DNA from: Nemertoderma westbladi
Taxonomy: Eukaryota > Animalia > Xenacoelomorpha
DNA length: 64,000 nt
Direction of reading: 5' to 3'
Assembly: GCA_032718475.1 (NCBI GenBank)
Contig: JAUCBJ010008936.1
Coordinates: 1-64,000 of the forward strand
Made by a program: the position numbers and the translations under genes. This document shows positions 1-64,000 of the stretch, one piece after another. The notes under the pieces were generated by a model. That model searched no databases and was not told the origin of the DNA. It saw nothing but the letters and a program-made list of their open reading frames with translations. Positions within the stretch are counted from its first letter, which is position 1, and every line of letters starts with the position of its first letter.

Positions 1-1092
1 CCAAGCAGGGCAGTCGGCACTATGTATGACGCCTGTCTGGTTTGCAAGAGGGTGAACGCCAGAGTATTGGAACAGGAGATGGCTGAACTCCCGGAAGCGA
101 GAGTGCAGGCATATGACCCACCCTTTACGAACACAGGGGTGGATTGTTTTGGTCCGATTGAGGCAAAGAGTGGACGGCTGACCCACAAGCGATGGGGCCT
201 GCTGCTGACATGTATGGCTAGTAGAGCCATACACATTGAGCGTGTGGCAGACATGTCGACCAAATCTCTGCTCCTGGCCTTGAAGAGATTTATGGCCAGG
301 AGAGGACTAGTAAAGGCGTTCTACTCCGATAAGGGTACAAACTTTGTCGGAGGGAATAGCGAGTTGAACGCGGCTCATAAAGTGGCACAGAATAAAGAAA
401 TTTCTGCAGCACTTTTGCCGCAACGAGTAGAATGGAGATTCAATACTCCAGAGAGTCCTTGGAGAGGAGGAAGTTGGGAGCGTTTAGTTCGCTCTATAAA
501 GCAGGCCATTGCCAAGACATTGCCTGTAAACAAACAACTTACCGATGACGAACTGGTTACAGCTTTCATTGAAATCGAGCATACACTAAACTCGAGGCCG
601 ATAGCTATGTTGCCAGACGGTGTTGCATTAACGCCGAATCATTTGCTAATGCAGAGTCCAGCATTTCTTGTGCCGGCATCAGAACCCGTTAGTGCCGACC
701 TATATAGTCGTAAAAGCTGGAAGGTGACTCAATTTGTGGCGTACACATTCTGGGAATATTGGCGGGAATACTATCTTCCCACCATATCCACCAGAACAAA
801 GTGGTACAAAACGGTTCGGAGTCTCCAAAGGGGAGATTACGTATTGATAACCGAGCCGATTGTCAAGAGAAAGTATTGGGAGACAGGAGTGATCTTGCAC
901 ACACACCCAGACGTGCAAAACATAGTGCGCACAGTCACTGTGAAAATTAGGTGCAAGTGTCCGCACCCAAAAAAGTGTAAAACTAATGGTTTACACACCT
1001 TGGACCGACCGGTCCAAGATATTGTGTTATTAGAGGAGACACGTATCGAGACGGGAGATTATAATTTGTCTCCTGCCTCAAAACAGAATTAG
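1..1092 (+). CDS. pol: BEL/Pao Pol C-terminus: integrase core and C-terminal domain (5'-partial)
   Basis: CLVC zinc motif, GVDCFGP, YSDKGTNFVG, PWRGGSWERLV, LNSRPI, LTPNHLL, FWEYWREYYL, RTVTV...RP: the BEL/Pao integrase signature. Confidence 0.95.
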   Translation, partial: PSRAVGTMYDACLVCKRVNARVLEQEMAELPEARVQAYDPPFTNTGVDCFGPIEAKSGRLTHKRWGLLLTCMASRAIHIERVADMSTKSLLLALKRFMARRGLVKAFYSDKGTNFVGGNSELNAAHKVAQNKEISAALLPQRVEWRFNTPESPWRGGSWERLVRSIKQAIAKTLPVNKQLTDDELVTAFIEIEHTLNSRPIAMLPDGVALTPNHLLMQSPAFLVPASEPVSADLYSRKSWKVTQFVAYTFWEYWREYYLPTISTRTKWYKTVRSLQRGDYVLITEPIVKRKYWETGVILHTHPDVQNIVRTVTVKIRCKCPHPKKCKTNGLHTLDRPVQDIVLLEETRIETGDYNLSPASKQN

Positions 1093-1484
1093 TGTTGGAC
1101 GCAACTCACTTCGTATGCATTCCTCGTATGCAAATACAAGGAAATGCATAGGAGCGGGGTTGTGGTGATTTGCGTTGAGTTTTGTCTGGTGGGTATCAAA
1201 ACAAAATTTTATTTTCAAAATTTTGGAAAAATTAAAATTTTAAAAATTAGAAGTGAACCCAAGACAATTCCAGACGCTGTGTATAGACGCGTTTTAGAAT
1301 TCGTCTATAGATAAACAGTAATTTGAAAAGTCGTGAAGCCTGGAAAATAGCATTTAGAAACCATGGTGACGGCTATATTACGTAGGAGTGTAAATTGAGT
1401 TTAGCAACTTCCACAGATTGGTGCCAACAGTGCAACTAAGGTGCTAAAGGTTAGTAGCACCAGAGGCGTACATGGACCCCACTC

Positions 1485-1573
1485 AGTAGTTTGCAGGATG
1501 TGTGATGTTCGATTATCAAACCTGTGGGTTTGGTATAGTCGAGTATTGTGGCTATGGTCCTTTCTAACTACTG
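1485..1573 (+). other. Long rod-like RNA hairpin in the pol-ORF3 spacer of element A
   Basis: Nested complementarity cagtagtt/aactactg, agga/tcct, tgatgttcgattat/atagtcgagtattg (many G-U pairs, so + strand only) and caaacc-TGTG-ggtttg at the tip. Confidence 0.6.
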
Positions 1574-1860
1574 TAGTTTAGTACGAGTAATGGGAGTAGT
1601 TTGGGCATCAAAAAGTGAGTTGGTCACGGCCAGTTTATCTCCAAAGTTTTTGCGCTATGCATGGGAATAGGTTAGAGGATAGTTAGTTAGGAAGAGACGG
1701 GATCTAGAGAGTCGAACCTGAACTGCTGGAAGGCGGGGGGGGGGGGGGGGGGGTTCGAGAGGTCTGTCCTTCGGCGACATCTAACTGATTTACCCACAGT
1801 GTAATTGGTTACGTAACGGCACTTATTGGGATATATATATATGTATATACGCGAGGCATA

Positions 1861-4800
1861 ATGGAGAGGGATATTAGAGCGCAACCGCGCAGAGGATTTA
1901 CTGCCAGAGAGGAGGCGGAGCTACCGTTCGCGCGACCGGGATGTAAAGATTCGAACGTTTACTACCATGGGCGGTCCGTGATGGAGCTAAACGGGAAATA
2001 CAAGCCGACTTATGATAAGGAATTACGGAGGGAAAGAATGAGAGCGTTGGGGGACCGGATGGAAGTTTTGCGGAGAGAGTATCGCACGCGGTATCCCTAC
2101 GACTTCGCTTTGGACGTGTGTGACATTAGCGCAGACCCGGACGAGGAAATCGCACGACTATACCATATGAATATGTATTTACGACACGAGGAGCCTCTAC
2201 CTGCAGTCCGAGACCAGTTCGACGGAATGCATCTGTACCGGAGGACTCGAGGTGAGGATCAGGAGACGCCGAAAGTCTTCAGCGTGTACAAGCTCTTCTA
2301 CAAGTGTGGTGAATGCATGAATAAACAAGACGTGGCGATTCCCGACCGATTAGACGAGCAACATCCGGAACCGATATTAACGCGATGTCCAGCTCACCAG
2401 TTCCTTAGATATAACGAGGGAGGTTACCCGATGAGCAACCCGATGATCAGTATCGACTTCAGCGGAAAGCGACCTCCGAGACCCATTACGCCGACCGTTA
2501 CGACATTAGATCCGTATACGGAGATTAAACCCTGTTCGACACCCAGTTTGATAGAGACGGCAGCGGCCATTTCGCTGTACCGAGCCTACAAGGATCTAGA
2601 GGCGCGGCGCGAAGCGGCGCGGGACTCGGGTACCAAACCCGCGGGTTTGGAGCTCTCGAGTCCCTGGACTGCGTTTACTTCACCTCACCGAGCGAGAAGC
2701 CTCACGCCTGAGCATCAGGACGACATAGACGCGTTGCGGCAGGAGGAGCGAGCGGCGAAGGCGAAAGAGTTATTTGAGAACAGGATAGCGGAGTATAATA
2801 AGACCGCGGATAGACATCAAGAGGAGACGAGGAGAGTGACCGGATTTGTTCCACAGGTCGTATCTCAACCCGGACCGGTGTATTATTCCGACGGCACCGA
2901 ACCTGCGATATTAGTAGATCATCCGGAGTCGCGAGAAGCGATACGATTCTTGCCGATGGTAAGAATGGCGGACCATTGGAACGTTGACTGTCTACGGGAA
3001 GTTTTATGCGCGAAGTTCTTGCGTGATGTCCCAATGCAGATCACAGATTACGACACGTTGGATAAGATTGGAGCTCCGGGGAAGGAGAGTAAGCTATTCG
3101 GATGGTTGGATAAGTACATCAAGGTATGGGTCGCGGTGGCTACATTCCCAGACGACGAGGAGGTAGACCAGACGTGGCTGAGGAGGAAGGGTTCTTATAC
3201 CCGATATGATGACCACAAGGCGATCGAGCGCATGTGGACCCCATCAGACGAGATTCAGCGTCAGTGGAGGAAAACGGAGGAATCACTGCAGGATTGGAGG
3301 GTGATGTTCTACGACAATGAAGGAGGGTCCCATCAGGAATGTTTGACCAGCAAGTGTATTCAAATTCGTGCGGCCGATGGTGTGACTCATGTGTTTATGC
3401 GTGTGAGGGCGGATCGAGAGAGACCGGAGCCCATCATAACGACACAATATCGGAAAGGGAAGGATCCTAGGGAACAGATTTTGGAGGTATGCAGGCGAGG
3501 AGGTATGCACGGAGCGGAGCGTATCGACGCCAGGATGCTACCCAAGAAAGTTAGAGAGGCTATTCTCAACCAAGATTACGTCAAGGTGGGATCGGGAGTC
3601 CAGAGCGATTTGGAGAGCGACTTCAACGCCATGACTGATCTGGAAGATAGATTGCCGAGACCGTTTGTCGACACCAAGCTATTGTTGCTATGGGCTCAGG
3701 ATATTGGAATTTATAGGGAGTATCCCAACTCTGCCAAGACTGGTATGGGCTTTATAGCACACTTGTTGTATAATTGGGACTTTAAGTTAAAGACGCAGAA
3801 GAAGTACGAGGAGGCGTATGGCGAATACAACACGCCACCGGGAGCGGAGTTCAAATCCCACTTCAAGCGGCAAGCGTTAGTGTATTGGAACATTTGCGCG
3901 CCACCCCGTGCGTCGCTACAATATTATTTGGTGCTTGAGTCGAACACGGTGACTTGTTTATTAGCGGATATCGTTGCGCGAGTTTTGAAGCGTCATCCAT
4001 TGGTATTCGGCGGAGATCAATACGTTCGCTCGAAAGGGGGAATCCAATCCGACGTGATGAAGCATTTCTTAACCCCGTTCTTCAACCAATCGTTAGAGAA
4101 TACGTCGATGGTGAGGAGAGGATTAGCGATATTCGAAGGAGTGTATCGACAGAACATCGGAGATTTGGGAGACCGACCGTCGATGGAATATCCGACGCCA
4201 GAAGCTTTGGAGAAGTGGTTCGGGAATCAAACCCGTGGGTTTGGTACTCCCTTCCACTCGGAGGCTCATAGACCTGTTAAGGAGGGCTGGCCGGAGACGT
4301 TAGTAGAGGTGTTCGGAGTAGATCTTCCGGTGGAGAAGACATATCCGAAACGAACGCGGGAGGAAATATTGGAGATAGAGGACAAGGGCGAGGATGTTTA
4401 CTTTGTTCCGGATCGACAACCGCTGACCGGAGAGGACGACATCGTATTAGACATTGGGAAGGAAGGAAGTGCGAAACCGATTGGAGACCTCATATACGAG
4501 AGGGCCTGGTTTCCACAAGCGCGTAGGTGCAAATTGTGCGGCAGCACAAGGCACAATCTAAAGTCGTGCGACGCGGTAGTAGAGGCGGCGCATAAGGTCT
4601 GTCGTTGGTGTAATGAGACCGACCATTCGTTTCACACGTGCACCGTCTTCATTTCTCAATGTGGATATTGTGGGGTAAAGGGACATCGTAGCGCGAGATG
4701 TCAGCTGCGAGATGATTCCTTTCAAAACCATAGCGCTAACCTACTTCGGGAGATGTTAGATAAGTGGGAGAGTGTGGCTGATTACCATATTCAAGCGCAG

Positions 4801-5568
4801 ATGCGTTGGTTACCATTTAAAGCGGGATATGGGTTTTGGGCGGTAGACCCATCGCATGTTGCGTACGAGCCATATCTACAATCGCTACCACAATATCAGG
4901 AACTCATCCTAACTGCTCAAGACCTTCCACAGAACACTGGAGTTATCGTAGTCCGAGAATACTTCAGACAATTGAATATGGATAACAAGTACACCTGGAA
5001 CTTCGTTGCTATTTGCGATCGCATCACAAAGGGTGTATTTACGGAGACTAGAAAAGTGGTACGCGCGCGAGGTGATTGGAGGATGGCGGCTATTCAATAC
5101 CGCAACGAATTCTTGTTGACTCATGTGCCAGTGGGTTCATTGACCGCTGAGAGGATACAGGAACAAAGGATCGCAGCGACCACAGCGACGACCGCTGGAG
5201 CTCAAGGCTCGCGGAAAGAACCAGGAGGAGAGGTCCAAGACAAGCGTCAAGTCAAGGACGATCACTATCATTCTATTATAGAAGCACAAAGATTGCAGCG
5301 CAAGGCGCAGGGAGCGTCTGAAAAAGCGCGTGTGCAACTGCAGAAGGAAGAGTTGGTGGAAGCGACCACGGGAGCGCGACAATTGGGACGAGGCCGAGGA
5401 AGAAGCACAAGCCGGGAGTCTGTCGGGGCTCAGGGAACGTCGTCGCCGGTTCCGGGGAGTGACGCCTCACGGACGCCGTCAACGGAGTCGACTGGAGGAC
5501 GATTGGTGTATCTGGGAAGAGGGCGAAAGAGAGGAGCGAGCCCAAAGAACCCAGGAGCGGGTCGATAA
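1861..5568 (+). CDS. ORF3 of element A: DEDDy-like 3'-5' exonuclease domain, three CCHC zinc knuckles and an RG-rich tail (1235 aa)
   Basis: Exo I VMFYDNEG (~3301-3324), LPKKVREAILNQDYVKVGSGVQSD (Exo II), FVDT, Exo III-like YLVLE. Knuckles CKLCGSTRHNLKSC, CRWCNETDHSFHTC, CGYCGVKGHRSARC (~4528-4700). Motif-for-motif homology with 24249-26831. Confidence 0.8.
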   Translation: MERDIRAQPRRGFTAREEAELPFARPGCKDSNVYYHGRSVMELNGKYKPTYDKELRRERMRALGDRMEVLRREYRTRYPYDFALDVCDISADPDEEIARLYHMNMYLRHEEPLPAVRDQFDGMHLYRRTRGEDQETPKVFSVYKLFYKCGECMNKQDVAIPDRLDEQHPEPILTRCPAHQFLRYNEGGYPMSNPMISIDFSGKRPPRPITPTVTTLDPYTEIKPCSTPSLIETAAAISLYRAYKDLEARREAARDSGTKPAGLELSSPWTAFTSPHRARSLTPEHQDDIDALRQEERAAKAKELFENRIAEYNKTADRHQEETRRVTGFVPQVVSQPGPVYYSDGTEPAILVDHPESREAIRFLPMVRMADHWNVDCLREVLCAKFLRDVPMQITDYDTLDKIGAPGKESKLFGWLDKYIKVWVAVATFPDDEEVDQTWLRRKGSYTRYDDHKAIERMWTPSDEIQRQWRKTEESLQDWRVMFYDNEGGSHQECLTSKCIQIRAADGVTHVFMRVRADRERPEPIITTQYRKGKDPREQILEVCRRGGMHGAERIDARMLPKKVREAILNQDYVKVGSGVQSDLESDFNAMTDLEDRLPRPFVDTKLLLLWAQDIGIYREYPNSAKTGMGFIAHLLYNWDFKLKTQKKYEEAYGEYNTPPGAEFKSHFKRQALVYWNICAPPRASLQYYLVLESNTVTCLLADIVARVLKRHPLVFGGDQYVRSKGGIQSDVMKHFLTPFFNQSLENTSMVRRGLAIFEGVYRQNIGDLGDRPSMEYPTPEALEKWFGNQTRGFGTPFHSEAHRPVKEGWPETLVEVFGVDLPVEKTYPKRTREEILEIEDKGEDVYFVPDRQPLTGEDDIVLDIGKEGSAKPIGDLIYERAWFPQARRCKLCGSTRHNLKSCDAVVEAAHKVCRWCNETDHSFHTCTVFISQCGYCGVKGHRSARCQLRDDSFQNHSANLLREMLDKWESVADYHIQAQMRWLPFKAGYGFWAVDPSHVAYEPYLQSLPQYQELILTAQDLPQNTGVIVVREYFRQLNMDNKYTWNFVAICDRITKGVFTETRKVVRARGDWRMAAIQYRNEFLLTHVPVGSLTAERIQEQRIAATTATTAGAQGSRKEPGGEVQDKRQVKDDHYHSIIEAQRLQRKAQGASEKARVQLQKEELVEATTGARQLGRGRGRSTSRESVGAQGTSSPVPGSDASRTPSTESTGGRLVYLGRGRKRGASPKNPGAGR

Positions 5569-6067
5569 TACATTATAGCACAGGGCGACAGACTCTAGAT
5601 ATATACATCATCGTCGCTCTGATGTATATTGTAGCATTTGGAAATCTTCGACTAGACTCATATACACTAGTTGAGTTATTTTGAATTTATATTATGAGAG
5701 AGGCGAAGGAAGTGATTGGGGAGACAAACCTGCGGGTTTGGCTTACTCCTTTCACTTGCCCTAGCAAAATTTTTTATATATTTGATTTTGTATGTAGTAA
5801 TCATTATGTAGTAAGAACGAACGAGAAACAATATTTTGTAAATTTAATTTGTATGTAATAATCGTTAAACAATGAGAGAGATAATATTTTGTAAATTTAA
5901 TTTGTATGTAATTCATTATGCAATATCTATAGCAATATTTTGTAAATAGTAGGACTTATAGTATCAAGTATTTAGATTAGTTGGAAGAAATTTATTTTGT
6001 TTTGTATACATCACCTTATACTCTTCTACAATTGGAGGGAAACATTATATGATTTCCCTTGGAGCGG

Positions 6068-7951
6068 TGTTACGGTATATGGCGCTGTATCCACATTATT
6101 AGTCATTATGCAGCATGCAATATTAGTCCGTTATACTGTACGTAATATTAGTCCGTTGTGCAGCATAATATTTTAGATAAGGCATAATTACGCAATGATA
6201 TTTAGATAGGGAAATCGAAACACCCATATATTTGAATCCATCCATTTTGTATAATATGTAGCCCTACCTACGTAATTTTGTATTAGGATATATGTAGATA
6301 GTTCCAGGGTAGCAAGTTTATTCGGACCCTGGATTTTGTGCTTGCTGATATTAGCATCAATAGGGCTAGCATATAGGGACGCTGTCCTGGCCATTCAGCA
6401 GCCAGGGACGTGAACCATTACCATATATGGTAATAATTTGAGGTTTGGGCAAGCAATAAGGCTACAATCCGGCCTCCTTATTGGACTAACTGCTTCCAGG
6501 TTGGTCTAATACTAGCACGGACTGGAGAGCCAATAGGAGAGCGATTGAGTCACCCTATTGCATCACCCCATCCGGATCACCTATAAATTGGCGGTGTGCC
6601 AGTAGAGCCTTACCTGTTATTCCTCACATGATCTGCTATCACCTTTGTACTTGCTGAGCTGTCCCTATCATTTTTGACGGATATTTTAGCGTATTTTCTG
6701 CAATTTGCTAATTTTGATTAGTTTCTTGAAATGATTTGCTAGTGCGATTACTCTTGATTGTGTTTCTCAATTAATTCCTTCGATTACTGCTAATTACAAC
6801 TGAACTATGATTTCTACCTTTTGATTAATGGTTCTATGTGATTCTTTTCTGCGCAATAATCCTAAGGGATTTCTGAGACTGTCAGACTTTGTGATTTGCA
6901 TGCGCCGCTACGGTAGCTATTAGCATAATGGAGGGCTAAGGCGCCAGTGGGCGGTGGGCACATCGGGGGGTTGAGCGACGAAGGGAGAGCGGAGGATTCA
7001 AAAGCGGGCAACGCTGGCGGGGGGTCACCGTTGCGGTCGGGTAGTTAACGCTGTGGTATGCAGACCAATCGCTGGTACAGTAATTAGGGGGCTGATGATC
7101 CAGGTTTCGTCTCTATTTAGTATTAGGGGGGCAGGAATCAGGTTAGTTAGGAGTCCTATATGTACCCGGGAGAGGCCTGCACGTATCACAACGTTGAGTG
7201 TGGAGTACGAGTAGTGAATCGCATAATTGTGGGCTATACAGTAGTTAACTGCATAATTGCGAACTGTGATTGCTGACGCTGATTGGTGTGTTACTGAAGT
7301 GTGCCTATGATTGTGAATGTTTAGGTAGGCGCTCTTTTCTCTTTGATTGATTTCTATTTCTTAGTTACAACAATTAGTTACTAATTAGGTCAAAGTAATA
7401 CGGCAATTTAGGCTATTACTAGCGAAACCTGTTGCGTGATAAATTAGAATTACGTATTCTGGAACTCTTAGTAATTAGTACGCTGTTAAATATTTGTGAC
7501 TGTAATTGATTAGTAAAAATTAAGAATTAGTACGCAGCATAGCGGAGAGTAGCTAAGGTAATAATTAGAGTACTGTAAACTATTCACGCTGAGCGGTTAT
7601 TTGCATTAGCGGGCAATCAGCTAGAACGCACTATTCGGCACACACGAAACGCTAGTAATTTGCTGGCCTAAAGCCAGCTGCAGGCAAGTTTAGACCCAGA
7701 GCGGTACTATCCACGAGAGACAAATACTGTGCCATTTTGATATTTAAATATTCTCGCATTCACACATACGTTAGAGAACCCCCAGTATTCGCGATTAGAA
7801 AAGACGTAGGCAATAGCGTGCTTTAATAGTGATAAATTTAGGCGTAGGAATACTCTGAGTGCAAAGCCTCTCGCACTCGTCTTAAGTAAGCTTAGGGAGC
7901 CGACTCGGGTTTATTGTTTGGTTATTCCCGCGTGGCTCATAGATTCGAACA
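6068..7951 (+). repeat. Putative 3' LTR of element A (~1.9 kb)
   Basis: TGTT...AACA ends, purine-rich ggagcgg just upstream, ccaat (~6530) and tataaa (~6583) inside, abrupt junction with the LINE at 7951/7952. The partner LTR is not in the window. Confidence 0.6.
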
Positions 7952-9070
7952 GATTTAGCCTACTAAGATGTACCTCCAGCTGTAGAAAAACAGAACGTTC
8001 TAGAATTTTAGATACAATACTTAAGATACTAACAGGTCTGTAATTACAGGGTTCTACTTTACTATTCTTTTTATACAGAGGAACAACCTTAGCTAATTTC
8101 AGTTCGTCTGGTACTACATTTTCTACGATAGAGTAATTAATACTAAAAGTAATGGGCACTTTAAGTACTTCAGCACCATCCTTAAGAAAACGGGCAGGTA
8201 TTAGGTCTAGACCGGTACTTTTTGAGGCTGATAGGCGAAGTAGATTTTGAAAAACGAAATCCTCAGAAACGGGTTTTAAAAATAACTTTTCTGAATTTTG
8301 TAACTTTTCTAAATAAAAATTATTTAGAGTTTCGGACCCTATACTATATTTATTACTTGATAACGGTAACTTCTTAACTAAATTAGAGGCAACATTAGTA
8401 AAATAATTATTAAATAAATTACTAACTAGAGTATGATCATGAATCAGCTCACCGTTATCTTGCAGAACAATATTCGATTTAGATTTAAGTTTTTTATAAC
8501 CTAAAGATTTTAGGGTAGACCATAGACTTTTAGGATTATCTTTATTCTCACTTATTTTGTTGTACAAATATTCAGATTTCGCTTTTTTTATTTCCCGTTG
8601 GACAAGGTTTCTATATTTGCAGTAATTATTATAATCAGCTAAAACACGGTATTTCCTAAATTTATACAAATAGTTATCTCTTTCTCTGAATATTACTAAG
8701 AATACCCGAGATCATCCAGGGCTCAGTGCGTTGTTTAAGACTAATTTCTTTAATTGGTGCTACAGTATTAAGTGCCTTTAGAAATATATCTTTAAAAACA
8801 GTGTACGCAAGGTTAATGCCAGCGGCCTTAAAACAGGGTTCCCAGTCAGAATTAACTAACAAACTTAAAAAGCGTTCCTTGCTGTAATTTTTCATAGACC
8901 TAACTGTTACTGTTTTATGATCCCCGAAAAAAGATTTTAGCTTAGACCTATTGGTAAAACCCCAGATTGAGAAATAATATCGGTATTATTACAAAGGATG
9001 TGATCTAGTAAAGTAGAAGTTTTACTGGTAATTCTGGTAGAATCTCGAATAATTTGTTTTCAACCAAACA
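7952..9070 (-). pseudogene. Degraded LINE (L2/CR1-group) ORF2: endonuclease end, linker and RT N-terminus, interrupted by element A
   Basis: STRITSKTSTLLDHIL, KSTGLDLIPARFLKD, AKVVPLYKK, NYRPVSILSIVSKILE; frameshifts between the ORF pieces. Confidence 0.85.
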
Positions 9071-10030
9071 AATTTAAAATACTTTGGTACTGTTTACAGA
9101 TGGGGGATGCTTTGTGATGGTAACAGATATTAAAATTAATAAGAAATAAGAATTATTAATAAGAAATACAAATATTGAATTATGTGAACTAAGTAATTGG
9201 TGCGCTGTAAATAAACTATCCCTCAACCTGAGTAAAACTGTATATAGTTTATCGACCTCTAATCCTAGAATCATTGAAGCAGCACCAAAGGTCAAAATTA
9301 GGAAGGAATACAATTATCGAAAAACAGGACGTTGTTAAATATTTGGGTATATATATTGATAAATTATTAAGTTGGACAGCTCATGCGATCACATATTTTC
9401 TTACCTCTGCAAGTTAACAGGATTATTCTTTAAAATTCGTCATATCCTGCCATTATTTGTATTAAAAACGATCTACTTTAGTCTAATACATAGTAAATTA
9501 AATTATGGTATAGAACTATGGGGTTGTACTTATAATAAATATATCTCTAAATATAATAATAATAAATATAATAATAAATATCTCTAAAATCAGAACTCAA
9601 GTAAATAAGATAGTGGAATAACTTTTAGTGACTGGAAAGCCCACTCCTTTCCAATATATAAGAACTTAACTGTCTTAACTGTGAATCTAATGTATAAATA
9701 TAATGTAGGTAAACTAATGGATAATGCTAGCTCTAACAATCTACTGTATAAATATAATGTAGGTAAACTATGTATGATGCTAGCTCTAACAATCTTCCTG
9801 TAGGTATATCTAGTCTATTTAGACTCTCCAATACAGTACATAGATACAGTACTCGTTCAACTAACTACAAGTAACAAATATTTTATTCCTAGATTCAATA
9901 CAGCTAGGGGCCAATTTTCGATACAATACCAGGGCCCTGTAATTTGGAATGAAATTCCAAACGATATATGCATCTTTCCTAAGAAATATCAATTCAACCG
10001 AGCTTTGAAATCTTGGCTACTATCAGAACA
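9071..10030 (+). pseudogene. Degraded LINE (L2/Crack-like) RT C-terminal half
   Basis: Degenerate LFxD near 9087-9105, KYLGIYID, IYFSLIHSKLNYGIELWG, YQGPVIWNEIP; many stops and frameshifts. Confidence 0.8.
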
Positions 10031-10329
10031 TTACATGATTAACATATAAAATTTCCCTTCTATCATTCTATTCTCTTAATCACTGCTATGGACATCACTC
10101 TCAACATTTTTCTATATTTATTATCGGTACTAATAACTAATCTACTGTAATAACTAAATAAACAGGTGTTTTGTTTCATCACTAGCTTATAACCCCTAAT
10201 CGTCACTCACTGCTCCTGTAGAGCTGTAGTTGTGTTTGCATGATCGATTATAACAGTAAGCTATAGATAGATTATAGACCCTATATATATAAACAAATCA
10301 ACTATATATTATTATTACGGTATCACAAT

Positions 10330-11062
10330 CACCATGGCATATTGTGTGATTATATTCACAACTGATCCGGATCATCATATTAATGTCGAATATACTGGGG
10401 TTGTTTGCACTACGTGGCTGCAGCCAGGTCATAAAACTGTGGCTTACCCTGATTCAACCAGTGAAGTAATAGGAGTTTTTAATGATCTGATGTCTAAGCC
10501 GTTTTCAGATTTGAAATCCCCATTATTTTAAATTCTACTCTAGATGCAATAAAATACAAATTTCTTAAATTTTTAGCGAGGGTGGTTACCCCCTCCCCCC
10601 ACCCACCCCCCCCCCCCCCTTAATATACAACAAATAAGTGAATTCATTTTTTAAACAAAAAATATGCTTCAATCAGTCAAATGTACTATACATATTTGCA
10701 CATAAAATATAAAGCACTCTATCTATTATATTTAGATGAGTTACCCAAGGACAGAAATATAATTGACCTTTGTTTTAGCTAATTTTATTAACTCCGTAAA
10801 TTTCGTATGTAATGGCTCATGTAAGTCTTCCATGAGCTCCTTAATCCTCAACGATAATTCCGTTATTGCTTCGTTACATACTGTAACCACAGTAACCACT
10901 TTCTGACCAACTCGAGATACTGTTTCAACATTATTTGGGTCCATGGGAAAGCCGTAATCATCTCAGAATTTCCAACTATTAGTAGGTTTATCTTTCAGAT
11001 CAGTTGTATGAAAAATATTTTCAAGTTTATCGTAAAAATCATTGATGATGAAAGGGTTTTTT
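10330..11062 (-). mobile_element. Partial copy of a pogo/Tigger-like DNA transposon relic (inverted duplicate of 47266-47620 plus 48940-49310)
   Basis: Near-identical ORF translations at both loci (MAYCVIIFTTDP..., MDPNNVETVSRVGQKVV...), including the same poly-C tract. Confidence 0.7.
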
Positions 11063-12149
11063 ATATATACTTTTTACTTGGAGAAAAACACTTCCTGTAC
11101 GAGCCCACACTTTATACAGTGTAATAACAGTTTTATTGTAATTATATGTTACACACAGTTATTAATTAGAGACAATCACAGAATGCAATTATTAACGAGT
11201 GGGAGACACTCGTCAGAAATAGTGTTTCCACCACGGCTATTTCTCTATCCCCGCTCTCTGGGGGGAAAGAGTCAACACTGGGGCCATAATGGAAAAACTA
11301 CTTTGTCTTATCAATTATCATCTCTGCCATTCCAAGTGGCGCGGGCGGTGGCATTCTGTGATTGGCTCGCTCCTTCCTACATTACAAACCCATCACCATT
11401 AACCAAATAATAACATCACTAGTACTAGTTGGGAGATTGCCAAGATGCCCTTACTTCGATTTCCTACTTATATTATTAATATTGAATCTAAAGTCGTTAT
11501 ATTGAATGGGGCGAGCCTTAAGGTCCTTTTCAACGTTTTGAGAGAGGATAAAATTACTTTGTTGTATATATCATAATTTCTTTCGTTACAAACTCCCCCC
11601 AAAGTTAAGCTTGCTAAACTTTCAACAACAAAAAAAACAAAGAAATGATTTTGTACCAAAACTATAAAACCACCTCATGTTAGGATCAATTAAATTTAGC
11701 AATGATTATATTAGATCATCATTACGATTATCTAAGGACATGCGTAGAACATAGTCAACCACAATTATGAACAAGAATGGTGCAAAGTTGTAACATATCA
11801 ATACGGAATAACGTGAACACTGAAATAGAAACTGAGAACTGATATATCGATATCTTGTACGCTCCAGGCAGCCAGGACGGTAGAAAGGTGCCGGGATCCG
11901 AGGCTGGATAGGTTTATCCGATATGAGTAATCTGGTCGTTCAGTCATTAGATAATTCAGTAGTTAATCGTAAAACATCCAACCGCCGGGCGTACGCAATA
12001 GACAAGAACTACCCAGTCTAAAGACAGGTTTGTTATAAATTTGATAATTATAATAAAAATAGAATACTACATTTTATTACAATAATCGTTTTACATAATA
12101 TGTTTGTTAGAGGATAAAACGTAACGTTATTTCGCCACTTAATTATAGA

Positions 12150-13420
12150 ACTGTGGGGCGAGCCACGCAGTCAGGGTGAGCCTTCTTAGTGCACAATTAC
12201 GAGCCTGCTCGACAGTGGGATAATTACTGAAAAAATCTCAGGTCATATAACACTGACGTACTGACTGACTCACTCACTGATAATAATCCAGGTTCAGGCA
12301 CTTCCTGCCTGGCGTTTCTTATGAAATTTTGCAAGAACATTGCTTTGGTGGTTCATAATCACGATACAAAATTTCAGATCGATTCTATGTCTGGTATTCG
12401 AAATATTTCGTTTTTTTGAAATTATGTTGTCGCGAAATTATATGTATTATATACATTCATATACATTCATTGACAGTTGTGGAAATGGAATACATAGAGA
12501 GTTGGCTTTGGGCGGGCCTGACCTATTAGAATACATCGAAGGCAGCCCTATTAATTAATTAATTAACTAGAAAAGCCAGCAAGCTGGCTATAAGAAGACC
12601 GTCCATAGACAAACGTAGTGTAGCTGGGTCCCTCCCCACTCATTATTATTATTAACCTATAAAAAATTTGAAGGACCCTGTGCTTATAATTCAATCAGCT
12701 GGCCTACCACCTAACACAGCAGTGAGAAACCTTATAGATATTCCCATAGGATTCACTGGGAAGATATATTCAGCTGACGGGGTATTACATTATAAACAGT
12801 TGATGTTTGATTACTGTCTGTGATAGTGTGAGTGAGTAAACAGAACCTTACTAAAACTTGGCAAGTAAAATACTTCTCTGTAGTTTGGGCGTATCCGCAC
12901 CAACTGGTGTTTCTATCATGTATTATACATTTAGAAGGAAACTAAATTTGTTATTTGGCTCTATTCATTGTTATTTATCTGGTTGTGCACCATGGCCATT
13001 TTTTTTTATAAATATTTGGTAATCGTATCTTATATCTTGTAAACGTGCTTGATAATGAAATTATTTGCTTCATATGATATTTTTGTTAGTGGTAGCTAAG
13101 TTTCATTTTTCATTATGTGGGGCGAGCCACAAAGACAGCTAGCCTCACGCCTTACAGTTTAGACAATTGTTTAGTTTACTTACTGCTGACTGACAAAGTT
13201 CATTGGTAATAGTCTTAGCTAGGATTCTTCCCCCGGGTTCCTTCCAGCCAGCTTGCTGGCTTTCTAATAATAATTAGTAAATAGGGCAAAATTTTATGTC
13301 CGTCTGTCTGTCTGTCCGTCTGTCTATCCGTCTGTAATGAAAAATTATTTCAAATTCATTCAATTCTATTCGTAAATAACTTTTGATGATTTTAACCATT
13401 TTCAACCAAAATTTGTATTA
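12150..13420. mobile_element. Cluster of non-autonomous HINE/DINE-1-like (Helentron-associated) or MITE fragments
   Basis: Inverted palindromic termini tagaaaagccagcaagctggct (12568) / agccagcttgctggctttcta (13246-13266), recurring tgtggggcgagccac (12152, 13116; a variant near 63714), and CTGA/GTCY microsatellites typical of this group. Confidence 0.5.
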
Positions 13421-14157
13421 GATTAGATTAGATTATTATTATTCTGAACTCAACAACATTAAATATTTATGGAGGCAGCTCAGGTGGGTTACCCCGGCAT
13501 AGCTGTTAATTGGGAGAATAAATGTCGGCGATAATTTCACCTACATACCCTACGGTACTATTCTTTCCTTACTGTATATGAAATTTTACGTACGTAACCT
13601 AAATTGGAACTTCCCTACACTAATCCACTGTATAATTGAAATCTATGTAATTAATCTGATATTTTCATTTAATTTTCTCACGTTCATATTTTGTATAAAA
13701 ATGGAGTTTTATTTTGGTGTCGAATATTTGGCGATGTTTAATTCCTGTGAGGCTCTTATCGAAATTGTTCCATAGACGAGTTTTAATTATTAATAGACTA
13801 CGTTACCCAGCATTGTTGTTTGTTTTAGTGATTTTTATTTTGTTAGTTCTTGGGTTGAGATGTGTTCTATTGTTTGAATAAAGGTAAACTTCGATTTTTA
13901 AAAGGTGTGACTTAAAAGGTCATTATAAATAGTAGTATAGTATGGGCATACTAGAGAAAAAGTTCCAATATTTTCTAAAGTTACGGCCTAAAGCCTCTCG
14001 AACGTTTGACTCCAGATCAAATCGAACTTGTTTCGAACTTGGTCAAGTTCGCGTGCTTAAGATAAATATATTTATCCATGATATATTAGATAATGAATTA
14101 GAATCATTCTTGCATATATCAATATTTTAGTTTCAACATTTTGTTTCATTTGAATAT

Positions 14158-14808
14158 TTATTGTCTCTGATAAAGCCCTCCACCTAAAACAACGGCAGCA
14201 ATAAGGGCCACAACCAAATCCCAGGTTGATTGGACATTGTTGGATCCGTCCGCCAATGAGGTTTCGATGTTATCCGCTGTGGTTGAGGTTTGGTTGTCGG
14301 TGACCCTTTCTTTCCAAACGATTGCGGGACACTGATCTTCGCCGCTGCAACATATCACTTGGCATGATTCATATGTTACTGCGACATCATTCTGCAGCCA
14401 GTTCACAATATTTAACAATCTCACATAATGATCATCCCTCTCACCATGATCACGAAGGACAACCTGCATGTAGTAAATACAACCATCCTCGACCAGTTGA
14501 ACACAATTGTGGTTTTTGCATTCATGACTATGAAACTCAATGGCGCCTTCTTCCTGGCCAAAGCCATCAACATAACCAGAAGCAATGTATGCTACCACAC
14601 CGCAAGCCGAACAACCTCCGTTCACAGTGGTTGTTTCGTTTTGAAACTGGGGGTTACTTTTTATAAACCTCGCTATCTTATCTTGATACGCCTTTTTTAT
14701 GCCGTCGCTTTCAGAGGAAATTTTCCATGTCACTCCAACAGGACATGTAAAGTTGGAAGCAGCCATTGTTGTGTGTAAAGCAAATAATAGCGTGGAGATA
14801 ACTTGCAT
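14158..14808 (-). CDS. Secreted, probably GPI-anchored cysteine-rich surface protein, Ly6/uPAR (three-finger)-like, 216 aa
   Basis: Signal peptide MQVISTLLFALHTTMAA, 10 Cys ending in CQVICCSGEDQC (LU-type CCxxxDxC), N-glycosylation sequons, S/T-rich stalk and hydrophobic C-terminal tail. Splice acceptor ttctacag at 14843-14850 just upstream of the ATG; single coding exon. Confidence 0.75.
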   Translation of the reverse strand: MQVISTLLFALHTTMAASNFTCPVGVTWKISSESDGIKKAYQDKIARFIKSNPQFQNETTTVNGGCSACGVVAYIASGYVDGFGQEEGAIEFHSHECKNHNCVQLVEDGCIYYMQVVLRDHGERDDHYVRLLNIVNWLQNDVAVTYESCQVICCSGEDQCPAIVWKERVTDNQTSTTADNIETSLADGSNNVQSTWDLVVALIAAVVLGGGLYQRQ

Positions 14809-15989
14809 GACGTTATAAATTGATACTGACACCGTTTGTAAACTGTAGAATATTAAATAGAGTTATTAAAAGTCTGTTAATATTTAAAAAGATAATCAAT
14901 TATTGATTGTATATAAAAAATCCGCTTTTTTCACTTAAGTTATAATTACCAGTCAACTGGTATGGTACAGCTATAAAGCAATATACTTAATTTGGTGTGC
15001 TCTACGAGTTCTACCGTTTGAATTTTAAATCAATAAATATATATATACAAGAATATGATTATCCATGGTCCAATATGATTATATTATAATAATATATCAT
15101 TAAAATGACTAATAAGGATATTCCCGATGATTGATGTTGAAAAATATATAACTACTCGGATATGCGGTTGTTAATCTAAATCTAAAAACAACACAACGTG
15201 GGAGGATCCTTTGTGAGGATTCTCCCACACCGGGCGCAAAGCATACAACATCAGTATATAGTAAGTGGAGCTTACTCGGAGTGATTTACAACTTCCTAGG
15301 AATTTTATTCTCTGAAAATTGTTTATTTAATTTTCGTTATTCTAAGAATTTTACATAATTTTGTTTTTTACATTTCGTAGCCCGACCTTCCCAAAATTTC
15401 TCCCAATTGGTAACTTCTAGCACTAAATGGTTAAATTTGAAGTGAAAGCAACTGAAATATTCCAATATTCTACAGGGAATTTGTACGTAAAAAAATTTCC
15501 TGTGGACAGATTTGATAAATTTTAGTCACATTTAAATTTTAACTAGTGCTACTACTGTAGCAGGTAGAACATCATCCCAATTCAATGCATGACTACATTT
15601 GAGCAATTATTGCAGTTCTACTACTACTAGTATCGGCATGCTGCACTGCAGCTGCATTTTTAAGAATGCTGTGCCGGCTTGTCGACAAAATTGCGCCGCC
15701 ACAGCTCCCTATCACCCATGACATTTGATAGAGTATCCGCATCTTCAAGGCCAGTGTCTTTTAAGATGCGTCTCAAGAAAGTCATGGGCTGTCCACCATG
15801 CTTATTCACTCCATGAGGCTGCTAAAGTACAATATTATGCAATGGCAGGTCCTCACGGCGAAAGCAATGTCCTGCAAAGCGGAGGCGATTTTGTTCTAGT
15901 GTCAAGCTTGGGGGAACCAATGAGACACCTCCAATGTTATAGAAGCAGCCATGAACTAGGAAAGTTCATGGCTGACCGTAAGATGCTGC

Positions 15990-18333
15990 TGCTACGCTGC
16001 TGGGTCCACTGGCACTGTGTATGGCTGACCATTTGATCTGAGGGCGCTATGCTGCTGGATCCACCGGCACTGTGTGTTACTGACCATTAGATCTGGGGGT
16101 GCTATGCTGCTGGGTCCACCGGCACTGTGTATGGCTGACCGTTAGATCTGGGGGTGCTATGCTGCTGGGTGCACCAGCACTGTGTATGACTGATCGTTAG
16201 ATCTGTGGGCGCTATGCTGCTGGGTCCACAGGCACTTTGTGTGGCTGACCGTTAGATCTGGGGGCGCTATGGTGCTGGGTGCGCCTGCACTGTGTATGGC
16301 TGACCGTTGGATCTGTGGGTGCTATGCGGCAGGGTCCACCGGCACTGTGTGTGGCTGACCCTTCGATCTGGGGGTGCTATGCTGCTGGGTCCGCCGGCAC
16401 TGTGTATGGCGGACCATTAGATCTGGGGCGCTATGCTGCTGGGTGCGCCTGCACTGTTTATGGCTGATCGTTGGATCTGTGGGCGCTATGCGGTGGGGTC
16501 CACCGGCACTGTGTGTGGCTGACCCTTAGATCTGGGGGTGCTATGTTGCTGGGTCCGCCGGTACTGTGTATGGCTGCCCGTTAGATCTGGGTGCGCTATG
16601 CTGCTGGGTCCACCGGCACTGTGTGTGGCTGACCATTAGATCTGGGGGTGCTATGCTGCTGGGTCCACCGGCACTGTGTATGGCTGACCGTTAGATCTGT
16701 GGGTGTTATGCTGCTGGGTCCGCCGGCACTGTGTGTGGCTGACCGCGGAGGGCGCTATGTTGCTGGGTCAGCTGGCACTGTGTATGGCTGATCGTTAGAT
16801 CTGTGGGCTCTATACTGCTGGGTCCGCCGGCACTGTGTATCATGGCTGACCATTAGGTCTATGGGCGCTATGCTGCTGGGTCCACCGGCACTGTGTATGG
16901 CTGACAGTTAGATCTGTGGGCGCTATGCTGCTGGGTCCGGCGGCACTGTGTATGGCTGACCATTAGGTCTGAGGGCGCTTTGCTGCTGGGTGCGCCATCA
17001 CTGTGTATGGCTGATAATTAGAATTGGGGGCGCTAGGCTGCTGGGTCCGCCAGCACTGTGTGTGGCTGACCCTTAGATCTGGGGGTGCTATGCTGCTGGG
17101 TCCGCCAGCACTGTTTATGGCTGATCGTTAGATCTGTGGGCGCTATGCTCCTGGGTCCGCCGGCACTGTGTGTGGCTGACACTTAGATCTGGGGGTGCTA
17201 TGCTGCTGGGTCTGCCGGCACTGTGTATGGCTGCCCATTAGATCTGGGTGCGCTATGCTGCTGGGTCCACCGGCCCGGCACTGTGTATGGCTGACCGTTA
17301 GATCTGTGGGCTTGATGCTGCTGGGTCCGCCAGCACTGTGTATCATGGCTGACCATTAGGTCTGTGGGCGCTATGCTGCTGGGTCCACCGGCACTGTGTA
17401 TGGCTGACAGTTAGATCTGTGGGCGCTATGCTGCTGGGTCCGCCGGCACTGTGTATGGCTGACCATTAGGTCTGAGGGCGCTATGCTGCTTCGTGCGCCG
17501 TCACTGTGTATGGCTGATAATTAGAATTGGGGGCGCTATGCTGCTGGGTCCACCGGCACTGTGTGTGGCTTACCATTAGATCTGGAGGTGCTATGCTGCT
17601 GGGTCCACCGGCACTGTGTATGGCTGACCGTTAGATCTGTGGGTGTTATGCTGCTGGGTCCGCCAGCACTGTGTATGGCTGATCGTTAGATCTGTGGTCG
17701 CTATGCTGATGGGTCCGCCGGCACTGTGTATGGCTGACCCTTAGATCTGGGGGCGCTAGGCTGCTGGGTTCACCCGCACTGTGTATGGCTGACCCTTAGA
17801 TCTGTGGGCGCTATACTGCTGGGTCCGCCGGCACTGTGTGTGGCTGATCGTTACATCTGTGGGTGCTATGCTGCTGGGTCCGCCGGCACTGTGTATGGCT
17901 GACCATTAGGTCTGAGGGCGCTATGCTGCTGGGTGCGCCGGCACTCTCTATGGCTGACCATTAGATCTGAGGGCGCTATGCTGCTGGGTGCGCCGGCACT
18001 GTGTGTGGCTGACCATTAGGTCTGAGGGCTCTATGCTGCTGGGTGCGCCTGCACTGTGTATGGCTGACCATTAGATCTGTGGGTGCTATGCTGCTGAGTC
18101 CACCAGCACTGTGTATGGCTGATCGTTACATCTGTGGGCGCTATGCTGCTGGGTGCGCCGGCACTGTGTATGGCTGACCATTAGATCTGTGGGTGCTATG
18201 CTGCTGAGTCCGCCAGCACTGTGTATGGCTGATCGTTACATCTGTGGGCGCTATGCTGCTGGGTGCGCCGGCACTGTGTATGGCTGACCATTACATCTGG
18301 GGGCGCTAGACTGCTGGGTCCGCCGGCACTGTG
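15990..18333. repeat. 55-bp minisatellite, roughly 42 copies
   Basis: Unit gctatgctgctgggtccgccggcactgtgtatggctgaccattagatctgtgggc repeated head to tail with point variants. Confidence 0.97.
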
Positions 18334-19009
18334 CTATAAGGGAAAATGTTACATTGATAATTTAATTTTATAATTATTAAATAATGATTGAATAATGCAT
18401 TTAATATGAAGAGGCCATATCAACAAGTGTTCTGCGCAAGAACACTGCGTAATTGACTGACTGACTGCTAACTTACAGTGTAATTATTCGGAAAATTTAA
18501 CCATGAAATTATACACATAAAAACAATTGTATAACAAAATAAAAAAGTTGTGATTCATCTAAATTAATTAATAAAGCGAGAGCGTTATATTTTTAACAAT
18601 GTTGGGTACTACATTACTACTTCATTAATAAGTTTGGTATCACACTGAGCAGCCATGATAAGAAACTCAAGCAGAGGTCGAGCACAATCGTCATGCAGCA
18701 CAATTATTATCCAGCTTTAGTTAACAAAGTGTTATTGATTACTTAAACTAGTATACATAAGGAACATTATGAAACACAGTAACACACCAGCAGGGGGTTA
18801 CTTACATTGGAACTATAGTTCACGGAATTCATTAAATGAGAGACTTGACTTGGTTTTTTGTGTCTATTCCGAGCACTATGTGCTGTAGGATGTGATAATT
18901 TGTAGGTCTACACCATGTTTTAGGTGTTTAATATAATAGTATACACAGTAGGTTTAGATACACTATGTACCTAAACCTTTTATAAAAAAAAGGCAGGTTA
19001 GGACGACTG

Positions 19010-19100
19010 TTGGTTGATCCCTTGGTTGTATGTTCGAGCCCCGCCTGGATCCACTCAGCCTTTCCTTAACTGGCTTCAATCAAATGAGAACCAGTTGAAT
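19010..19100 (+). mobile_element. tRNA-derived SINE fragment
   Basis: B-box-like gttcgagccc followed by ccactcagcctttcc...aaatgagaaccag, resembling a conserved central domain of metazoan SINEs. Confidence 0.45.
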
Positions 19101-19261
19101 TACTGAGATAGGAGTAGGGTGAGTGAGGGAGACTTGACTTTAGGGGAGACTTGATTTTTTTTAATAACTCAAAAACTATTATAAATTATTTAACAATACC
19201 ATACAAAAATGTGTAAAATACATGTAGGCTACACCCGTGCAACAATGTTTTATGACCTGTT

Positions 19262-20890
19262 GGTTATTTTTTGTTTTATTTTTTTTAATATTATTATTAA
19301 TTAAGCCAAAAGGATGGCACTTCTACAGTAGGAACGAGAAATTAGGCTAAAATTACATCAATAACACACACAACTATACAAATTATTATAAAATATATAC
19401 AAAATAAAATAAAATGCAGTTCTTCCATTTACATGGGATCATTTTGTATTTGCCCAGTTCACAAGGGGTGCATCATTCTTGTGACAATTTAAAATGTGGT
19501 ATCGGCTGGCTCTGGCGTCCCACAATCGGCAGACGCATTCATCTGCAGTCTCGTGAAACGCGGGGTTTTTACAAATTAGGTGATGAAACCCATGTATAGA
19601 CACCCGTGTGATGATGTGCCGGTTTTTATAGTTTGAGGTTCTCCATTTTGGGTTTGTAAATCCGGGAGAACGCCAGAATTCTGGAATTATTTTGTTGTTC
19701 TTCGAATTGACCCCAGTTTTGTATTTATTAAATTCGGGAGTTTTGGGGAGATTGAGTTTTTGTTGCAGATCCATACACAGGTTCTTGCTTCCACTCAGCG
19801 CCAGGACAAGCCTGTTCTGAGCAGATTTGTGTATTGACAGAACTCTTTTAAGGTACGATGACTTAATCTTGTCCAGGTTCTCAAAGTCCTTTGATTTCAG
19901 AAATTCCCATATAACAGTGAGCCAATAACTGATGATTGGTTCGATTTTGATTGTAAATAACTTGATTGCTGTGTTGAGAGATAAAAGGCTGGGTTGTTTG
20001 ATAGAATGGATCACTTTAAACGATTTGCATGTGGTGTTAATTATGTGTCGAGTGAATGAAAGGGTTGGTTGTAGTACTATTCCGAGATAAGTGTAATGAT
20101 TTACTATTTCAACTGGTTGACCATTGTAGAAAAACTTATCAGCCCCACATAGGCGCCCCCCTCTTCTGAATTTGATGATTTGCGATTTTCGCAGGTTTGC
20201 AGTAAGGCCGTTGATGGAAGCCCATCTATCTGCTGGTGGCATTGAGTGCAGCCTGTAAAGCGTCCTTGTTATCAGAGAAGAACAAAAGGTCATCAGCGAA
20301 TAAGAATACCACAATTGCTTCGTCTACTCTCGTAATAAACATTATTAAGTCCCATATGTATAATATAAAAAGAAACGGGCCTATCGCCCTGTTGGCATCC
20401 TTGAGTTTGCCTCACAGGATTAGATTTCCTCAAACCATCAGAAATATATATGAAATTTGGGCTTAGAATACATTTAATTAGACGCAATAATCTCCCATTT
20501 ACCTTGAACACGTGTTCCAATTTGTACAGTACTTTAGATCGTGGCACCGAATCGAAGGCTTTTTGGAAATCGATAAAGGCGGCATAAAGAGGTTTCCTTG
20601 GTTCTGATAGATTTCCTTTGATCCGAGTTAGTAGACGCTGCAACGGTTGAATGGTTGATCGACCTGGCATGAAACCAAACTGGTCTTTAGGAATCTTAGA
20701 ATGGAGGAACTCACGGAGCCGCTTCCCAACAAGCCTTGTAAGCACCTTGAAAGGGTTACACAGAAGGGCTATACCTCGATAGTTGTTCTCTTCATCTCTT
20801 GAACCTTTACCTTTATATAGGACCTTTAGGATGCTATGTTTCCATGTAGAAACCAATGACCCAGTTACCAAACAAATGTTAAATAGCATT
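19262..20890 (-). pseudogene. 5'-truncated, frameshifted non-LTR retrotransposon (RT plus C-terminal Cys/His motif, A-rich 3' end)
   Basis: NYRGIALL, QFGFMPGRST, AFIDFQKAFDSV, QGCQQG, YTYLGI, CVCRLW...YHILNC; A-rich tail on the minus strand at 19262-19290. Confidence 0.88.
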
Positions 20891-21299
20891 GTCCACAGAT
20901 AGAGTGTTAGAGATATTGATCCCTTTAATGTTTCGTAAGGGAGATTATCTAGTCCATCTGACTTCCCATTCTTCTTCTTTAAGAATGGGAATTTGTTTTA
21001 TTGTCAATAAACGTTTTCTGTGTTCAAAAGTAAATTTTTACCCTTTACAACTAATGAAAATTCGCATCCTTATTTTACTGTATGTTACAATAATTGTAAT
21101 TCACAACATGTGTTAACAACTAATTATTGCACTCTCCTGCCATATATTGTTTTCCAGTTTTGGTTCAGCCGTTTTGAAATTATATCAATTAATCGAAAAA
21201 AAAGCCCGTGTGGGGAGACATGACGCTTGAGTGTGAGGGAGACTTGAACCCGCCAATGCTGTCGTCTACCTAGAGTTACACCCATGTAGAAAGCCATTA

Positions 21300-21519
21300 C
21301 ACCACATGAAAACAAATAAGTTGGTGCCAGTTCCCAAGAAGGACAACCTAACACTCTATGGTTCTTTTCGGGGAATCTCATTGATCTCGATTGCTGCAAA
21401 AGCTATACACAATAGAATTCTATTAAATCGCATCAGGGATCCCATTGAGAGACTGCTCCGTGGAAATCAGAATGGGTTCCGTAAAGGTCGTGGGACCATG
21501 GAACCCATTTTGGCATTAA
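21300..21519 (+). pseudogene. RTE-like LINE RT fragment
   Basis: LVPVPKK, FRGISLISIAAK, NRILLNRI, QNGFRKGRGT; homology stops abruptly at ~21519. Confidence 0.75.
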
Positions 21520-24082
21520 TTTCGGACCCAGATTGCCACGTGGTTGACGAGCGGCTGGGAAAATCGGAGACTCTTGTTTAGAGAACAGATCCGATATTGC
21601 TCAGTCCGTTTCCAACCGCGCCTTTCTGGTTCTGGAATTTGTGGAGCAAATGACGTCACCACGGACACCACGGTATGATACAGAGGACGTACATGACTGC
21701 ATACAGGGGGTGATGACTGTACCATGTGATGAGGCTCTGTTCCAATGGCAAAATTACACGACACCGGACAGGGGGTTGGACCAGTACCACAATTACAGTT
21801 TGCCATTTGGGAATGACGCCTTTTACTGAACTTAAAACTGACAAAACACTGTGTAGGGACTTTAGTTAGGATACTTTGTGATTCCTCGCTGACTCACCGA
21901 ACTTTACACTAATAGATAGGAACCTGACAGCCAAGACGTTACTGACAGAGGTGATGGGGGATCTAAAAACATGGGTTAAACACAAACTGACACATTCAAC
22001 AGACAAATTAATTCAGGTCAAACTGACTGAACTCAATGTACCGAAGACAGATGGGGTGTTCCATTTTTTTTGTCATGCTTTATTCCTGTTCCATATATAA
22101 CACAATTAGTCATTGGTTTATTATTGGTCATTAGTCTATACAGTTTTCTGTTATAAACAAATTAGACTTAATAACATATTAGTATATTATTTACAACAGT
22201 TATTTTTTTGATTAAACAACGTAGTAAGTAGTTCAAGTAGTATAGCACATTTCATCGTGACATGAATAAACAACGGTTAACTTAATCTCACCATACGAGC
22301 TGTTAACAACCTGTGAACTATAAGTACAGGTACAGAAATCGTCATACATTAAAATGGTAAAAACACATTTTCATTTTTAAGTTATTCATATTCGTTCGTT
22401 TTATTATTATACTATTATTTTGGTTTAGAAAGACAGCTGCAAAGTGCAAATTAAGTGTTTTACAAAGTTCCCATCCACTTTGCTATATTATTTTTGTTGC
22501 CGTTATCCCTACACCAGGGGGAAAAACGCCGATGCTGGAGACGTGACTTAACAGACCACCGAGCCCCGGCCAGTCACCGGATATTGATTGTGGGGAGGGA
22601 ATATTTTCTGAGATGCAAGTTTGCGGTTGATAAAAAGCTGCATTAGTTGGATATACTCTTTAATGTAACTTCTTATAGTTGAAACCTGATTAAGAATAAT
22701 TTTGGGCTTCCCCAAATCAATATACACCAAATATTCACAATAATTATACACGATAATATAAATCCCTACGGTATATTATTTAATAACCCACTGTTCGCTC
22801 AGAATTTTAGCCTACCTAATGTTCCCCAGATTTTCCCTCGGTCCCAGTCTTAGTGCCGTAGTGTCGGTGTCGGTCGACCCTGTCGCGTGTCCGTTCCACC
22901 CCTCACGAACCCCGAAGGGAACGATCATCGAGAACCAGCACGGCTTGGCTAAGGGTCGGTCCAGTCGGTAGACTCTGTCGCGTATCCGTACCACCCCTCT
23001 CGAACCCCGAAGGGTTCGGTTATCGAGAACCAGTACGGCTTGGCTAGGAGTCTGTCGTGTCGGTGGACCCGTTCGCGTGTCCGTTCCACCCCTCACGAAC
23101 CCCGAAGGGTTCGATCATCGAGAACCAGAACGGCTTGGCTAGGGGTCCGTCGGTTCATCACAGAAACCCAACCACCTAGGCTTTCCGAGTCCGTTTCAGG
23201 CTCGTAGTCGCTTCGGCAGCCGAGAAACTGCTCCGAACAGTCGGTAGGCCAGTAGAGTCTAGTCGAGTCTAGTCCTTTGTCTTTCGACCCCATCGCGTGT
23301 CCGTTCCACCCCTCACGGACCCCGAAGGGTTCGATCATCGAGAACCAGTACGGCTTGGCTAAGGGGTCTGTCGTCGGTTCCCGTCGCAAATCCCAGTACA
23401 AGCAGTCAGCGTTCCGAGTTCTTTTCAGTCTCGTAGTAGCTGCCGTTGACCAGAGACCGCTAAGGGCAGTTCTCGTCAAACCCGTCCTGTGGCCAGCCCT
23501 TTCGCATGTCCGTCCCACCCCTCACGAACCCCGAAGGGATCGGTCATCGAGAACCAGTACGGCTTAGGTCAGGGGGCAGTCGTTAGTTGGCCACCCGTTC
23601 GCGTGTCCGCTCCACCCCTCACGAACCCCGGGGTTCGATCATCGAGAACCAGAACGGCTTGGCTACTAAGGGGCCGTCGGTGCCCGTCGCAAATCCCTGA
23701 CACAAGCAGTCAGCGGTCCGAGTTCTTTTCAGTCTCGTAATGGCTGCTGTTGGCCAGGGACCGCTAAGGGCAGTCCTTGTCCTTTAGGCCTGGCGCATTA
23801 CCAAATCCACCCCTACAGGCAGCAGGAAGTTGGCCAGGGCCTAATAGTACTCAGGCTAACCTGAATACTGCTTGCATTTTCCATCCCCCCTGGCCCTTAT
23901 AACTATGAAATTATTCCCGTACCCTGTAAGTTGCCCCAAAGTTCGCCCATAAATCGCCCCCAGTTTATTGAATGTGCCCAAAACCCATGGTCCCGCACCC
24001 AGTAGCAATATCGGAATAATCAATTTTAATAAAATACAAAAATATTCAACTCGCGTTATGGAAAGTTGAAATACCGCAAACA
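21520..24082 (-). repeat. Putative 3' LTR of element B (~2.5 kb), containing the structured repeat array
   Basis: Starts TGTT right after a G-run PPT; TATA-like gttataag at ~23896-23903 (-). The distal end is uncertain because there is no clean AACA terminus. Confidence 0.5.
22876..23785 (-). ncRNA. Array of six ~82-nt structured RNA units (A1-A6) interspersed with three copies of a second structured unit (B1-B3)
   Basis: A units at 22876-22957, 22971-23052, 23065-23148, 23286-23368, 23496-23577 and 23589-23675. On the minus strand A1-A5 have a c(UUCG)g tetraloop (lost in A6). Closing stems covary (gaccc/gggtc vs gactc/gagtc; ccgtac/gtacgg vs ccgttc/gaacgg). Confidence 0.65.
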
Positions 24083-24248
24083 GTCCCCCCCAATGACCTT
24101 CGTGAAGTCTGTCGGTCGATTGAGTTTGCGTAGGTCATTCCCAATATAAAAAACCCAAATTTAATATTGCATAGTTTTTTAATTAATTTGGCCTAGAGTT
24201 TGTATAAAAATAAATGTTCGATAAATGTTCCTGGAATATCCCAATCCA

Positions 24249-26831
24249 CTATTTCTTTTTCTGGTAAGCCTTTCGTCTCTTCGCCCGTCGACTCTCATCG
24301 ATCGCTATGGCTGGTAGAGGAGCGTCAACATCCATTGTGAGTAACACTTCGGCTTGTCTCCTGGCGGCTCTTCCTTTCGAAGGCATCGGGATCATGTCGG
24401 TTCGTCTTTCCTCTAGGAACCATTCTCCGTCACCGAACTCCTCTTTATACGAGTATAATCGTCTAATAACTTCGAATGGGCCGAATAATCCAGCGCTCAG
24501 TAGCAGATCCACGTAATGGAAAGGTAGCGTGGCCGACGTGTGGAGGCGTTCCGGGAAGGAGAAATATCCGCACGCCATCTCCTGCGCGATATTCCGAGCG
24601 TTTCTCCGAAACTTGGTCTTTAAGTGGCTGTTTGCGTATGTCTCAAACATGACCATATTGCCCATAGCGGTTACGTCTTTGGTAGGACATTTGATATAGC
24701 AGCGGGGGCTAGCGGAATGTCCACGGAAACCGCACGTGGTGCAGAGGTTATAAAGGATCGGACAGACCGAAACGTCGTGGCCCGATATCGCGCAGTATGG
24801 GCAATAGAGTATCCCGAGGAGCTGGAGGCAAGAATCGGTAACCCGATTCCTTCTGCCGCGTGGGCACTGCTCCGAGCCGCAGTCGCCGCATACCTCCAAC
24901 TGCGTTTCTCGACCGGGGAATATCGGAATCGGGACGCCGACGTAGTATTCGAGTCGTCGGTCGCTCTTCGGAATATTCTCGGTGGTCGGTAGCCCGCGGA
25001 ATGCTAGGCTTTTGCGTAGTATGTTCTCGCTCCGATAACCCTCTTTGTGTCCCGCTGGTCTCAACTCGGATGACCGTTTCTGGCGGTGGATCCATTCAGT
25101 TTGCTCGGCGTACCAACGGGTTAGTCGCATAGGGTCCTGAGGAACGGCGGGTGTAGTAGCCACCGCTGGTCGGCGAAGAGGTGCCGGGGTTTTCGACGGG
25201 GGGATACCGAGGAGATCGTCGGGTGTCGGCGCATCGCTGGGGCCTTCCTCGACCAGTATCGCTGAGCGGGTCCGTTGGTGGCTGGTACTCGGAATCTCCG
25301 ACGACCAATCTTCGCCGCCCGGGAAAGGATACGGGGATAACCGTTGGCATATGTCGCCGAAGTCGCTCAATGCAGCTGTAGTGGCTACCTCTCTCGCGGG
25401 GCTACCGGAGCCGCGTGGGGTGTAGACGCCTGCTCTCTTCATCGGTTCGGCCGAGGCAACCCGTTTGGCGGCCGGTCCGTACGCGGCCTCCGGCTCGAGT
25501 TGTCGCTTCGGGGTGGAGAGTAGAACACCCTCGTTTAGCCATATCTCTTCCCCTTCCGAAGAGATCAGAGGCTCCTCCGCACCGAGAAGTTCGGTAATCG
25601 TAGGAATGTCGTAAGGTCCGCTCTCGTCCCAGGAATCGATAACGGCGGGCGTTTTCGATTCTCCCGGTGTAATGTTCTCGACCGCTTTAAACGCATGGTT
25701 TATAACCTCGTTCCAGTCGTAGTCGACGAAGGAAAGGGGGACCGCCGTAATAAGGTTATCGAGAGTTCTACAGATAAACTTAGCGACGGTGTAGCACTCC
25801 ATAACGACGTAGATATAGCTCCGTCGATCGGGATTCTCCCACCTTTGGTGTATCGTCCACTTCCGATCGACGTCCTTCCATCGACCCTCTCGCTCGCTCT
25901 TTATCTCTAATCCCGGGTTTCCGCCGTATATTTTATTATAGTCCCGGTATTTCTGGGGTTTGAAGTCGATACCGCCGTTTAGCACAGCGAGGTAGCCGAT
26001 CCCGGATTTCGTCGGTCTCACTTCTTGGAATCCTCGCATGAATTCGGCGAATCTTAACCAGGCTAGCAGCGTTTGAGTGTCGATGCAATGGCTAAGTGCG
26101 TTGAGGTCGTTTCGTCGGTTTCTTCCTGCGGGAGCGTTCGCGTAGTCGTTCCGGACGTCCGCCTTGATATCCGACCCGATTTTAATGACGTCGAAGTCGA
26201 AGAGGATCTTTTGGATTTCCGGAGGCAGCAACCAGATCGCTCCGGCTGCCCGCACTTCCTGTCTGGGTGTCGGGAATATTTGGCACACCAGTACCAAACC
26301 GTCCAGGGTTCCGAGGACGATGACTAAGGATCGACCGTATTCTTTCGCCCCGTACTTTTCCTGGTAGTCGTCGCGGTTTTGGATAATCGATACGCGTTCC
26401 TCTCGAAGCGTCGCCGTACACTCTGACAGGTTTCCCCAGTGGGCGAGGTACGTACTCTTGTCGTCGACGAAACTTTGACATCTCACCAACGTAATCGCTT
26501 CCGAGGTGGGCGTCGCGTTTCCCTCGTTGTCGTAGATCAAACATCGGGATCTGTAGACGCTCTGCCAGAACGTTTCCCAAAACGACGAATCGTCCCCTCC
26601 GGTTGCCTTTGCGTTCCGAGTTCTTTTCAGTCTCGTACTAGCATCGGCTAACCGGAGGGCTTGTAGATTCTTAGAATCCGGTCCCTCTCGCCCGGTGAAT
26701 TTAATGACTCGCACGTTCTCATTTAGCAGGGTGCTCCAATTTGTATCAAAGTCAGGGGATCCGGGTTGCGAATATTCCAGTAGATCTATCGTGTTACGTA
26801 ATTCGCCGATAATTTGGCGATTTGGGTCCAT
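24249..26831 (-). CDS. ORF3 of element B: DEDDy-like 3'-5' exonuclease domain plus zinc knuckles (860 aa)
   Basis: CLIYDNEG, LPPEIQKILFDFDVIKIGSDIKAD, CIDT, KSGIGYLA...DFK, YVVME; CGDCGSEQC, CPYCAISGHDVSVC, CTTCGFRGHSASPRC. Homologous to 1861-5568. Confidence 0.8.
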   Translation of the reverse strand: MDPNRQIIGELRNTIDLLEYSQPGSPDFDTNWSTLLNENVRVIKFTGREGPDSKNLQALRLADASTRLKRTRNAKATGGDDSSFWETFWQSVYRSRCLIYDNEGNATPTSEAITLVRCQSFVDDKSTYLAHWGNLSECTATLREERVSIIQNRDDYQEKYGAKEYGRSLVIVLGTLDGLVLVCQIFPTPRQEVRAAGAIWLLPPEIQKILFDFDVIKIGSDIKADVRNDYANAPAGRNRRNDLNALSHCIDTQTLLAWLRFAEFMRGFQEVRPTKSGIGYLAVLNGGIDFKPQKYRDYNKIYGGNPGLEIKSEREGRWKDVDRKWTIHQRWENPDRRSYIYVVMECYTVAKFICRTLDNLITAVPLSFVDYDWNEVINHAFKAVENITPGESKTPAVIDSWDESGPYDIPTITELLGAEEPLISSEGEEIWLNEGVLLSTPKRQLEPEAAYGPAAKRVASAEPMKRAGVYTPRGSGSPAREVATTAALSDFGDICQRLSPYPFPGGEDWSSEIPSTSHQRTRSAILVEEGPSDAPTPDDLLGIPPSKTPAPLRRPAVATTPAVPQDPMRLTRWYAEQTEWIHRQKRSSELRPAGHKEGYRSENILRKSLAFRGLPTTENIPKSDRRLEYYVGVPIPIFPGRETQLEVCGDCGSEQCPRGRRNRVTDSCLQLLGILYCPYCAISGHDVSVCPILYNLCTTCGFRGHSASPRCYIKCPTKDVTAMGNMVMFETYANSHLKTKFRRNARNIAQEMACGYFSFPERLHTSATLPFHYVDLLLSAGLFGPFEVIRRLYSYKEEFGDGEWFLEERRTDMIPMPSKGRAARRQAEVLLTMDVDAPLPAIAIDESRRAKRRKAYQKKK

Positions 26832-27388
26832 ATTTACGATTATATCCGTTACAAATTAGATCAGTTAATTATAAGTCCAGAAAGTCTGAAACTATAGCGA
26901 TAGCAGAATAATTCAGTTTTTATTTAATTCAGTTTATCAAATAATATTGCTATATAGACATCTATCATCTTATTGCTAATACATTCAGCATTTACAGTTA
27001 CTATAGCTATACATAATATCCAACCAGTTTTTTTATGACTTTTTTGTCCTTTCTTTTTTCCAATTCTTTTCTTTGACCTTTTTTATGCCTTTTTTTTTGT
27101 CTTTTTTCATTTCATTATTATTTCATCTCATTTCATTTATTTCCACATATATTTCAACATTTAGTTCCACCATTTATTTCACATTTATTTATTTCCACAT
27201 CATCATTGGGTTTATAGCCCCCCGGCTATCATCATTTGTTATAAGCGCAGCACCATGGTGCGCATCATTTCATTTTCATCAGCATACGCGTCATCATTCA
27301 AGTTTATAGTAGAGTTGTCTGATCCTTTTCATCATTTCCAACTATATTCAATCATTTTCTTTGGTTAATCTTTGTCGTGGAAGGGGTG

Positions 27389-27798
27389 TTACGCGGCAAT
27401 CTGGGATCTACAGCTGGACTCGTTACACCGCCTACGCCCCAAACTGCGCACGTAATGGACAATGACGACGCTGGGAGTGAAGTCACGTGGATGCACCATG
27501 GACCCACCAGAATAACACTCCCAACAACATAAAGCTCAGTCGACGAAGTCATGTGGGATGGGGTTACGCAACATTCTGGGATCTACAGCTGGACTCGTTA
27601 CACCGCCTACGCCCCAAAATCCACGTAACGGTCCCACCAGAATAACGCGACTGAGAAACATAAAACCCTCTATCGTCGAAGTCACGTGGATGCACCATGG
27701 ACCCACCAGAATAACGGGATAGAGGGGGTGTTGCGCGGCAATCCGGGATCTACAGCTGGACTCATTACACCGCCTACGCCCCGAACTGCGCACGCAAC
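27389..27798 (-). ncRNA. Modular structured RNA repeats (three X hairpins, three Y hairpins, one X nested in a Y) in the pol-ORF3 spacer of element B
   Basis: X at 27389-27455, 27563-27629, 27730-27798; Y at 27472-27523, 27535-27655, 27666-27726. Cores are nearly invariant while the closing stems differ in sequence but stay complementary; G-U pairs favour the minus strand. Confidence 0.65.
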
Positions 27799-28078
27799 GG
27801 ACAACATAACATACTGCAATGAATACAATGAATTCCACTTCAAATCTTTTCCATTTCCAATAATCCAATATCGTTGGTCCCAATGACCAAAATCAGGGTA
27901 AACAATACATAAACGACCCTGCGTCAGCCGAAACATCTGCAGGGTGATGCTGGACTCCACATAACACACGAGGAAACACAAATACCATTGCGTGGTTACA
28001 GTTGGTTTAAAGGGGGTCCATAATTCGTTGTCGATAAATCACAGTTTTATAAGAGTTTGTCAACATGATGAGAAGGGT

Positions 28079-31000
28079 TTACACGGTTTTGTAATTGTCA
28101 CCAATGTCTGCAGCAGGATCCGTAGTAGGGAACTTATCACCTCTTGTAGAATCACCACTGTCATTGCCTTCAAGAAGGCACAGCTTCTGGATAGGGCGTT
28201 GGTAGTGGCCCTTTGCCGTTCGTATCGTCACAGTCCTCGCAAGTCCGTCTTTGCTTGGGTGTATGGTCACGACCCGCGCCACAGGCCAGTGAACGCGGTC
28301 TTTGAGATCTTCTTTAACTAGTACCATGTCGCCAACTGCGAAATTCCGGTAGGTGTTGTTCCATTTCCTCCTGGTCCGGAGGGTTATGAGGTACTCCTGG
28401 GCCCAAATTCTCCACCAATGCGCTGCCAACGCTTGGGCCTTTTTCCAGTTTGTATGTTTCGCGATCTCGTTGGGATCCGGGAACATGGTTTCCGGGAGGA
28501 GGTGGGTTTTGGGTCTCCCCAGTAAGTGGTTAGGAGTGAGGGGTTCCAGGTCTGTGGGGTCGTCGCGGATAGGAACAATGGGTCGGTTGTTCAGGGTAGC
28601 CGTGATCTCGCAGAATGTTGTGCGGAGGGTGTCATGGGTTACCCGGGTATCGCCTAGAGCGACGCGCATGGATCGTTTCACTAGGTCGATCAGTTTCTCC
28701 CATACCCCGCTCGTATGGGGTGCTAAGGGGGTCAGGAAGTGCCACTGTATCTGGTGTTCCTTCCAGACTTGGGATGCAGTGTTATTGGTAAACCATCCCT
28801 CAATCGCCTCTCTAAGTTCTCTTTCTCCTCCCACGAAGTTTGTACCATTATCGGAATACATGTGGCGGCATGTCCCGTTGTTCGCCACGAACCGACGCAG
28901 AGCGTTGATGAATGCGTGTTGTGTCAGATTTACCACGATATCTAAGTAAATTGCCCTAGACCTTAGGCAGGTGAAGATGGCTCCCCAGCATTTGATGTTG
29001 GATCGTCGTTCAATAACTGTGAACGGTCCGAAACAGTCCACTCCGGTGACGTAGAATGGCGGGGAATCCGCTTGTAGACGGGTGGCTGGTAAGTCGGCCA
29101 TCTTTTGGGTGATTGGTGGCGCTAGGTAACGTCTGCAGGTGAAGCAACGTTTCAACACTTTCCGGATCAGTGGCTGGATGTGAGTGATCCAATATCTTTG
29201 TCTTATATTAGCTATAATCCAATTCTGTCCTGCGTGGTGGTTGTCCTCGTGACATTGTAGAATTAATAGCTTAGCTAGTGTCGACGTTCCGGGCAGAAGC
29301 GCCGGGTATTTAACCTCATATTCGACCGGGGCGTTTGCCATCCGGGTATTCAGTCGGATCAGTCCGTCCTCTCCCATCATTGGTCTCAGTTGGTAGACTG
29401 GGCTGTCCGGTTTCAATGTTTTGCCCGCACTAAGTTGTTCCCATTCATCGGGGAAACTTTCTTTCTGGACATATCTAACAATACACTTCTCCGCGATAAT
29501 AAGTTCTTGTATATTCCGTTGAACTATCGGTTTGCTGTTTTTCCACCGTAGGAAGTTACGAAGGGTTATAACGTGGTGGACGAGCCGTCTCATGGATGAA
29601 GTTCGCTCGATCAACCGATGTAAAGACGCCGCTAGTTGAGTGATCGTCGCGACGTTATAGTGCCTGCCCGAGTCCTTTGCAGGCTCAGTCAGGCAACTAT
29701 AAATTTCCACCGCGTTGCTTCGATGGATTTTACGGATCTCTTTATCGTCCTCGGAGTATTTTCCACTATCGAGTTCGGGGTCGAATCGGGTACTCCATGT
29801 TAACTGTGGCTGCCGTAGGAATTCCGGGCCTGTAAGCCAGAGTTTACTTTTACCGAGTTGTTTTGGGGTGGCGCCTCGGCTTGATAAGTCCGCTGGGTTT
29901 TCCTTCCCGTTCACGTGATGCCACTGTTCTCGGCCGGTACACTGTTTAATCTCTGTGGCTCGGTTTGCAACAAACGTGGTGTGACGCCGTGATGGAGAGT
30001 GGAGATAATAGAGAACTATACTCGAATCTACCCAGAAGTGTTGAGATTCTATGGGGATCCGTAGGTTCCGCATGGCCATGCGATTCTGTCTTACTGCCCA
30101 AACTGCAGCTTGTAGCTCGAGTCTTGGAATCGTTGCTACGAATTCCCCGGATACTGTCTTTGCTTTGGAGAATAAGAAGCTTGTATCGCCGTTTCCATCG
30201 CTACTTAGTCTCCGTAAGAAGGTTACTACGCCGATTCCGGTATTTGAAGCATCCGAAAAGGTGTGGAGCTGGAAGATATCGGTGGGCAGTTTATCGAGGA
30301 AGAACGGTCTAGGTATCCGCATAAGATGTAGGTGTTCGAGCTGCTCCGTCCATTTTCTCCATTTGACGCTAAGGTATGGGGGAAGCTCTTCGTCCCATTC
30401 CAGTCCTTCTATCCACATTTCCTTAATCAGGTTCATTCCGGCCAAGGTTACTGGAGATATGAAATTTAGTGGGTCGAAGATTGCACTTTTTATCGACAAA
30501 CATCCCCTTTTTGTCATAGGCTTGGGTAGGGGTTTATATTTGAAGATGAATTCATCTGATTCTATGTCCCATTCAATCCCGAGTACACGATGTTCCACAT
30601 CCTCCGAATACATCTTGTTATTTTCCAGCCGGATGTCCTCCGGAAACTTTTCCATAAGTGTTTTGTCGTGGGATCTGAACTTCACGAGTGGAAACCCTCC
30701 TTTCTTTAGACATTCTACCATCCCCATTGCTAGCTGATACGCCTCATCTACATTATCCGCGCCGGCGCATCCGTCGTCCACGTAGAAGCATCGTCGAATG
30801 GTTTCTATGACGGTTGGAGGGAACTCGTTTTCGCACATGGTTGCCGTCCTCTTTAGCATGTCACTGCATGCTACCGGCGAGTCCTTAGCGCCGAAGATCC
30901 TGACGACCATACGCATTACGTCTACGTCCTTTATCGTGAGTTGGCTAATCTCCTGTTGAGTAAGCGTTTTATCCGTCCATAGGATACGTAGACAGTCCGA

Positions 31001-32878
31001 GTCTCTTGGTAATGTACGAACTTGATGAAACATGGCCTTGATGTCACAGGTGAATGCTACCCGGTTTTCCCTGAACCTGATCAATACGCCGATGAGTGTG
31101 CTATATATGTTGGGTCCCGTATAAAGTTGACTGTTTAGGGATTCGCCCTGGTACATAGCGGCAGCATCATTTACCACTCGGATTTTCCCGCCTTTGCGGG
31201 CTTCTACTACATAGTGGGTCGGGAGATAATATGTTCTTTTACCACCTTGCAGTTCGTTCCGTGGTACCATTTCTGCTAATCCATCATCGAGATATCCTTG
31301 GATTACGGTATTATACTTCTCCTTTATCTCGGGTTGGTCATTCAGCCGGCGTAGAATCCCTTTAAGTCGCCTAAGTGCCATGCTGGCGTTGTTTGCCATT
31401 GGTTTGTTTGGGTCCTTCCATAACATAGGTGAACACCAATGTCCGTCTTTAAACGTGGCCTGGTCGAGAACGTCCATACAATATTGGTCCTCTTCGGATG
31501 GGTTTTCGTCCTTTTCTGCGAACTCCTGGGTCTCCAAATTAAAATATTTCGTCATTTCTCGTTGGGTTTTCTCGGTTTCCAGGAACAAATCCTCGTCAAG
31601 ATCCGAAGCTGAGCAATAACCCACAGAGGTTACATTCTCTTTAATCTGACATTTAGGAAGGTAGGTATAGGTGTCCGTAGTTTCCTCCTTAATGCCGCAG
31701 AGTGTCCATCCCATTATTGTTCGTTCAGCATAAAATCCATCATCCTGGTTTATAGATCGAGCGATATCTCCGGTGGGGATGTGTAGTTCCGGTGTATCAA
31801 GTCCGATCAGTAGGGTGATACGGTTCACGTCCAACTGCGGACACCTCAGGTCTACATCGTCTCGGTCCAATTGTATGAGGGGGGCGTACTCGGCTGATTG
31901 TCGGAACCGCACCCGGAGGTCTGTGTGTACCAAGGCGTTCTTGATGGTTAACTTAGCCGTTTCGTAGCCCTTCATCACTCCTTCCATCTGGAGTTGCACC
32001 TCCCCGGACTCTACTTCTTTGTTATCGGTGATGGTTTGTATGGGCCGTTTACAAGGTTCATATTCTAGGCCGAGTTGCTCGAGGAAATCCCGGTCGATGA
32101 TGGTTCCGTCGGACCCGTTATCGAGGAACGCGAGTGTCGTCAAAGATTTGCCGACTCCTTGGATCCTTACTGGGATCACCTTTGCGAAGACCATGTAGCG
32201 GCGATTTATAAGATTAATCGTGGCCGAAATATTGGTTACTTGTGGTGTATCGGTGTAGATTTTAAACGGGTTGGTTTCTCTCCGTTGGGTTGTCCGGGTC
32301 CCTTTGAAGACGTGGTTTGTTTCTCCTCTTCGCCTGGCTTCGATCCGAAAGGGGAGGGTAGTAAAATCGAAGTTCGCGGGGATGTGGAGGAGCGTGTGAT
32401 GGCGTTGGTCGTTACAGACAGCACAGCATGATCTTTGGTCGCACTCCCGAACATAGTGACCTGTTCCAAGACACCGGAAGCATCCTCGGTGTTTCATTAT
32501 CGCCTCGAAGCGTGGGACGAGTTCGGCGAACTGAAACTTTCTGCAGAATTCCACTTTGTGTTTCTCCCCACAGAAGAGACAGAGCAGGGAATTTGCGATG
32601 CCTTCTCTTTCGGGTGCCCAACTCGCGAGATAACATGCCCATTCCTCAGCGGATGTCGGTTCCTCGTAGTCTTCGTCGTCGGAATCCTCGGCCATGGTAA
32701 TGGCCATCGTACTTACCGGTGGGGGGCGGAATCTCGGTTTCGGAGGGGTTATCTTACTCCTGGAGTTGCTCTCTATTCCGTCCAACTTTGCGAGACTTTG
32801 TTTTGAAAACATCGAGTCATTCATGGCTTCGGAGATATCGTCCAGGAATGCCGACATTTCAAGGAAGCTAGGTTCACG
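28079..32878 (-). CDS. pol: BEL/Pao Gag C-terminus (three Zn motifs), aspartic protease, RT, RNase H and integrase
   Basis: CLFCGEKH/CFRCLGTGH/CAVC...HHTLLH, FLDNGS, FYVDD, HTFSDAS, TIPRLEL, GVDCFGP, YSDNGTNFVG. The frame is open upstream of the Met at 32857 (REPSFLE) up to the breakpoint at ~32879. Confidence 0.96.
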   Translation of the reverse strand, partial: REPSFLEMSAFLDDISEAMNDSMFSKQSLAKLDGIESNSRSKITPPKPRFRPPPVSTMAITMAEDSDDEDYEEPTSAEEWACYLASWAPEREGIANSLLCLFCGEKHKVEFCRKFQFAELVPRFEAIMKHRGCFRCLGTGHYVRECDQRSCCAVCNDQRHHTLLHIPANFDFTTLPFRIEARRRGETNHVFKGTRTTQRRETNPFKIYTDTPQVTNISATINLINRRYMVFAKVIPVRIQGVGKSLTTLAFLDNGSDGTIIDRDFLEQLGLEYEPCKRPIQTITDNKEVESGEVQLQMEGVMKGYETAKLTIKNALVHTDLRVRFRQSAEYAPLIQLDRDDVDLRCPQLDVNRITLLIGLDTPELHIPTGDIARSINQDDGFYAERTIMGWTLCGIKEETTDTYTYLPKCQIKENVTSVGYCSASDLDEDLFLETEKTQREMTKYFNLETQEFAEKDENPSEEDQYCMDVLDQATFKDGHWCSPMLWKDPNKPMANNASMALRRLKGILRRLNDQPEIKEKYNTVIQGYLDDGLAEMVPRNELQGGKRTYYLPTHYVVEARKGGKIRVVNDAAAMYQGESLNSQLYTGPNIYSTLIGVLIRFRENRVAFTCDIKAMFHQVRTLPRDSDCLRILWTDKTLTQQEISQLTIKDVDVMRMVVRIFGAKDSPVACSDMLKRTATMCENEFPPTVIETIRRCFYVDDGCAGADNVDEAYQLAMGMVECLKKGGFPLVKFRSHDKTLMEKFPEDIRLENNKMYSEDVEHRVLGIEWDIESDEFIFKYKPLPKPMTKRGCLSIKSAIFDPLNFISPVTLAGMNLIKEMWIEGLEWDEELPPYLSVKWRKWTEQLEHLHLMRIPRPFFLDKLPTDIFQLHTFSDASNTGIGVVTFLRRLSSDGNGDTSFLFSKAKTVSGEFVATIPRLELQAAVWAVRQNRMAMRNLRIPIESQHFWVDSSIVLYYLHSPSRRHTTFVANRATEIKQCTGREQWHHVNGKENPADLSSRGATPKQLGKSKLWLTGPEFLRQPQLTWSTRFDPELDSGKYSEDDKEIRKIHRSNAVEIYSCLTEPAKDSGRHYNVATITQLAASLHRLIERTSSMRRLVHHVITLRNFLRWKNSKPIVQRNIQELIIAEKCIVRYVQKESFPDEWEQLSAGKTLKPDSPVYQLRPMMGEDGLIRLNTRMANAPVEYEVKYPALLPGTSTLAKLLILQCHEDNHHAGQNWIIANIRQRYWITHIQPLIRKVLKRCFTCRRYLAPPITQKMADLPATRLQADSPPFYVTGVDCFGPFTVIERRSNIKCWGAIFTCLRSRAIYLDIVVNLTQHAFINALRRFVANNGTCRHMYSDNGTNFVGGERELREAIEGWFTNNTASQVWKEHQIQWHFLTPLAPHTSGVWEKLIDLVKRSMRVALGDTRVTHDTLRTTFCEITATLNNRPIVPIRDDPTDLEPLTPNHLLGRPKTHLLPETMFPDPNEIAKHTNWKKAQALAAHWWRIWAQEYLITLRTRRKWNNTYRNFAVGDMVLVKEDLKDRVHWPVARVVTIHPSKDGLARTVTIRTAKGHYQRPIQKLCLLEGNDSGDSTRGDKFPTTDPAADIGDNYKTV

Positions 32879-32879
32879 T

Positions 32880-34757
32880 CAGAAGTCGCTCGACAACAGC
32901 AAGAATTCTGCCGACAACGACGAGAAATGGAGGAACAAGCTCAACTTCTAGTGATGCAGGCAGCAGTAGAGGAAGAGAAGCTACGCGTTGCGAATATAGT
33001 GAGAATCTCTCATCTACAGGAACAAGCTGAATTAGAAGCAGCTGAAGTAGAAAGGTTAGAGGTAGACATTGCCCGACAAGCGGCAGCGGCAGCGGCCGAG
33101 TCAGAGCGACAAGCGGCAGCGGCGGAATTAGAACGAGACAGGTTAGTTTCGGAAGCACGGGCCGAAATGAAAACACGGCAAATAAAAGCTCAATCCGCTA
33201 TACGACAAGCAGAGTTTGAGGCGCAACAACGACAAACGGAACAACGAGAGAAGACAGCTAAACTTCATTTCGAACTCGAGAAGAAGGCGAGAGAATTAGC
33301 GAACGCTGAGGAAGATCTGGATCAAAAGGCCCGCGATCGATCGATGAGATCTCGAGACGGACATGACTTGGACCAGATAGAGGTAAGACATCGCCAAATT
33401 CAGGAACGAAAGAAGGAAGGAAGCGTAGGAGCACCCGGACGGGAACGACAATTAGTAAAAGACTTGTGTCAACGATTCCCACAGGTAACTCATATGTTTG
33501 CACCGGTTACGACTAAGGAACCTGTTTCGATTGCGGGTAGTAGTAACATTTCTCCTATCCATGGTGCGACGGAACACAGGTTTGTTATTCCGGACGAGTT
33601 TACACCGCCAAGAGCAACGTCGTCGCCTATTCCGAGGGTCAAGGTAAGTAACCCACCGATTACAGATCGTAGTAGTTTATTGACCGGACCTGCACTACTG
33701 ACGACAAAACAGGTGAGTCCACCGTCGACACCTAAACCCATTACACACTACGCTTACCCAATGACGTTTCGACCAACAAGGCCTTTGGATTCAAATGCTG
33801 TCATTCGCCCACCGATTCAGTTTACATCGCAATCTACGACTTCGAGGAAGACTTGTGAGCCTACCGAACAACGGAGAACAGTGGAGACGCGACCATTCAA
33901 CCAGTTTACATCGCAATCTACGACTTCGAGGAAGACTTGTGAGCCTACCGAACAACGGAGAACAGTGGAGACGCGACCATTCAACCAATTTACATCGCAA
34001 TCTACGACTTCGAGGAAGACTTGTGAGCCTACCGAACAACGGAGAACAGTGGAGACGCGACCATTCAACCAATTTACATCGCAATCTACGACTTCGAGGA
34101 AGACTTGTGAGCCTACCGAACAACGGAGATCAGTGGACGATGTTCCGAAACGGAATGTTAGAATTCGTACGACGCAACGGACGCGAGCACGTCGACCACC
34201 ATATCCGGATGATAGTAGTACTTCGAGCGAATCGGATTACCCGAAACGCGAGGTATTTAGAACAGGGGCGGCCGATGAATATAAACGCGAGCGTTCAGAC
34301 AACTCCTTTGCAGACAATCCTCCACAGACTACACCAACACAGAAGGCGTTACAACCAACGGACGCAATTAGTACACAACAGTTCGCCGACATCCTGCGAC
34401 CAGTTGTCAATAAGTTGGCTCAGATCGAGGAACGTCTGGAGGAAGGTTACACCGACAGTTCGAGAAATTCCGAATTCGAACACAATAGACACCCGAAGGA
34501 ACCACAAAGACCGGTACCTTCAAACCCCACATCGTATCAGGGAAAAGCGCCAAGAAGGGATATCAACAAGGTTACCAACCAAGGACGCGAAACTCTGAAC
34601 GTTGCCGAGGAGATAGCGAAATTCGCAGCCAGACAAGGATTGCCGGTACAACAACCACCGAAGTTTTCAGGTAGCTCAAAACACTGGCATACTTTCGTAG
34701 ACTATATCGAATCCCAGATCGCCGTGTGCGCCTTTACATCACGGGAGAAGTTCAATT
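32880..34757 (+). pseudogene. gag: N-terminal half of a BEL/Pao gag, inverted relative to the adjacent pol
   Basis: Coiled-coil region, Pro/Ser/Thr-rich linker and PPKFSGSSKHWHTF (start of the BEL capsid-like domain). The frame is open from ~32880; gag similarity appears to end at REKFNF. Confidence 0.8.
33818..34138 (+). repeat. 84-bp in-frame tandem repeat (~3.8 copies) inside gag
   Basis: 28-aa unit QFTSQSTTSRKTCEPTEQRRTVETRPFN with near-identical DNA. Confidence 0.95.
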
Positions 34758-34759
34758 TC

Positions 34760-35006
34760 CAAATGTGGTTATTCTACAAGATGGTCGATCTGTTCATTTA
34801 CAGGATGTAAAACTTGTTCATAGTGGTTTCGTTTGAGGGGGAAGTGTGTGAGGTGTGTCTTTGTGAGGTTTTGGTGTTGGGTTTTGTACTGGTGGCTGTT
34901 ATCTTTGTATATTGATTAGGCCTATCTGCTAGTGCCGTTTATTAGTGTATTATCTATATGTAGTATGAAGTATAGTACCAGTATATAAATATCAGATGTT
35001 ATAACA
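34760..35006 (+). mobile_element. Relic 3' end of a Gypsy-like element (integrase tail, PPT, short LTR)
   Basis: NVVILQDGRSVHLQDVKLV resembles a Gypsy integrase C-terminal motif; gagggggaag then TG at ~34845; possible end ataaCA at 35006. Confidence 0.4.
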
Positions 35007-35703
35007 TCTTAATATTATATATCTGAGATAGACGGTTTTGGCATACAAATGTCTATGAAAACATAAAAGCAAATACGCTATATCTCACATTACACTATGC
35101 AGATAGGAGTTTCAGTTAAAAATATGCCGTTCAAAGAATTATATGACTATAACTTACCTAATGACATCATTTCACAGGATTTCCACCAATCAGGAATCAA
35201 ATATGACAGGCCTGGAATGAGAATATGACAGGGCTGGAAAAGCTTCTGCCACTTAGCAATATCTCTAACAACCTCAGGAATCCCAGAAGCCGCATATAAG
35301 TCGCACTGACTTTCCTCCTCTACTGTGGTGAGGTTCGGCCACATGTTTTTGATTTCACCGACAACAAGCGTGGGCATATTTTTTAATGCTCTGCAGAGTT
35401 TCGAAATGTTATCACTCGCAGTCCCAGTCACAGCTGTTAGTGTTGGATCAGTTTCTAATGTGGTATGTCAAACTGGGTCTGTGACAAAGCAGTAGCCGTG
35501 ATTGTTTTTTTAACGTTATCAATAATGTTAATATCATTGTCATACTGATCTGTTCCCGTCCCAACCGTATCTTCTTGACTTCCCAAATCTGAAATAAATG
35601 AAGTGGTAGGCATTCACCAGCGGCAGCATAGTGTAAAGATGATAGAAAAAATAAAGTATTGAGGGTCTTTAGCTGGTTATATTATATTAGGTAGAGATAC
35701 AAT

Positions 35704-35743
35704 ATAGTAAACGTTTTCGACCTACTGGTCTCCATCAGACTAT
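35704..35743 (-). ncRNA. Minimal type I hammerhead ribozyme (PLE-type), possibly inactivated
   Basis: auagu-CUGAUGGA-gacc-agua-gguc-GAAA-acgu-uu-acuau: stem I, core, stem II and a palindromic stem III; the core reads CUGAUGG instead of CUGAUGA. Confidence 0.65.
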
Positions 35744-36349
35744 GTACTGGCAACTAACAGGAAAAGGTGGGGTCTATATATATATATATAAGTTTTAAAG
35801 GGGAATACCTGATAGGTGAATCCCAGAAAGGTTAACGTGTATGTATGTACTGTATAACGTAAGCTAATTGTGATAGGGAAAATACACCAAGTTAGTTGTA
35901 AGCTGTCAATCTAAAGTACAAATATAGGGTTGCAGGTTGGGTTATAAGGTTGGGAGAAGTTGATAGGGAAATCACAGGAGTGGTCATGTGTCTACATACT
36001 GAATGGTATAATTGGATTAGGTAGATTACATAGGATTATGAGGTATCTACTTCAAGCGCATGGTTAGGTAGAATGCAACATAATGATAGCTTTAATTTAT
36101 ACAGAGTAAGAAATCACAAGAAACAGAAAAACCAAGACAAAAACAAAAAGGAAGGTAGGGGAAAAGCACATAAAAACCCTGGAAATTCGCTATTGAGGGC
36201 ACTGTAGTTGTGTAAGATATAGAATATAGGGTGTATTATATAAAACGTTGGGTTTAGATTGCTGGTCTTGCTACGTTAAGTGGGGGGTTGTATGTATAGA
36301 TTAGGTTAGCTTCCGCCGCTAGTAGTTCGGGTATGTTTGTGCAAGTCAT
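35704..36349 (-). mobile_element. 3' end of a Penelope-like element (GIY-YIG C-terminus plus 3' region with hammerhead)
   Basis: Minus-strand translation of 36349-36254, MTCTNIPELLAAEANLIYTYNPPLNVARPAI*, fits the E..I...P.LN end of PLE GIY-YIG domains; hammerhead ~510 nt downstream. Confidence 0.7.
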
Positions 36350-36654
36350 GGTAGCAAGTTTTTTGCAAGCTTATTACAAAATCTTGGCACGTTTAACCTG
36401 GATTCTGGTCCGGGAATGCCACCAGTGTCCTGAACTAAATTGAGAGATGCACATGAATAAGCCGGTGATAATAAGCGATCCACATGCACTTCAACGTTGG
36501 AATTCTTTCTTATCGCCAGCGACGATTGTTTTGCCATGGTAAATTGGAGTAGCGTAGTCTTAAACATAAACTCGAAACAGTACACCAGTAAATTTATACT
36601 ATCAGAATACTGGAATAATTAAACCACGTCCCACGTCGTCCCACTCCCCATAAC

Positions 36655-36775
36655 GTCGCCCATGGTCAGGGTGCTCCATTCAACGTCGCTCAGGGTCAGG
36701 GTGCTCCCCACCACGTCTCCCCGGGTCAGGGTGCTCCACTCAACGTCGCACAGGGTCAGGGTGCTCCCCACCACG
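36655..36775. repeat. 30-bp tandem repeat, ~4 copies
   Basis: acgtcgc.cagggtcagggtgctcc... recurring at a 30-bp period. Confidence 0.85.
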
Positions 36776-36799
36776 CAACACCACAGCTTTCACATAGCG

Positions 36800-37632
36800 A
36801 GAACATAGTCGCTTTGTTACTTGATAAATCCGATTTATTGAAGAAAGGATACATTGTCCACCATAGATAACTGGTATACTAGCACTCGCCTGGCGACGTT
36901 TTTTGACAATACAACTGGAGTGAGATGAACGAGAAATGTAACTAGAGGAATTCCAGACGAATTAAAAAACTTCAAACAGAAGGCCATTAGTTCGAAGTTT
37001 ATGCGAAATGAAAGTAAAACAATCTTAGCTGTCAAATTTACTGATAAACGGGATGTTTATTTATTGTGGATGATGCCAAAGAGGTTAAGAAGAACCGATT
37101 TGTCCATGGTGGTGATCAAGTTGCATTTTGTAAGCCAACCCCGATTGACATGTATAACAAATTCATGGGAGGCGTTGACTTGCAGGACCAACTTATAAAA
37201 ATGTACAATCCTGTACGGAAGAGCCATTCGTGGTAGAAAAAGATTGGATATAATCTGGTTATGCGTTTGGTTATAAATGCCTATGTCATTCATAAGCGCG
37301 AGAAGAATAAGAAGGCAAATCTCCTAAATTTCCTAACAAACGTAATTATTTGGCTGACTCAAATGAAATGTGATAACCCCCGTAACTGGCACCGTGGCTT
37401 CTACGAAAGTGACAGTTGTGATTCTGTAGTTCCAGGCCCAGGGGCCTTTGTCCACCACTCCCTCACACTAATTCCACCAACACCGAAGGTTCGCAAACCA
37501 AGAAACCGTTGGCGATTGTGTTACTCTGATGGGTGCAAAGAAAAACTGTCACGATATTATTGCCCGCAATGCCCCTCTAAGCCATCTCTATGTCTGGATT
37601 GTGCGACACTGTGGCACATGAACATAGAATAA
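36800..37632 (+). pseudogene. Degraded piggyBac transposase (C-terminal half)
   Basis: KGYIVTIDNWYTS, KFTDKRDVYLL, YNKFMGGVDLQDQ, VINAYVIH and a C-terminal Cys-rich domain CPQCPSKPSLC; stops and frameshifts. Confidence 0.9.
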
Positions 37633-40600
37633 TAGGCTTAGCTTTTGTGCAGTATACTGTACTACTGGTATCATTTAGTGTATGGCGGTTAGGTTAGGGT
37701 TAGGGTGCGATAAATACGTTTCGATAATGTTTCAATATATTTGTATATGTCGTTTTTGTTTGTATTATTTGTGTCGTTTTTTGATGGCCTTAGGGCTGAG
37801 TACTACTTTGTTAACTACATTATTAACATTACAATAAAATAAAATAACTTACAAAGACGAGATGCAGTCCATCTCTTTGTATGGCATTTACAATTGGTTT
37901 CACGTATAAGCCAGCGCTACAGATTAGTGTAGAGGTTTGGTTCGCCACCAGCACCATTACACTCTCTTTACTTTTATTGTGGTGTTTTTCCACTATATTC
38001 ATAAACATGGCCTTGGATCTGCATTATAGTCCTGGGCGGGTTTCTTCGAGGAGGGGATGCCTGGTATTTTTCCCTGATGGTGATTATTGCTATTTCCTGA
38101 ATTAGAAATATAATATACAAAATCCTGATTAATTCTCTACGCACTACGGGCAGAGTAATCAACACCAATAATAACCATATGTTGTTAATATTGAACACTA
38201 TAGAAATTTATTAGATAACCGTTGTGAATTAATATGAATATTAACATGAATTAATATTTTTTTGAATTGTTGTTGTTGTTGAATTTTTTTTATTTAAATT
38301 GTTTACACAGTTTAAAATATTTTAAATAACCAAAATTTATATATTTATTTTTAATTTTTTTTCTATATTATATCATCACACAATATGGAATAACAATAAA
38401 AGCAGGTTATTTAAAACCACTTTCAATCAACTCAGCACCTTAGAAAACCTTATTATATAAAAAAATTAATCAATTTTTTGAGTTAATGAAGGTGTTAATG
38501 AGGGTGGACCCTGACAGGCTAACGAGTGAGGACCCTGAGTTATTAAGGGTGTTTCCTGGATTAATAAAAAATAATTCATACTAAAAGTCTTCCGGATTGA
38601 TATTTCATACATTTAATGTACCTTCACGTAGCACTTCGAATTCTAATTTCAGATGAATTATCTTAACAATAATAATAACTAGGGATGCGATCAACATGTG
38701 AAGCCAGGTGGTTTATATAATAATATAGTCAACACAGTACTGTCTTCATTATAAGCCTCGTCCTGTTTTGTATTTAAATCGATACAGATCTAGATCTCCT
38801 TACATGTAACAAAATTTATTTGACATGTTTAAAAATGTCTCAAATAAATTATTCTAAAAACAAAAAATTTTGTTCTAGAATATTTTTGCTAATCAATAGC
38901 AAACAAACCATCATCAAGGATTCATTCCAAACTAATAAAAACCAACCATACCACAAAATGCTAAATTTTCTATATGATTTGATACCGTCTATAGTTTACC
39001 TCACTTCCTTCTTGTAGTTTCTACTATTACATTATTTGTAGTAACTATTATTGAATATGTGTTTAATTATTTCTTATTATTAAATAAATATACAAGATAA
39101 TAGCAAACATGATCAGAAGATCGAAAATACATATGAACACATTTGACGGCGGCAGGGGTGTGGGGGGGGGGGGGGGGGGGTTGGTTGAAGTGCAAAACGT
39201 GTATCAATGGCATTTCTTTTTTATTTCTCCTGCTTTGTGAAAAAAGTGCTGGATCCGCCCCTAACTTTTATTCCATTTCTCTATATACATACACTTGATT
39301 TAGGAAACATTACATATCAGTGCTAATATGACAATGTTATTTAAATATATTCATGAACTAAATACTAACGTTAAGGTACTCATCTTCGACAAACAGTGAG
39401 AGAATGCTAAACTCTTAAACTGGTGTTGACGAAGAGGGTCCCCGACATCATCAATAGCCCCCGGCACGACTACATATTTTGTACCAATAAGAAACCTCGT
39501 TTCTTTATAATATTTGGTCGAAAAGCAGGGAGGGACACTTATGGTAAGGACCATACGTGCCCTGGCAAATTATTCCCTTACATGTGGAGGTTAGGCTCAT
39601 CTAAAATTATATTTAATAACAATACAGTTAATACTAGATTAAGTGTAGGACCCTCATGAGGCCATCACTTCTTACACTGTAATATATAAATGTCAATATA
39701 ACCAATCTAATATATATATATACAGTAACAATATATTATATATATTATTACCTGTATCCCTTTATTGCCTATATTATATATCATATATAATATTAGGGCG
39801 GTGCGTTTTTTACTTTTTTTCGATTTCATTGTTCTACCAGTGCACAAAAGTTGCCAAATGGTAAAATAATAAGGCAAAAAAAATTTCTTTAAATTTCATC
39901 TATATCTTCACGGATCCCAAGAGGGTTGAAATTTTGTGCCATCGCGATGCACCATAATGAAATGTATAACAATATAACACATTGATGAAAGATCAATGAC
40001 TCAAAAAAGAACTTCCTGCATGCATCAAATGTCATCAAATGGGTCCAAACCTAGTTAGATACCAAAATTTTAACTTTTGGGTCAAGGGAACTAGTGCCAC
40101 AGGCACATGGCCAGAACCTACCATTTGGCGCAGTGATGATTATTCTCAATTTTCGCGATGGCCAACTTTGAGTTCTCCTACTGCATTCATATTATGCTCA
40201 TTAGAACCACAATGGCCGATTTAGTGGGGGTAGACACCTTCAAAACAAACGTAGAGCGAATAGTTCTTGAGATATCGCAGAAAATGTGAAGTACGGCACA
40301 AGTCTACATTACCGCCTTGATGTGAAATGGACAAATACACAATAAATGATATTTTGAATTATCTCAAGGAATCAAAAAATAGACACATCACAGTAATGAT
40401 CGATATAGTGGGTGAAGACACCTTCAAAATAAGAGTAGAGTCATTATTTCTTGAGTTATTTTACAAAATGTCAAGACTATGTCCACCAATTACTACTTGA
40501 TATTGAGTTGACCCAATACAGTTCTATACAAATGTAGTTATTGTATGTTTCAAGCGCTGCTTCCCAATCAAACTCAGGTGGGGGTGTATTTTTAATAAGA

Positions 40601-43471
40601 TTTAGTTTGAACAATACCAAATTAGTAACTTAATGTATTAATATACATAATTTCAATTGATGATTGTTTTTTAATTCGTGTTATTTTTGGTAGTAGTGTC
40701 ACATATTGCGAATATTGAAAAAAATATTATCATTAGTATGAGTAATAGTAATAATTTTTACTTACAGTAGGAAGGTCAGCGTATGGTATGAAGACGCCCT
40801 GGCCTTCTTCGCTGGCGACTGAGAAGTTAGTGCCGGTGTAGTTTTCTTTACGGCGCAAGTTACACTTAGGACCATTGCCACCATATGGTGGCCCTCCATG
40901 TCCGGCGGGTTGTCGATGACGTCTGCGAGTGACGTCCGCCGAGCGTATCAACCATGTATAACATGGTCGTGATATAACATGTAATTATTTTTACAACAGC
41001 ACCAAAAACGTGTTTTCATATTATAATTAAGGGGTGGGTACCCCCTCAGCAGAGTTTTTATTAAACAGCTCAAACTTCGTGTTGTAGGTCAATATCATTG
41101 TTATGTTGTGTTCAGCCAACGTGGGGAAGGCCAAAGAGCAACAAAAATTGAAATTTTAAATTATTTTGTGTCCCTCTAGCGGCGAGTGGCGGAATTAAAT
41201 ATTTCACTAAAAACACTACTAGTTCCTTAATATTTATCGAATTTTTTTGAAACCAACTTTTTTGGACTCAGCACTTTGTCATCGTTTCTACAAAAATTAT
41301 CCAGCCGATTTTTTAAATTATTAATTTTTAAGTAAATTAATTAAATTTATTAATTAAAATTTTCAATAATATTTAAAAAAAAAAAATTTCCGTCCCGATG
41401 TAATTAACATTCGAATCCTGGATCCTGGAATCCGGAATCCTGTTGTAGTAATAGTAGGACCTAAACCAATTACTGAGGACTCTGAAGGACTCATCAGTAT
41501 AGAAACAGCTGAAAGGACACATTCTATTGGTCGAATGCTTCCAATAAATAAGTAATGTTAAGGATGAGACCTCACAGAGCCATAGTGAGACACGACACTT
41601 TCTATTGGTTGTTCATACATAAACTGCAGAAAGATAATATCTACCAAGGTTGTGCGGGGAATGTTCTTTGAAGTAATGTTAGACCACTGGCTGAGACACC
41701 AGGAAGAGTGACACTGGGCATTAAATTCCTATTGGTCTTCGCATACATCAAAGTCCAAACCAATCTTGATGTGTATCATTGGCGCGGTATACATCTGAAG
41801 AATGTTTCTTGTGGTGTGGTGATAGTCTACATGCTGCCGCAGGCGAGATCTTTGAATGACTCATCAGTATAGAGACAGTGTCAGGCCAAACCTTGTGTGT
41901 TCAGTATAAATCATGAGGCAATTCAGAAATAAAGGTAATAAAGTTTACTCTACCTGTTATACAGTAGTTTGTAGCATTCACTGAAAGATTCTTGGATTCG
42001 TACCACCGCATCAGTTCGTCCATCACTTATTTTCTACGAATATTTGAGGTAAGTGGAGTTGGACACATCATTACTGTGTTTTTGTACTTTTATATAATAA
42101 TACCAGAATATTAATGAATGAATGCATTAATGAATGTGTTATACATTATGCATAATAGTAGTACAGGTACTGGTAGATAATGAAACGAAAGTCGAAAATT
42201 TTCTAAAACTTTCTCGGCCGTTTATTGTTTTGGTTAGAAAATACTGCTTCTGTATCCCGATATCTGAAGGAAGCCCCGCAATATTGAGCAGGGGGGAATT
42301 AATGGACAAGGTCTAAAGAAAAACCATAACTACAAGGCATGTTGACAGCGATCGTTCGGATAATTGAAAACAATGAAATATATTTTGAGTTTGATTGAAC
42401 TACTCATCATTTCTTATTAATTATATCTTATTATTTAATTAATCCTGAATTATTACATATAATGAAGGACATTATGTTAATCTTATTAGAAATCAATCAA
42501 TATCAAATAACATATTCACTATAAAAAAAACTAATGTAATATGAACATACGATTTATAACCAAAAAAAATACTGACAGAGAACAGATAAATGATCTTAAT
42601 TAAAAGAACATTTATAAACTTAAACACCTACTATATAGACAACGGTGAATTTAATGGTCGCGGTACCATAGCAACAGGGTGTTCTGAGAAGCAACGGCCA
42701 ATCTAAAAACATTGTTATAAATAAGTCAGAGATACGTCAGTACGTTTTTTTTTTCAAATTTCTAATGAATTGATATAATGATGTATAAATTAGTATTCTG
42801 AATTATCTGATTAAACTAATTAATATTTTTCAGTACCTAAATTAATACATAGTTAATTACTAGAGACCAATTATAAAAAATCAGGCCGAATATATTACAA
42901 TAGCGGATAATTAAATTCGTTCAGATCAAGCAGATCAATAAATTTGCCTTGTCTGGACAATTGCATAATAATAGATTAATAATATTCTGTTTTGCCTGTT
43001 ATAATACAGTGGTGGGTTGTGATACATATAAAACCAATAATCAAAGGATTAAAATTATAAAAATCTATAATTATTATAGTAGGCACTGTATGTATGAACA
43101 TATTTTTAGAGATTGGATTTATAGAGTGAAATATGTATGTACCGTTTATAACCACACTGGCAGAGAACAGATGAATAATCCTAATTAAATTACCCAAATT
43201 TAAATAAAATATTTTCGTTAAAATTATTAAGTTAGTATTTTAATTACCCTAAGATTATGATCCCCATGATTTAATGCTAGTCCTTTTAATATATTAAAAT
43301 TTATTTCAGCGGACAGATGTTCCATGCATTGGTTCTGATATGCACACAGGATGTCTAGCCTCACCTGTCTGTTGTCTGCCTCGTCCCCGGCCCCAGGAAA
43401 CCCGGTTACCACCGCTAGAGGGAGCCACGGAAGAAATGTTCTGTCCTGAGTCGGTTCAGGACAGGTCAGGT

Positions 43472-45738
43472 TCAGGTTTGAATATCCTCAAGGGCAATTT
43501 TAAAGTTTTTAGCTTCTCCTACATACACTTTGTTTGGGTGATAGGCGCTGACAACCATGTAAACGCACCCGATGTCGTCGTTTGGGATTTCAACATCACG
43601 CGCAAATCTGAAATTAATATTCGGCTGCGGCATGATGATACGTTCTCTGATATTGTTAGTCGGGTTTAAGATGTTAAGTTTATCCAGCAATAAAGATATA
43701 TGCTGTAACACCTTGTTCGGCTTTCTTAGCAACTCCTTGATATTTTTATGGGTGCTGTTCTTATAGCCAACAAAATATATATTTTTGAGCATTGTTACCC
43801 TAGATATTATAACATAAAACTGCTCGGAAAGCCACAGTGCCCAGATGGTATCGCTTTCGCCGATCTTACAGGCAACGCAGTCGCAGGTTTTGCCAGTCAC
43901 CCGATGGACAGCGATGGCAGCGATATTTTGAATAGGGTACTGCTCCCGTCTAGCCTTCTGGAGGTTGGCACTGACCTCCACTTCGTGTGTTGTGTGTTTC
44001 CGCAGCGAGATTAGCGGGTATTGGTTGCAGTCGCAATGCAGGTCACATTGGTCGCATCGATGTTGTTGATGGCATGGGAAGGAAGAAGGCGACAGTGAAC
44101 CCAAGGATCCTCTGCAGTTGGCAACTTCTCGATAACAACGAGTTGGCCCTGAGTGAAAGTGTGAGCGCTGGCCAGCACGTTGTAAGTGAGACGCATCACT
44201 GCTCCAACAGCCACAAACAGCTTCCTCACTTCCCTCACCTCCTTATCGAGTTGGTCGGAGACCCAGTCAGTGGCTGGCTCCCAGTTGCCGAGGTGGTTTT
44301 CAAATTCATCAACAGCAGTGTAGATGGCAGATTGAAGGCGCTGCCTCTGTGGACAAACTTGTTCGATGTAAGCTGCAGTCGTGGCTTCCTCTGCTTTCTT
44401 CTTCCCGACAATTCGAGTGGCGTTGAGGGGAGTGTCCTCCCAGGAGTCTACAAAGTTGCAGGATTCGCTGAGGATGTTGATGGCCTGATCGATATCACCC
44501 TCAGTGGGAGTGTGTAGGATGACTCTGAGAAGATCGAGGAGAGCCTGGAACCGAAGGTCACCTGCTGAGTGGACATAGTAGGCGAGTTTTGCTACCTTGA
44601 AGATGGTGAGGAATTGTGGAGACAGCCAGACTTGCGATCCTGATATTGTTGGCAGTTGTAAATGATCACCCGAACATAAAATGAGTTTGCCACCGTAGGG
44701 AAGTTTAGTACCGGTGACTTTCTTACAAATCATGTCGAGCACTGCTAATTGTTCGGCACAAAAGAGACCAATCTCATCTATAAAAATAACTTCGAGTCTA
44801 TTCAAGACAGACAACCTTGTTGGACTTGAGGCTAAATTAAAGAGGCACTTTTCAGACATTGGTTGTGCCTGTATTTTATTTCTGTCTCCACGCATGGCTA
44901 TGAGTTTGTGGTAATGGACACCACCGAGCTCTGAGGCTTTATTTCCTGTTATGGCAGTCATTGTAATTTTTAAATTTTTAGATAATGCATAGGCTACAGC
45001 ATTTAGCATTACCCAGGTCTTACCTGTACCTGGGGCCCCACAGATTAAAATGGGTTTTACAAATTTGGGGTTGTGTTCGTAATATGAATCAATTGACTCA
45101 CAACAAAGTTTAAGACTTTGTTGCTGTTCTTGAATAGAATCGAGAGATTGGTCTCTTGTTTGGGTGATTTGAGGCTGCCAGTTCGATGAGTGGTCCATTA
45201 CTTCAGGATCATAATTTAAGGGTAATGGCACCTTTTTCTATTTTAATGCATCAGTAATATTTTTCCGAAACGTTTTTTCAATAACCTGTACTTCCCGTGA
45301 AATTTTCTCTCGGAATAAATTTTCTTGAGCCAAAGGTAGACTGGAATAATTTAATTCCTCACCATGTAAAAGAGATGTCAAAACGTTGTCGGCTGTCTCC
45401 AACATTCTCTCAAACTGGCGTGTACTAATGGGGTAGTGGGCCAGTTGGTCTACAAGGTAGTGGCGGCGAAGGTTTCTGATGTCATCCTCGGTGACATTGG
45501 CTGCGTCAGGAATAAGACCACAGCGCTGAAAAGCAACTAATAAATTTGGTGCCGAATATAGGTCAAGTTCCGTTTGAAACTTACACATAGTCAGCATCAA
45601 ATGGATTAGGAACTTTTCAGGCTGGAACGGGGTTATATTGGAAAGGACAACAACAATCGGTGTGGTGGAGGTTTCATCGACGAAAAAGTTGATGGTCTCG
45701 TCGTTTCCGTCCATGATCGGTTGGAAAATGTCCCGCAT
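43472..45738 (-). pseudogene. PIF1-like SF1 helicase (Helitron-type) with an apparent C-terminal GIY-YIG motif; disrupted
   Basis: GAPGTGKT, IFIDEIG, PYGGKLILCSGDHLQLPTI, QYPI...AVHRVTGKT, QFYVIISRV, then GCVYMVVS...VYVGEAKN. In-frame stop at 45238 and a frameshift near 44025. Confidence 0.75.
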
Positions 45739-45766
45739 TAAGTCCGACGCTAGAGGGACACCTAAG

Positions 45767-45946
45767 TTTACTTGGTCTTTAAGATATTGGTGGGCGATCT
45801 GAATATCTGACTTTCAAAGTAGGATACGTTTGCCGTTTGATCTCCACCCCCAAAACAACAAAAGTTAAAATTCTTATAAACCTGCAGCATGGCGGCATTG
45901 CCAATATGTCGTTTCCATTTGGCAACAGTAGGTACAAACGGGTTAA
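45767..45946. mobile_element. Terminus of a piggyBac-type (TTAA) element truncating the neighbouring transposase
   Basis: ...ggtacaaacGGG|TTAA at 45930-45946, exactly where similarity of the 45768-46523 ORF to transposases stops. Confidence 0.4.
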
Positions 45947-46523
45947 AGATGGCAAACGCTTCAGTCAATGTCATTATCAAATGCCGTTTTTGTTTTTTCA
46001 GTTTTTGACCTTCCACTATAACTGTAACCACATCAGCTTTCCCTGGCGAAATACGTGAAGTCTCATCATTCGAATAATATTCGACAATGGTGTTAATTGT
46101 ATCTTGATCAATCCCACTGTTAATAGTTTTCGCTTTTCCTGGCTTTATGAGAGCGATTCCCTCGGACATGGCGAGTTTCCTTATAACTTCAGACTTCTTG
46201 CGTGGACTCTTAGGCATCGACCTTTTAGCTCGCTGAACGGCTTTACATAGTGATTGAATCGTAGTATACCGACTTGAAGGCGACATACTTGTGGTGGCAT
46301 TAGAAGTGGCAGTTTGAGAAAGTTTGGCAGATTTTAGTTTCCTGAATTTTTGACCTCGTAATCTAGTCTCGACTCGAAGTTTATTCAAACTTTCCATTGA
46401 TAATTCTTGGCGTTTTTTGCTCTTCCTCTCTCTATCTAGCCGAAGAAACTCATCTTTATCCAATACCTTCCGAAGTTGAATATATTCTTTCTGTCTCTCT
46501 GCATTTGATTTCGGTTTTCCCAT
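45947..46523 (-). pseudogene. N-terminal part of a DNA transposase, Sola2-like
   Basis: PKSPRKKSEVIRKL and YYSNDETSRISPGKADVV...QKRHLIMTLTEAFAIF; the family assignment is from memory of this motif. Confidence 0.5.
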
Positions 46524-46740
46524 GCTCTGATAGGCCTACTGTAATTAAATATAGATTAATTCCGCTATTAAATAAGGCACAGTTAAAGCAATAATTGTTG
46601 TAAAAGTAAATTTCGGCTTTTCAGTGGTACTGTACCTATCAAATACAAATAATATAAACACGATATAGAGAGCGATTATATTAGATCAAAGTAGAGCCAA
46701 GACTCACTTAATTTCTCACTTTGTGCCAGCTTGTGGTGTA

Positions 46741-46894
46741 ACTAGAAAGTCCGTGGCCGAAGGCCGCGGACTTCTGAGGCGGGTACCCAAATAGACTGGG
46801 GTAGAGACGAGTTGATCAAACCTGTCGCGGTACCCAAATAGACTGGGGTAGAGACGAGTTTATCAAACCTGTCGCAAAGCGGACTTTCTAGTTG
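46741..46894. mobile_element. Miniature HINE/MITE-like element with an internal 47-bp tandem duplication
   Basis: Inverted termini actagaaagtccg...cggactttctagt, 5' palindrome agaaagtccgtggccgaaggccgcggacttct, duplicated ggtacccaaatagactggggtagagacgagtt. Confidence 0.5.
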
Positions 46895-46959
46895 TAATAA
46901 TAAATATATAAAAATATAATATATAAAAAATATAATATGTCTGTGAATACTTATATACG

Positions 46960-49312
46960 AGATTGCAAGTTTCAAAGGGATTGCATATTATAGGAAGCCA
47001 AGGAAGACATTGAATATTAAGTGATGCCCAGGAATCAGATTTAGCGAACTGTATGGAAAGCATGGCTGCGATGGGCTTTGCCCTGATTAGAAAGCAAATT
47101 CACGGGATTGTTGAAACTTACTGTATGCTTGGAATGGGATAATGTATAAGCCTGGCACCTCTACTATATGGTGTCCGGGAAGGGATTGGCTACAATTGTT
47201 CATGGCCCGGAATAAACTAAGCAGTAAAAAAACTAAAACAATGCAAGCAGGGGGAGTCAGTGCAATAAAAAACCCTTTCATCATCAATGATTTTTACGAT
47301 AAACTTGAAAATATTTTTCATACAACTGATCTGAAAGATAAACCTGCTAATTGTTGGAACTTCTTAGATGATTCCGGCTTTCCCATGGACCCAAATAATG
47401 TTGAAACAGTATCTCGAGTTGGTCAGAAAGTGGTTACTGTGGTTACAGTATGTAACGAAGCAAAAGCGGAATTATCGTTGAGGATTAAGGAGCTCATGGA
47501 AGATACGATACGATAATTACATACGAAATTTACTGAGTTAATAAAATTAGCTAAAACAAAGGACAATTATATTTCTGTCCTTAGGGAACTCATCTAAATA
47601 TAATAGATAGAGTGCTTTATAATTTATTATTTTTGTAAAAGTGTCCTCCAGAGATTTTGTGACCTCAGCAGTTAGAGCCCAGCATGGACTCCCATACAGG
47701 AGTACTGGAACTAATGCTGCTCTAAATAATCGGACCTAAGGTTTCCGATGAATTCTATGTGAAGTGTTACTTCCAAATCCTGGAAAGCACATCCAATACT
47801 GCCCACGCCCAGCCCATGCCTATCCCTTACATTTACCATAGCATTCTTAATGCATGCTGCATTGGTGGATTGTATGGTGGTGGTGGTGACAAAATGTTTT
47901 TGATAAGACGGCATGTAGCATCTCAATGTGCAGTATCAATGCAGTAGTAGTAATAGAGATGTACAGTATTTATTCACTATTAAGCGGTTGTTAACAGAAA
48001 GTTTACCGAATGAGAGCTGAGCACTATCACATTTATCCACTGAGACAAGATTCGAGAAGTGGGGCTGAACTTTCCAGTAAAGCTGATTCCACTCCATAGT
48101 GTCATGAGTATTAATAACCAAAACACTACAAAATATATTTAATTCAATATAGGACATTATATATCTATAGGACAGTATGCAGTGATGCAGGGGATGGAAG
48201 TAGGTCTACAGTAAATATGATTAGAAAGTATATCTAGCAGTTCAGTCTAGTAGGTGATTTAGTAGTGGTAGTCTAGTAGGTGGGTTAGGCTTTTATTAGA
48301 CTGTAAGAAGCATCTTGTCTTTAGTTCGAATAAAGTGTAATTATAATTAAGACAGAAATTAAGTGGACGCAGAGTGGATATGGATAAGTATATAGTATGT
48401 AATGTGTACTGTTGCCAGCTCTCAAGTGTTAGCAGGTACAGCTCCGTTTGCAGTGTCCGTCAACATTCTGGTTGGCCTAGTCTTTGGAGGTTAAAAAGTT
48501 GTAATTTACTGTATAAAGGTACATATTTCCCGCCATGGTGGATTTGGGTTGGTAAATAAAAAACTGCTACCCACAGTCTAACAGTTTATAATTATTACAT
48601 AGTTTTGTAGGTTAGCAAAATGATGTTTGTTTACACTATTTGTGTGTGGGTCTTGCATTGTCAAAAATTTGAAGGAAAAGTTGTGTTTTTTATGGTTTTA
48701 GGCCATTTCAGACACTTCTAGCAATGGGAAAAGTCATATTAAAAAAAAAAATTTCTTTCTAATTGAATTAATATTACATAGTTTTGTAAAAAATGTTGTT
48801 TGTTTGAACTAATTGTGCGGGGTCATGCATTGTCAAAAATTTGGAAAGTGATGTTTTTATGTGGTTTTAGGCAATTTCACACATTTCTATAACATAGGGA
48901 AAAGTTACATTCACAGTTACATTTTTTTCGATCTACCCTAATGTATAGTACATATGACTGATTGAAGTGATCATATTTTTTGTTTAAAAAATGAATTCTC
49001 TTATTTGTTGTATATTAAGGGGGGGGGGGGGGGGGGGGTGGTGGTGGGAGGGGGTAACCCCCCTCGCTAAAAATTTAAGAAATTTGTATTTTATTGCATC
49101 TAGAGTAGATTTTAAAATAATGGGGATTTCAAATCTGAAAACGGCTTAGACATCAGATCATTAAAAACTCCTATTACTTCACTGGTTGAATCAGGGTAAG
49201 CCACAGTTATATGACCTGGCTGCAGCCACGTAGTGCAAACAACCCCAGTATATTCGACATTAATATGATGACCCGGATCAGTTGTGAATATAATCACACA
49301 ATATGCCATGGC
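46960..49312 (+). mobile_element. pogo/Tigger-like transposase relic with a ~1.3-kb internal insertion (47620-48940)
   Basis: PGRDWLQLFMARNKLS (CENP-B-type HTH end), NPFIINDFYDKL, WNFLDDSGFPMDP (first catalytic Asp region); colinear with the inverted copy at 10330-11062. Confidence 0.65.
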
Positions 49313-50654
49313 CATCACACATATGCCAATATGCCATCACACAATTTTTACTGCGTCCAGTCCCCCCCCCCCCCCCCCCCCCCCCCCTCTATCTGATTTA
49401 AATTTAAAAGTTACACAATATGATTCGCATGAAAACGATAACCAAATAAGTTATAAGTAAATTATTATTATTATTACCAGTATACAATTAACAGTTAATC
49501 ATTAACGGGTAAAAATCACTATAATTGGCCAAAACTAAACAAAAACATTAGACATAGACACGCCGTAACTCGATCATTTCCAATAAGTTATACTGTATGT
49601 TAAAATGAACGGCATTATTTGGTATTTAAGGAATTGACCAATCAGTAATATCCTTTGTCATTTAATAATATTATTAATCAAATCGTTAAAAATTGTTTTG
49701 TTTTCAACTTGCCCAAACATTATAAAATATGTAGAGGTTTATTGAAATAAGAGATAAAAAACAAGAAGGAAATGTCCCCCTTGTAATGCGTCCCTCCATT
49801 ACAGGCTCTATACTGTACTATACCAAAAGGGCAATATACATTACAATACTGGGGGGACTTAAATTAAAACACAAATAGAGCTAGTAAAGTAAAATTTAAT
49901 AGCTGCTCATGTTCATTGTGGACATCATATATGTTTATAGGTTATGAAACAAAAAAATTTGACGAAAATTCCAACCTAATTTTAGCCACTTTTACTGATT
50001 TTGACCCTACACTTAATCATTAACATAAAATGAATTAATTAAATAAAACCAATTTTTAAAACCTTCTAAAATTTATTTTGTGTTTGCGGTCATTTCGCAC
50101 CATAATAATCAAATAATCAATAATTAACACAATATTGTCATAATGTCACAAGATGTCATAATTTATAAAGCAAATAATTCTAAAAAAATTAAATATTGAA
50201 AGATTGTTAATCAATGTTGTGAACATTTCCTGAAAATTTCATGAGGTTTGGGTTCATCCATTGTACTGAAAACGTTTTACCTACTATAGACTGTCTGTCT
50301 GTCGGTCTGTCTGTCTGTCAGTCTTTGGCAATGTATGCAAGTTGACGACCTAACTTAAAAATTAAAACTATGGGAGTTTTCTTGCCGGGCCGGGGATTTC
50401 GTTTTAGGGCTTGGCAGTGTGTCACGAAGTGCTACATTGAAACATATTTATATTTTTTCAGCGTATGGGGGCATGCTGAGTGCATTGGACTCATTGAGTC
50501 ATACGAGAAATGAAATGGGTCTGTAGGACTCACGTAGAGTGTCAAAAGAAAAGAACGCCCGAAGAAGCTGCTCTATTAAAGGCGAAGTGGGATGCGAAGA
50601 ATAACCGCACTGCTGCCTGCTCAAGTGGACCCATGCCACGTGCAAACAATGGAC

Positions 50655-51190
50655 ACGCGCCTGGTGCAAAGAACAGAACCGCGCCTGGTGCAAAGAACAG
50701 AACCGCACCGGGTGCAAAGAACGGAACCGCACCGGGTGCAAAGAATGGAACTGCGCCGGGTGCAAAGAACGGACCCGCGCTGGGTGCAAAGAACGGAACC
50801 GAGCCAGGTGCAAAGAACGGACCCGCGCTGGGTGCAAAGAATGGAACTGCGCCGGGTGCAAAGAACGGAACCACGCTGGGTTCAAAGAACGGAACCGCGC
50901 CGGGTGCAAAGAACGGAACCGCGGCGTGTGCAAAGAACGGACCCGCGCTGGGTGCAAAGAATGGAACTGCGCCGGGTGCAAAGAACAGAACCGCGCTGGG
51001 TTCAAATAACGGAACCGCACCGGGTGCAAAGAACGGAACCGCGGCGTGTGCAAAGAACGGACCCGCGCTGGGTGCAAAGAATGGAACTGCGCCGGGTGCA
51101 AAGAACGGAACCGCGCTGGGTTCAAAGAATGGAACCGCGCCGGGTGCAAAGAACGGAACCGCGGCGTGTGCAAAGAACGGAGCTGCGCAG
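50655..51190. repeat. 24-bp minisatellite, ~22 copies
   Basis: ggtgcaaagaacggaaccgcgccg variants; explains the overlapping repetitive ORFs on both strands. Confidence 0.95.
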
Positions 51191-51463
51191 GTTCACAGTT
51201 CAGACCAACAACGGGTGACACAGGGAGGTCGTGTCCAAAGAACACTCGCTCGGCTAAAAAACGTTGTTGTACTGTTTTTCCGATTTAAATAACTTGTGAA
51301 TTATGAATACTTGTGAATATTTTAAATTGATTCAAATTATTATTATGATATATTTAGCTAAGTATATTATATCTGTCTGTCTGTCTGTCCGCCTGTCAAA
51401 ATATAAGGAAAGCGTTCCACCTTACTAAAAGTTTCGTTACAGTATGGGGTTATTGGTAAAAAG

Positions 51464-51753
51464 TTAATTTCAGGCAAACAGGAAAATCCTACACATTGAG
51501 AGTTATATAAAACTTAATATAAGCCACTGATTAATAAACTGTTTAAATTAATTTCAGGCAAACAGGAAAATCCTACACATTGAGAGTTCTATAAAACTTA
51601 ATATAAGCCACTGATTGATAAACTGTTTAAATTAATTTCAGGCAAACAGGAAAATCCTACACATTGAGAGTTATATAAAATTTAATATAAGCCACTGATT
51701 GATAAACTGTTTAAATTAATTTCAGGCAAACAGGAAAATCCTACACATTGAGA
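51464..51753. repeat. 84-bp tandem repeat, ~3.5 copies
   Basis: ttaatttcaggcaaacagg... starts at 51464, 51548, 51632 and 51716. Confidence 0.95.
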
Positions 51754-52171
51754 TTTGAGATGAGCAATTATAAAGATGTTAGTTTTGTGAGAAGTTCTAC
51801 ATAATCCTTCTTTAATTTACATTGCTTAAGTTTTTGATTATATGTATCTTTATCATCTAAATCCATAGCATCAATGATGAGTTGTACTTGATCTAAGAGT
51901 TCGACTACTGTCCAATTAGTAATTCGTGATGCAAGGAACTCTTCATCCTTCGATATTGGAATGTTTTTCAGCCTGTCGATTTCAAAAAAGTTCGGCCCCT
52001 CCTTCAAAAAACGTTTTACAACATTCTTAAAACGTACAATTCCAACCTTTTTTATATCGGAAAATTGGGACGACAACTGAGTGCTGCCAATACCTCTGGT
52101 TGGCATGGATAGTGTGGGGTCGCATATTGGAGAGGAGACTACGACGTCTTGCTATCTTATGACGGCAGCAG

Positions 52172-52406
52172 TATAAGACTGACTAGTCTCATAAAATAAA
52201 AACAAAGGTTTTCTGTTAACTAGTGAATGAATTTTATTACATTAAGAATAGTGGTATATGATACAATACAAGGCCAAAGGTTAAATGTGTGTTAGCTCCG
52301 TGTACTGTATGAATACTCATAGTTACATGATAATTAATTATTGATTGCGGTAATTAGATATTGACATATCAATTCTACTGTACACTGTCATATAGTTAGT
52401 CTTACA
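52172..52406 (-). repeat. 3' LTR of the Gypsy element
   Basis: TGTAAGAC...GTCTTATA on the minus strand, preceded by the PPT. Confidence 0.95.
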
Positions 52407-52638
52407 TAACTCCCTTTCTTAAAAAGCGGAGCACTAATATAAATTTGGAAGTAATACAATATATTTGTTTCTAGATTACACATGATATCGTCACAAAATA
52501 GGAAAATATTATTCAGATATTCACTAATTATGTTAAATAAGATTTAAATACGATTAAGTTAAATTCAATTCCATATTAACAATACATATATAATACGCAC
52601 TGCATTAAAGAAAAAAAAATCTAATTTAAAATATGAAA

Positions 52639-53725
52639 TTATAATTTGAATGTAACACGCTTATTTAATTTTACATGAGTTTCATTTTTAGCCTCACTTT
52701 CTATAACTGGTTTCACCCGGTCTAGAGAAATTACCTCGGGTGTATTGTGTCGTTGAATGGTGACGGTTTTGTCACCCAATTGTATTACTGGGTATGGTCC
52801 GAGATAGCAAGGTTTCAGTGATCCACGTTTAATGGGGTCTCTCAACCAAATCTGCTTCGCATATTTCAGTGAAGTCGGAACATAGGATTTAGATTTATGA
52901 ACTCTTACCGGTGGAATGAAAGAATCAACTTTATTATAGAGCTTAGAAACGAAGTCTGGTAAATCGGTTAATTTCTCAGGTTCGAAGAATTGTCCGGGTA
53001 GATATAACTCAGTTCCGTAGAGAAGCTGTGATGGGGAGTAACCATGGCAACCAGCTGCGGATCTAATACCAAGAAGTACTAATGGCAATTCGTTGAACCA
53101 TTTTTCGTTATTACATTTCGCTCGAAGTGAGTTTTTAAGTTGCCTGTGAAACCTTTCTACAAGACCATTGCAAGCAGAATGGTATGCAGTTGTCCTCGCA
53201 CGTTCAATTCCTAGTTGATTTGTTAAAATTCTGAATAACCTCGACTCAAATTGAGATCCTTGATCTGTAATTATTTTACGTGGGATACCGAAACGACTAA
53301 TCCACGAATCCAGAAATGCATTAGCTATACTCTCAGCGGAAATAGATCGTAGGGGCACAACTTCTGGCCAGCGAGTAGACCGATCGACCGCAGTAAATAG
53401 ATATCTGTATCCACATGAAGATGGCAATGGGCCGACTATATCCAGGTGAACTGTATCTAGACGCGACAAAGTTGGAATAGTTCCAATGGGCGGTTTAGTA
53501 TGAAGAGAGATTTTTGACTTCTGACATTCAAGACATTCCCGTGCCCATTCTTTTATTTGACGATTCATTGCGGGCCAAATATATCGCGCGCATATTAGTT
53601 TCCGTGTTTCTTCAGGACCGGCATGAGATAGATTGTGAAAAGTGTGAAAAATTTTCTTTCTGAGTTTAGTTGGTAAGTATGGTCTAAGATTTTCACCAGA
53701 GTTGTCATAGTAAACAGTTTTGCCG
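52639..53725 (-). CDS. pol: Gypsy integrase (frame continues upstream of the annotated Met at 53568)
   Basis: FHNLSHAG...CLECQ (HHCC), VHLDIVGP, ITDQGSQF, NGLVERFHR, YLGPY. Confidence 0.92.
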
Positions 53726-56700
53726 TTTTTTTCAGCTGTTTTAAGGGCAATGTTGTTTTAGCAAAGAATTGCTGCAACGAATTATCTTCATACTGATAGT
53801 CAGATAATTCCTCAAAATTATCTAACGAAATGGCCGCTAGAGGGCGTGATAGGGCATCAGCAACTATATTTTCTGAACCAGCTATGTATTTAATTGTGCT
53901 GTCAAACTCGGAAATGTAGGAAAGCCAACGAGCCTGCTGCGGACTTGGATTTTTCATATTGAGACAGTTCAAAAGTGGTTTGTGGTCCGTCAATATAGTG
54001 ATATTCTGTCCAAGCAACCATTCATGATGCTTTAAAGCAGAGAATATCGCTAAAAGTTCTCGATCGAATGTTGATTTTTGACATTCATTTGGCGTTAGTT
54101 TTTTAGAGTAAAATGCTAAAGGTTCGGAATGGCCATTTACGGTTTGATTAATCACTGCGCCGATGGCGTAATTCGATGCATCGGTGGTAACCACAATAGG
54201 TGCGTCTTTCTGAGGAAATGCCAAGGTGACTGCGTTGGATAGAGCTTGTTTCAATGAATTAAATGCGGATCTTTCATCTGGAGTAAATTCAATATCAGCA
54301 CTCTTTAATGTATTCCTTGTTAGATCAGTTAAGGGAGCAGCTATTGTAGAAAATTTTGGTACAAAGCGGTGATAGAAACCACAAGTACCGAGAAAGCGTC
54401 GGAGCGAAGCAACTGTTTTCGGTTCTGAAAAATTTCTAACTGCTTCCAATTTAGTATCAATGGGGCGAACTCCATGTTTCGAAATTTCGTAACCTAAAAA
54501 TTTGACTTCATTTTTGAAGAATGAGCACTTCGAGATTTTTGCCTTTAATCCGTAGCGTTTCAAACGTTCGAGAACTGCTTCAACATCTCTGTAATGTTGT
54601 TCAGGATTTTGACTCGCAATTAAGATGTCATCTATATATCCCACAGCAAATTTAACGTCATATAATACCATATCTATGAGCCTTTGAAATGACTGACTTG
54701 CGTTTCTTAATCCGAAAGGCATTCTACGATATGAAAACATACCAAACGGTGTAGTGATAGAAGTTTTGTTTACATCTTCATCTGCTACAGGAATTTGATG
54801 AAATGCTTTAGCTAAATCAATTTTTGTGAAAATTGTACAACCTCGAAAATTATCTGTTATATCGGCCATGTTGGGCATTGGGTAGTTGTCAGGCACAGTC
54901 TGCTTATTTAAATTTCTATAATCACCACAGGGCCTTATAGAACCGTCTGCTTTTAATACTGTATGCAGCGCAGAACTCCAAGGTGATTCACTCCGCTCAA
55001 TAATTCTGTTGCGAAGTAAGATGTCAAATTCATTACGTACAGATTCTAATCGACTTCCAAACAATCGCCTGGGTTTTGAGTAACAAGGCGGGCCTGTAGT
55101 TATAATATGATGCTTAACTGGATGCTTAATGGGATCTGCTGCAGAAATTTCGCTGAAAACTGACTTATATTCACACAATAAATTTTTAACTTGGGGATTT
55201 TGTACATTGTATAAGTTCATGTCTGTCGTGGCTTTTATAAAATTAACTTTATACGTCCCTGTGCTACCGACTGCACTTTTGTCACTTGTAATACCAATAA
55301 CACTTACAAAACATAATAATATACCAAAGATAAGAAAAAGTTGCGATAGGAAAGATCGATTAGATATGAAAATAAATGGACAACTAGCAACAAAAAGCAA
55401 AATAAGCAAAATATGTTTCAACAAAAATATAGAAGACTTATTAGATTTGCGAACAGACGCACTACTAAAAGTTTCAGAATAATTACTAGAATCGTGATTT
55501 ATACCATTGATATTTGTATTTCTAGTTTCCATAAAGATACGTCCGTTCTTACAATCAATATTTACTTTATAATGCCGCAAAAAATCCAAACCCAAAATAG
55601 GTTGACTCACATCAGCTACTATGAATTTCCACGAAAATTTCCTAGCAGATAAACTCGGAATGGAAAAATTTAAATTTCCACAACCGTAGGTTTTGATATT
55701 AGACGAATTGGCGGCTGTTAAAGTAGTAAGTAAATTATCAGAAGTAGATTCTAACAAATGTGAGTAACATTTAGGTACAATCGAAAAGTCACTGCCAGAA
55801 TCTACTAAAAATTGATCAACAGGATCTGCCTTTACATTTATGGAGTAAATTTCATTATTATTATTAGCACTATTATTATTATTTGCATTAAATCCTATAT
55901 TATTATCTGAGTTACCTGGATTATTCGGTCCCTTTCGCATTTGGTAATTGCATGGTGGTTGACATTTGGCAGCGTCTTGTCCAAACTGAAAGTGGTAATA
56001 GCACCATGATCCTTTAGGATCGTAGCTGCGACTATGTGACTGCGATCGATAGGGACCACGCGACTGGGATCGATTACGAGAATAACCTCCCCTAGATGGC
56101 GTTCGGCGATAACGGGAACGACCGCTCCGAGATGATGAAAGATCTTTTAGCTGAGCGTTGATCTCAGCAACTTGATCGCTGAGCAACTTTTGAGACTCAA
56201 TCAGAAGTTTCTGTGACTGTTGTAGAATATTAAGTTCGGAGACCTGTGCAACTGGACATGGATTGGTAGATTGTGATTGCTGTTGCTCGATCATTTTGTC
56301 GGCAATTTCTGCAAGCTTCTCTAAAGACAGATCACCGAGAGTACTTAGAACAATGCTGATAGTTGGCGGTAGGATCTCCAGGAAACGGAGACGTATGATT
56401 TGATCATTACCAGTACCTGGAGCTAGGCGCTGCATCTGCCTAATGATGGCAGAGGGTTTGCGGTCCCCGAGCTCCTGGGCCTCAAGTAGTTTTCGCAATC
56501 GTCGCTCATCACTATCGGCTAAATGTGATATGATGTTCTCTTTGATAGTATTGAATGAGTCTTCCACATTAACACCTGCATCGAGAATAATTTCCGTTGG
56601 AAGAGCCGCTAGTAAATTGGATTTCTTTGAGTGGTTGGTCTGTCCGTGAAGCACAGCTTCAATCTGTTGAAACCATGTTCGAGCGTCTTTGTTGTAAAAT

Positions 56701-56945
56701 TCGGGTAATCGAGTTTTTAGAATAATGGCTGTTGGATCACCTCTCCCTGAAGACTCGTCATGACCGGCATCCACAATCTTTTGGAGAATCATGCGCACGG
56801 CCGAAGGATTTTCTTTTTCCAATTCGAGAATTATTTCGGCCTTCACTTTTGGGGGTTCGTAGTTAGGAACGTGAGAATTGAGTTGAACCAGAGTTTCTAT
56901 TAATTCAGCCTTCCGAAATTTCTGAAGTTGTTCGGGTTTCGACAT
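53595..56945 (-). CDS. gag-pol: Gypsy Gag-protease-RT-RNase H polyprotein, frameshifted before integrase
   Basis: LGDRKPS, CYYHFQFG...C...C, FLVDSGS, PCGDYRNLN, MPFGLRNA, YIDDIL, TDASNYAIG, NIVADALSR; the frame changes at the A7 run 53726-53732. Confidence 0.95.
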   Translation of the reverse strand: MSKPEQLQKFRKAELIETLVQLNSHVPNYEPPKVKAEIILELEKENPSAVRMILQKIVDAGHDESSGRGDPTAIILKTRLPEFYNKDARTWFQQIEAVLHGQTNHSKKSNLLAALPTEIILDAGVNVEDSFNTIKENIISHLADSDERRLRKLLEAQELGDRKPSAIIRQMQRLAPGTGNDQIIRLRFLEILPPTISIVLSTLGDLSLEKLAEIADKMIEQQQSQSTNPCPVAQVSELNILQQSQKLLIESQKLLSDQVAEINAQLKDLSSSRSGRSRYRRTPSRGGYSRNRSQSRGPYRSQSHSRSYDPKGSWCYYHFQFGQDAAKCQPPCNYQMRKGPNNPGNSDNNIGFNANNNNSANNNNEIYSINVKADPVDQFLVDSGSDFSIVPKCYSHLLESTSDNLLTTLTAANSSNIKTYGCGNLNFSIPSLSARKFSWKFIVADVSQPILGLDFLRHYKVNIDCKNGRIFMETRNTNINGINHDSSNYSETFSSASVRKSNKSSIFLLKHILLILLFVASCPFIFISNRSFLSQLFLIFGILLCFVSVIGITSDKSAVGSTGTYKVNFIKATTDMNLYNVQNPQVKNLLCEYKSVFSEISAADPIKHPVKHHIITTGPPCYSKPRRLFGSRLESVRNEFDILLRNRIIERSESPWSSALHTVLKADGSIRPCGDYRNLNKQTVPDNYPMPNMADITDNFRGCTIFTKIDLAKAFHQIPVADEDVNKTSITTPFGMFSYRRMPFGLRNASQSFQRLIDMVLYDVKFAVGYIDDILIASQNPEQHYRDVEAVLERLKRYGLKAKISKCSFFKNEVKFLGYEISKHGVRPIDTKLEAVRNFSEPKTVASLRRFLGTCGFYHRFVPKFSTIAAPLTDLTRNTLKSADIEFTPDERSAFNSLKQALSNAVTLAFPQKDAPIVVTTDASNYAIGAVINQTVNGHSEPLAFYSKKLTPNECQKSTFDRELLAIFSALKHHEWLLGQNITILTDHKPLLNCLNMKNPSPQQARWLSYISEFDSTIKYIAGSENIVADALSRPLAAISLDNFEELSDYQYEDNSLQQFFAKTTLPLKQLKKTAKLFTMTTLVKILDHTYQLNSERKFFTLFTIYLMPVLKKHGN

Positions 56946-57066
56946 TATTACGTTGGTTTTGTACAGTAGATTTTATAGCAGTTTTTAACTAGTGATTGTA
57001 ATAAAAAAATGGTAAATGTTTTTTTAAATATAATTTAGGCTGTTTGTTTTAAGTCCGGGTCACCAA

Positions 57067-57301
57067 TATAAGACTGACTAGTCTCATAAAATAAAAACAA
57101 AGGTTTTCTGTTAACTAGTGAATGAATTTTATTACATTAAGAATAGTGGTATATGATACAATACAAGGCCAAAGGTTAAATGTGTGTTAGCTCCGTGTAC
57201 TGTATGAATACTCATAGTTACATGATAATTAATTATTGATTGCGGTAATTAGATATTGACATATCAATTCTACTGTACACTGTCATATAGTTAGTCTTAC
57301 A
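57067..57301 (-). repeat. 5' LTR of the Gypsy element
   Basis: Identical to 52172-52406 by eye and followed by the PBS. Confidence 0.95.
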
Positions 57302-58148
57302 AGCAGCCATATGCCTCGAGTGGGAAGTGTCTTTGTCGGTGTTACACGCTGCTGCGGCGTTAGAGAGTTTCAGGCAGTTTGCCCTCATCCCAAACGATGG
57401 ATACCAAACCATAGAGCTCTTCCCATTTCTGCATGGTTTGTGGAAGGCCGTGTGGATGCAGGTGTTTAAGCATCTAGTCGGCCCCTTCACCATTCACGGA
57501 TGTTAGCGATCTACTAAATGTTGAATTAGAATCTAAATAATTAATAATGTTTTTAGGAAGGCGTAGGCATTGTCAGGCCATGTATGCCACTATTTTTTGG
57601 TAATGCGTATGTCCCCGCGCAAAGAACAGTGGAGCAAACTTCACTACGGCACACATAATCAAATACACACGATTCCTACGGATACCAATACGCAATATCA
57701 TAATGGCTAAAAGAAACGTGGTGTTGAACTGCAGGAGTGCCACATAGCCGTCATTAGGACAGTTGTCCATAAACTTCTGCAGTTCAACAATAGTTTCAGT
57801 TTCTGAAAGTGTCTCCTTAACTGTTAAGAAAAATTTTCTTAACTGTTCGCTAGCAGTCCCGATTAAAGCAATTTCTACGGCTTCCCATGATTTGTGGTGA
57901 TCGGTGGCTTGTCGACAAGCTGACGGTGGCTTAGCCACCCCTGGCTGATGAATCCATTTGTCGTTGCAAGCAACTCGAACTCAAGCTCCCAAGCAGCTTT
58001 TATCATATTATGTTCCAGGTGTCCAAGACCTGGAACCAGAAGGTATTTATCTGCCCAATTCGGGTTGTCTTTAATTGCGTTTAACATTAGATTCATTGGA
58101 CAGCCGTCCATAACCAGAGTCGCCCATTTCCGAGTGCCATCACTATCT
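57302..58148 (-). pseudogene. Degraded DNA-transposon ORF (Academ-like), host of the Gypsy insertion; probably continues at ~51770-52171
   Basis: LVMDGCP, LVPGLGHLEHNM, DHHKSW, GIRRN...FAPLFF...H..Y; frameshifted; splice-acceptor-like ttttacag near 58148-58155. Confidence 0.45.
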
Positions 58149-58239
58149 GTAAAAAAAATATTTTTAAATATATAAATATAAATTAATTTAAATATATTTA
58201 AAAAGGGCGGGTGCACCCTTTATAAACGACCAAGCTACA

Positions 58240-58508
58240 CTATGTGCCGCACACAATGCGACATAAACTAGGTGTCGACAAAATGCGACATACACTAGGT
58301 GCCGACGCTATGCCAACATACACTAGGTGCCGACACAATGCGACATACACTAGGTGCCGACGCTATGCCGACATACACTAGGTGCTGACACAATGCGACA
58401 TACACTAGGTGCCGACGATATGCCGACATACACTAGGTGCCGACACAATGCGACATACACTAGGTGCCGACGCCATGCCGACATACACTACGTGCCGACA
58501 CAATGCGA
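58240..58508. repeat. 27/28-bp alternating tandem repeat, ~10 units
   Basis: cgacatacactaggtgccgac(acaatg/gctatgc). Confidence 0.93.
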
Positions 58509-59104
58509 TCAAAATTACTCAATCAAAATTTTCATCAATTATCCATAAATAAAACATTGATATGTTTACAATATAAATATTTAAGATTCAAAACCTACCT
58601 GCCAAGTTCTCAAGTTTATTCAGCATTTCCGTTACTTTCTCATAACTACAAGGGTCCTCTGGCAAGGGAGCATGAATATAAATATCAGCCATTGGGGGAC
58701 CAGTTCTTTCGTCAAGTACTCCCCGCATAACAGCTCCATCGATTAGACACTTGTAGGTCGGATCGTTAAAAGGGGTGTTGCAGTTCTTATGTTTTATTAT
58801 ATTGCTTGTCCACAGTACCCTCTAAAAGTGGCAGCCCGCATAGGGCCCAGGATCTCGAAAGGGTTAATTTTATAATGAACTTATGTTTAATATTTTCAGA
58901 CGCAACTACGGATGATCCCAGATCTCAATGCCCTCGACCACTTCAACAACGAGTTAGAATTACACGGAGGGAGATGGTGGTACATCCTCGGCCGGGGTAA
59001 GCCGGCCGAGCCTACCTTGGTCGATGGTGTACCTGAAGACGCCAGAGTTCATATCACGCGAGTGATTCCAGCAGCCCTACTCTACCAATTCAATGTCTAC
59101 GTGG

Positions 59105-59350
59105 CCGGGGGTGGCGGCATTGCGGGAGCCGGGGGCAGAGGCGTTGTGGGAGCCGGGGGTGGAGGCGTTGTGGGAGCCGGGGGTGGAAGCATTGCGGGAG
59201 CAAAGGGCCGGAGGCGTTGTGGGAGCCGGGGGCGGAGGCGTTGCGGGAGCCGGGGGTGGAGGCATTGTGGGAGCCAGGGGTGGAGGCATTGCGGGAGCGA
59301 GGGGTGGAGGCATTGTGGGAGCAGGGGGTGGAGGCGTTGCAGGAGCCACG
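59105..59350. repeat. 24-bp G-rich minisatellite, ~10 copies
   Basis: ggaggcgttgtgggagccgggggt variants. Confidence 0.93.
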
Positions 59351-59359
59351 GGTAGAGCA

Positions 59360-59770
59360 CCGTTAAGCACCGTTATATACAGACGGTTATATACATATTC
59401 AGAATAATTCTGAGTGGACCATAATTCGTTACAATAAAGAGGCGTGATATATGACCTAAAAAGTGTAAATTTCACAGTGTTAGTGCAATTAATAAATTTC
59501 CTACATAATGTATTTGCGGGTGCGTATAACCCCCTAGTTACATTCTTAATATCATAATCATCGTCTCAACTTTCGTGAATTACATGGCCTAAATAGATAT
59601 ATTTTTCGGTTCTAGAAATTATTTTATCATATAAGTACATTGGTGCCATATCAACTAGGTTACTAGAACGAAAATTGAAAAACATAACTTTCAATTTCTT
59701 TAGGTTAAACATTAATTTTAAAACAAAATATTTCAGAATATCTAATTGCAAATAATGTAGGCCCAACCGC
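59360..59770 (-). pseudogene. LINE RT C-terminal fragment
   Basis: FNLKKLKVMFF, YIYLGHVI, KFTLFRSYITPLYCNELW; internal stop. Confidence 0.7.
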
Positions 59771-59989
59771 ATCAAAAAATCATGGGTCGCAATTGTCCGG
59801 GTCGCAATTGTCCGGACACCGTGGCACGGTAAGGCTCGACCTTAACAACAACACAACCCTCGACAACACAGCCATAAGATTCAAAAAATTGCATTCTGTA
59901 TAGAAATTGAAGTAATTGGTCAACATCTAACGTGACAAAATCATAAAAAATGGACATGCTATTCATTGGCTTCCTATATGGATTACGGG

Positions 59990-60992
59990 ACATTTCAGAT
60001 TTCAGATCTCTCGCCTCACGCTCCTCTTGCTCCTTCCTCTCTATTTCCTCGCACTCCCTAAAGCTTTTCACGACCTTCTCAGCTTTCTCTCTATTTTCTC
60101 TAACTAGTTCTTTCTCCTTCTCTAATAGCGCACTCTCTTCCTCTACCTGTCTGTCGAATTCTCTCTGACCTAGCGCCGCCAGATCGAGTTGGCATGCCAG
60201 ATTTATTGCCATCACCCGTTTTTCTTTTGCGGAGGATGTAGCAGACTTATCGGTTGCGACGGATTCCCTCCGCCTTCCCGTCCTACCGACCCTCCCCCGC
60301 CTCCCGGAACTCCCTCCGACCGACGAGACCGAATCCTCGGGGTTAACCTCGGATTCGCCCTTCTGCGGTCTCCTCCAACCCACTAATTTTACTCCCCGGG
60401 CATCGACTAAGTATGGCCCTATGTACAATACACTAGGCTGCATACCCCTACACTCCCATAGTTCAAACAGTTCGCTGGCAACCCCTCTCGCTCTCTCCTC
60501 GGCTAGCTCTCTCTGCCCAAAACGCATCAGGTAGTTAAAATGTTCATTCGACACACCTAGTCATCTTTTCAACTTGACCTGGTCTATCTTGGCCCCTCCT
60601 TTAGTCTCTTTGAGTAACTTCCGGGTCGCGTTGTAGGCCCGTTGAAGTCGATCGCTGACCCCGACGTCCTCGTCGCCGACATCTCCCCTGTCTCTCTGGG
60701 TCCTGCGTCGTACCGGCGGCCCCACCGTCGCCGTTCCGGTGGGCCGTCCGTCGCCTTCGGCCTGTGGCTGGCCGGCGACTTCGGCACGTCGACCGCCGCC
60801 GTGTGTCGACTCGTCTCTCTCTCCTCCCGACTCGTTCTCTAGTTGTAGATGGCTCCCCTCATCCTGGATTGCCGGATCGCCCGTTGTCGGTAAATTCGGC
60901 GTCGCGGGACGGTTCCATTGCGTCGCGGCCTCGCGGATCGTTAGATCGCCGTCCGGGGTCCGTGGCGGTGTCGTTTCCCCTTCTCGACTCAT
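59990..60992 (-). pseudogene. 5' part of an LTR-retrotransposon gag (BEL-like), truncated, with an in-frame stop at 60561
   Basis: Two co-framed ORFs with GC-rich coding-like composition; a VNPEDSVSSV-Ser/Arg-rich segment followed by a coiled coil, as in BEL gag N-termini. Confidence 0.45.
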
Positions 60993-61706
60993 CTTTGTAG
61001 TTACCTGGTGATGACTTACTAGCTTGTTAGGCAGCAGTTGCTCTAATTACTGTGACGGGATCCACTGAGGATCCCGGTTTATCCGGTTTTGGTTTCTAAT
61101 CTACGCATCCCTGCCGTGTGTGAAAGGTAGAAAGAGTTCTGAGTTATTGATTGATCGGTGTATATGGGTCCAAGGATGTAATATAATAAAATGATAATAG
61201 CACGAATAGTTGATGTTTGATGCAGTGTACCGGTAAATGATATATATTGTTGATAGTAGACGGAGACGGTAATTAGAGTTCCGCTACTGTCCTAACTAGT
61301 TGACTTACTACAAGTGAATGAATGATACCGTGAAACGGTAATATATTGCACCGGTTGGCCGCATTACACTACTCAGTACTCAGTCGATGCTTTCCCCCCA
61401 TTGGCTAATAACACACTTGTCGCCCTTCTACCTCCCTTGGAGTGTTTCCCTTTACCCCTGCTATTCCCTCTCTCAATGCCCGCGACCATGTCAACGAGTT
61501 GGAATTACACAGAGGGAGAGGGTGGTACATCCTCCCCGTGAGTTCTTTCTACATAACAACATTATCCTGTTATGGTACTCCAGCAGTTTTGTATTTCGAA
61601 TTGGAAGAAGAGGCAACATTAAATCTTGCTGCTACACTCTTGGAGTTAAGAAGATAAATATTGCTGCCGCATTATACAATATGACATTTGACATGATATG
61701 ACATAT

Positions 61707-62374
61707 GGGGCCGTCCAAGTATGACGTCAGCACTTTAGGGGGGGGAGGGGGGTTGGGAAAATCTGATGACGTGCTGATGAGGGGAGGGGAGGGGGTCAGC
61801 CAAAATCTGACGTCAGCATGTTCATTTATAGGTGCTTGAAGAGATATAGCAGAAGAGTAAATAGCTTGCCTATTTTAATTGTTCGAAGCCCCCGAAGGCC
61901 CTTAGCACGACCTTCTGTTTCAGTTACCAGTCACCATCTTTCAGTGATTAGGACGCGTGCTACTGGGGTACTGAGGTACTGGGGTTCGCCTGAAAATGAA
62001 ACATTAATCCTAAGCTAATGATTGTTAAAGACTGCAGTACTGGTTCATTTAGGCCTATTATTAGCTTGTTTGTTTATTATCATTCATAAACTGCTGTCAC
62101 ATCAGGTAGAAGTATGTAAACGATAGGCTATCCTACTACAAATCTATACCTTCCTATATAGATAAGCTATGTAACTACAGCCAGCCCCCGTGCACCCCCC
62201 CCTCCAATGCAATATAATACCTTTATCCTGCTGATAATATTTTATTACAAATTTTTTTTTAATCTGATTTAGGGGGGGGGGGGGGGTCAACGCCTATCTG
62301 ATGACATCTGATTTAGGGGAGGGAGGGGGTCAACATTTTGGGGAAAAGTGCAGACGTCATACTTGGACGGCCCC
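61707..62374. mobile_element. MITE, 668 bp, ~30-bp TIRs, 3-bp TSD TAT (PIF/Harbinger-like TSD length)
   Basis: ggggccgtccaagtatgacgtcagcacttt ... aaagtgcagacgtcatacttggacggcccc, flanked by tat on both sides; G-rich subterminal repeats. Confidence 0.85.
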
Positions 62375-64000
62375 TATGACATTGAGTATAATAGATAAAT
62401 TGAGTAGGACATAGAAGCCATTGACTCCAATGCTGTAATACCTGTTATTAATATAGAATAAGAACACTTGACTTGCCCGTGGAAAATGTAGATAGTGATT
62501 GAATTTATATTGTATTTTGGCATAACAAACGATGAATATTTAGCGCCACCCTCCATTATTGGGGAGGACATAGCATCCATTGTCTCCGACTCTGTAATAC
62601 CTGTTATTAATATATAGATGAACACTTGACTTGTCCGTGGGAAATGTGATATGGGAAATCCTATGTTGTATTTTGGCATAAGAAACATGGTGTATTATTG
62701 ACATGAAATATTTTTTGTCTCGGGCGGTGGGTATTATAAATTTACTATTGTGACAGATGAGGGAGCTTGTGTGACACCTTGTGACAGAGATGGGAGGGGG
62801 GGGGGGGGATGTATCAAACATCGGGGAAATTTGCTTGACTTACTTTATGAATGTCCCCATACTTATCATGGGACAACTATTTCCTCTTTCTTATATATTT
62901 ATTTTTGCAGATCTAATCTGTCGCTTATTAATTGATATGACGATTTTTGCTACTCAGTATATTGAAATGTAATGAGTAATTTTTTATGATATTTTAATTA
63001 TATTTTTTTTTGGTTAATTATATTTGCAGGTGACGCAATCTGCAACGCAAGCGCAGATGTTACAAGGAATGGGAGGATGTGACGATGAACTTGTCTTACG
63101 GCGCAGTTCACATTTATTGTCTGACTGGACAATTGTCAGACTCGGAAGCTTATGTTCGCCAAGCAGTTTCCCTTGGGTTATGGTGACCCGGGGGACATCG
63201 CAGGCGTTGGAAATGTTGAAGGATTTCGTCATCTACTCCGGTTATCGTCCCAACAGTTTAGCGATTCGGAATCTGTCCTCCATGTTTTTGACATTCTGTC
63301 CCGCGAACAGGCACTGAGTAATACGTCTTTACGTTTGCGGAAATTCCCTGGCATTTGTGCGAATATTAACTCGGTCACATGCGATGAATTCAAATAATTC
63401 CTTGATAAGTCGCGTAATGAAACAGTTAATAACTCAGGGAACGCGCGATTGTTGATGACTCACGTGAAGATAGTCTCGGGAACTAAATGGGGATCCGTGA
63501 GCAACGAACTTAGGAGCGGAGAAAGTTATACAACCTGATAACTAAGTTTGGTAACCCACATCTGTTCCTCACCGTTGCTCCTAACGAAATGGGATCCCTT
63601 GCTGTTTTAAGGTTACTTTATATTTAATAAAAATGGGGGAGGGTGGGTTTGTTAGTTGTACGTAGATTACGAGACACTGTATTCCGGGACATGGTATACA
63701 TTTATTTCTAAAATGTAGGGCGAGCCACAAAGTAAACGAGCATTGCATTAGCATACAGTTTAATTTTAATACATGGTCATAAATCGGCGTTGTATAAGGT
63801 TATGTTTGGATTTCTTATATAAAGATTTGTTGCTAGCACCAAATTTCGTATCCATGACGAAATAGTACAGGTTTGAGATAGTGCTGTTTTAAATGATTTC
63901 ATCGGATTCAGGTGATAATATATCAATATATATTTGCTTATTTTTAAAAATTTGGTGCAGGCACAACAATTTTAACCCGAAAAATATAAGTTTGAAAACT

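What the first reader, a model, noticed from the sequence alone, without database searches (positions are those of the whole stretch)
1861..26831. Two divergent BEL/Pao retrotransposons carry a homologous exonuclease-zinc-knuckle ORF3 in the env position
Seen: both elements have a long uninterrupted ORF between pol and the 3' LTR (1861-5568 +, 24249-26831 -). The proteins align motif by motif: YDNEG/YDNEG, LPKKVREAILNQDYVKVGSGVQSD/LPPEIQKILFDFDVIKIGSDIKAD, FVDTKLLLLW/CIDTQTLLAW, KTGMGFIA..DFK/KSGIGYLA..DFK, YLVLE/YVVME. Both then have tandem CCHC knuckles and a shared downstream block (WESVADYH...GYGFW / FETYANSH...CGYFS). Established: this motif order matches DnaQ-fold DEDDy exonucleases of the RNase D/WRN/Mut-7/EXD type; BEL/Pao elements normally have no ORF or an env here. 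From recall, DEDDy ORF3s are reported in bdelloid rotifer retroelements, but I know of no description of this exonuclease-plus-knuckle architecture in BEL/Pao. Inference: retention in two strongly diverged families implies long-term selection. Possible roles are RNA 3' trimming, interference with piRNA/siRNA silencing, or cDNA proofreading/end processing.
Basis: partly seen in the sequence, partly recalled or inferred. Interest (0 to 1): 0.88.

Follow-up and report, generated by a model that had tools for sequence, protein, structure and literature searches.

The report
BEL/Pao retrotransposon exonuclease-knuckle accessory gene
Two distantly related jumping-gene families in this animal DNA carry, where an envelope gene would sit, a conserved extra gene whose product is predicted to be an RNA-trimming enzyme with zinc-finger RNA grips, extending an enzyme cargo described in rotifer elements to a different retrotransposon family in a different protein layout.

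Summary
Confirmed. Both ORFs are open, follow a BEL/Pao pol and precede an LTR-like end. They are homologous (BLASTP E 4e-11). Five more relatives turned up among 1.84 billion representatives; four of the five share the exonuclease + CCHC knuckles + conserved C-terminal block. The family profile hits EXD2 (E 2.8e-5) and Trypanosoma RNase D, which has the same exonuclease + CCHC layout. A low-confidence model of domain A matches only DnaQ-fold nucleases (best Z 8). All seven proteins keep acidic residues at the four DEDDy positions and the Tyr. Exo III is Glu in four, including both window proteins, and Exo I in B is assigned by sequence only. Family A shows purifying selection (15 of 19 listed differences synonymous); copy B does not (4 of 10) and is rearranged. 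New here: four copies of one stem-loop with a knuckle-type NGNG loop lie along element A's ORF3 region, and B repeats a different hairpin. Best reading: a knuckle-clamped 3'-5' exoribonuclease that likely docks on the element's own RNA; activity and substrate are untested. Exonuclease ORF3s are known from bdelloid elements; I found none in print for BEL/Pao. The relatives' genomic context could not be checked.

The parts
1..1092 (+). Element A: 3' end of BEL/Pao pol (integrase core, DUF5641); the rest lies before the window
1093..1860 (+). Element A: 768-nt pol-ORF3 spacer; a branch-point-like CTAAC followed by CAG near 1782-1799 may be a splice acceptor (inference, untested)
   Evidence: sequence read directly
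1861..5568 (+). ORF3-A, 1235 aa: ~450-aa N-terminal extension of unknown kind, exonuclease-like domain, linker, three CCHC knuckles, conserved block, low-complexity basic tail
3247..3996 (+). ORF3-A DnaQ/DEDDy-like domain (aa ~463-712); Exo I D485/E487, Exo II D583, Exo III Y689/E693
4528..4701 (+). ORF3-A three CX2CX4HX4C knuckles (aa 890-947)
4756..4830 (+). ORF3-A post-knuckle family block ([FW]E..A..[GH]...G[FYW][FW]), present in 6 of 7 proteins
1504..1547 (+). Stem-loop copy 1 (CAAACC-YGYG-GGTTTG apex on a 10-bp lower stem), in the spacer
2621..2664 (+). Stem-loop copy 2, inside ORF3-A
   Evidence: (z -4.8)
4215..4258 (+). Stem-loop copy 3, inside ORF3-A in a different codon phase from copy 2
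5712..5755 (+). Stem-loop copy 4, between the ORF3 stop and the LTR
6068..7951 (+). Element A inferred 3' LTR, ~1.9 kb, TGTT...AACA
   Evidence: sequence ends; depth step and loose ends at 7952; no second LTR in window
22495..24082 (-). Element B inferred 3' LTR, ~1.6 kb, TGTT...AACA after a G-rich tract; holds 95-bp repeats with UUCG-capped hairpins; distal end uncertain by ~15 nt
24249..26831 (-). ORF3-B, 860 aa: exonuclease-like domain, Pro-rich linker, knuckles, conserved block
25737..26582 (-). ORF3-B DnaQ/DEDDy-like domain (aa ~84-365); proposed Exo I D101/E103 (sequence only), Exo II D225, Exo III Y341/E345
24699..24890 (-). ORF3-B knuckle array (aa ~648-711): one degenerate and two CCHC knuckles
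26611..26643 (-). GAAA-capped hairpin inside ORF3-B that recurs three times in the element B LTR (23186-23204, 23415-23433, 23719-23737)
26832..28078 (-). Element B pol-ORF3 spacer with three ~83-nt structured repeats (27380, 27555, 27722)
28079..32872 (-). Element B gag 3' part (Cys-His boxes) and pol: protease, RT (YVDD), Peptidase_A17, integrase, DUF5641
32873..34757 (+). Element B 5' part of gag, inverted relative to pol in this copy; other copies leave the window sequence at 32872 and 34757
   Evidence: loose ends

Best explanation
ORF3 is a conserved accessory gene of two BEL/Pao families, under purifying selection in family A, and its product is predicted to be a metal-dependent 3'-5' exoribonuclease whose zinc knuckles likely grip single-stranded RNA and likely dock it on the element's own transcript. 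Shown: the ORFs, their place after pol, their homology, a wider protein family, conserved acidic residues, selection in family A, and four copies of a covarying stem-loop along element A's ORF3 region. Predicted: the DnaQ fold. Inferred: ORF3 is made from a separate (spliced or subgenomic) message; two metal ions are held by Exo I D/E, Exo II D and Exo III E; the knuckles hold the RNA upstream of the active site, as in Trypanosoma RNase D; the repeated hairpins are family-specific landing sites; and the enzyme trims or removes RNA 3' ends in the element's ribonucleoprotein (its own transcript ends, primer or cleavage fragments, or silencing RNAs that pair with it), which raises the element's replication success.
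For: Family profile hits EXD2 at E 2.8e-5 with Exo I and Exo II in register and TbRND 7c42 at E 8.2e-7, mostly through its knuckles but with the exonuclease also aligned. Model of domain A: all 50 listed VIA matches are DnaQ-fold proteins, led by Pol nu exo (Z 8.1, rmsd 4.4, 199 aligned) and Nibbler (Z 8.0, rmsd 4.5, 183) (fold membership judged from titles and my own knowledge). Atlas neighbours carry PF01612. Exo II D and Exo III Y are invariant in 7 of 7 proteins at 18-33% pairwise identity, Exo III is acidic in 7 of 7 (4 E, 3 D), and a DxE is present in 7 of 7. 15 of 19 listed differences in ORF3-A are synonymous against 31% expected, p 2e-5; 0 of 24 listed indels fall in an ORF; a 327-nt net deletion seen in three runs keeps the frame. 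Stem-loop: 4 copies, 0 expected in 100 shuffles, 5 pairs with two-sided changes, covariation reached by 1 of 500 shuffles, two copies inside the ORF in different codon phases. HIV NC knuckles bind the Gs at positions 2 and 4 of GGAG and GGUG tetraloops (PMC7599994, passages), the same positions as in YGYG. TbRND's CCHC domain strongly raises RNA binding and cleavage (PMC7797062 section 13).
Against: No activity or expression data. Models are weak: mean pLDDT 51.5 (A) and 44.5 (B) from 7 sequences; Foldseek had no hit at E <= 0.001; Z 8 is near the tool's own common range. In B only the half from residue ~190 on matched the fold (best Z 5.7), and alignments to the outside relatives place B's RVSII...LGTLDG segment where Exo I should be, leaving YDNEG upstream, so B's Exo I register is unresolved. 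Exo III Glu departs from DEDDy; my search found a D/E exchange described at Exo II (PMC7968707, PMC5408684) but not at Exo III. Copy B's listed differences are 4 synonymous of 10 (P 0.36 under neutrality). The hairpins could be Gag or host-protein sites; B's hairpin has a GAAA loop, not NGNG, and weak covariation; the A structure was derived from the same four copies, which favours it. DEDD-fold neighbours include DNA exonucleases and inactive RNA binders.
Confidence: 0.45

Rival explanations
1. ORF3 is a freely acting counter-silencing RNase that shortens or destroys host piRNA/siRNA or their precursors, and the hairpins are unrelated Gag or export signals.
For: Closest folds include Nibbler, EXD1 and TbRND, which act in small-RNA or guide-RNA pathways (recalled for Nibbler; PMC5408684 discussion for EXD1 and mut-7; PMC7797062 abstract for TbRND). 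Arenavirus DEDD nuclease suppresses host defence (PMC7968707 abstract). Both families are abundant in the laid runs.
Against: No small-RNA data; mature piRNAs are 2'-O-methylated and protein-bound (established knowledge); fold neighbours are tied within 1-2 Z with DNA polymerase exonucleases; PMC5408684 found no clear link between DEDDy ORF3 and copy number.
Confidence: 0.2
2. The exonuclease fold is catalytically weak or dead and serves, with the knuckles, as an RNA-binding adaptor for export, localisation or packaging, like Egalitarian or EXD1.
For: Egalitarian is hit by profile (E 0.022) and fold (Z 6.9); Exo III is Glu in A and B; large insertions near Exo I; dispersed hairpins resemble a cis-acting export or packaging signal.
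Against: All four acidic positions and the Tyr are kept across seven proteins at ~25% identity, unlike the dead homologues (recalled).
Confidence: 0.2
3. ORF3 edits cDNA inside the particle: it removes mismatched or untemplated 3' nucleotides during reverse transcription or prepares ends for integrase.
For: Top fold matches include polymerase proofreading domains, WRN and TREX; EXD2 is the best profile hit; knuckles bind ssDNA as well (established for NC).
Against: Not fused to pol and no packaging signal identified; most BEL/Pao elements replicate without it (PMC8742986, PMC3118150); the exonuclease + CCHC precedent is an RNase.
Confidence: 0.1
4. ORF3 is a captured host gene carried as a neutral passenger.
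For: Copy B's differences look neutral; the five outside relatives could be cellular genes because their context is unknown.
Against: Intronless, open over 2.6-3.7 kb, same position in two families whose integrases are 37% identical, synonymous excess in A, indels excluded from ORFs.
Confidence: 0.04

Closest known systems
DEDDy ORF3 of bdelloid Juno and Vesta LTR retrotransposons and Athena/Terminon elements (PMC5408684; abstract to discussion read)
   Same: RNase D-like DEDDy exonuclease in a third ORF after pol, no membrane domain, one acidic position changed, function untested.
   Different: Those carriers are rotifer Juno/Vesta lineages, not BEL/Pao; their change is DEED (third residue), here DEDE (fourth); the text mentions knuckles only in gag and pol, while here three knuckles and a conserved block follow the nuclease.
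Trypanosoma brucei RNase D, TbRND (PDB 7C42; PMC7797062 abstract, section 13 and passages read)
   Same: DEDDy exonuclease followed by tandem CCHC knuckles; best PDB hit of the full family profile; fold match Z 6.8.
   Different: Cellular mitochondrial enzyme with four knuckles on a 28-aa linker; here three knuckles on a 180-280-aa linker plus an extra C-terminal block, in a mobile element. The profile score comes mostly from generic knuckles, so convergence is likely.
EXD2 / Nibbler (Mut-7) / EXD1 / Egalitarian exonuclease domains
   Same: Best profile hit (EXD2) and best fold hits (Nibbler, EXD1, Egl); same motif order including K[VI]G.G/S...D.
   Different: Only ~10-14% structural identity; host genes without knuckle arrays (recalled); the donor cannot be named.
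Belpaoviridae (BEL/Pao) env-like third gene (PMC8742986 whole text; PMC3118150 passages)
   Same: Same genomic slot between pol and the 3' LTR.
   Different: No signal or transmembrane segment in A (max hydropathy 1.34) and only a mid-domain strand in B (2.15); an intracellular nucleic-acid enzyme. LTRs of 1.6-1.9 kb exceed the 0.2-1.2 kb given for the family.

Membership tests
BEL/Pao (Belpaoviridae) carrier elements | Pol order protease-RT-RNase H-integrase with Pao-specific domains | tested here: met
   B: Asp protease, YVDD, Peptidase_A17 E 1e-37, Integrase_H2C2, DUF5641 E 2e-29; A: DUF5641 E 1e-17 and 37% identity to B integrase, only the 3' end is in the window
BEL/Pao (Belpaoviridae) carrier elements | Two LTRs, PBS and target-site duplication | tested here: inconclusive
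   Only one LTR-like end per element; A cut by the window, B 5'-truncated; no genome held
BEL/Pao (Belpaoviridae) carrier elements | RT phylogeny inside Belpaoviridae | not tested
   A's RT is outside the window; no reference RT set was fetched
DnaQ/DEDD 3'-5' exonucleases | DnaQ (RNase H-like) fold | tested here: met
   A: 50 of 50 listed VIA rows are DnaQ-fold, Z up to 8.1, spanning model residues 17-316; profile to EXD2 E 2.8e-5. B: 45 of 50 rows, Z up to 5.7, C-terminal half only. Models are low confidence.
DEDDy subgroup | Exo I DxE | tested here: inconclusive
   Met in A and the five relatives by alignment; in B YDNEG matches A (16 of 2000 shuffles) but is not placed by the model
DEDDy subgroup | Exo II D | tested here: met
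   Invariant in 7 of 7
DEDDy subgroup | Exo III YxxxD | tested here: not met
   YxxxE in A, B, P0003, P0007; YxxxD in P0005, P0006, P0008. The window proteins are DEDEy variants, so they are filed as DEDDy-like, not canonical members.
DEDDy subgroup | Two-metal 3'-5' exonuclease activity | not testable with these tools
   Needs biochemistry
Bdelloid retroelement DEDDy ORF3 pool | Sequence clusters with Juno/Vesta/Athena ORF3s, DEED motif | tested here: inconclusive
   DEED is not met (Exo II is D in 7 of 7); clustering could not be tested because those sequences were not retrieved
TbRND-type ZFD-containing RNase D | Exonuclease followed by tandem CCHC knuckles | tested here: met
   A, B and 4 of 5 relatives; P0005 ends before the knuckles
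TbRND-type ZFD-containing RNase D | Orthology of the exonuclease domain | tested here: inconclusive
   Exonuclease part scores only 6.9 bits against TbRND versus 22.8-26 against EXD2
Retroelement env | Signal peptide, fusion peptide, C-terminal transmembrane anchor | tested here: not met
   Hydropathy scan; no env family in Pfam

The most novel reading that the evidence does not exclude
ORF3 and the dispersed hairpins form a self-recognising protein-RNA system: each family's knuckles read its own repeated hairpin and tether an active exonuclease to the element's RNA, where it destroys silencing RNAs or slicer fragments before they feed piRNA amplification. That would be a retrotransposon-encoded, sequence-addressed counter-defence enzyme shared by an undescribed BEL/Pao lineage.
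Probability: 0.15. Interest if true: 0.88.

Novelty: new variant of a known kind. Interest (0 to 1): 0.64.

Why it matters
BEL/Pao replication is poorly understood and its third gene is listed as env-like of unknown function (PMC8742986). An old, selected nuclease in that slot shows that exonuclease cargo is not a rotifer oddity and gives a soluble, assayable protein with a candidate RNA ligand. It makes a standing question testable: what LTR elements gain from carrying their own 3'-5' exonuclease, and whether animal retrotransposons encode enzymes against small-RNA silencing.

Tried and rejected
No whole genome is held, so copy-level dN/dS, paired LTRs and further families could not be examined. 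Word-indexed homologue searches found nothing for either ORF and only P0003 itself for the alignment. Of 6 hits in the representative search, P0004 (fibronectin-III repeats) was dropped as spurious, leaving 5; P0009 is a near-identical member of the P0006 cluster. The one metagenome locus, L001, is a bacterial chance match to an 18-aa stretch. Viral contigs gave none for three queries. The flanks of the five relatives could not be fetched, so whether they lie in BEL/Pao elements is open. A third profile hit at the window end (E 0.0075) lacks the motifs and is rejected. The 7-sequence tree has no supported branch. No RNA holder listed; X4 is only guessed to be RNA and covers spacer, ORF and LTR alike, so it was not used for expression. 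Rfam has no match at E <= 1 in 1-35000. The hairpin model found no further strong copy in the window, none in element B. PDB and PHROGs gave nothing for the N-terminal 450 aa of A or the full proteins. No complex prediction was run because no protein partner is claimed. Laid depth is summed over contigs and was used only to see continuity and boundaries, not copy number.

Full report
Observation. The two ORFs are as described: 1861-5568(+), 1235 aa, and 24249-26831(-), 860 aa. They align at E 4e-11 over the central domain and E 1e-5 over the knuckles; the local score of 131 compares with a maximum of 65 in 300 shuffles. Each follows a pol gene with the BEL/Pao domain DUF5641, and B also shows protease, YVDD, Peptidase_A17 and integrase. 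The integrase regions are 37% identical, the ORF3 cores 25%.

Element anatomy. Neither copy has two LTRs in the window. A starts before base 1. In B the 5' part of gag (about 32873-34757) is inverted and nothing LTR-like precedes it; contigs of other copies leave the window sequence at 32872 and 34757. The 3' LTRs are inferred: 6068-7951 and 24082-22495, both TGTT...AACA. Laying four public runs (at most three samples) shows thousands of near-identical contigs over pol, spacer, ORF3 and LTR in both elements. In run X1 summed depth is 38-93 thousand over ORF3-A against 52-74 thousand over its pol, and 16-27 thousand over ORF3-B against about 1 thousand in the flanks. This is not a copy number, but it shows ORF3 is a regular part of both families rather than a local insertion.

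Selection. Of the 19 differences that one search lists inside ORF3-A (its best-supported 40 rows; 343 more were not shown), 15 are synonymous where 31% is expected, p 2e-5. Of the 10 that one search lists inside ORF3-B (631 more rows not shown), 4 are synonymous, which fits neutral decay of this rearranged copy. None of the 24 listed indels lies in an ORF (72 more not shown), and a deletion in the N-terminal extension of A seen in three runs removes exactly 109 codons.

Family. A profile of the two domains searched against 1.84 billion representatives gave 6 hits; one is a spurious repeat protein and five are true relatives of 472-715 aa from unnamed ENA, Logan and NCBI records. Four of the five carry the knuckle array and the same [FW]E..A..[GH]...G[FYW][FW] block; the fifth, on a 2.2-kb contig, ends earlier. 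A profile of the five alone finds A and B at E 1e-23 to 1e-25 in the six-frame window, though the five were found with A and B, so this is not independent. All pairs are 18-33% identical and the tree is unresolved: an old family, with A and B no closer to each other than to the rest. Their genomic context could not be read.

Fold and active site. The family profile aligns to EXD2 from the strand before Exo I through Exo II (E 2.8e-5), to Egalitarian (E 0.022) and to TbRND. Atlas neighbours of both domains carry PF01612 at scores 0.90-0.91, a range that shuffled proteins reach 4-10 times in 100. The model of domain A (mean pLDDT 51.5) has no significant Foldseek hit, yet all 50 listed VIA matches are DnaQ-fold proteins, led by Pol nu exo, Nibbler, diDNase and Pop2. 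The model of B (44.5) matches the same fold only from about residue 190 on. Exo II Asp and Exo III Tyr are invariant in 7 of 7; Exo III is Glu in four and Asp in three; a DxE is present in all. In B the only candidate, YDNEG, is shared exactly with A but is followed by about 55-65 extra residues, part of which resembles the segment that precedes Exo I in the relatives; a partial duplication is possible and the register is unresolved. Retention of carboxylates at all four positions at this divergence favours catalysis (inference; I put activity at about two in three).

RNA hairpins. CAAACC-YGYG-GGTTTG occurs four times, all in element A (1517, 2634, 4228, 5725), with none in 100 shuffles. Each sits on a longer stem in the same register: 88% of cells pair, five pairs change on both sides, and 1 of 500 shuffles reaches the covariation score (the structure came from these copies, which favours it). 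Two copies lie inside ORF3 in different codon phases, so the constraint is on the nucleic acid. HIV NC knuckles bind the Gs at positions 2 and 4 of GGAG and GGUG tetraloops (PMC7599994, passages), the pattern of this loop. Element B instead shares a GAAA-capped hairpin between ORF3 and three LTR repeats, with weak covariation. Rfam knows neither. Whether ORF3, Gag or a host protein binds them is untested.

Mechanism. The best-supported reading is a TbRND-like enzyme: knuckles hold single-stranded RNA and feed its 3' end to a two-metal site. In TbRND the CCHC domain is needed for binding and for efficient cleavage (PMC7797062 section 13). The hairpins suggest the enzyme acts on or at the element's own RNA. 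Rivals are a free counter-silencing RNase, a non-catalytic adaptor, a cDNA editor and a neutral passenger, scored above.

What is known. DEDDy ORF3s are described in bdelloid Juno and Vesta elements and Terminons, with a DEED motif and no demonstrated activity (PMC5408684, parts 1-3 of 5 read plus passages; PMC6431247 and PMC6338049 passages). Belpaoviridae are described with gag, pol and an occasional env-like gene (PMC8742986 whole text; PMC3118150 passages with no occurrence of 'nuclease'). Ten full-text searches, judged from their listings, showed no report of an exonuclease ORF3 in BEL/Pao or of an exonuclease-knuckle ORF3. The library lacks most subscription journals and Repbase notes, and I read no supplements (the BEL/Pao sequence files of PMC3118150 may hold relatives). 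PMC7968707 and PMC4538837 were seen as passages. Two earlier unchecked notes of this scan report Rrp6-like and DEDDh cargo in other LTR families, which makes exonuclease capture look recurrent and lowers surprise.

Verdict. A real, old accessory gene; a new variant of a known kind: new carrier family, new domain layout, a DEDE-type active site and candidate RNA ligands. Interest 0.64.

Noticed in passing
window 1517, 2634, 4228, 5725 (+): Four dispersed copies of one covarying stem-loop with a YGYG tetraloop in element A, two inside ORF3 in different codon phases.
   Followed up: yes
window 26617-26635 and 23186-23204, 23415-23433, 23719-23737 (-): A hairpin inside ORF3-B recurs three times in the LTR; the ORF3 copy is flanked by AGUA/GAA, which resembles a loop-E or sarcin-ricin bulged-G motif (recalled).
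   Followed up: partly
window 22867-23680 (-): Element B LTR holds five or six ~95-bp repeats that fold into long stems, several capped by UUCG; no Rfam match.
   Followed up: partly
window 27380-27804 (-): Three ~83-nt structured repeats in the pol-ORF3 spacer of element B.
   Followed up: partly
window 32873-34757: 5' part of element B gag is inverted relative to pol and carries 3.8 nearly identical in-frame 84-bp repeats (33821-34137).
   Followed up: partly
window 1861-3210 (+): ORF3-A has a ~450-aa N-terminal extension with a CxxC...C..H motif and no database match; some copies lack 109 codons of it in frame.
   Followed up: partly
window 6068 and 24082: The two inferred LTRs begin alike (TGTTACGGTAT and TGTTTGCGGTAT) and are longer than the 0.2-1.2 kb given for the family.
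   Followed up: no
window 52166-57301 (-): A Ty3/Gypsy element with 241-bp LTRs 99% identical and no third ORF; pol is split into two frames near 53600-53750.
   Followed up: no
window 43472-46535 (-): PIF1-like helicase remnants, probably a Helitron or similar element; its surroundings (47265-49311) match 10332-11064 as inverted copies at 96-98%.
   Followed up: no
window 15991-18333: 55-bp GC-rich satellite, 42.5 copies; further 24-bp arrays at 50640-51188 and 59104-59347 and an 84-bp array at 51464-51753.
   Followed up: no
window 19439-20997 (-): Broken non-LTR-type reverse transcriptase fragments (RVT_1 E 3e-16).
   Followed up: no

Follow-up and report, generated by a model that had tools for sequence, protein, structure and literature searches.

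Repeated hairpin families in the LTR and around ORF3 of a BEL/Pao retrotransposon, probably selected as RNA structures

Why does the long terminal repeat (LTR) of a retrotransposon carry an array of hairpins, and might the element itself encode a protein that reads them? The question was raised by an earlier note on this DNA, which described six hairpin units in the LTR of a retrotransposon and suggested that they serve as a multivalent RNA scaffold, a decoy or a precursor of small RNAs, perhaps together with an exonuclease-like protein (ORF3) of the same element. In vertebrate retroviruses, the RNA signals that govern export, stability and packaging have been mapped well; we found none for BEL/Pao elements in the literature searched, and nothing on arrays of this kind in BEL/Pao LTRs (most subscription papers, Repbase and supplements lay outside the coverage). 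We analyzed the window, that is, the whole 64-kb stretch of DNA, and conclude that the array is real and is probably selected as RNA structure.

The Element and Its LTR

All three hairpin families described below are hosted by one multicopy retrotransposon on the minus strand of the 64-kb window (element B; Table 1). Its pol frame has profile matches to PF05380 (E = 1e-37) and PF18701 (E = 2e-29), as well as to an integrase zinc finger and a protease. Judged by a Pao peptidase A17 region and DUF5641 in a protease–RT–RNase H–integrase polyprotein, the element is BEL/Pao. Such elements occur in animals only, and the LTR ends found here are consistent with the end motifs given for them (PMC3601003, partial text). 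To view the copy family, contigs from three DNA runs, each of a different study, were aligned to the region, with summed contig depth not to be equated with copy number. In X1 and X3 the summed depth, a few hundred at first, rises at ~22,500 to tens of thousands and halves at ~24,090, which confirms both LTR ends and a repeated family. The placement of the array in a BEL/Pao LTR is thus borne out by pol families, LTR ends and depth steps alike, and other copies of the element keep the array, all array bins having depth in 3/3 DNA runs.

The copy in the window is not intact. No second (5′) LTR for element B lies within the 64 kb, and this rearranged, truncated copy lacks the combination of two LTRs and a target-site duplication. 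The gag-like frame next to pol runs in the opposite orientation (no Pfam match), family depth is near background past ~34,850, and six contigs diverge from the window sequence at 34757. With the opposed frame and the family depth ending nearby, the copy appears to have been rearranged and cut at ~34757. Searches for related loci using pol, P0126 and P0125 found nothing.

Table 1. Features of element B and its hairpin units, by position in the window
Feature	Position	Strand	Remarks
gag C-terminal part and pol (protease, Pao peptidase A17 region, integrase zinc finger, DUF5641)	28079..32878	-	1,599 codons
Coiled-coil ORF, gag-like by eye	32807..34810	+	Orientation opposite to pol
Three unit C hairpins	27380-27462, 27555-27637, 27722-27804	-	pol-ORF3 spacer
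ORF3	24249..26855	-	868 codons; predicted DEDD-type exonuclease-like domain and CCHC zinc knuckles
Unit B4	26594-26660	-	Within the ORF3 reading frame, codons 66-88; z -5.9
3′ LTR	22495..24082	-	1,588 bp; TGTT at 24082 ... AACA at 22495; purine run just before
TATA-like box, candidate promoter	23895..23901	-	Non-consensus; no TATA[AT]A match
Two more single hairpins	23780..23870	-	z -2.5; first is a 10-bp stem ~30 nt past the TATA-like box
Unit B1	23682-23775	-	Long stem, loop-E-like loop, UGAAA T-loop-like cap; z -4.8
Unit A1	23586-23679	-	Without UUCG cap; basal loop matches full loop-E pattern; z -1.5
Unit A2	23491-23582	-	Basal part degenerate; weakest fold; z +0.8
Unit B2	23378-23471	-	z -2.4
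Unit A3	23282-23373	-	z -1.4
Unit B3	23150-23250	-	Lower stem diverged, G-U-rich; z -1.5
Unit A4	23062-23152	-	z -3.0
Unit A5	22967-23057	-	K-turn pattern not matched in this copy; z -2.9
Unit A6	22872-22962	-	z -0.5
Candidate poly(A) region	22659..22784	-	Two ATTAAA hexamers (22784, 22664), 3′ of the array

Three Families of Hairpin Units

We count 13 repeated hairpin units in three families, nine of them in the LTR, three ahead of ORF3 and one within ORF3. Along the sense strand the LTR units follow each other as B1-A1-A2-B2-A3-B3-A4-A5-A6. The six units of the earlier note (unit A here) exist: a model built from them recovers exactly six in the 64 kb, with scores of 89.7–113.1 bits (high by construction) and a next-best match of 12.7 bits. 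Their c(UUCG)g cap is present in five of six, as described, and the array is indeed no simple satellite, the element having three families with diverged flanks. Other parts of that description had to be revised. What had been taken for long, dissimilar spacers proves to be unit B, another hairpin family with three copies in the array, and in each of the six predicted A folds a 2-bp helix divides the proposed 8x8 internal loop.

Predicted folding is more stable on the sense strand than on the antisense strand in 13 of the 13 units. A search of 22300-28100 with Rfam covariance models, one of the checks that the earlier note had called for, matched none of the units at a threshold of E = 10; its two matches (E = 1.2 and 8.8) both lie off the units. 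Scanning with the unit A pattern returned no loci in viral contigs and none in prokaryote genomes; the 15 metagenome matches were all rejected as isolated chance matches (15/15), the remainder of the unit being absent.

Pairing and Selection on RNA Structure

The apex of unit B is constant across its four copies, with 7/7 core pairs invariant, and these pairs consequently carry no covariation signal. The lower stems are another matter. Those of B1, B3 and B4 share only 7–18 of 32 letters, and in each the own 3′ flank is the best pairing partner of the 5′ flank (0, 6 and 1 of 1,000 shuffles, respectively, do as well); over all flanks, own-partner pairing is the best of the 24 permutations. The lower stem of B2 is no better than shuffles (273/1,000). 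No other observation at the locus speaks as clearly for selection on RNA structure as this pairing of diverged lower stems with their own partners. Beside Watson-Crick-only helices in unit B, G-U outnumbers A-C by 8:0 (p = 0.003, with B1 and B2 not independent), an excess that favors RNA over DNA palindromes. The stems of B4 contain no G-U. The same comparison was not significant in unit A (8:5) or in unit C (7:2).

The lower stems of unit C pair with their own partners at levels reached by 4, 14 and 1 of 1,000 shuffles. The z values of this unit are -2.1, -2.4 and -2.8 on the sense strand against -0.5, -0.3 and -0.4 on the antisense strand, and two-sided changes affect 3 of 24 pairs (15/500 shuffles).

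The claim that the closing stems of unit A change sequence and keep pairing held up: each pairs best with its own partner, and 2 of 720 permutations are equally good. Its covariation fared less evenly, as 92% of alignment cells pair (11/500 shuffles), while two-sided changes are modest, at 3 of 27 pairs, a count that 47 of 500 shuffles reach and that is not significant. The compensatory pair cited in the earlier note (columns 28/72) is unpaired in three of the six units. The A units are 87% identical by column, several have broken pairs, and on the sense strand z falls below -2.9 in two of six, the other four being unremarkable against shuffles. In a sliding fold scan (120 nt) the B units stand out and the A units do not. 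Taking the families together, we regard selection on the RNA structure of the units as likely.

Loop Motifs

Descriptors for three loop motifs, the K-turn, loop E and the T-loop, were all composed after the sequence had been seen, and small motifs are known to yield false positives without covariation (PMC12510878, partial text). The standard K-turn has a 3-nt RNN bulge, tandem G-A/A-G pairs and C:G at -1 (PMC8191799, partial text). The asymmetric loop of unit A can be read in this way, with a C:G pair, a purine-first bulge of 3 nt, tandem G-A and a non-Watson-Crick third pair. The descriptor matches five of six A units, none of the six in antisense, at most 7 of 2,000 shuffles and three other places window-wide. 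C:G at -1 is present in 6/6 units. A plain-pairing register fits the alignment equally well and is the predicted minimum of the energy model, which prefers it to the K-turn register, and the K-turn in unit A therefore stays a prediction. Unit A5 leaves the pattern at 23021, where X1 depth reads the other base in 28,274 of 28,274, as do all X4 depth and nearly all X3 depth (short contigs may map across units). Given the other base in most contig depth, the A5 exception looks private to this copy.

In the loop E (sarcin-ricin) pattern, A-N-U-A stands opposite G-A-A between helices. We find it in 3/4 B units and 1/6 A units, the canonical bulged G being present in B4 and A1 only. All four B units are capped by UGAAA closed by C-G, with one extruded base; the T-loop pattern by itself is frequent in shuffles (103–416 of 2,000), and the loop-E and T-loop patterns occur jointly in 3/4 B units and in at most 6 of 2,000 shuffles. 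At the extruded base (23193), roughly half of the aligned depth differs, and at position 23716, where the window copy is off the B pattern, 15,185 of 22,782 in X1 depth read the other base. Among the T-loops of FMN and cobalamin riboswitches, UGAAA is the most frequent (bioRxiv 10.1101/2022.12.26.521914, partial text).

Where the Array Sits in the Transcript

The array had been placed in the transcript leader or R region, just downstream of a TATA-like box. There is such a box, at 23901-23895; it has no consensus match and lies ~220 nt before the first A unit. The position in leader or R is not established. A leader starting from the box would hold ten AUGs, five of them within A units, which argues against a scanned leader. 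A G/T-rich tract (22745-22710) follows the first ATTAAA, and a single AATAAA is found upstream of the array at 23969. The array may belong to a long R or to U3, less likely to U5; in R or U3 it would stand in the 3′ end of the transcript. Copies may differ in their number of units. In one contig of X6, a fourth run that may be of RNA, 22921 is joined directly to 23636, so that B1 and one A unit are kept, and eight further joints of low depth omit parts of the array; these fit a dosage-type element, neutral turnover or the collapse of contigs, which could produce a like pattern.

ORF3, a Candidate Partner

The earlier note took ORF3 to be an RNA-binding exonuclease. Tests of the single sequence were negative: there is no Pfam match, word-index searches for homologues were empty, and comparison with the RNase D profile found nothing. 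Searches against NCBIfam and PHROGs gave only weak, unrelated matches, and AlphaFold2 models had pLDDT of 32 and 37, too low for use (a fold search with the pLDDT-37 model had no match). A full search yielded seven distant relatives, annotated "hypothetical" or without a name. The motif residues assigned by eye in ORF3 are D109-x-E111, D233 and Y349-x3-E353, the last being E rather than D, and D-x-E, D and Y-x3-E/D motifs align in five of eight domain rows, including both ORF3s of the window. Against RNase D, a family profile of six of the eight rows (the two most fragmentary excluded) reached a probability of 51% in hhalign (E = 1.6e-4) with a score of 34.9, above all of 40 decoys (at most 23.7). 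Against PDB, the 8-row profile matched Lin28 zinc knuckles (E = 0.0009) and EXD2 (E = 0.021). What remains of the claim is a weakly supported assignment of ORF3 as a DEDD-type exonuclease with CCHC zinc knuckles, possibly catalytic. A splice-acceptor-like site lies ahead of ORF3 at ~26885.

A Parallel Case in a Neighboring Element

A second BEL-like element (element A; integrase end by eye) lies at the start of the window. It encodes a homologue of ORF3 at 1789-5568 (26% identity over 174 aa, E = 5e-11 against ORF3). Units A and B do not occur in it, and the hairpin families of the two elements are not common to both. Instead, a different hairpin apex of 16 nt occurs in element A as four exact copies (1517, 2634, 4228 and 5725), two of which lie inside its ORF3 in different codon phases. 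Their lower stems are diverged and pair best with their own partners (1/24 permutations; 5, 8, 89 and 44 of 1,000 shuffles). Their antisense z equals or betters the sense value, G-U against A-C is not significant (5:3), and an Rfam search of the four found nothing. The hairpins of element A thus resemble unit B in a constant apex, a freely varying paired stem and copies both in and outside ORF3. The B copy within ORF3 and this parallel case fit a link between hairpin sets and ORF3, of which two cases with no ORF3-less control are no proof.

What Reads the Hairpins?

Our preferred reading, with a probability of roughly 0.45, is that the hairpins are multivalent landing sites, acting in cis on the element's transcripts, for its ORF3 protein; that ORF3 is their partner is itself put at a little less than even odds. 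Transcription of the LTR would run across the array and most likely place it at the 3′ end of both the genomic and the ORF3 RNA, possibly in the leader too. Unit A would bend at the K-turn and unit B would offer a loop-E and T-loop surface; ORF3 would bind several copies of the units and so single out the RNA to be protected, exported or handled, in the way that Rec acts on the RcRE, and the B4 copy would allow feedback on ORF3's own message. A bolder and unlikely extension is a self-recognition module, in which an exonuclease with zinc knuckles would be coupled to family-specific RNA "barcodes" made of motif types known from ribosomes and riboswitches (K-turn, loop E, T-loop) and present repeatedly, both in the LTR and in the nuclease's own message; barcoded RNAs would be spared or escorted and others trimmed, each family having its own barcode. 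The decoy and the small-RNA precursor of the earlier note, if acting in trans, are less likely than a role in cis, since copies also occur in coding sequence and in the pol-ORF3 spacer.

Distribution over LTR, spacer and coding sequence would also suit dispersed packaging or dimerization sites read by the nucleocapsid of Gag, with ORF3 as a bystander, and zinc knuckles are present by eye in the gag-pol frame. If the acceptor-like site at 26885 is used, however, a spliced ORF3 message would include the copies of the LTR and of ORF3 as well, a poor arrangement for genome-selective packaging; unit C alone would be specific to unspliced RNA. We consider packaging unlikely, though less so than the readings that follow. 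It appears unlikely that the units recruit host proteins or titrate them, whether in cis or through small RNAs that are released or transcribed by Pol III; examples would be an adaptor for export or transport, or L7Ae-family proteins bound to six K-turns. Pol III A-box and B-box patterns are present in three of six A units and in at most 3 of 2,000 shuffles, and no T4 run occurs on the sense strand from 23983 to 22636. The boxes of tRNA genes are ~45 nt apart. Here the starts are 25 nt apart, the B box is lost in 3/6 units and a tRNA search found none, on which grounds a tRNA, SINE or Pol III type-2 origin was rejected; moreover, the copy in coding sequence could not be released without destroying that message. 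More in favor of host readers are the C:G at -1 and non-Watson-Crick 3b:3n of the K-turn pattern, as in PMC8191799 (partial text), and the requirement of Egl for two bent stem-loops per transcript (PMC13186709, partial text).

A neutral history, in which chance hairpins were amplified by template jumps and their stems tidied by strand switching at inverted repeats, would dispense with RNA function altogether. It would account for a varying number of units (which collapse could mimic), for the high identity and broken pairs of the A units and for the stems of B4 being free of G-U; it fits poorly with an invariant B apex in four copies whose flanks are mostly diverged, one of them in a coding frame, with the G-U bias in B, and with the presence of three families in a single element and of a similar design in element A. 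We judge it quite unlikely. Tandem G-A pairs occur in hammerheads too. Still, it is very improbable that the units are an undescribed self-cleaving ribozyme of a retrozyme-like kind: they are unbranched hairpins which by eye have no hammerhead, twister, pistol or hairpin-ribozyme cores, and known ribozymes were rejected on the absence of an Rfam match to any unit. Compact, repeated, motif-rich RNAs in LTRs do have a precedent in retrozymes (PMC4918200, partial text).

The locus is notable for combining three motif-rich families, a copy within ORF3 and a parallel case in the adjacent element A. It supplies candidate RNA ligands of 60–95 nt together with a candidate protein, element A providing a built-in specificity swap. 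If the K-turn, loop-E and T-loop readings are true, an animal transposon would be deploying, in a repeated array, structural motifs of the kind found in ribosomes and riboswitches.

Comparison with Known Systems

The landing-site reading has a close analogy in the response elements of retroviruses, namely RcRE/Rec as well as RxRE/Rex and RRE/Rev. In HERV-K(HML-2), the RcRE lies in U3 and hence only in the transcript 3′ end (PMC6916052, partial text). The likeness would be a structured LTR RNA alongside an accessory protein of the same element; the present case differs in being modular, with three repeated families, in belonging to a BEL element of invertebrate type, and in having a nuclease-like candidate protein with zinc knuckles. 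In the bdelloid LTR retrotransposons Juno and Vesta, ORF3 encodes a DEDDy exonuclease of untested function, and the word "hairpin" does not appear in the partial text of that source (PMC5408684). As in element B, their exonuclease-like ORF is the third, is placed after pol and ahead of the 3′ LTR, and has a change at one acidic residue of the motifs. Unlike element B they are not BEL/Pao, and the ORF3 family here has several CCHC knuckles and escapes Pfam.

As to the motifs, unit A matches the standard K-turn in bulge and tandem G-A but has a competing plain-pairing register, and unit B resembles the YGNRA T-loop, a pentaloop closed by a pair and followed by 3′ extruded bases, in its UGAAA closed by C-G but has one extruded base against two in the FMN and cobalamin riboswitches. 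Retrozymes likewise carry a structured RNA motif in each LTR (PMC4918200, partial text), whereas here there is no hammerhead and the element is coding. The Egl-BicD localization signals, including the ILS of the I factor, are bent stem-loops read by Egl, which has an exonuclease-homology domain (PMC13186709, partial text). They would resemble the present units in bent stem-loops, multiple copies, an exonuclease-homology reader and use by a retrotransposon. Egl, however, is a host protein with further RNA-binding domains, the units here have a high GC content, and acidic residues are retained in each of the three predicted exonuclease motifs of ORF3.

Element B and Relatives of Its Third Frame

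The 3′ quarter of the LTR of element B, the BEL/Pao retrotransposon on the minus strand, stands out in the depth of sequencing-run contigs placed on it (22505–22930; ~2-fold the remaining LTR, in summed depth, which is not a copy number), and this segment may be common to related or non-coding families. A gag-like frame (32807–34810, plus strand), which carries an in-frame 84-nt tandem repeat at 33734–34137, lies head-to-head with pol (28079–32878, minus strand) and overlaps its start by ~70 nt, a layout that probably reflects an inversion plus a deletion in this copy of the element. In the pol–ORF3 spacer, two identical copies of a 38-nt repeat (27479–27516 and 27678–27715) are interspersed with the copies of the unit C hairpin. 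Distant relatives of ORF3, the third frame, form an unnamed protein family (P0125–P0131) with an exonuclease-like domain and several CCHC knuckles; it is known only from metagenome contigs, and Pfam does not detect it.

Other Mobile Elements and the Element A Hairpins

Further elements and repeats in the window

Feature	Position	Strand	Remarks
Element A, second BEL-like element	1–about 8000	+	
Element A integrase end	up to 1092	+	
Element A ORF3 homologue	1789–5568	+	1,259 codons
Element A hairpin	1517, 2634, 4228, 5725	+	four dispersed copies
Gypsy-type element	52166–57301	−	direct repeats 241 bp, 99% identical
PIF1-like helicase region	43472–46535	−	fragmented, Helitron-like
55-bp satellite arrays	15898–18346, 58204–58533		
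24-bp arrays	50507–51287, 59080–59376		
Dispersed repeat	10332–11064, 47265–49311		long inverted copies, 96%–98%, ~37 kb apart

The pol of the Gypsy-type element is split, shared by two frames. The LTR of element A has a probable start at 6068 (plus strand); no end was found for it. Across its four hairpin copies a 16-nt apex is constant, and the stems have diverged yet still pair. As an alternative, the loop sequence can be read as a putative pyrimidine-G-pyrimidine triloop, which we take to be reminiscent of Roquin-binding elements.

Follow-up and report, generated by a model that had tools for sequence, protein, structure and literature searches.

The DNA analysed here, referred to as the window, comprises 64 kb of the xenacoelomorph Nemertoderma westbladi (assembly GCA_032718475.1, contig JAUCBJ010008936.1, positions 1-64,000, forward strand). 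On the minus strand of the window lies a Bel/Pao LTR retrotransposon, element 1, in which a Pfam search identified a Pao peptidase A17 together with DUF5641 within one gag-pol frame. Its main features are as follows.

22495-23883 (-): 3' LTR, TG...CA, 1389 nt; ends read from the sequence, with a contig joint to 22495, loose contig ends at 22488 and a step in depth
23884-23898 (-): polypurine tract, adjoining the LTR, read from the sequence
24249-26831 (-): ORF3, 860 aa; DEDDy-like exonuclease region at about residues 100-350, linker, tandem CCHC knuckles at about 648-712, basic C-terminal tail
28079-32878 (-): Bel/Pao gag end and pol frame; Pfam Peptidase_A17 (E 1e-37) and DUF5641 (E 2e-29)
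32873-34757 (+): 5' part of a gag-like frame, inverted relative to pol in this copy; loose contig ends at 32872 and 34757

Of the LTRs of element 1, the window holds the 3' copy only and no 5' LTR. In the two deepest of four public runs, contig depth over the element was about 100 times that of its flanks, a depth that is not itself a copy number, and we therefore regard element 1 as a multi-copy family. The inverted gag segment (32873-34757) carries an 84-nt tandem repeat at 33821-34137, and contigs depart from the window sequence at both of its breakpoints. Within the LTR, the minus strand has ATTAAA at 22784 and at 22664, both predicted poly(A) signals.

A second Bel/Pao family, element 2, occupies the left end of the window on the plus strand and is described below. 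Elsewhere, we noted a gypsy-like LTR element at 52166-57301, with 241-nt LTRs that are 99% identical, a tandem array at 15991-18333 in which a 55-nt unit recurs about 42 times, one repeat in two inverted copies 96-98% alike (10332-11064 and 47265-49311), and, at 43472-46535 (-), pieces of a frame resembling a helicase and containing a GxxGTGKT motif, which we take to be probably part of a Helitron-type or similar element.

A hairpin tip shared by ORF3 and the LTR

The original prediction had drawn attention to a 32-nt match between ORF3 and an array in the LTR, and this match proved to be real. With the ORF3 tip at 26611-26642 (-), which spans ORF3 codons 64-74, taken as the reference, the LTR holds three copies in the same orientation: A2 at 23409-23440 (31/32 identical), A3 at 23713-23744 (29/32, or 26/27 over 23713-23739) and A1 at 23180-23211 (26/32). 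When 32-mers starting at 23950-34727 were compared with 22800-23900, identity away from the tip site reached at most 22/32 on either strand, and blastn gave E = 3e-9. A screen for 14-mers, carried out without any preset pattern, identified the tips as the only long runs that coding and non-coding sequence have in common within either element: they accounted for all 36 matches of the element-1 ORF3 and for 12 of the 14 of the element-2 ORF3, while three scattered matches fell in the pol of element 1, one in its gag and none in the pol end of element 2. The gypsy-like element at 52166-57301, screened as a control, contained no 14-mer common to its coding part and its 3' end.

Read on the minus (sense) strand, all four tips display the predicted arrangement of GC, an internal loop, CGAG, a GAAA-containing loop, CUCG, GA and GC. 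A structural descriptor that includes the outer two pairs was matched in full at four of ten candidate sites in the 64 kb, and these four sites are the tips. The internal loop had in addition been read as a loop E/sarcin-ricin motif, which we assume to be defined as AGUA/GAA with a conserved bulged G. AGUA is present in the ORF3 copy only, the other three copies having ACUA, ACUA and AUUA, and its G varies among family contigs, including one ORF3 contig; because the bulged G is thus found in one of four copies and is variable, we have dropped this label. What is constant in all copies of the tip is UA/GA.

Within the window, neither pol (4.8 kb) nor gag (1.9 kb) of element 1 was found to contain a copy of the tip. 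These copy counts cover the window only; the 5' ends of both Bel/Pao elements lie outside it and could hold further tips. A comparison with Rfam yielded no match at gathering score and none below E 0.7, the best value being E 0.73 both for 22400-28100 and for 1093-7900. Separately, a 20-nt pattern led to one metagenome locus (L001), the flanks of which are unrelated, so that we took it as a chance hit.

The flanks of the tips had been described as unrelated, and in sequence they are: between ORF3 and LTR copies, the 5' arms are identical at 9-12 of 24 positions and the 3' arms at 5-6 of 24. That description had missed, though, that the flanks of each copy pair with each other, so that each of the four 32-nt tips caps a predicted hairpin of 65-80 nt.

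26595-26659 (-): ORF3 hairpin, 65 nt, 22 predicted pairs, tip 26611-26642; z = -6.4, 0/200 shuffles
23692-23762 (-): LTR hairpin H3, tip A3; z = -4.0 as sense RNA, 0/1000 flank shuffles
23386-23460 (-): LTR hairpin H2, tip A2, the weakest stem; z = -1.5, 60/1000 flank shuffles
23156-23235 (-): LTR hairpin H1, tip A1; z = -2.1, 31/1000 flank shuffles

Of 84 windows in ORF3, the one with its hairpin is the most stable. In synonymous controls, in which the tip and the protein were fixed and the flanking codons randomised, stem energies averaged -19.1 +/- 3.3 kcal/mol as compared with -34.7 kcal/mol for the actual stem, a value reached by 0 of 2000 controls; codon choice therefore does not explain the stem within ORF3. 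Exchanging arms between the ORF3 and LTR copies led to a loss of 8-18 kcal/mol relative to the ORF3 hairpin. Furthermore, it is only as sense RNA that all four copies form the full hairpin: as DNA or antisense, the hairpins of ORF3 and A3 also fold, while those of A1 and A2 do not. We consider it highly probable that the tips and their stems are under selection as RNA structures.

The same strand preference, together with G-U pairing, points to RNA and away from a DNA-level element, in which the tips would represent a U3 enhancer site with an internal copy, or else a patch of homology for strand transfer. Repeats in U3 are often enhancers, and contigs in two runs join 23441 to 26606 at low depth. 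The sides of this joint measure 29 nt, however, and it may be a mapping artefact; moreover, strand transfer depends on R being present at both ends and not on a copy in ORF3. Such DNA-level readings are in our judgement highly improbable.

The LTR array is made up of two interleaved hairpin units, three H and six K. From the positions of the two ATTAAA signals, it probably sits in U3 of element 1, and would therefore form part of the 3' end of the element's RNAs. Two more classes of repeated hairpin lie between pol and ORF3, giving four classes altogether in element 1.

22871-23675 (-): hairpin unit K, about 91 nt, six copies, interleaved with H1 and H2; UUCG loop in five of the six
22871-22961, 22966-23056, 23061-23151, 23281-23371, 23490-23580, 23587-23675 (-): the K copies, from repeat and fold analysis
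27380-27462, 27555-27637, 27722-27804 (-): repeated hairpin class between pol and ORF3
27479-27516, 27678-27715 (-): repeated hairpin class between pol and ORF3

In the K units, 90% of cells are paired (8/500 shuffles) and four pairs are changed on both sides (41/500 shuffles). They contain GAUGAU opposite UGAG, which is compatible with either a kink-turn or a 5-nt bulge. We made the former reading by eye, against what we take to be the kink-turn consensus; since the predicted fold prefers the 5-nt bulge and K2 breaks the register, a kink-turn is not claimed. An 886-nt contig from X6 links 22921 directly to 23636 and represents an element copy without most of the array, and further contig joints inside the array suggest that the number of units is variable.

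Imperfect hairpins of 65-80 nt clustered in an LTR, within an element that holds four hairpin classes, could also be viewed as precursors of small RNAs or as decoys for host RNA-silencing or dsRNA-binding proteins. In miRNA precursors, however, it is usually the arms that are conserved and not the loop, which is the reverse of the pattern here, the copies run in the sense of the mRNA, so that no guide pairing would result, and the Rfam comparison gives this reading no match either. We regard it as very unlikely and, on the grounds of sense and of a conserved loop rather than conserved arms, reject an antisense guide and see no support for the self-derived guide that had been suggested.

A second Bel/Pao family and the ORF3 proteins

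Element 2 lacks the tip of element 1. In its place, it possesses an unrelated hairpin tip of its own, 16 nt long with a YGYG loop (UGCG in one of the four), which is again present in four copies distributed in and around an ORF3.

1-1092 (+): pol end of element 2 (Bel/Pao)
1517-1532 (+): tip copy 1, in the gap between pol and ORF3
1861-5568 (+): ORF3 of element 2, 1235 aa; 26% identity to the element-1 ORF3 over 174 aa (E 5e-11), plus the knuckle region
2634-2649 (+): tip copy 2, ORF3 coding sequence, N-terminal extension; stem reached in 16/2000 synonymous controls
4228-4243 (+): tip copy 3, ORF3 linker, in a frame different from that of copy 2; stem reached in 379/2000 synonymous controls, not beyond controls
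5725-5740 (+): tip copy 4, 157 nt 3' of the ORF3 stop

Allowing up to two mismatches, this tip was found nowhere else in the 64 kb and in none of 300 shuffles, using a pattern defined from the same four copies. When the flanks were shuffled, the four stems were reached in 23, 41, 193 and 253 of 1000 cases, so that two of the four are not beyond controls; the stems carry a net 2-nt 3' bulge. A stem in coding sequence that is not a product of chance is accompanied, in a second family of the same window, by the same layout with a different tip. We also observed a very stable hairpin at 1093-1172 (+), directly after the pol stop of element 2 (z = -7.6, 20 shuffles), and a branch-point-like CTAAC with a CAG at 1780-1800 (+), just 5' of ORF3. 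The latter is a possible splice acceptor; if it is used, the tip at 1517 would be found in unspliced RNA only.

The ORF3 of element 1 reached no Pfam family, and an Atlas search returned PF01612, a 3'-5' exonuclease family, as a lead (0.92, 161 of 256 features). Among 1.84 billion representatives, two homologues of ORF3 were recovered (P0001 and P0002), both of them single-member clusters, and P0001 shows the same layout as ORF3 and a faint match to PF01612 (E 0.2). Comparison of ORF3, or of the four-sequence alignment, with about 8000 candidates each, within length limits, yielded no homologue, and related loci were absent from the metagenome, viral and prokaryote contigs searched. The motifs YDNE, D...D and Y..V.E are common to both ORF3s of the window, and by eye we take them to be the acidic residues of Exo I, II and III; the Exo I columns align uncleanly with P0001 and P0002. 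Two AlphaFold models were of low confidence (pLDDT 32 and 37). The exonuclease identity of ORF3 is therefore treated here as a lead only. A profile of the ORF3 family matched the knuckles of retroviral nucleocapsids (best E 3e-4) and, only weakly, Lin28 (E 0.03). A basic tail, resembling a nuclear localisation signal or an arginine-rich motif, ends three of the four ORF3-family proteins (24249-24290 (-), 5520-5568 (+) and P0001). All three coding copies of the tips, counting both elements, lie outside the conserved ORF3 domains.

Variation among family contigs

Contigs of the four public runs were aligned to 26555-26700, and places varying at 2% or more were counted. Ten such places were found, seven of which lie within the 65-nt ORF3 hairpin, where the density of variants is not reduced. 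Of these seven, four lie among the 21 unpaired sites and three among the 44 paired ones, a difference that is not significant (p = 0.20). The conservation of synonymous sites in the tip and hairpin codons of ORF3, which had been put forward as a check, is likewise seen as a trend only, with 2 of 13 third positions varying at paired sites as against 3 of 9 at unpaired sites. Two of the three paired variants affect the last two (basal) base pairs, which are broken by variants at 1-5%. The third adjoins a bulge, and a neighbour of that bulge varies at a similar depth; if these two changes are linked, the bulge would shift and the helix would be kept. None of the listed variants falls in CGAG/CUCG, in UA/GAA or in the inner 8-bp helix; in the whole-element contig comparison, 40 of about 1230 variant places are listed.

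One X4 contig is 82% identical to the window over 26098-26669. An ORF3 contig from X6, a single record of depth 3 that reaches 26988, combines three changes in the tip, all of which equal the LTR copy A1. Two of the three alter an amino acid, and two of them in combination replace A.A by a C-G pair. Variation at these three places amounts to 10-33% in the two deep runs, in allele shares that are mixed because contigs from the LTR copies also align there.

These data bear on the alternative that the original prediction had itself named as its refutation, namely that the 32 nt were transferred between ORF3 and the LTR by a single, neutral template switch. Reverse transcriptase switches templates, the 31/32 identity looks recent, and variant density shows no overall drop. 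Against this, independent paired stems surround each tip, two tip states exist and both are present in ORF3 and in the LTR, and a second family has the same layout. Since the stem within ORF3 is not driven by codon choice, the tip states are shared with A1, and element 2 repeats the arrangement, we consider a one-off switch to be largely refuted and assign it a very low probability.

Candidate readers of the tags and known systems

The stems, the shared tip states and the second family support the central element of the original prediction, that one RNA recognition element is present both in ORF3 and, in three copies, in the LTR; that interpretation as a whole is partly supported. We tentatively propose that the 32-nt tip is a selected, family-specific RNA tag bound by a zinc-knuckle protein of the element, most likely ORF3. 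Judging from the sequences, the tags are probably read by some protein that the element encodes, and the chance that this protein is ORF3 appears to be a little short of even. The unrelated tips of two families in one host are as would be expected of an element-encoded partner.

Under this proposal, the LTR tags, given a U3 location, would lie in the 3' untranslated end of element RNAs, some 0.5-1.1 kb 5' of the predicted poly(A) signal. By engaging several tags simultaneously, ORF3 would act on the element's own RNA only, either by trimming or protecting the 3' end through its exonuclease-like domain or by handing the RNA over to export or assembly. The tag in the coding sequence would place ORF3's own message under the same control. 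The tips may stay alike through selection and occasional copying between sites, while the stems would drift and re-pair. A broader form of the idea, which we hold to be doubtful, is that a clade of Bel/Pao elements carries a self-contained address module, in which an exonuclease/zinc-knuckle ORF3 and a family-specific tip, present in several copies in the ORF3 coding sequence and in 3' non-coding RNA, form an orthogonal co-evolving pair, such that each nuclease processes or protects its own transcripts only.

The tips could instead serve packaging or dimerisation as dispersed signals, recognised by the nucleocapsid of Gag rather than by ORF3. Gag has CCHC knuckles and is also family-specific, and the available portions of the literature describe RNA viruses with multiple dispersed signals that share a recognition motif (PMC6281560) and scattered sites suspected for Ty elements (PMC4974528). 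However, pol and gag are free of tips in the window, most copies would also be found in the ORF3 message and hence would not single out the genome, and the packaging region mapped in Ty1 lies at the 5' end, according to the accessible part of PMC4974528. We therefore see Gag as an unlikely reader.

Recruitment of a host export or transport factor, whether in the manner of CTE and NXF1, of the RSV direct repeats or of germ-line zipcodes read by Egalitarian-BicD, seems to us rather unlikely too. The direct repeats of RSV lie on either side of its extra gene src and influence RNA in the cytoplasm (PMC3856414, in the part available), and in the available part of PMC13186709, Egl is described as binding bent stem-loops, two of which are needed per RNA, with one target in the I-factor coding sequence; the net 2-nt 3' bulge of the element-2 stems may fit such a signal. 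An Egl-type signal is a bent stem that has a 3' bulge and, at two sites separated by 8 bp, U-A pairs; in the same part of that source, Egl reads shape and the two U-A pairs and no conserved loop sequence. The stems here, by contrast, are GC-rich, and two families in one host have unrelated tips.

Should ORF3 prove to read the tags, the target of a retrotransposon nuclease would be known, as would the way in which families within one genome distinguish their RNAs. The two neighbouring families, with a tip and an ORF3 each, allow the specificity for own versus foreign tips, and of ORF3 versus Gag, to be compared. In the literature consulted, which leaves aside most subscription papers and Repbase, we found no report for Bel/Pao elements of such tags, of cis signals or of this ORF3.

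Several known systems share parts of this layout. The localisation elements of yeast ASH1 are reportedly located in coding sequence. As in ASH1 (PMC4117797, available part) and in the targets of Egl-BicD, such as the I-factor ILS, which are spread over coding sequence and 3' UTR (PMC13186709, available part), there are several stem-loops per RNA that would be read together; in the Egl-BicD case the reader is a host protein that recognises shape, whereas here a family-specific tip sequence is conserved. Rev and the RRE, Rev-like export, the RSV direct repeats and the MPMV CTE likewise combine a structured cis element with an accessory viral or host protein (putative in our case), and the direct repeats of RSV also flank an extra gene; as far as the available part of PMC3856414 describes them, those systems rely on a single large element or on a pair of long direct repeats, unlike the four small tips on unrelated stems seen here. 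The CCHC knuckle of RSV NC binds the UGCG tetraloop of muPsi, a pairing of knuckle and loop that recalls the one UGCG among the four loops of element 2, although muPsi is a single 5' packaging site and the tip of element 1 has another loop (PMC8833184, in the part at hand). The dispersed packaging signals of ssRNA viruses, as set out in the available part of PMC6281560, resemble the tips in comprising several stem-loops with one recognition motif, some of them within coding sequence, and differ in that the four tips here are near-identical and confined to the ORF3/LTR module, with none in pol. The bdelloid LTR retrotransposons Juno and Vesta have a non-env ORF3 after pol that is DEDDy-like with a changed acidic motif, and for which a role in 3'-end processing of element RNA has been suggested; the accessible text of the source (PMC5408684) gives no known substrate or role for the exonuclease ORF3s of LTR retrotransposons. 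Element 1 matches them in the position of its ORF3 after pol, its non-env nature and its DEDDy-like domain, the last as a lead only, whereas Juno and Vesta are not Bel/Pao elements, have no repeated RNA hairpins reported in the available part of PMC5408684, and are set apart from the ORF3 described here by its tandem CCHC knuckles.
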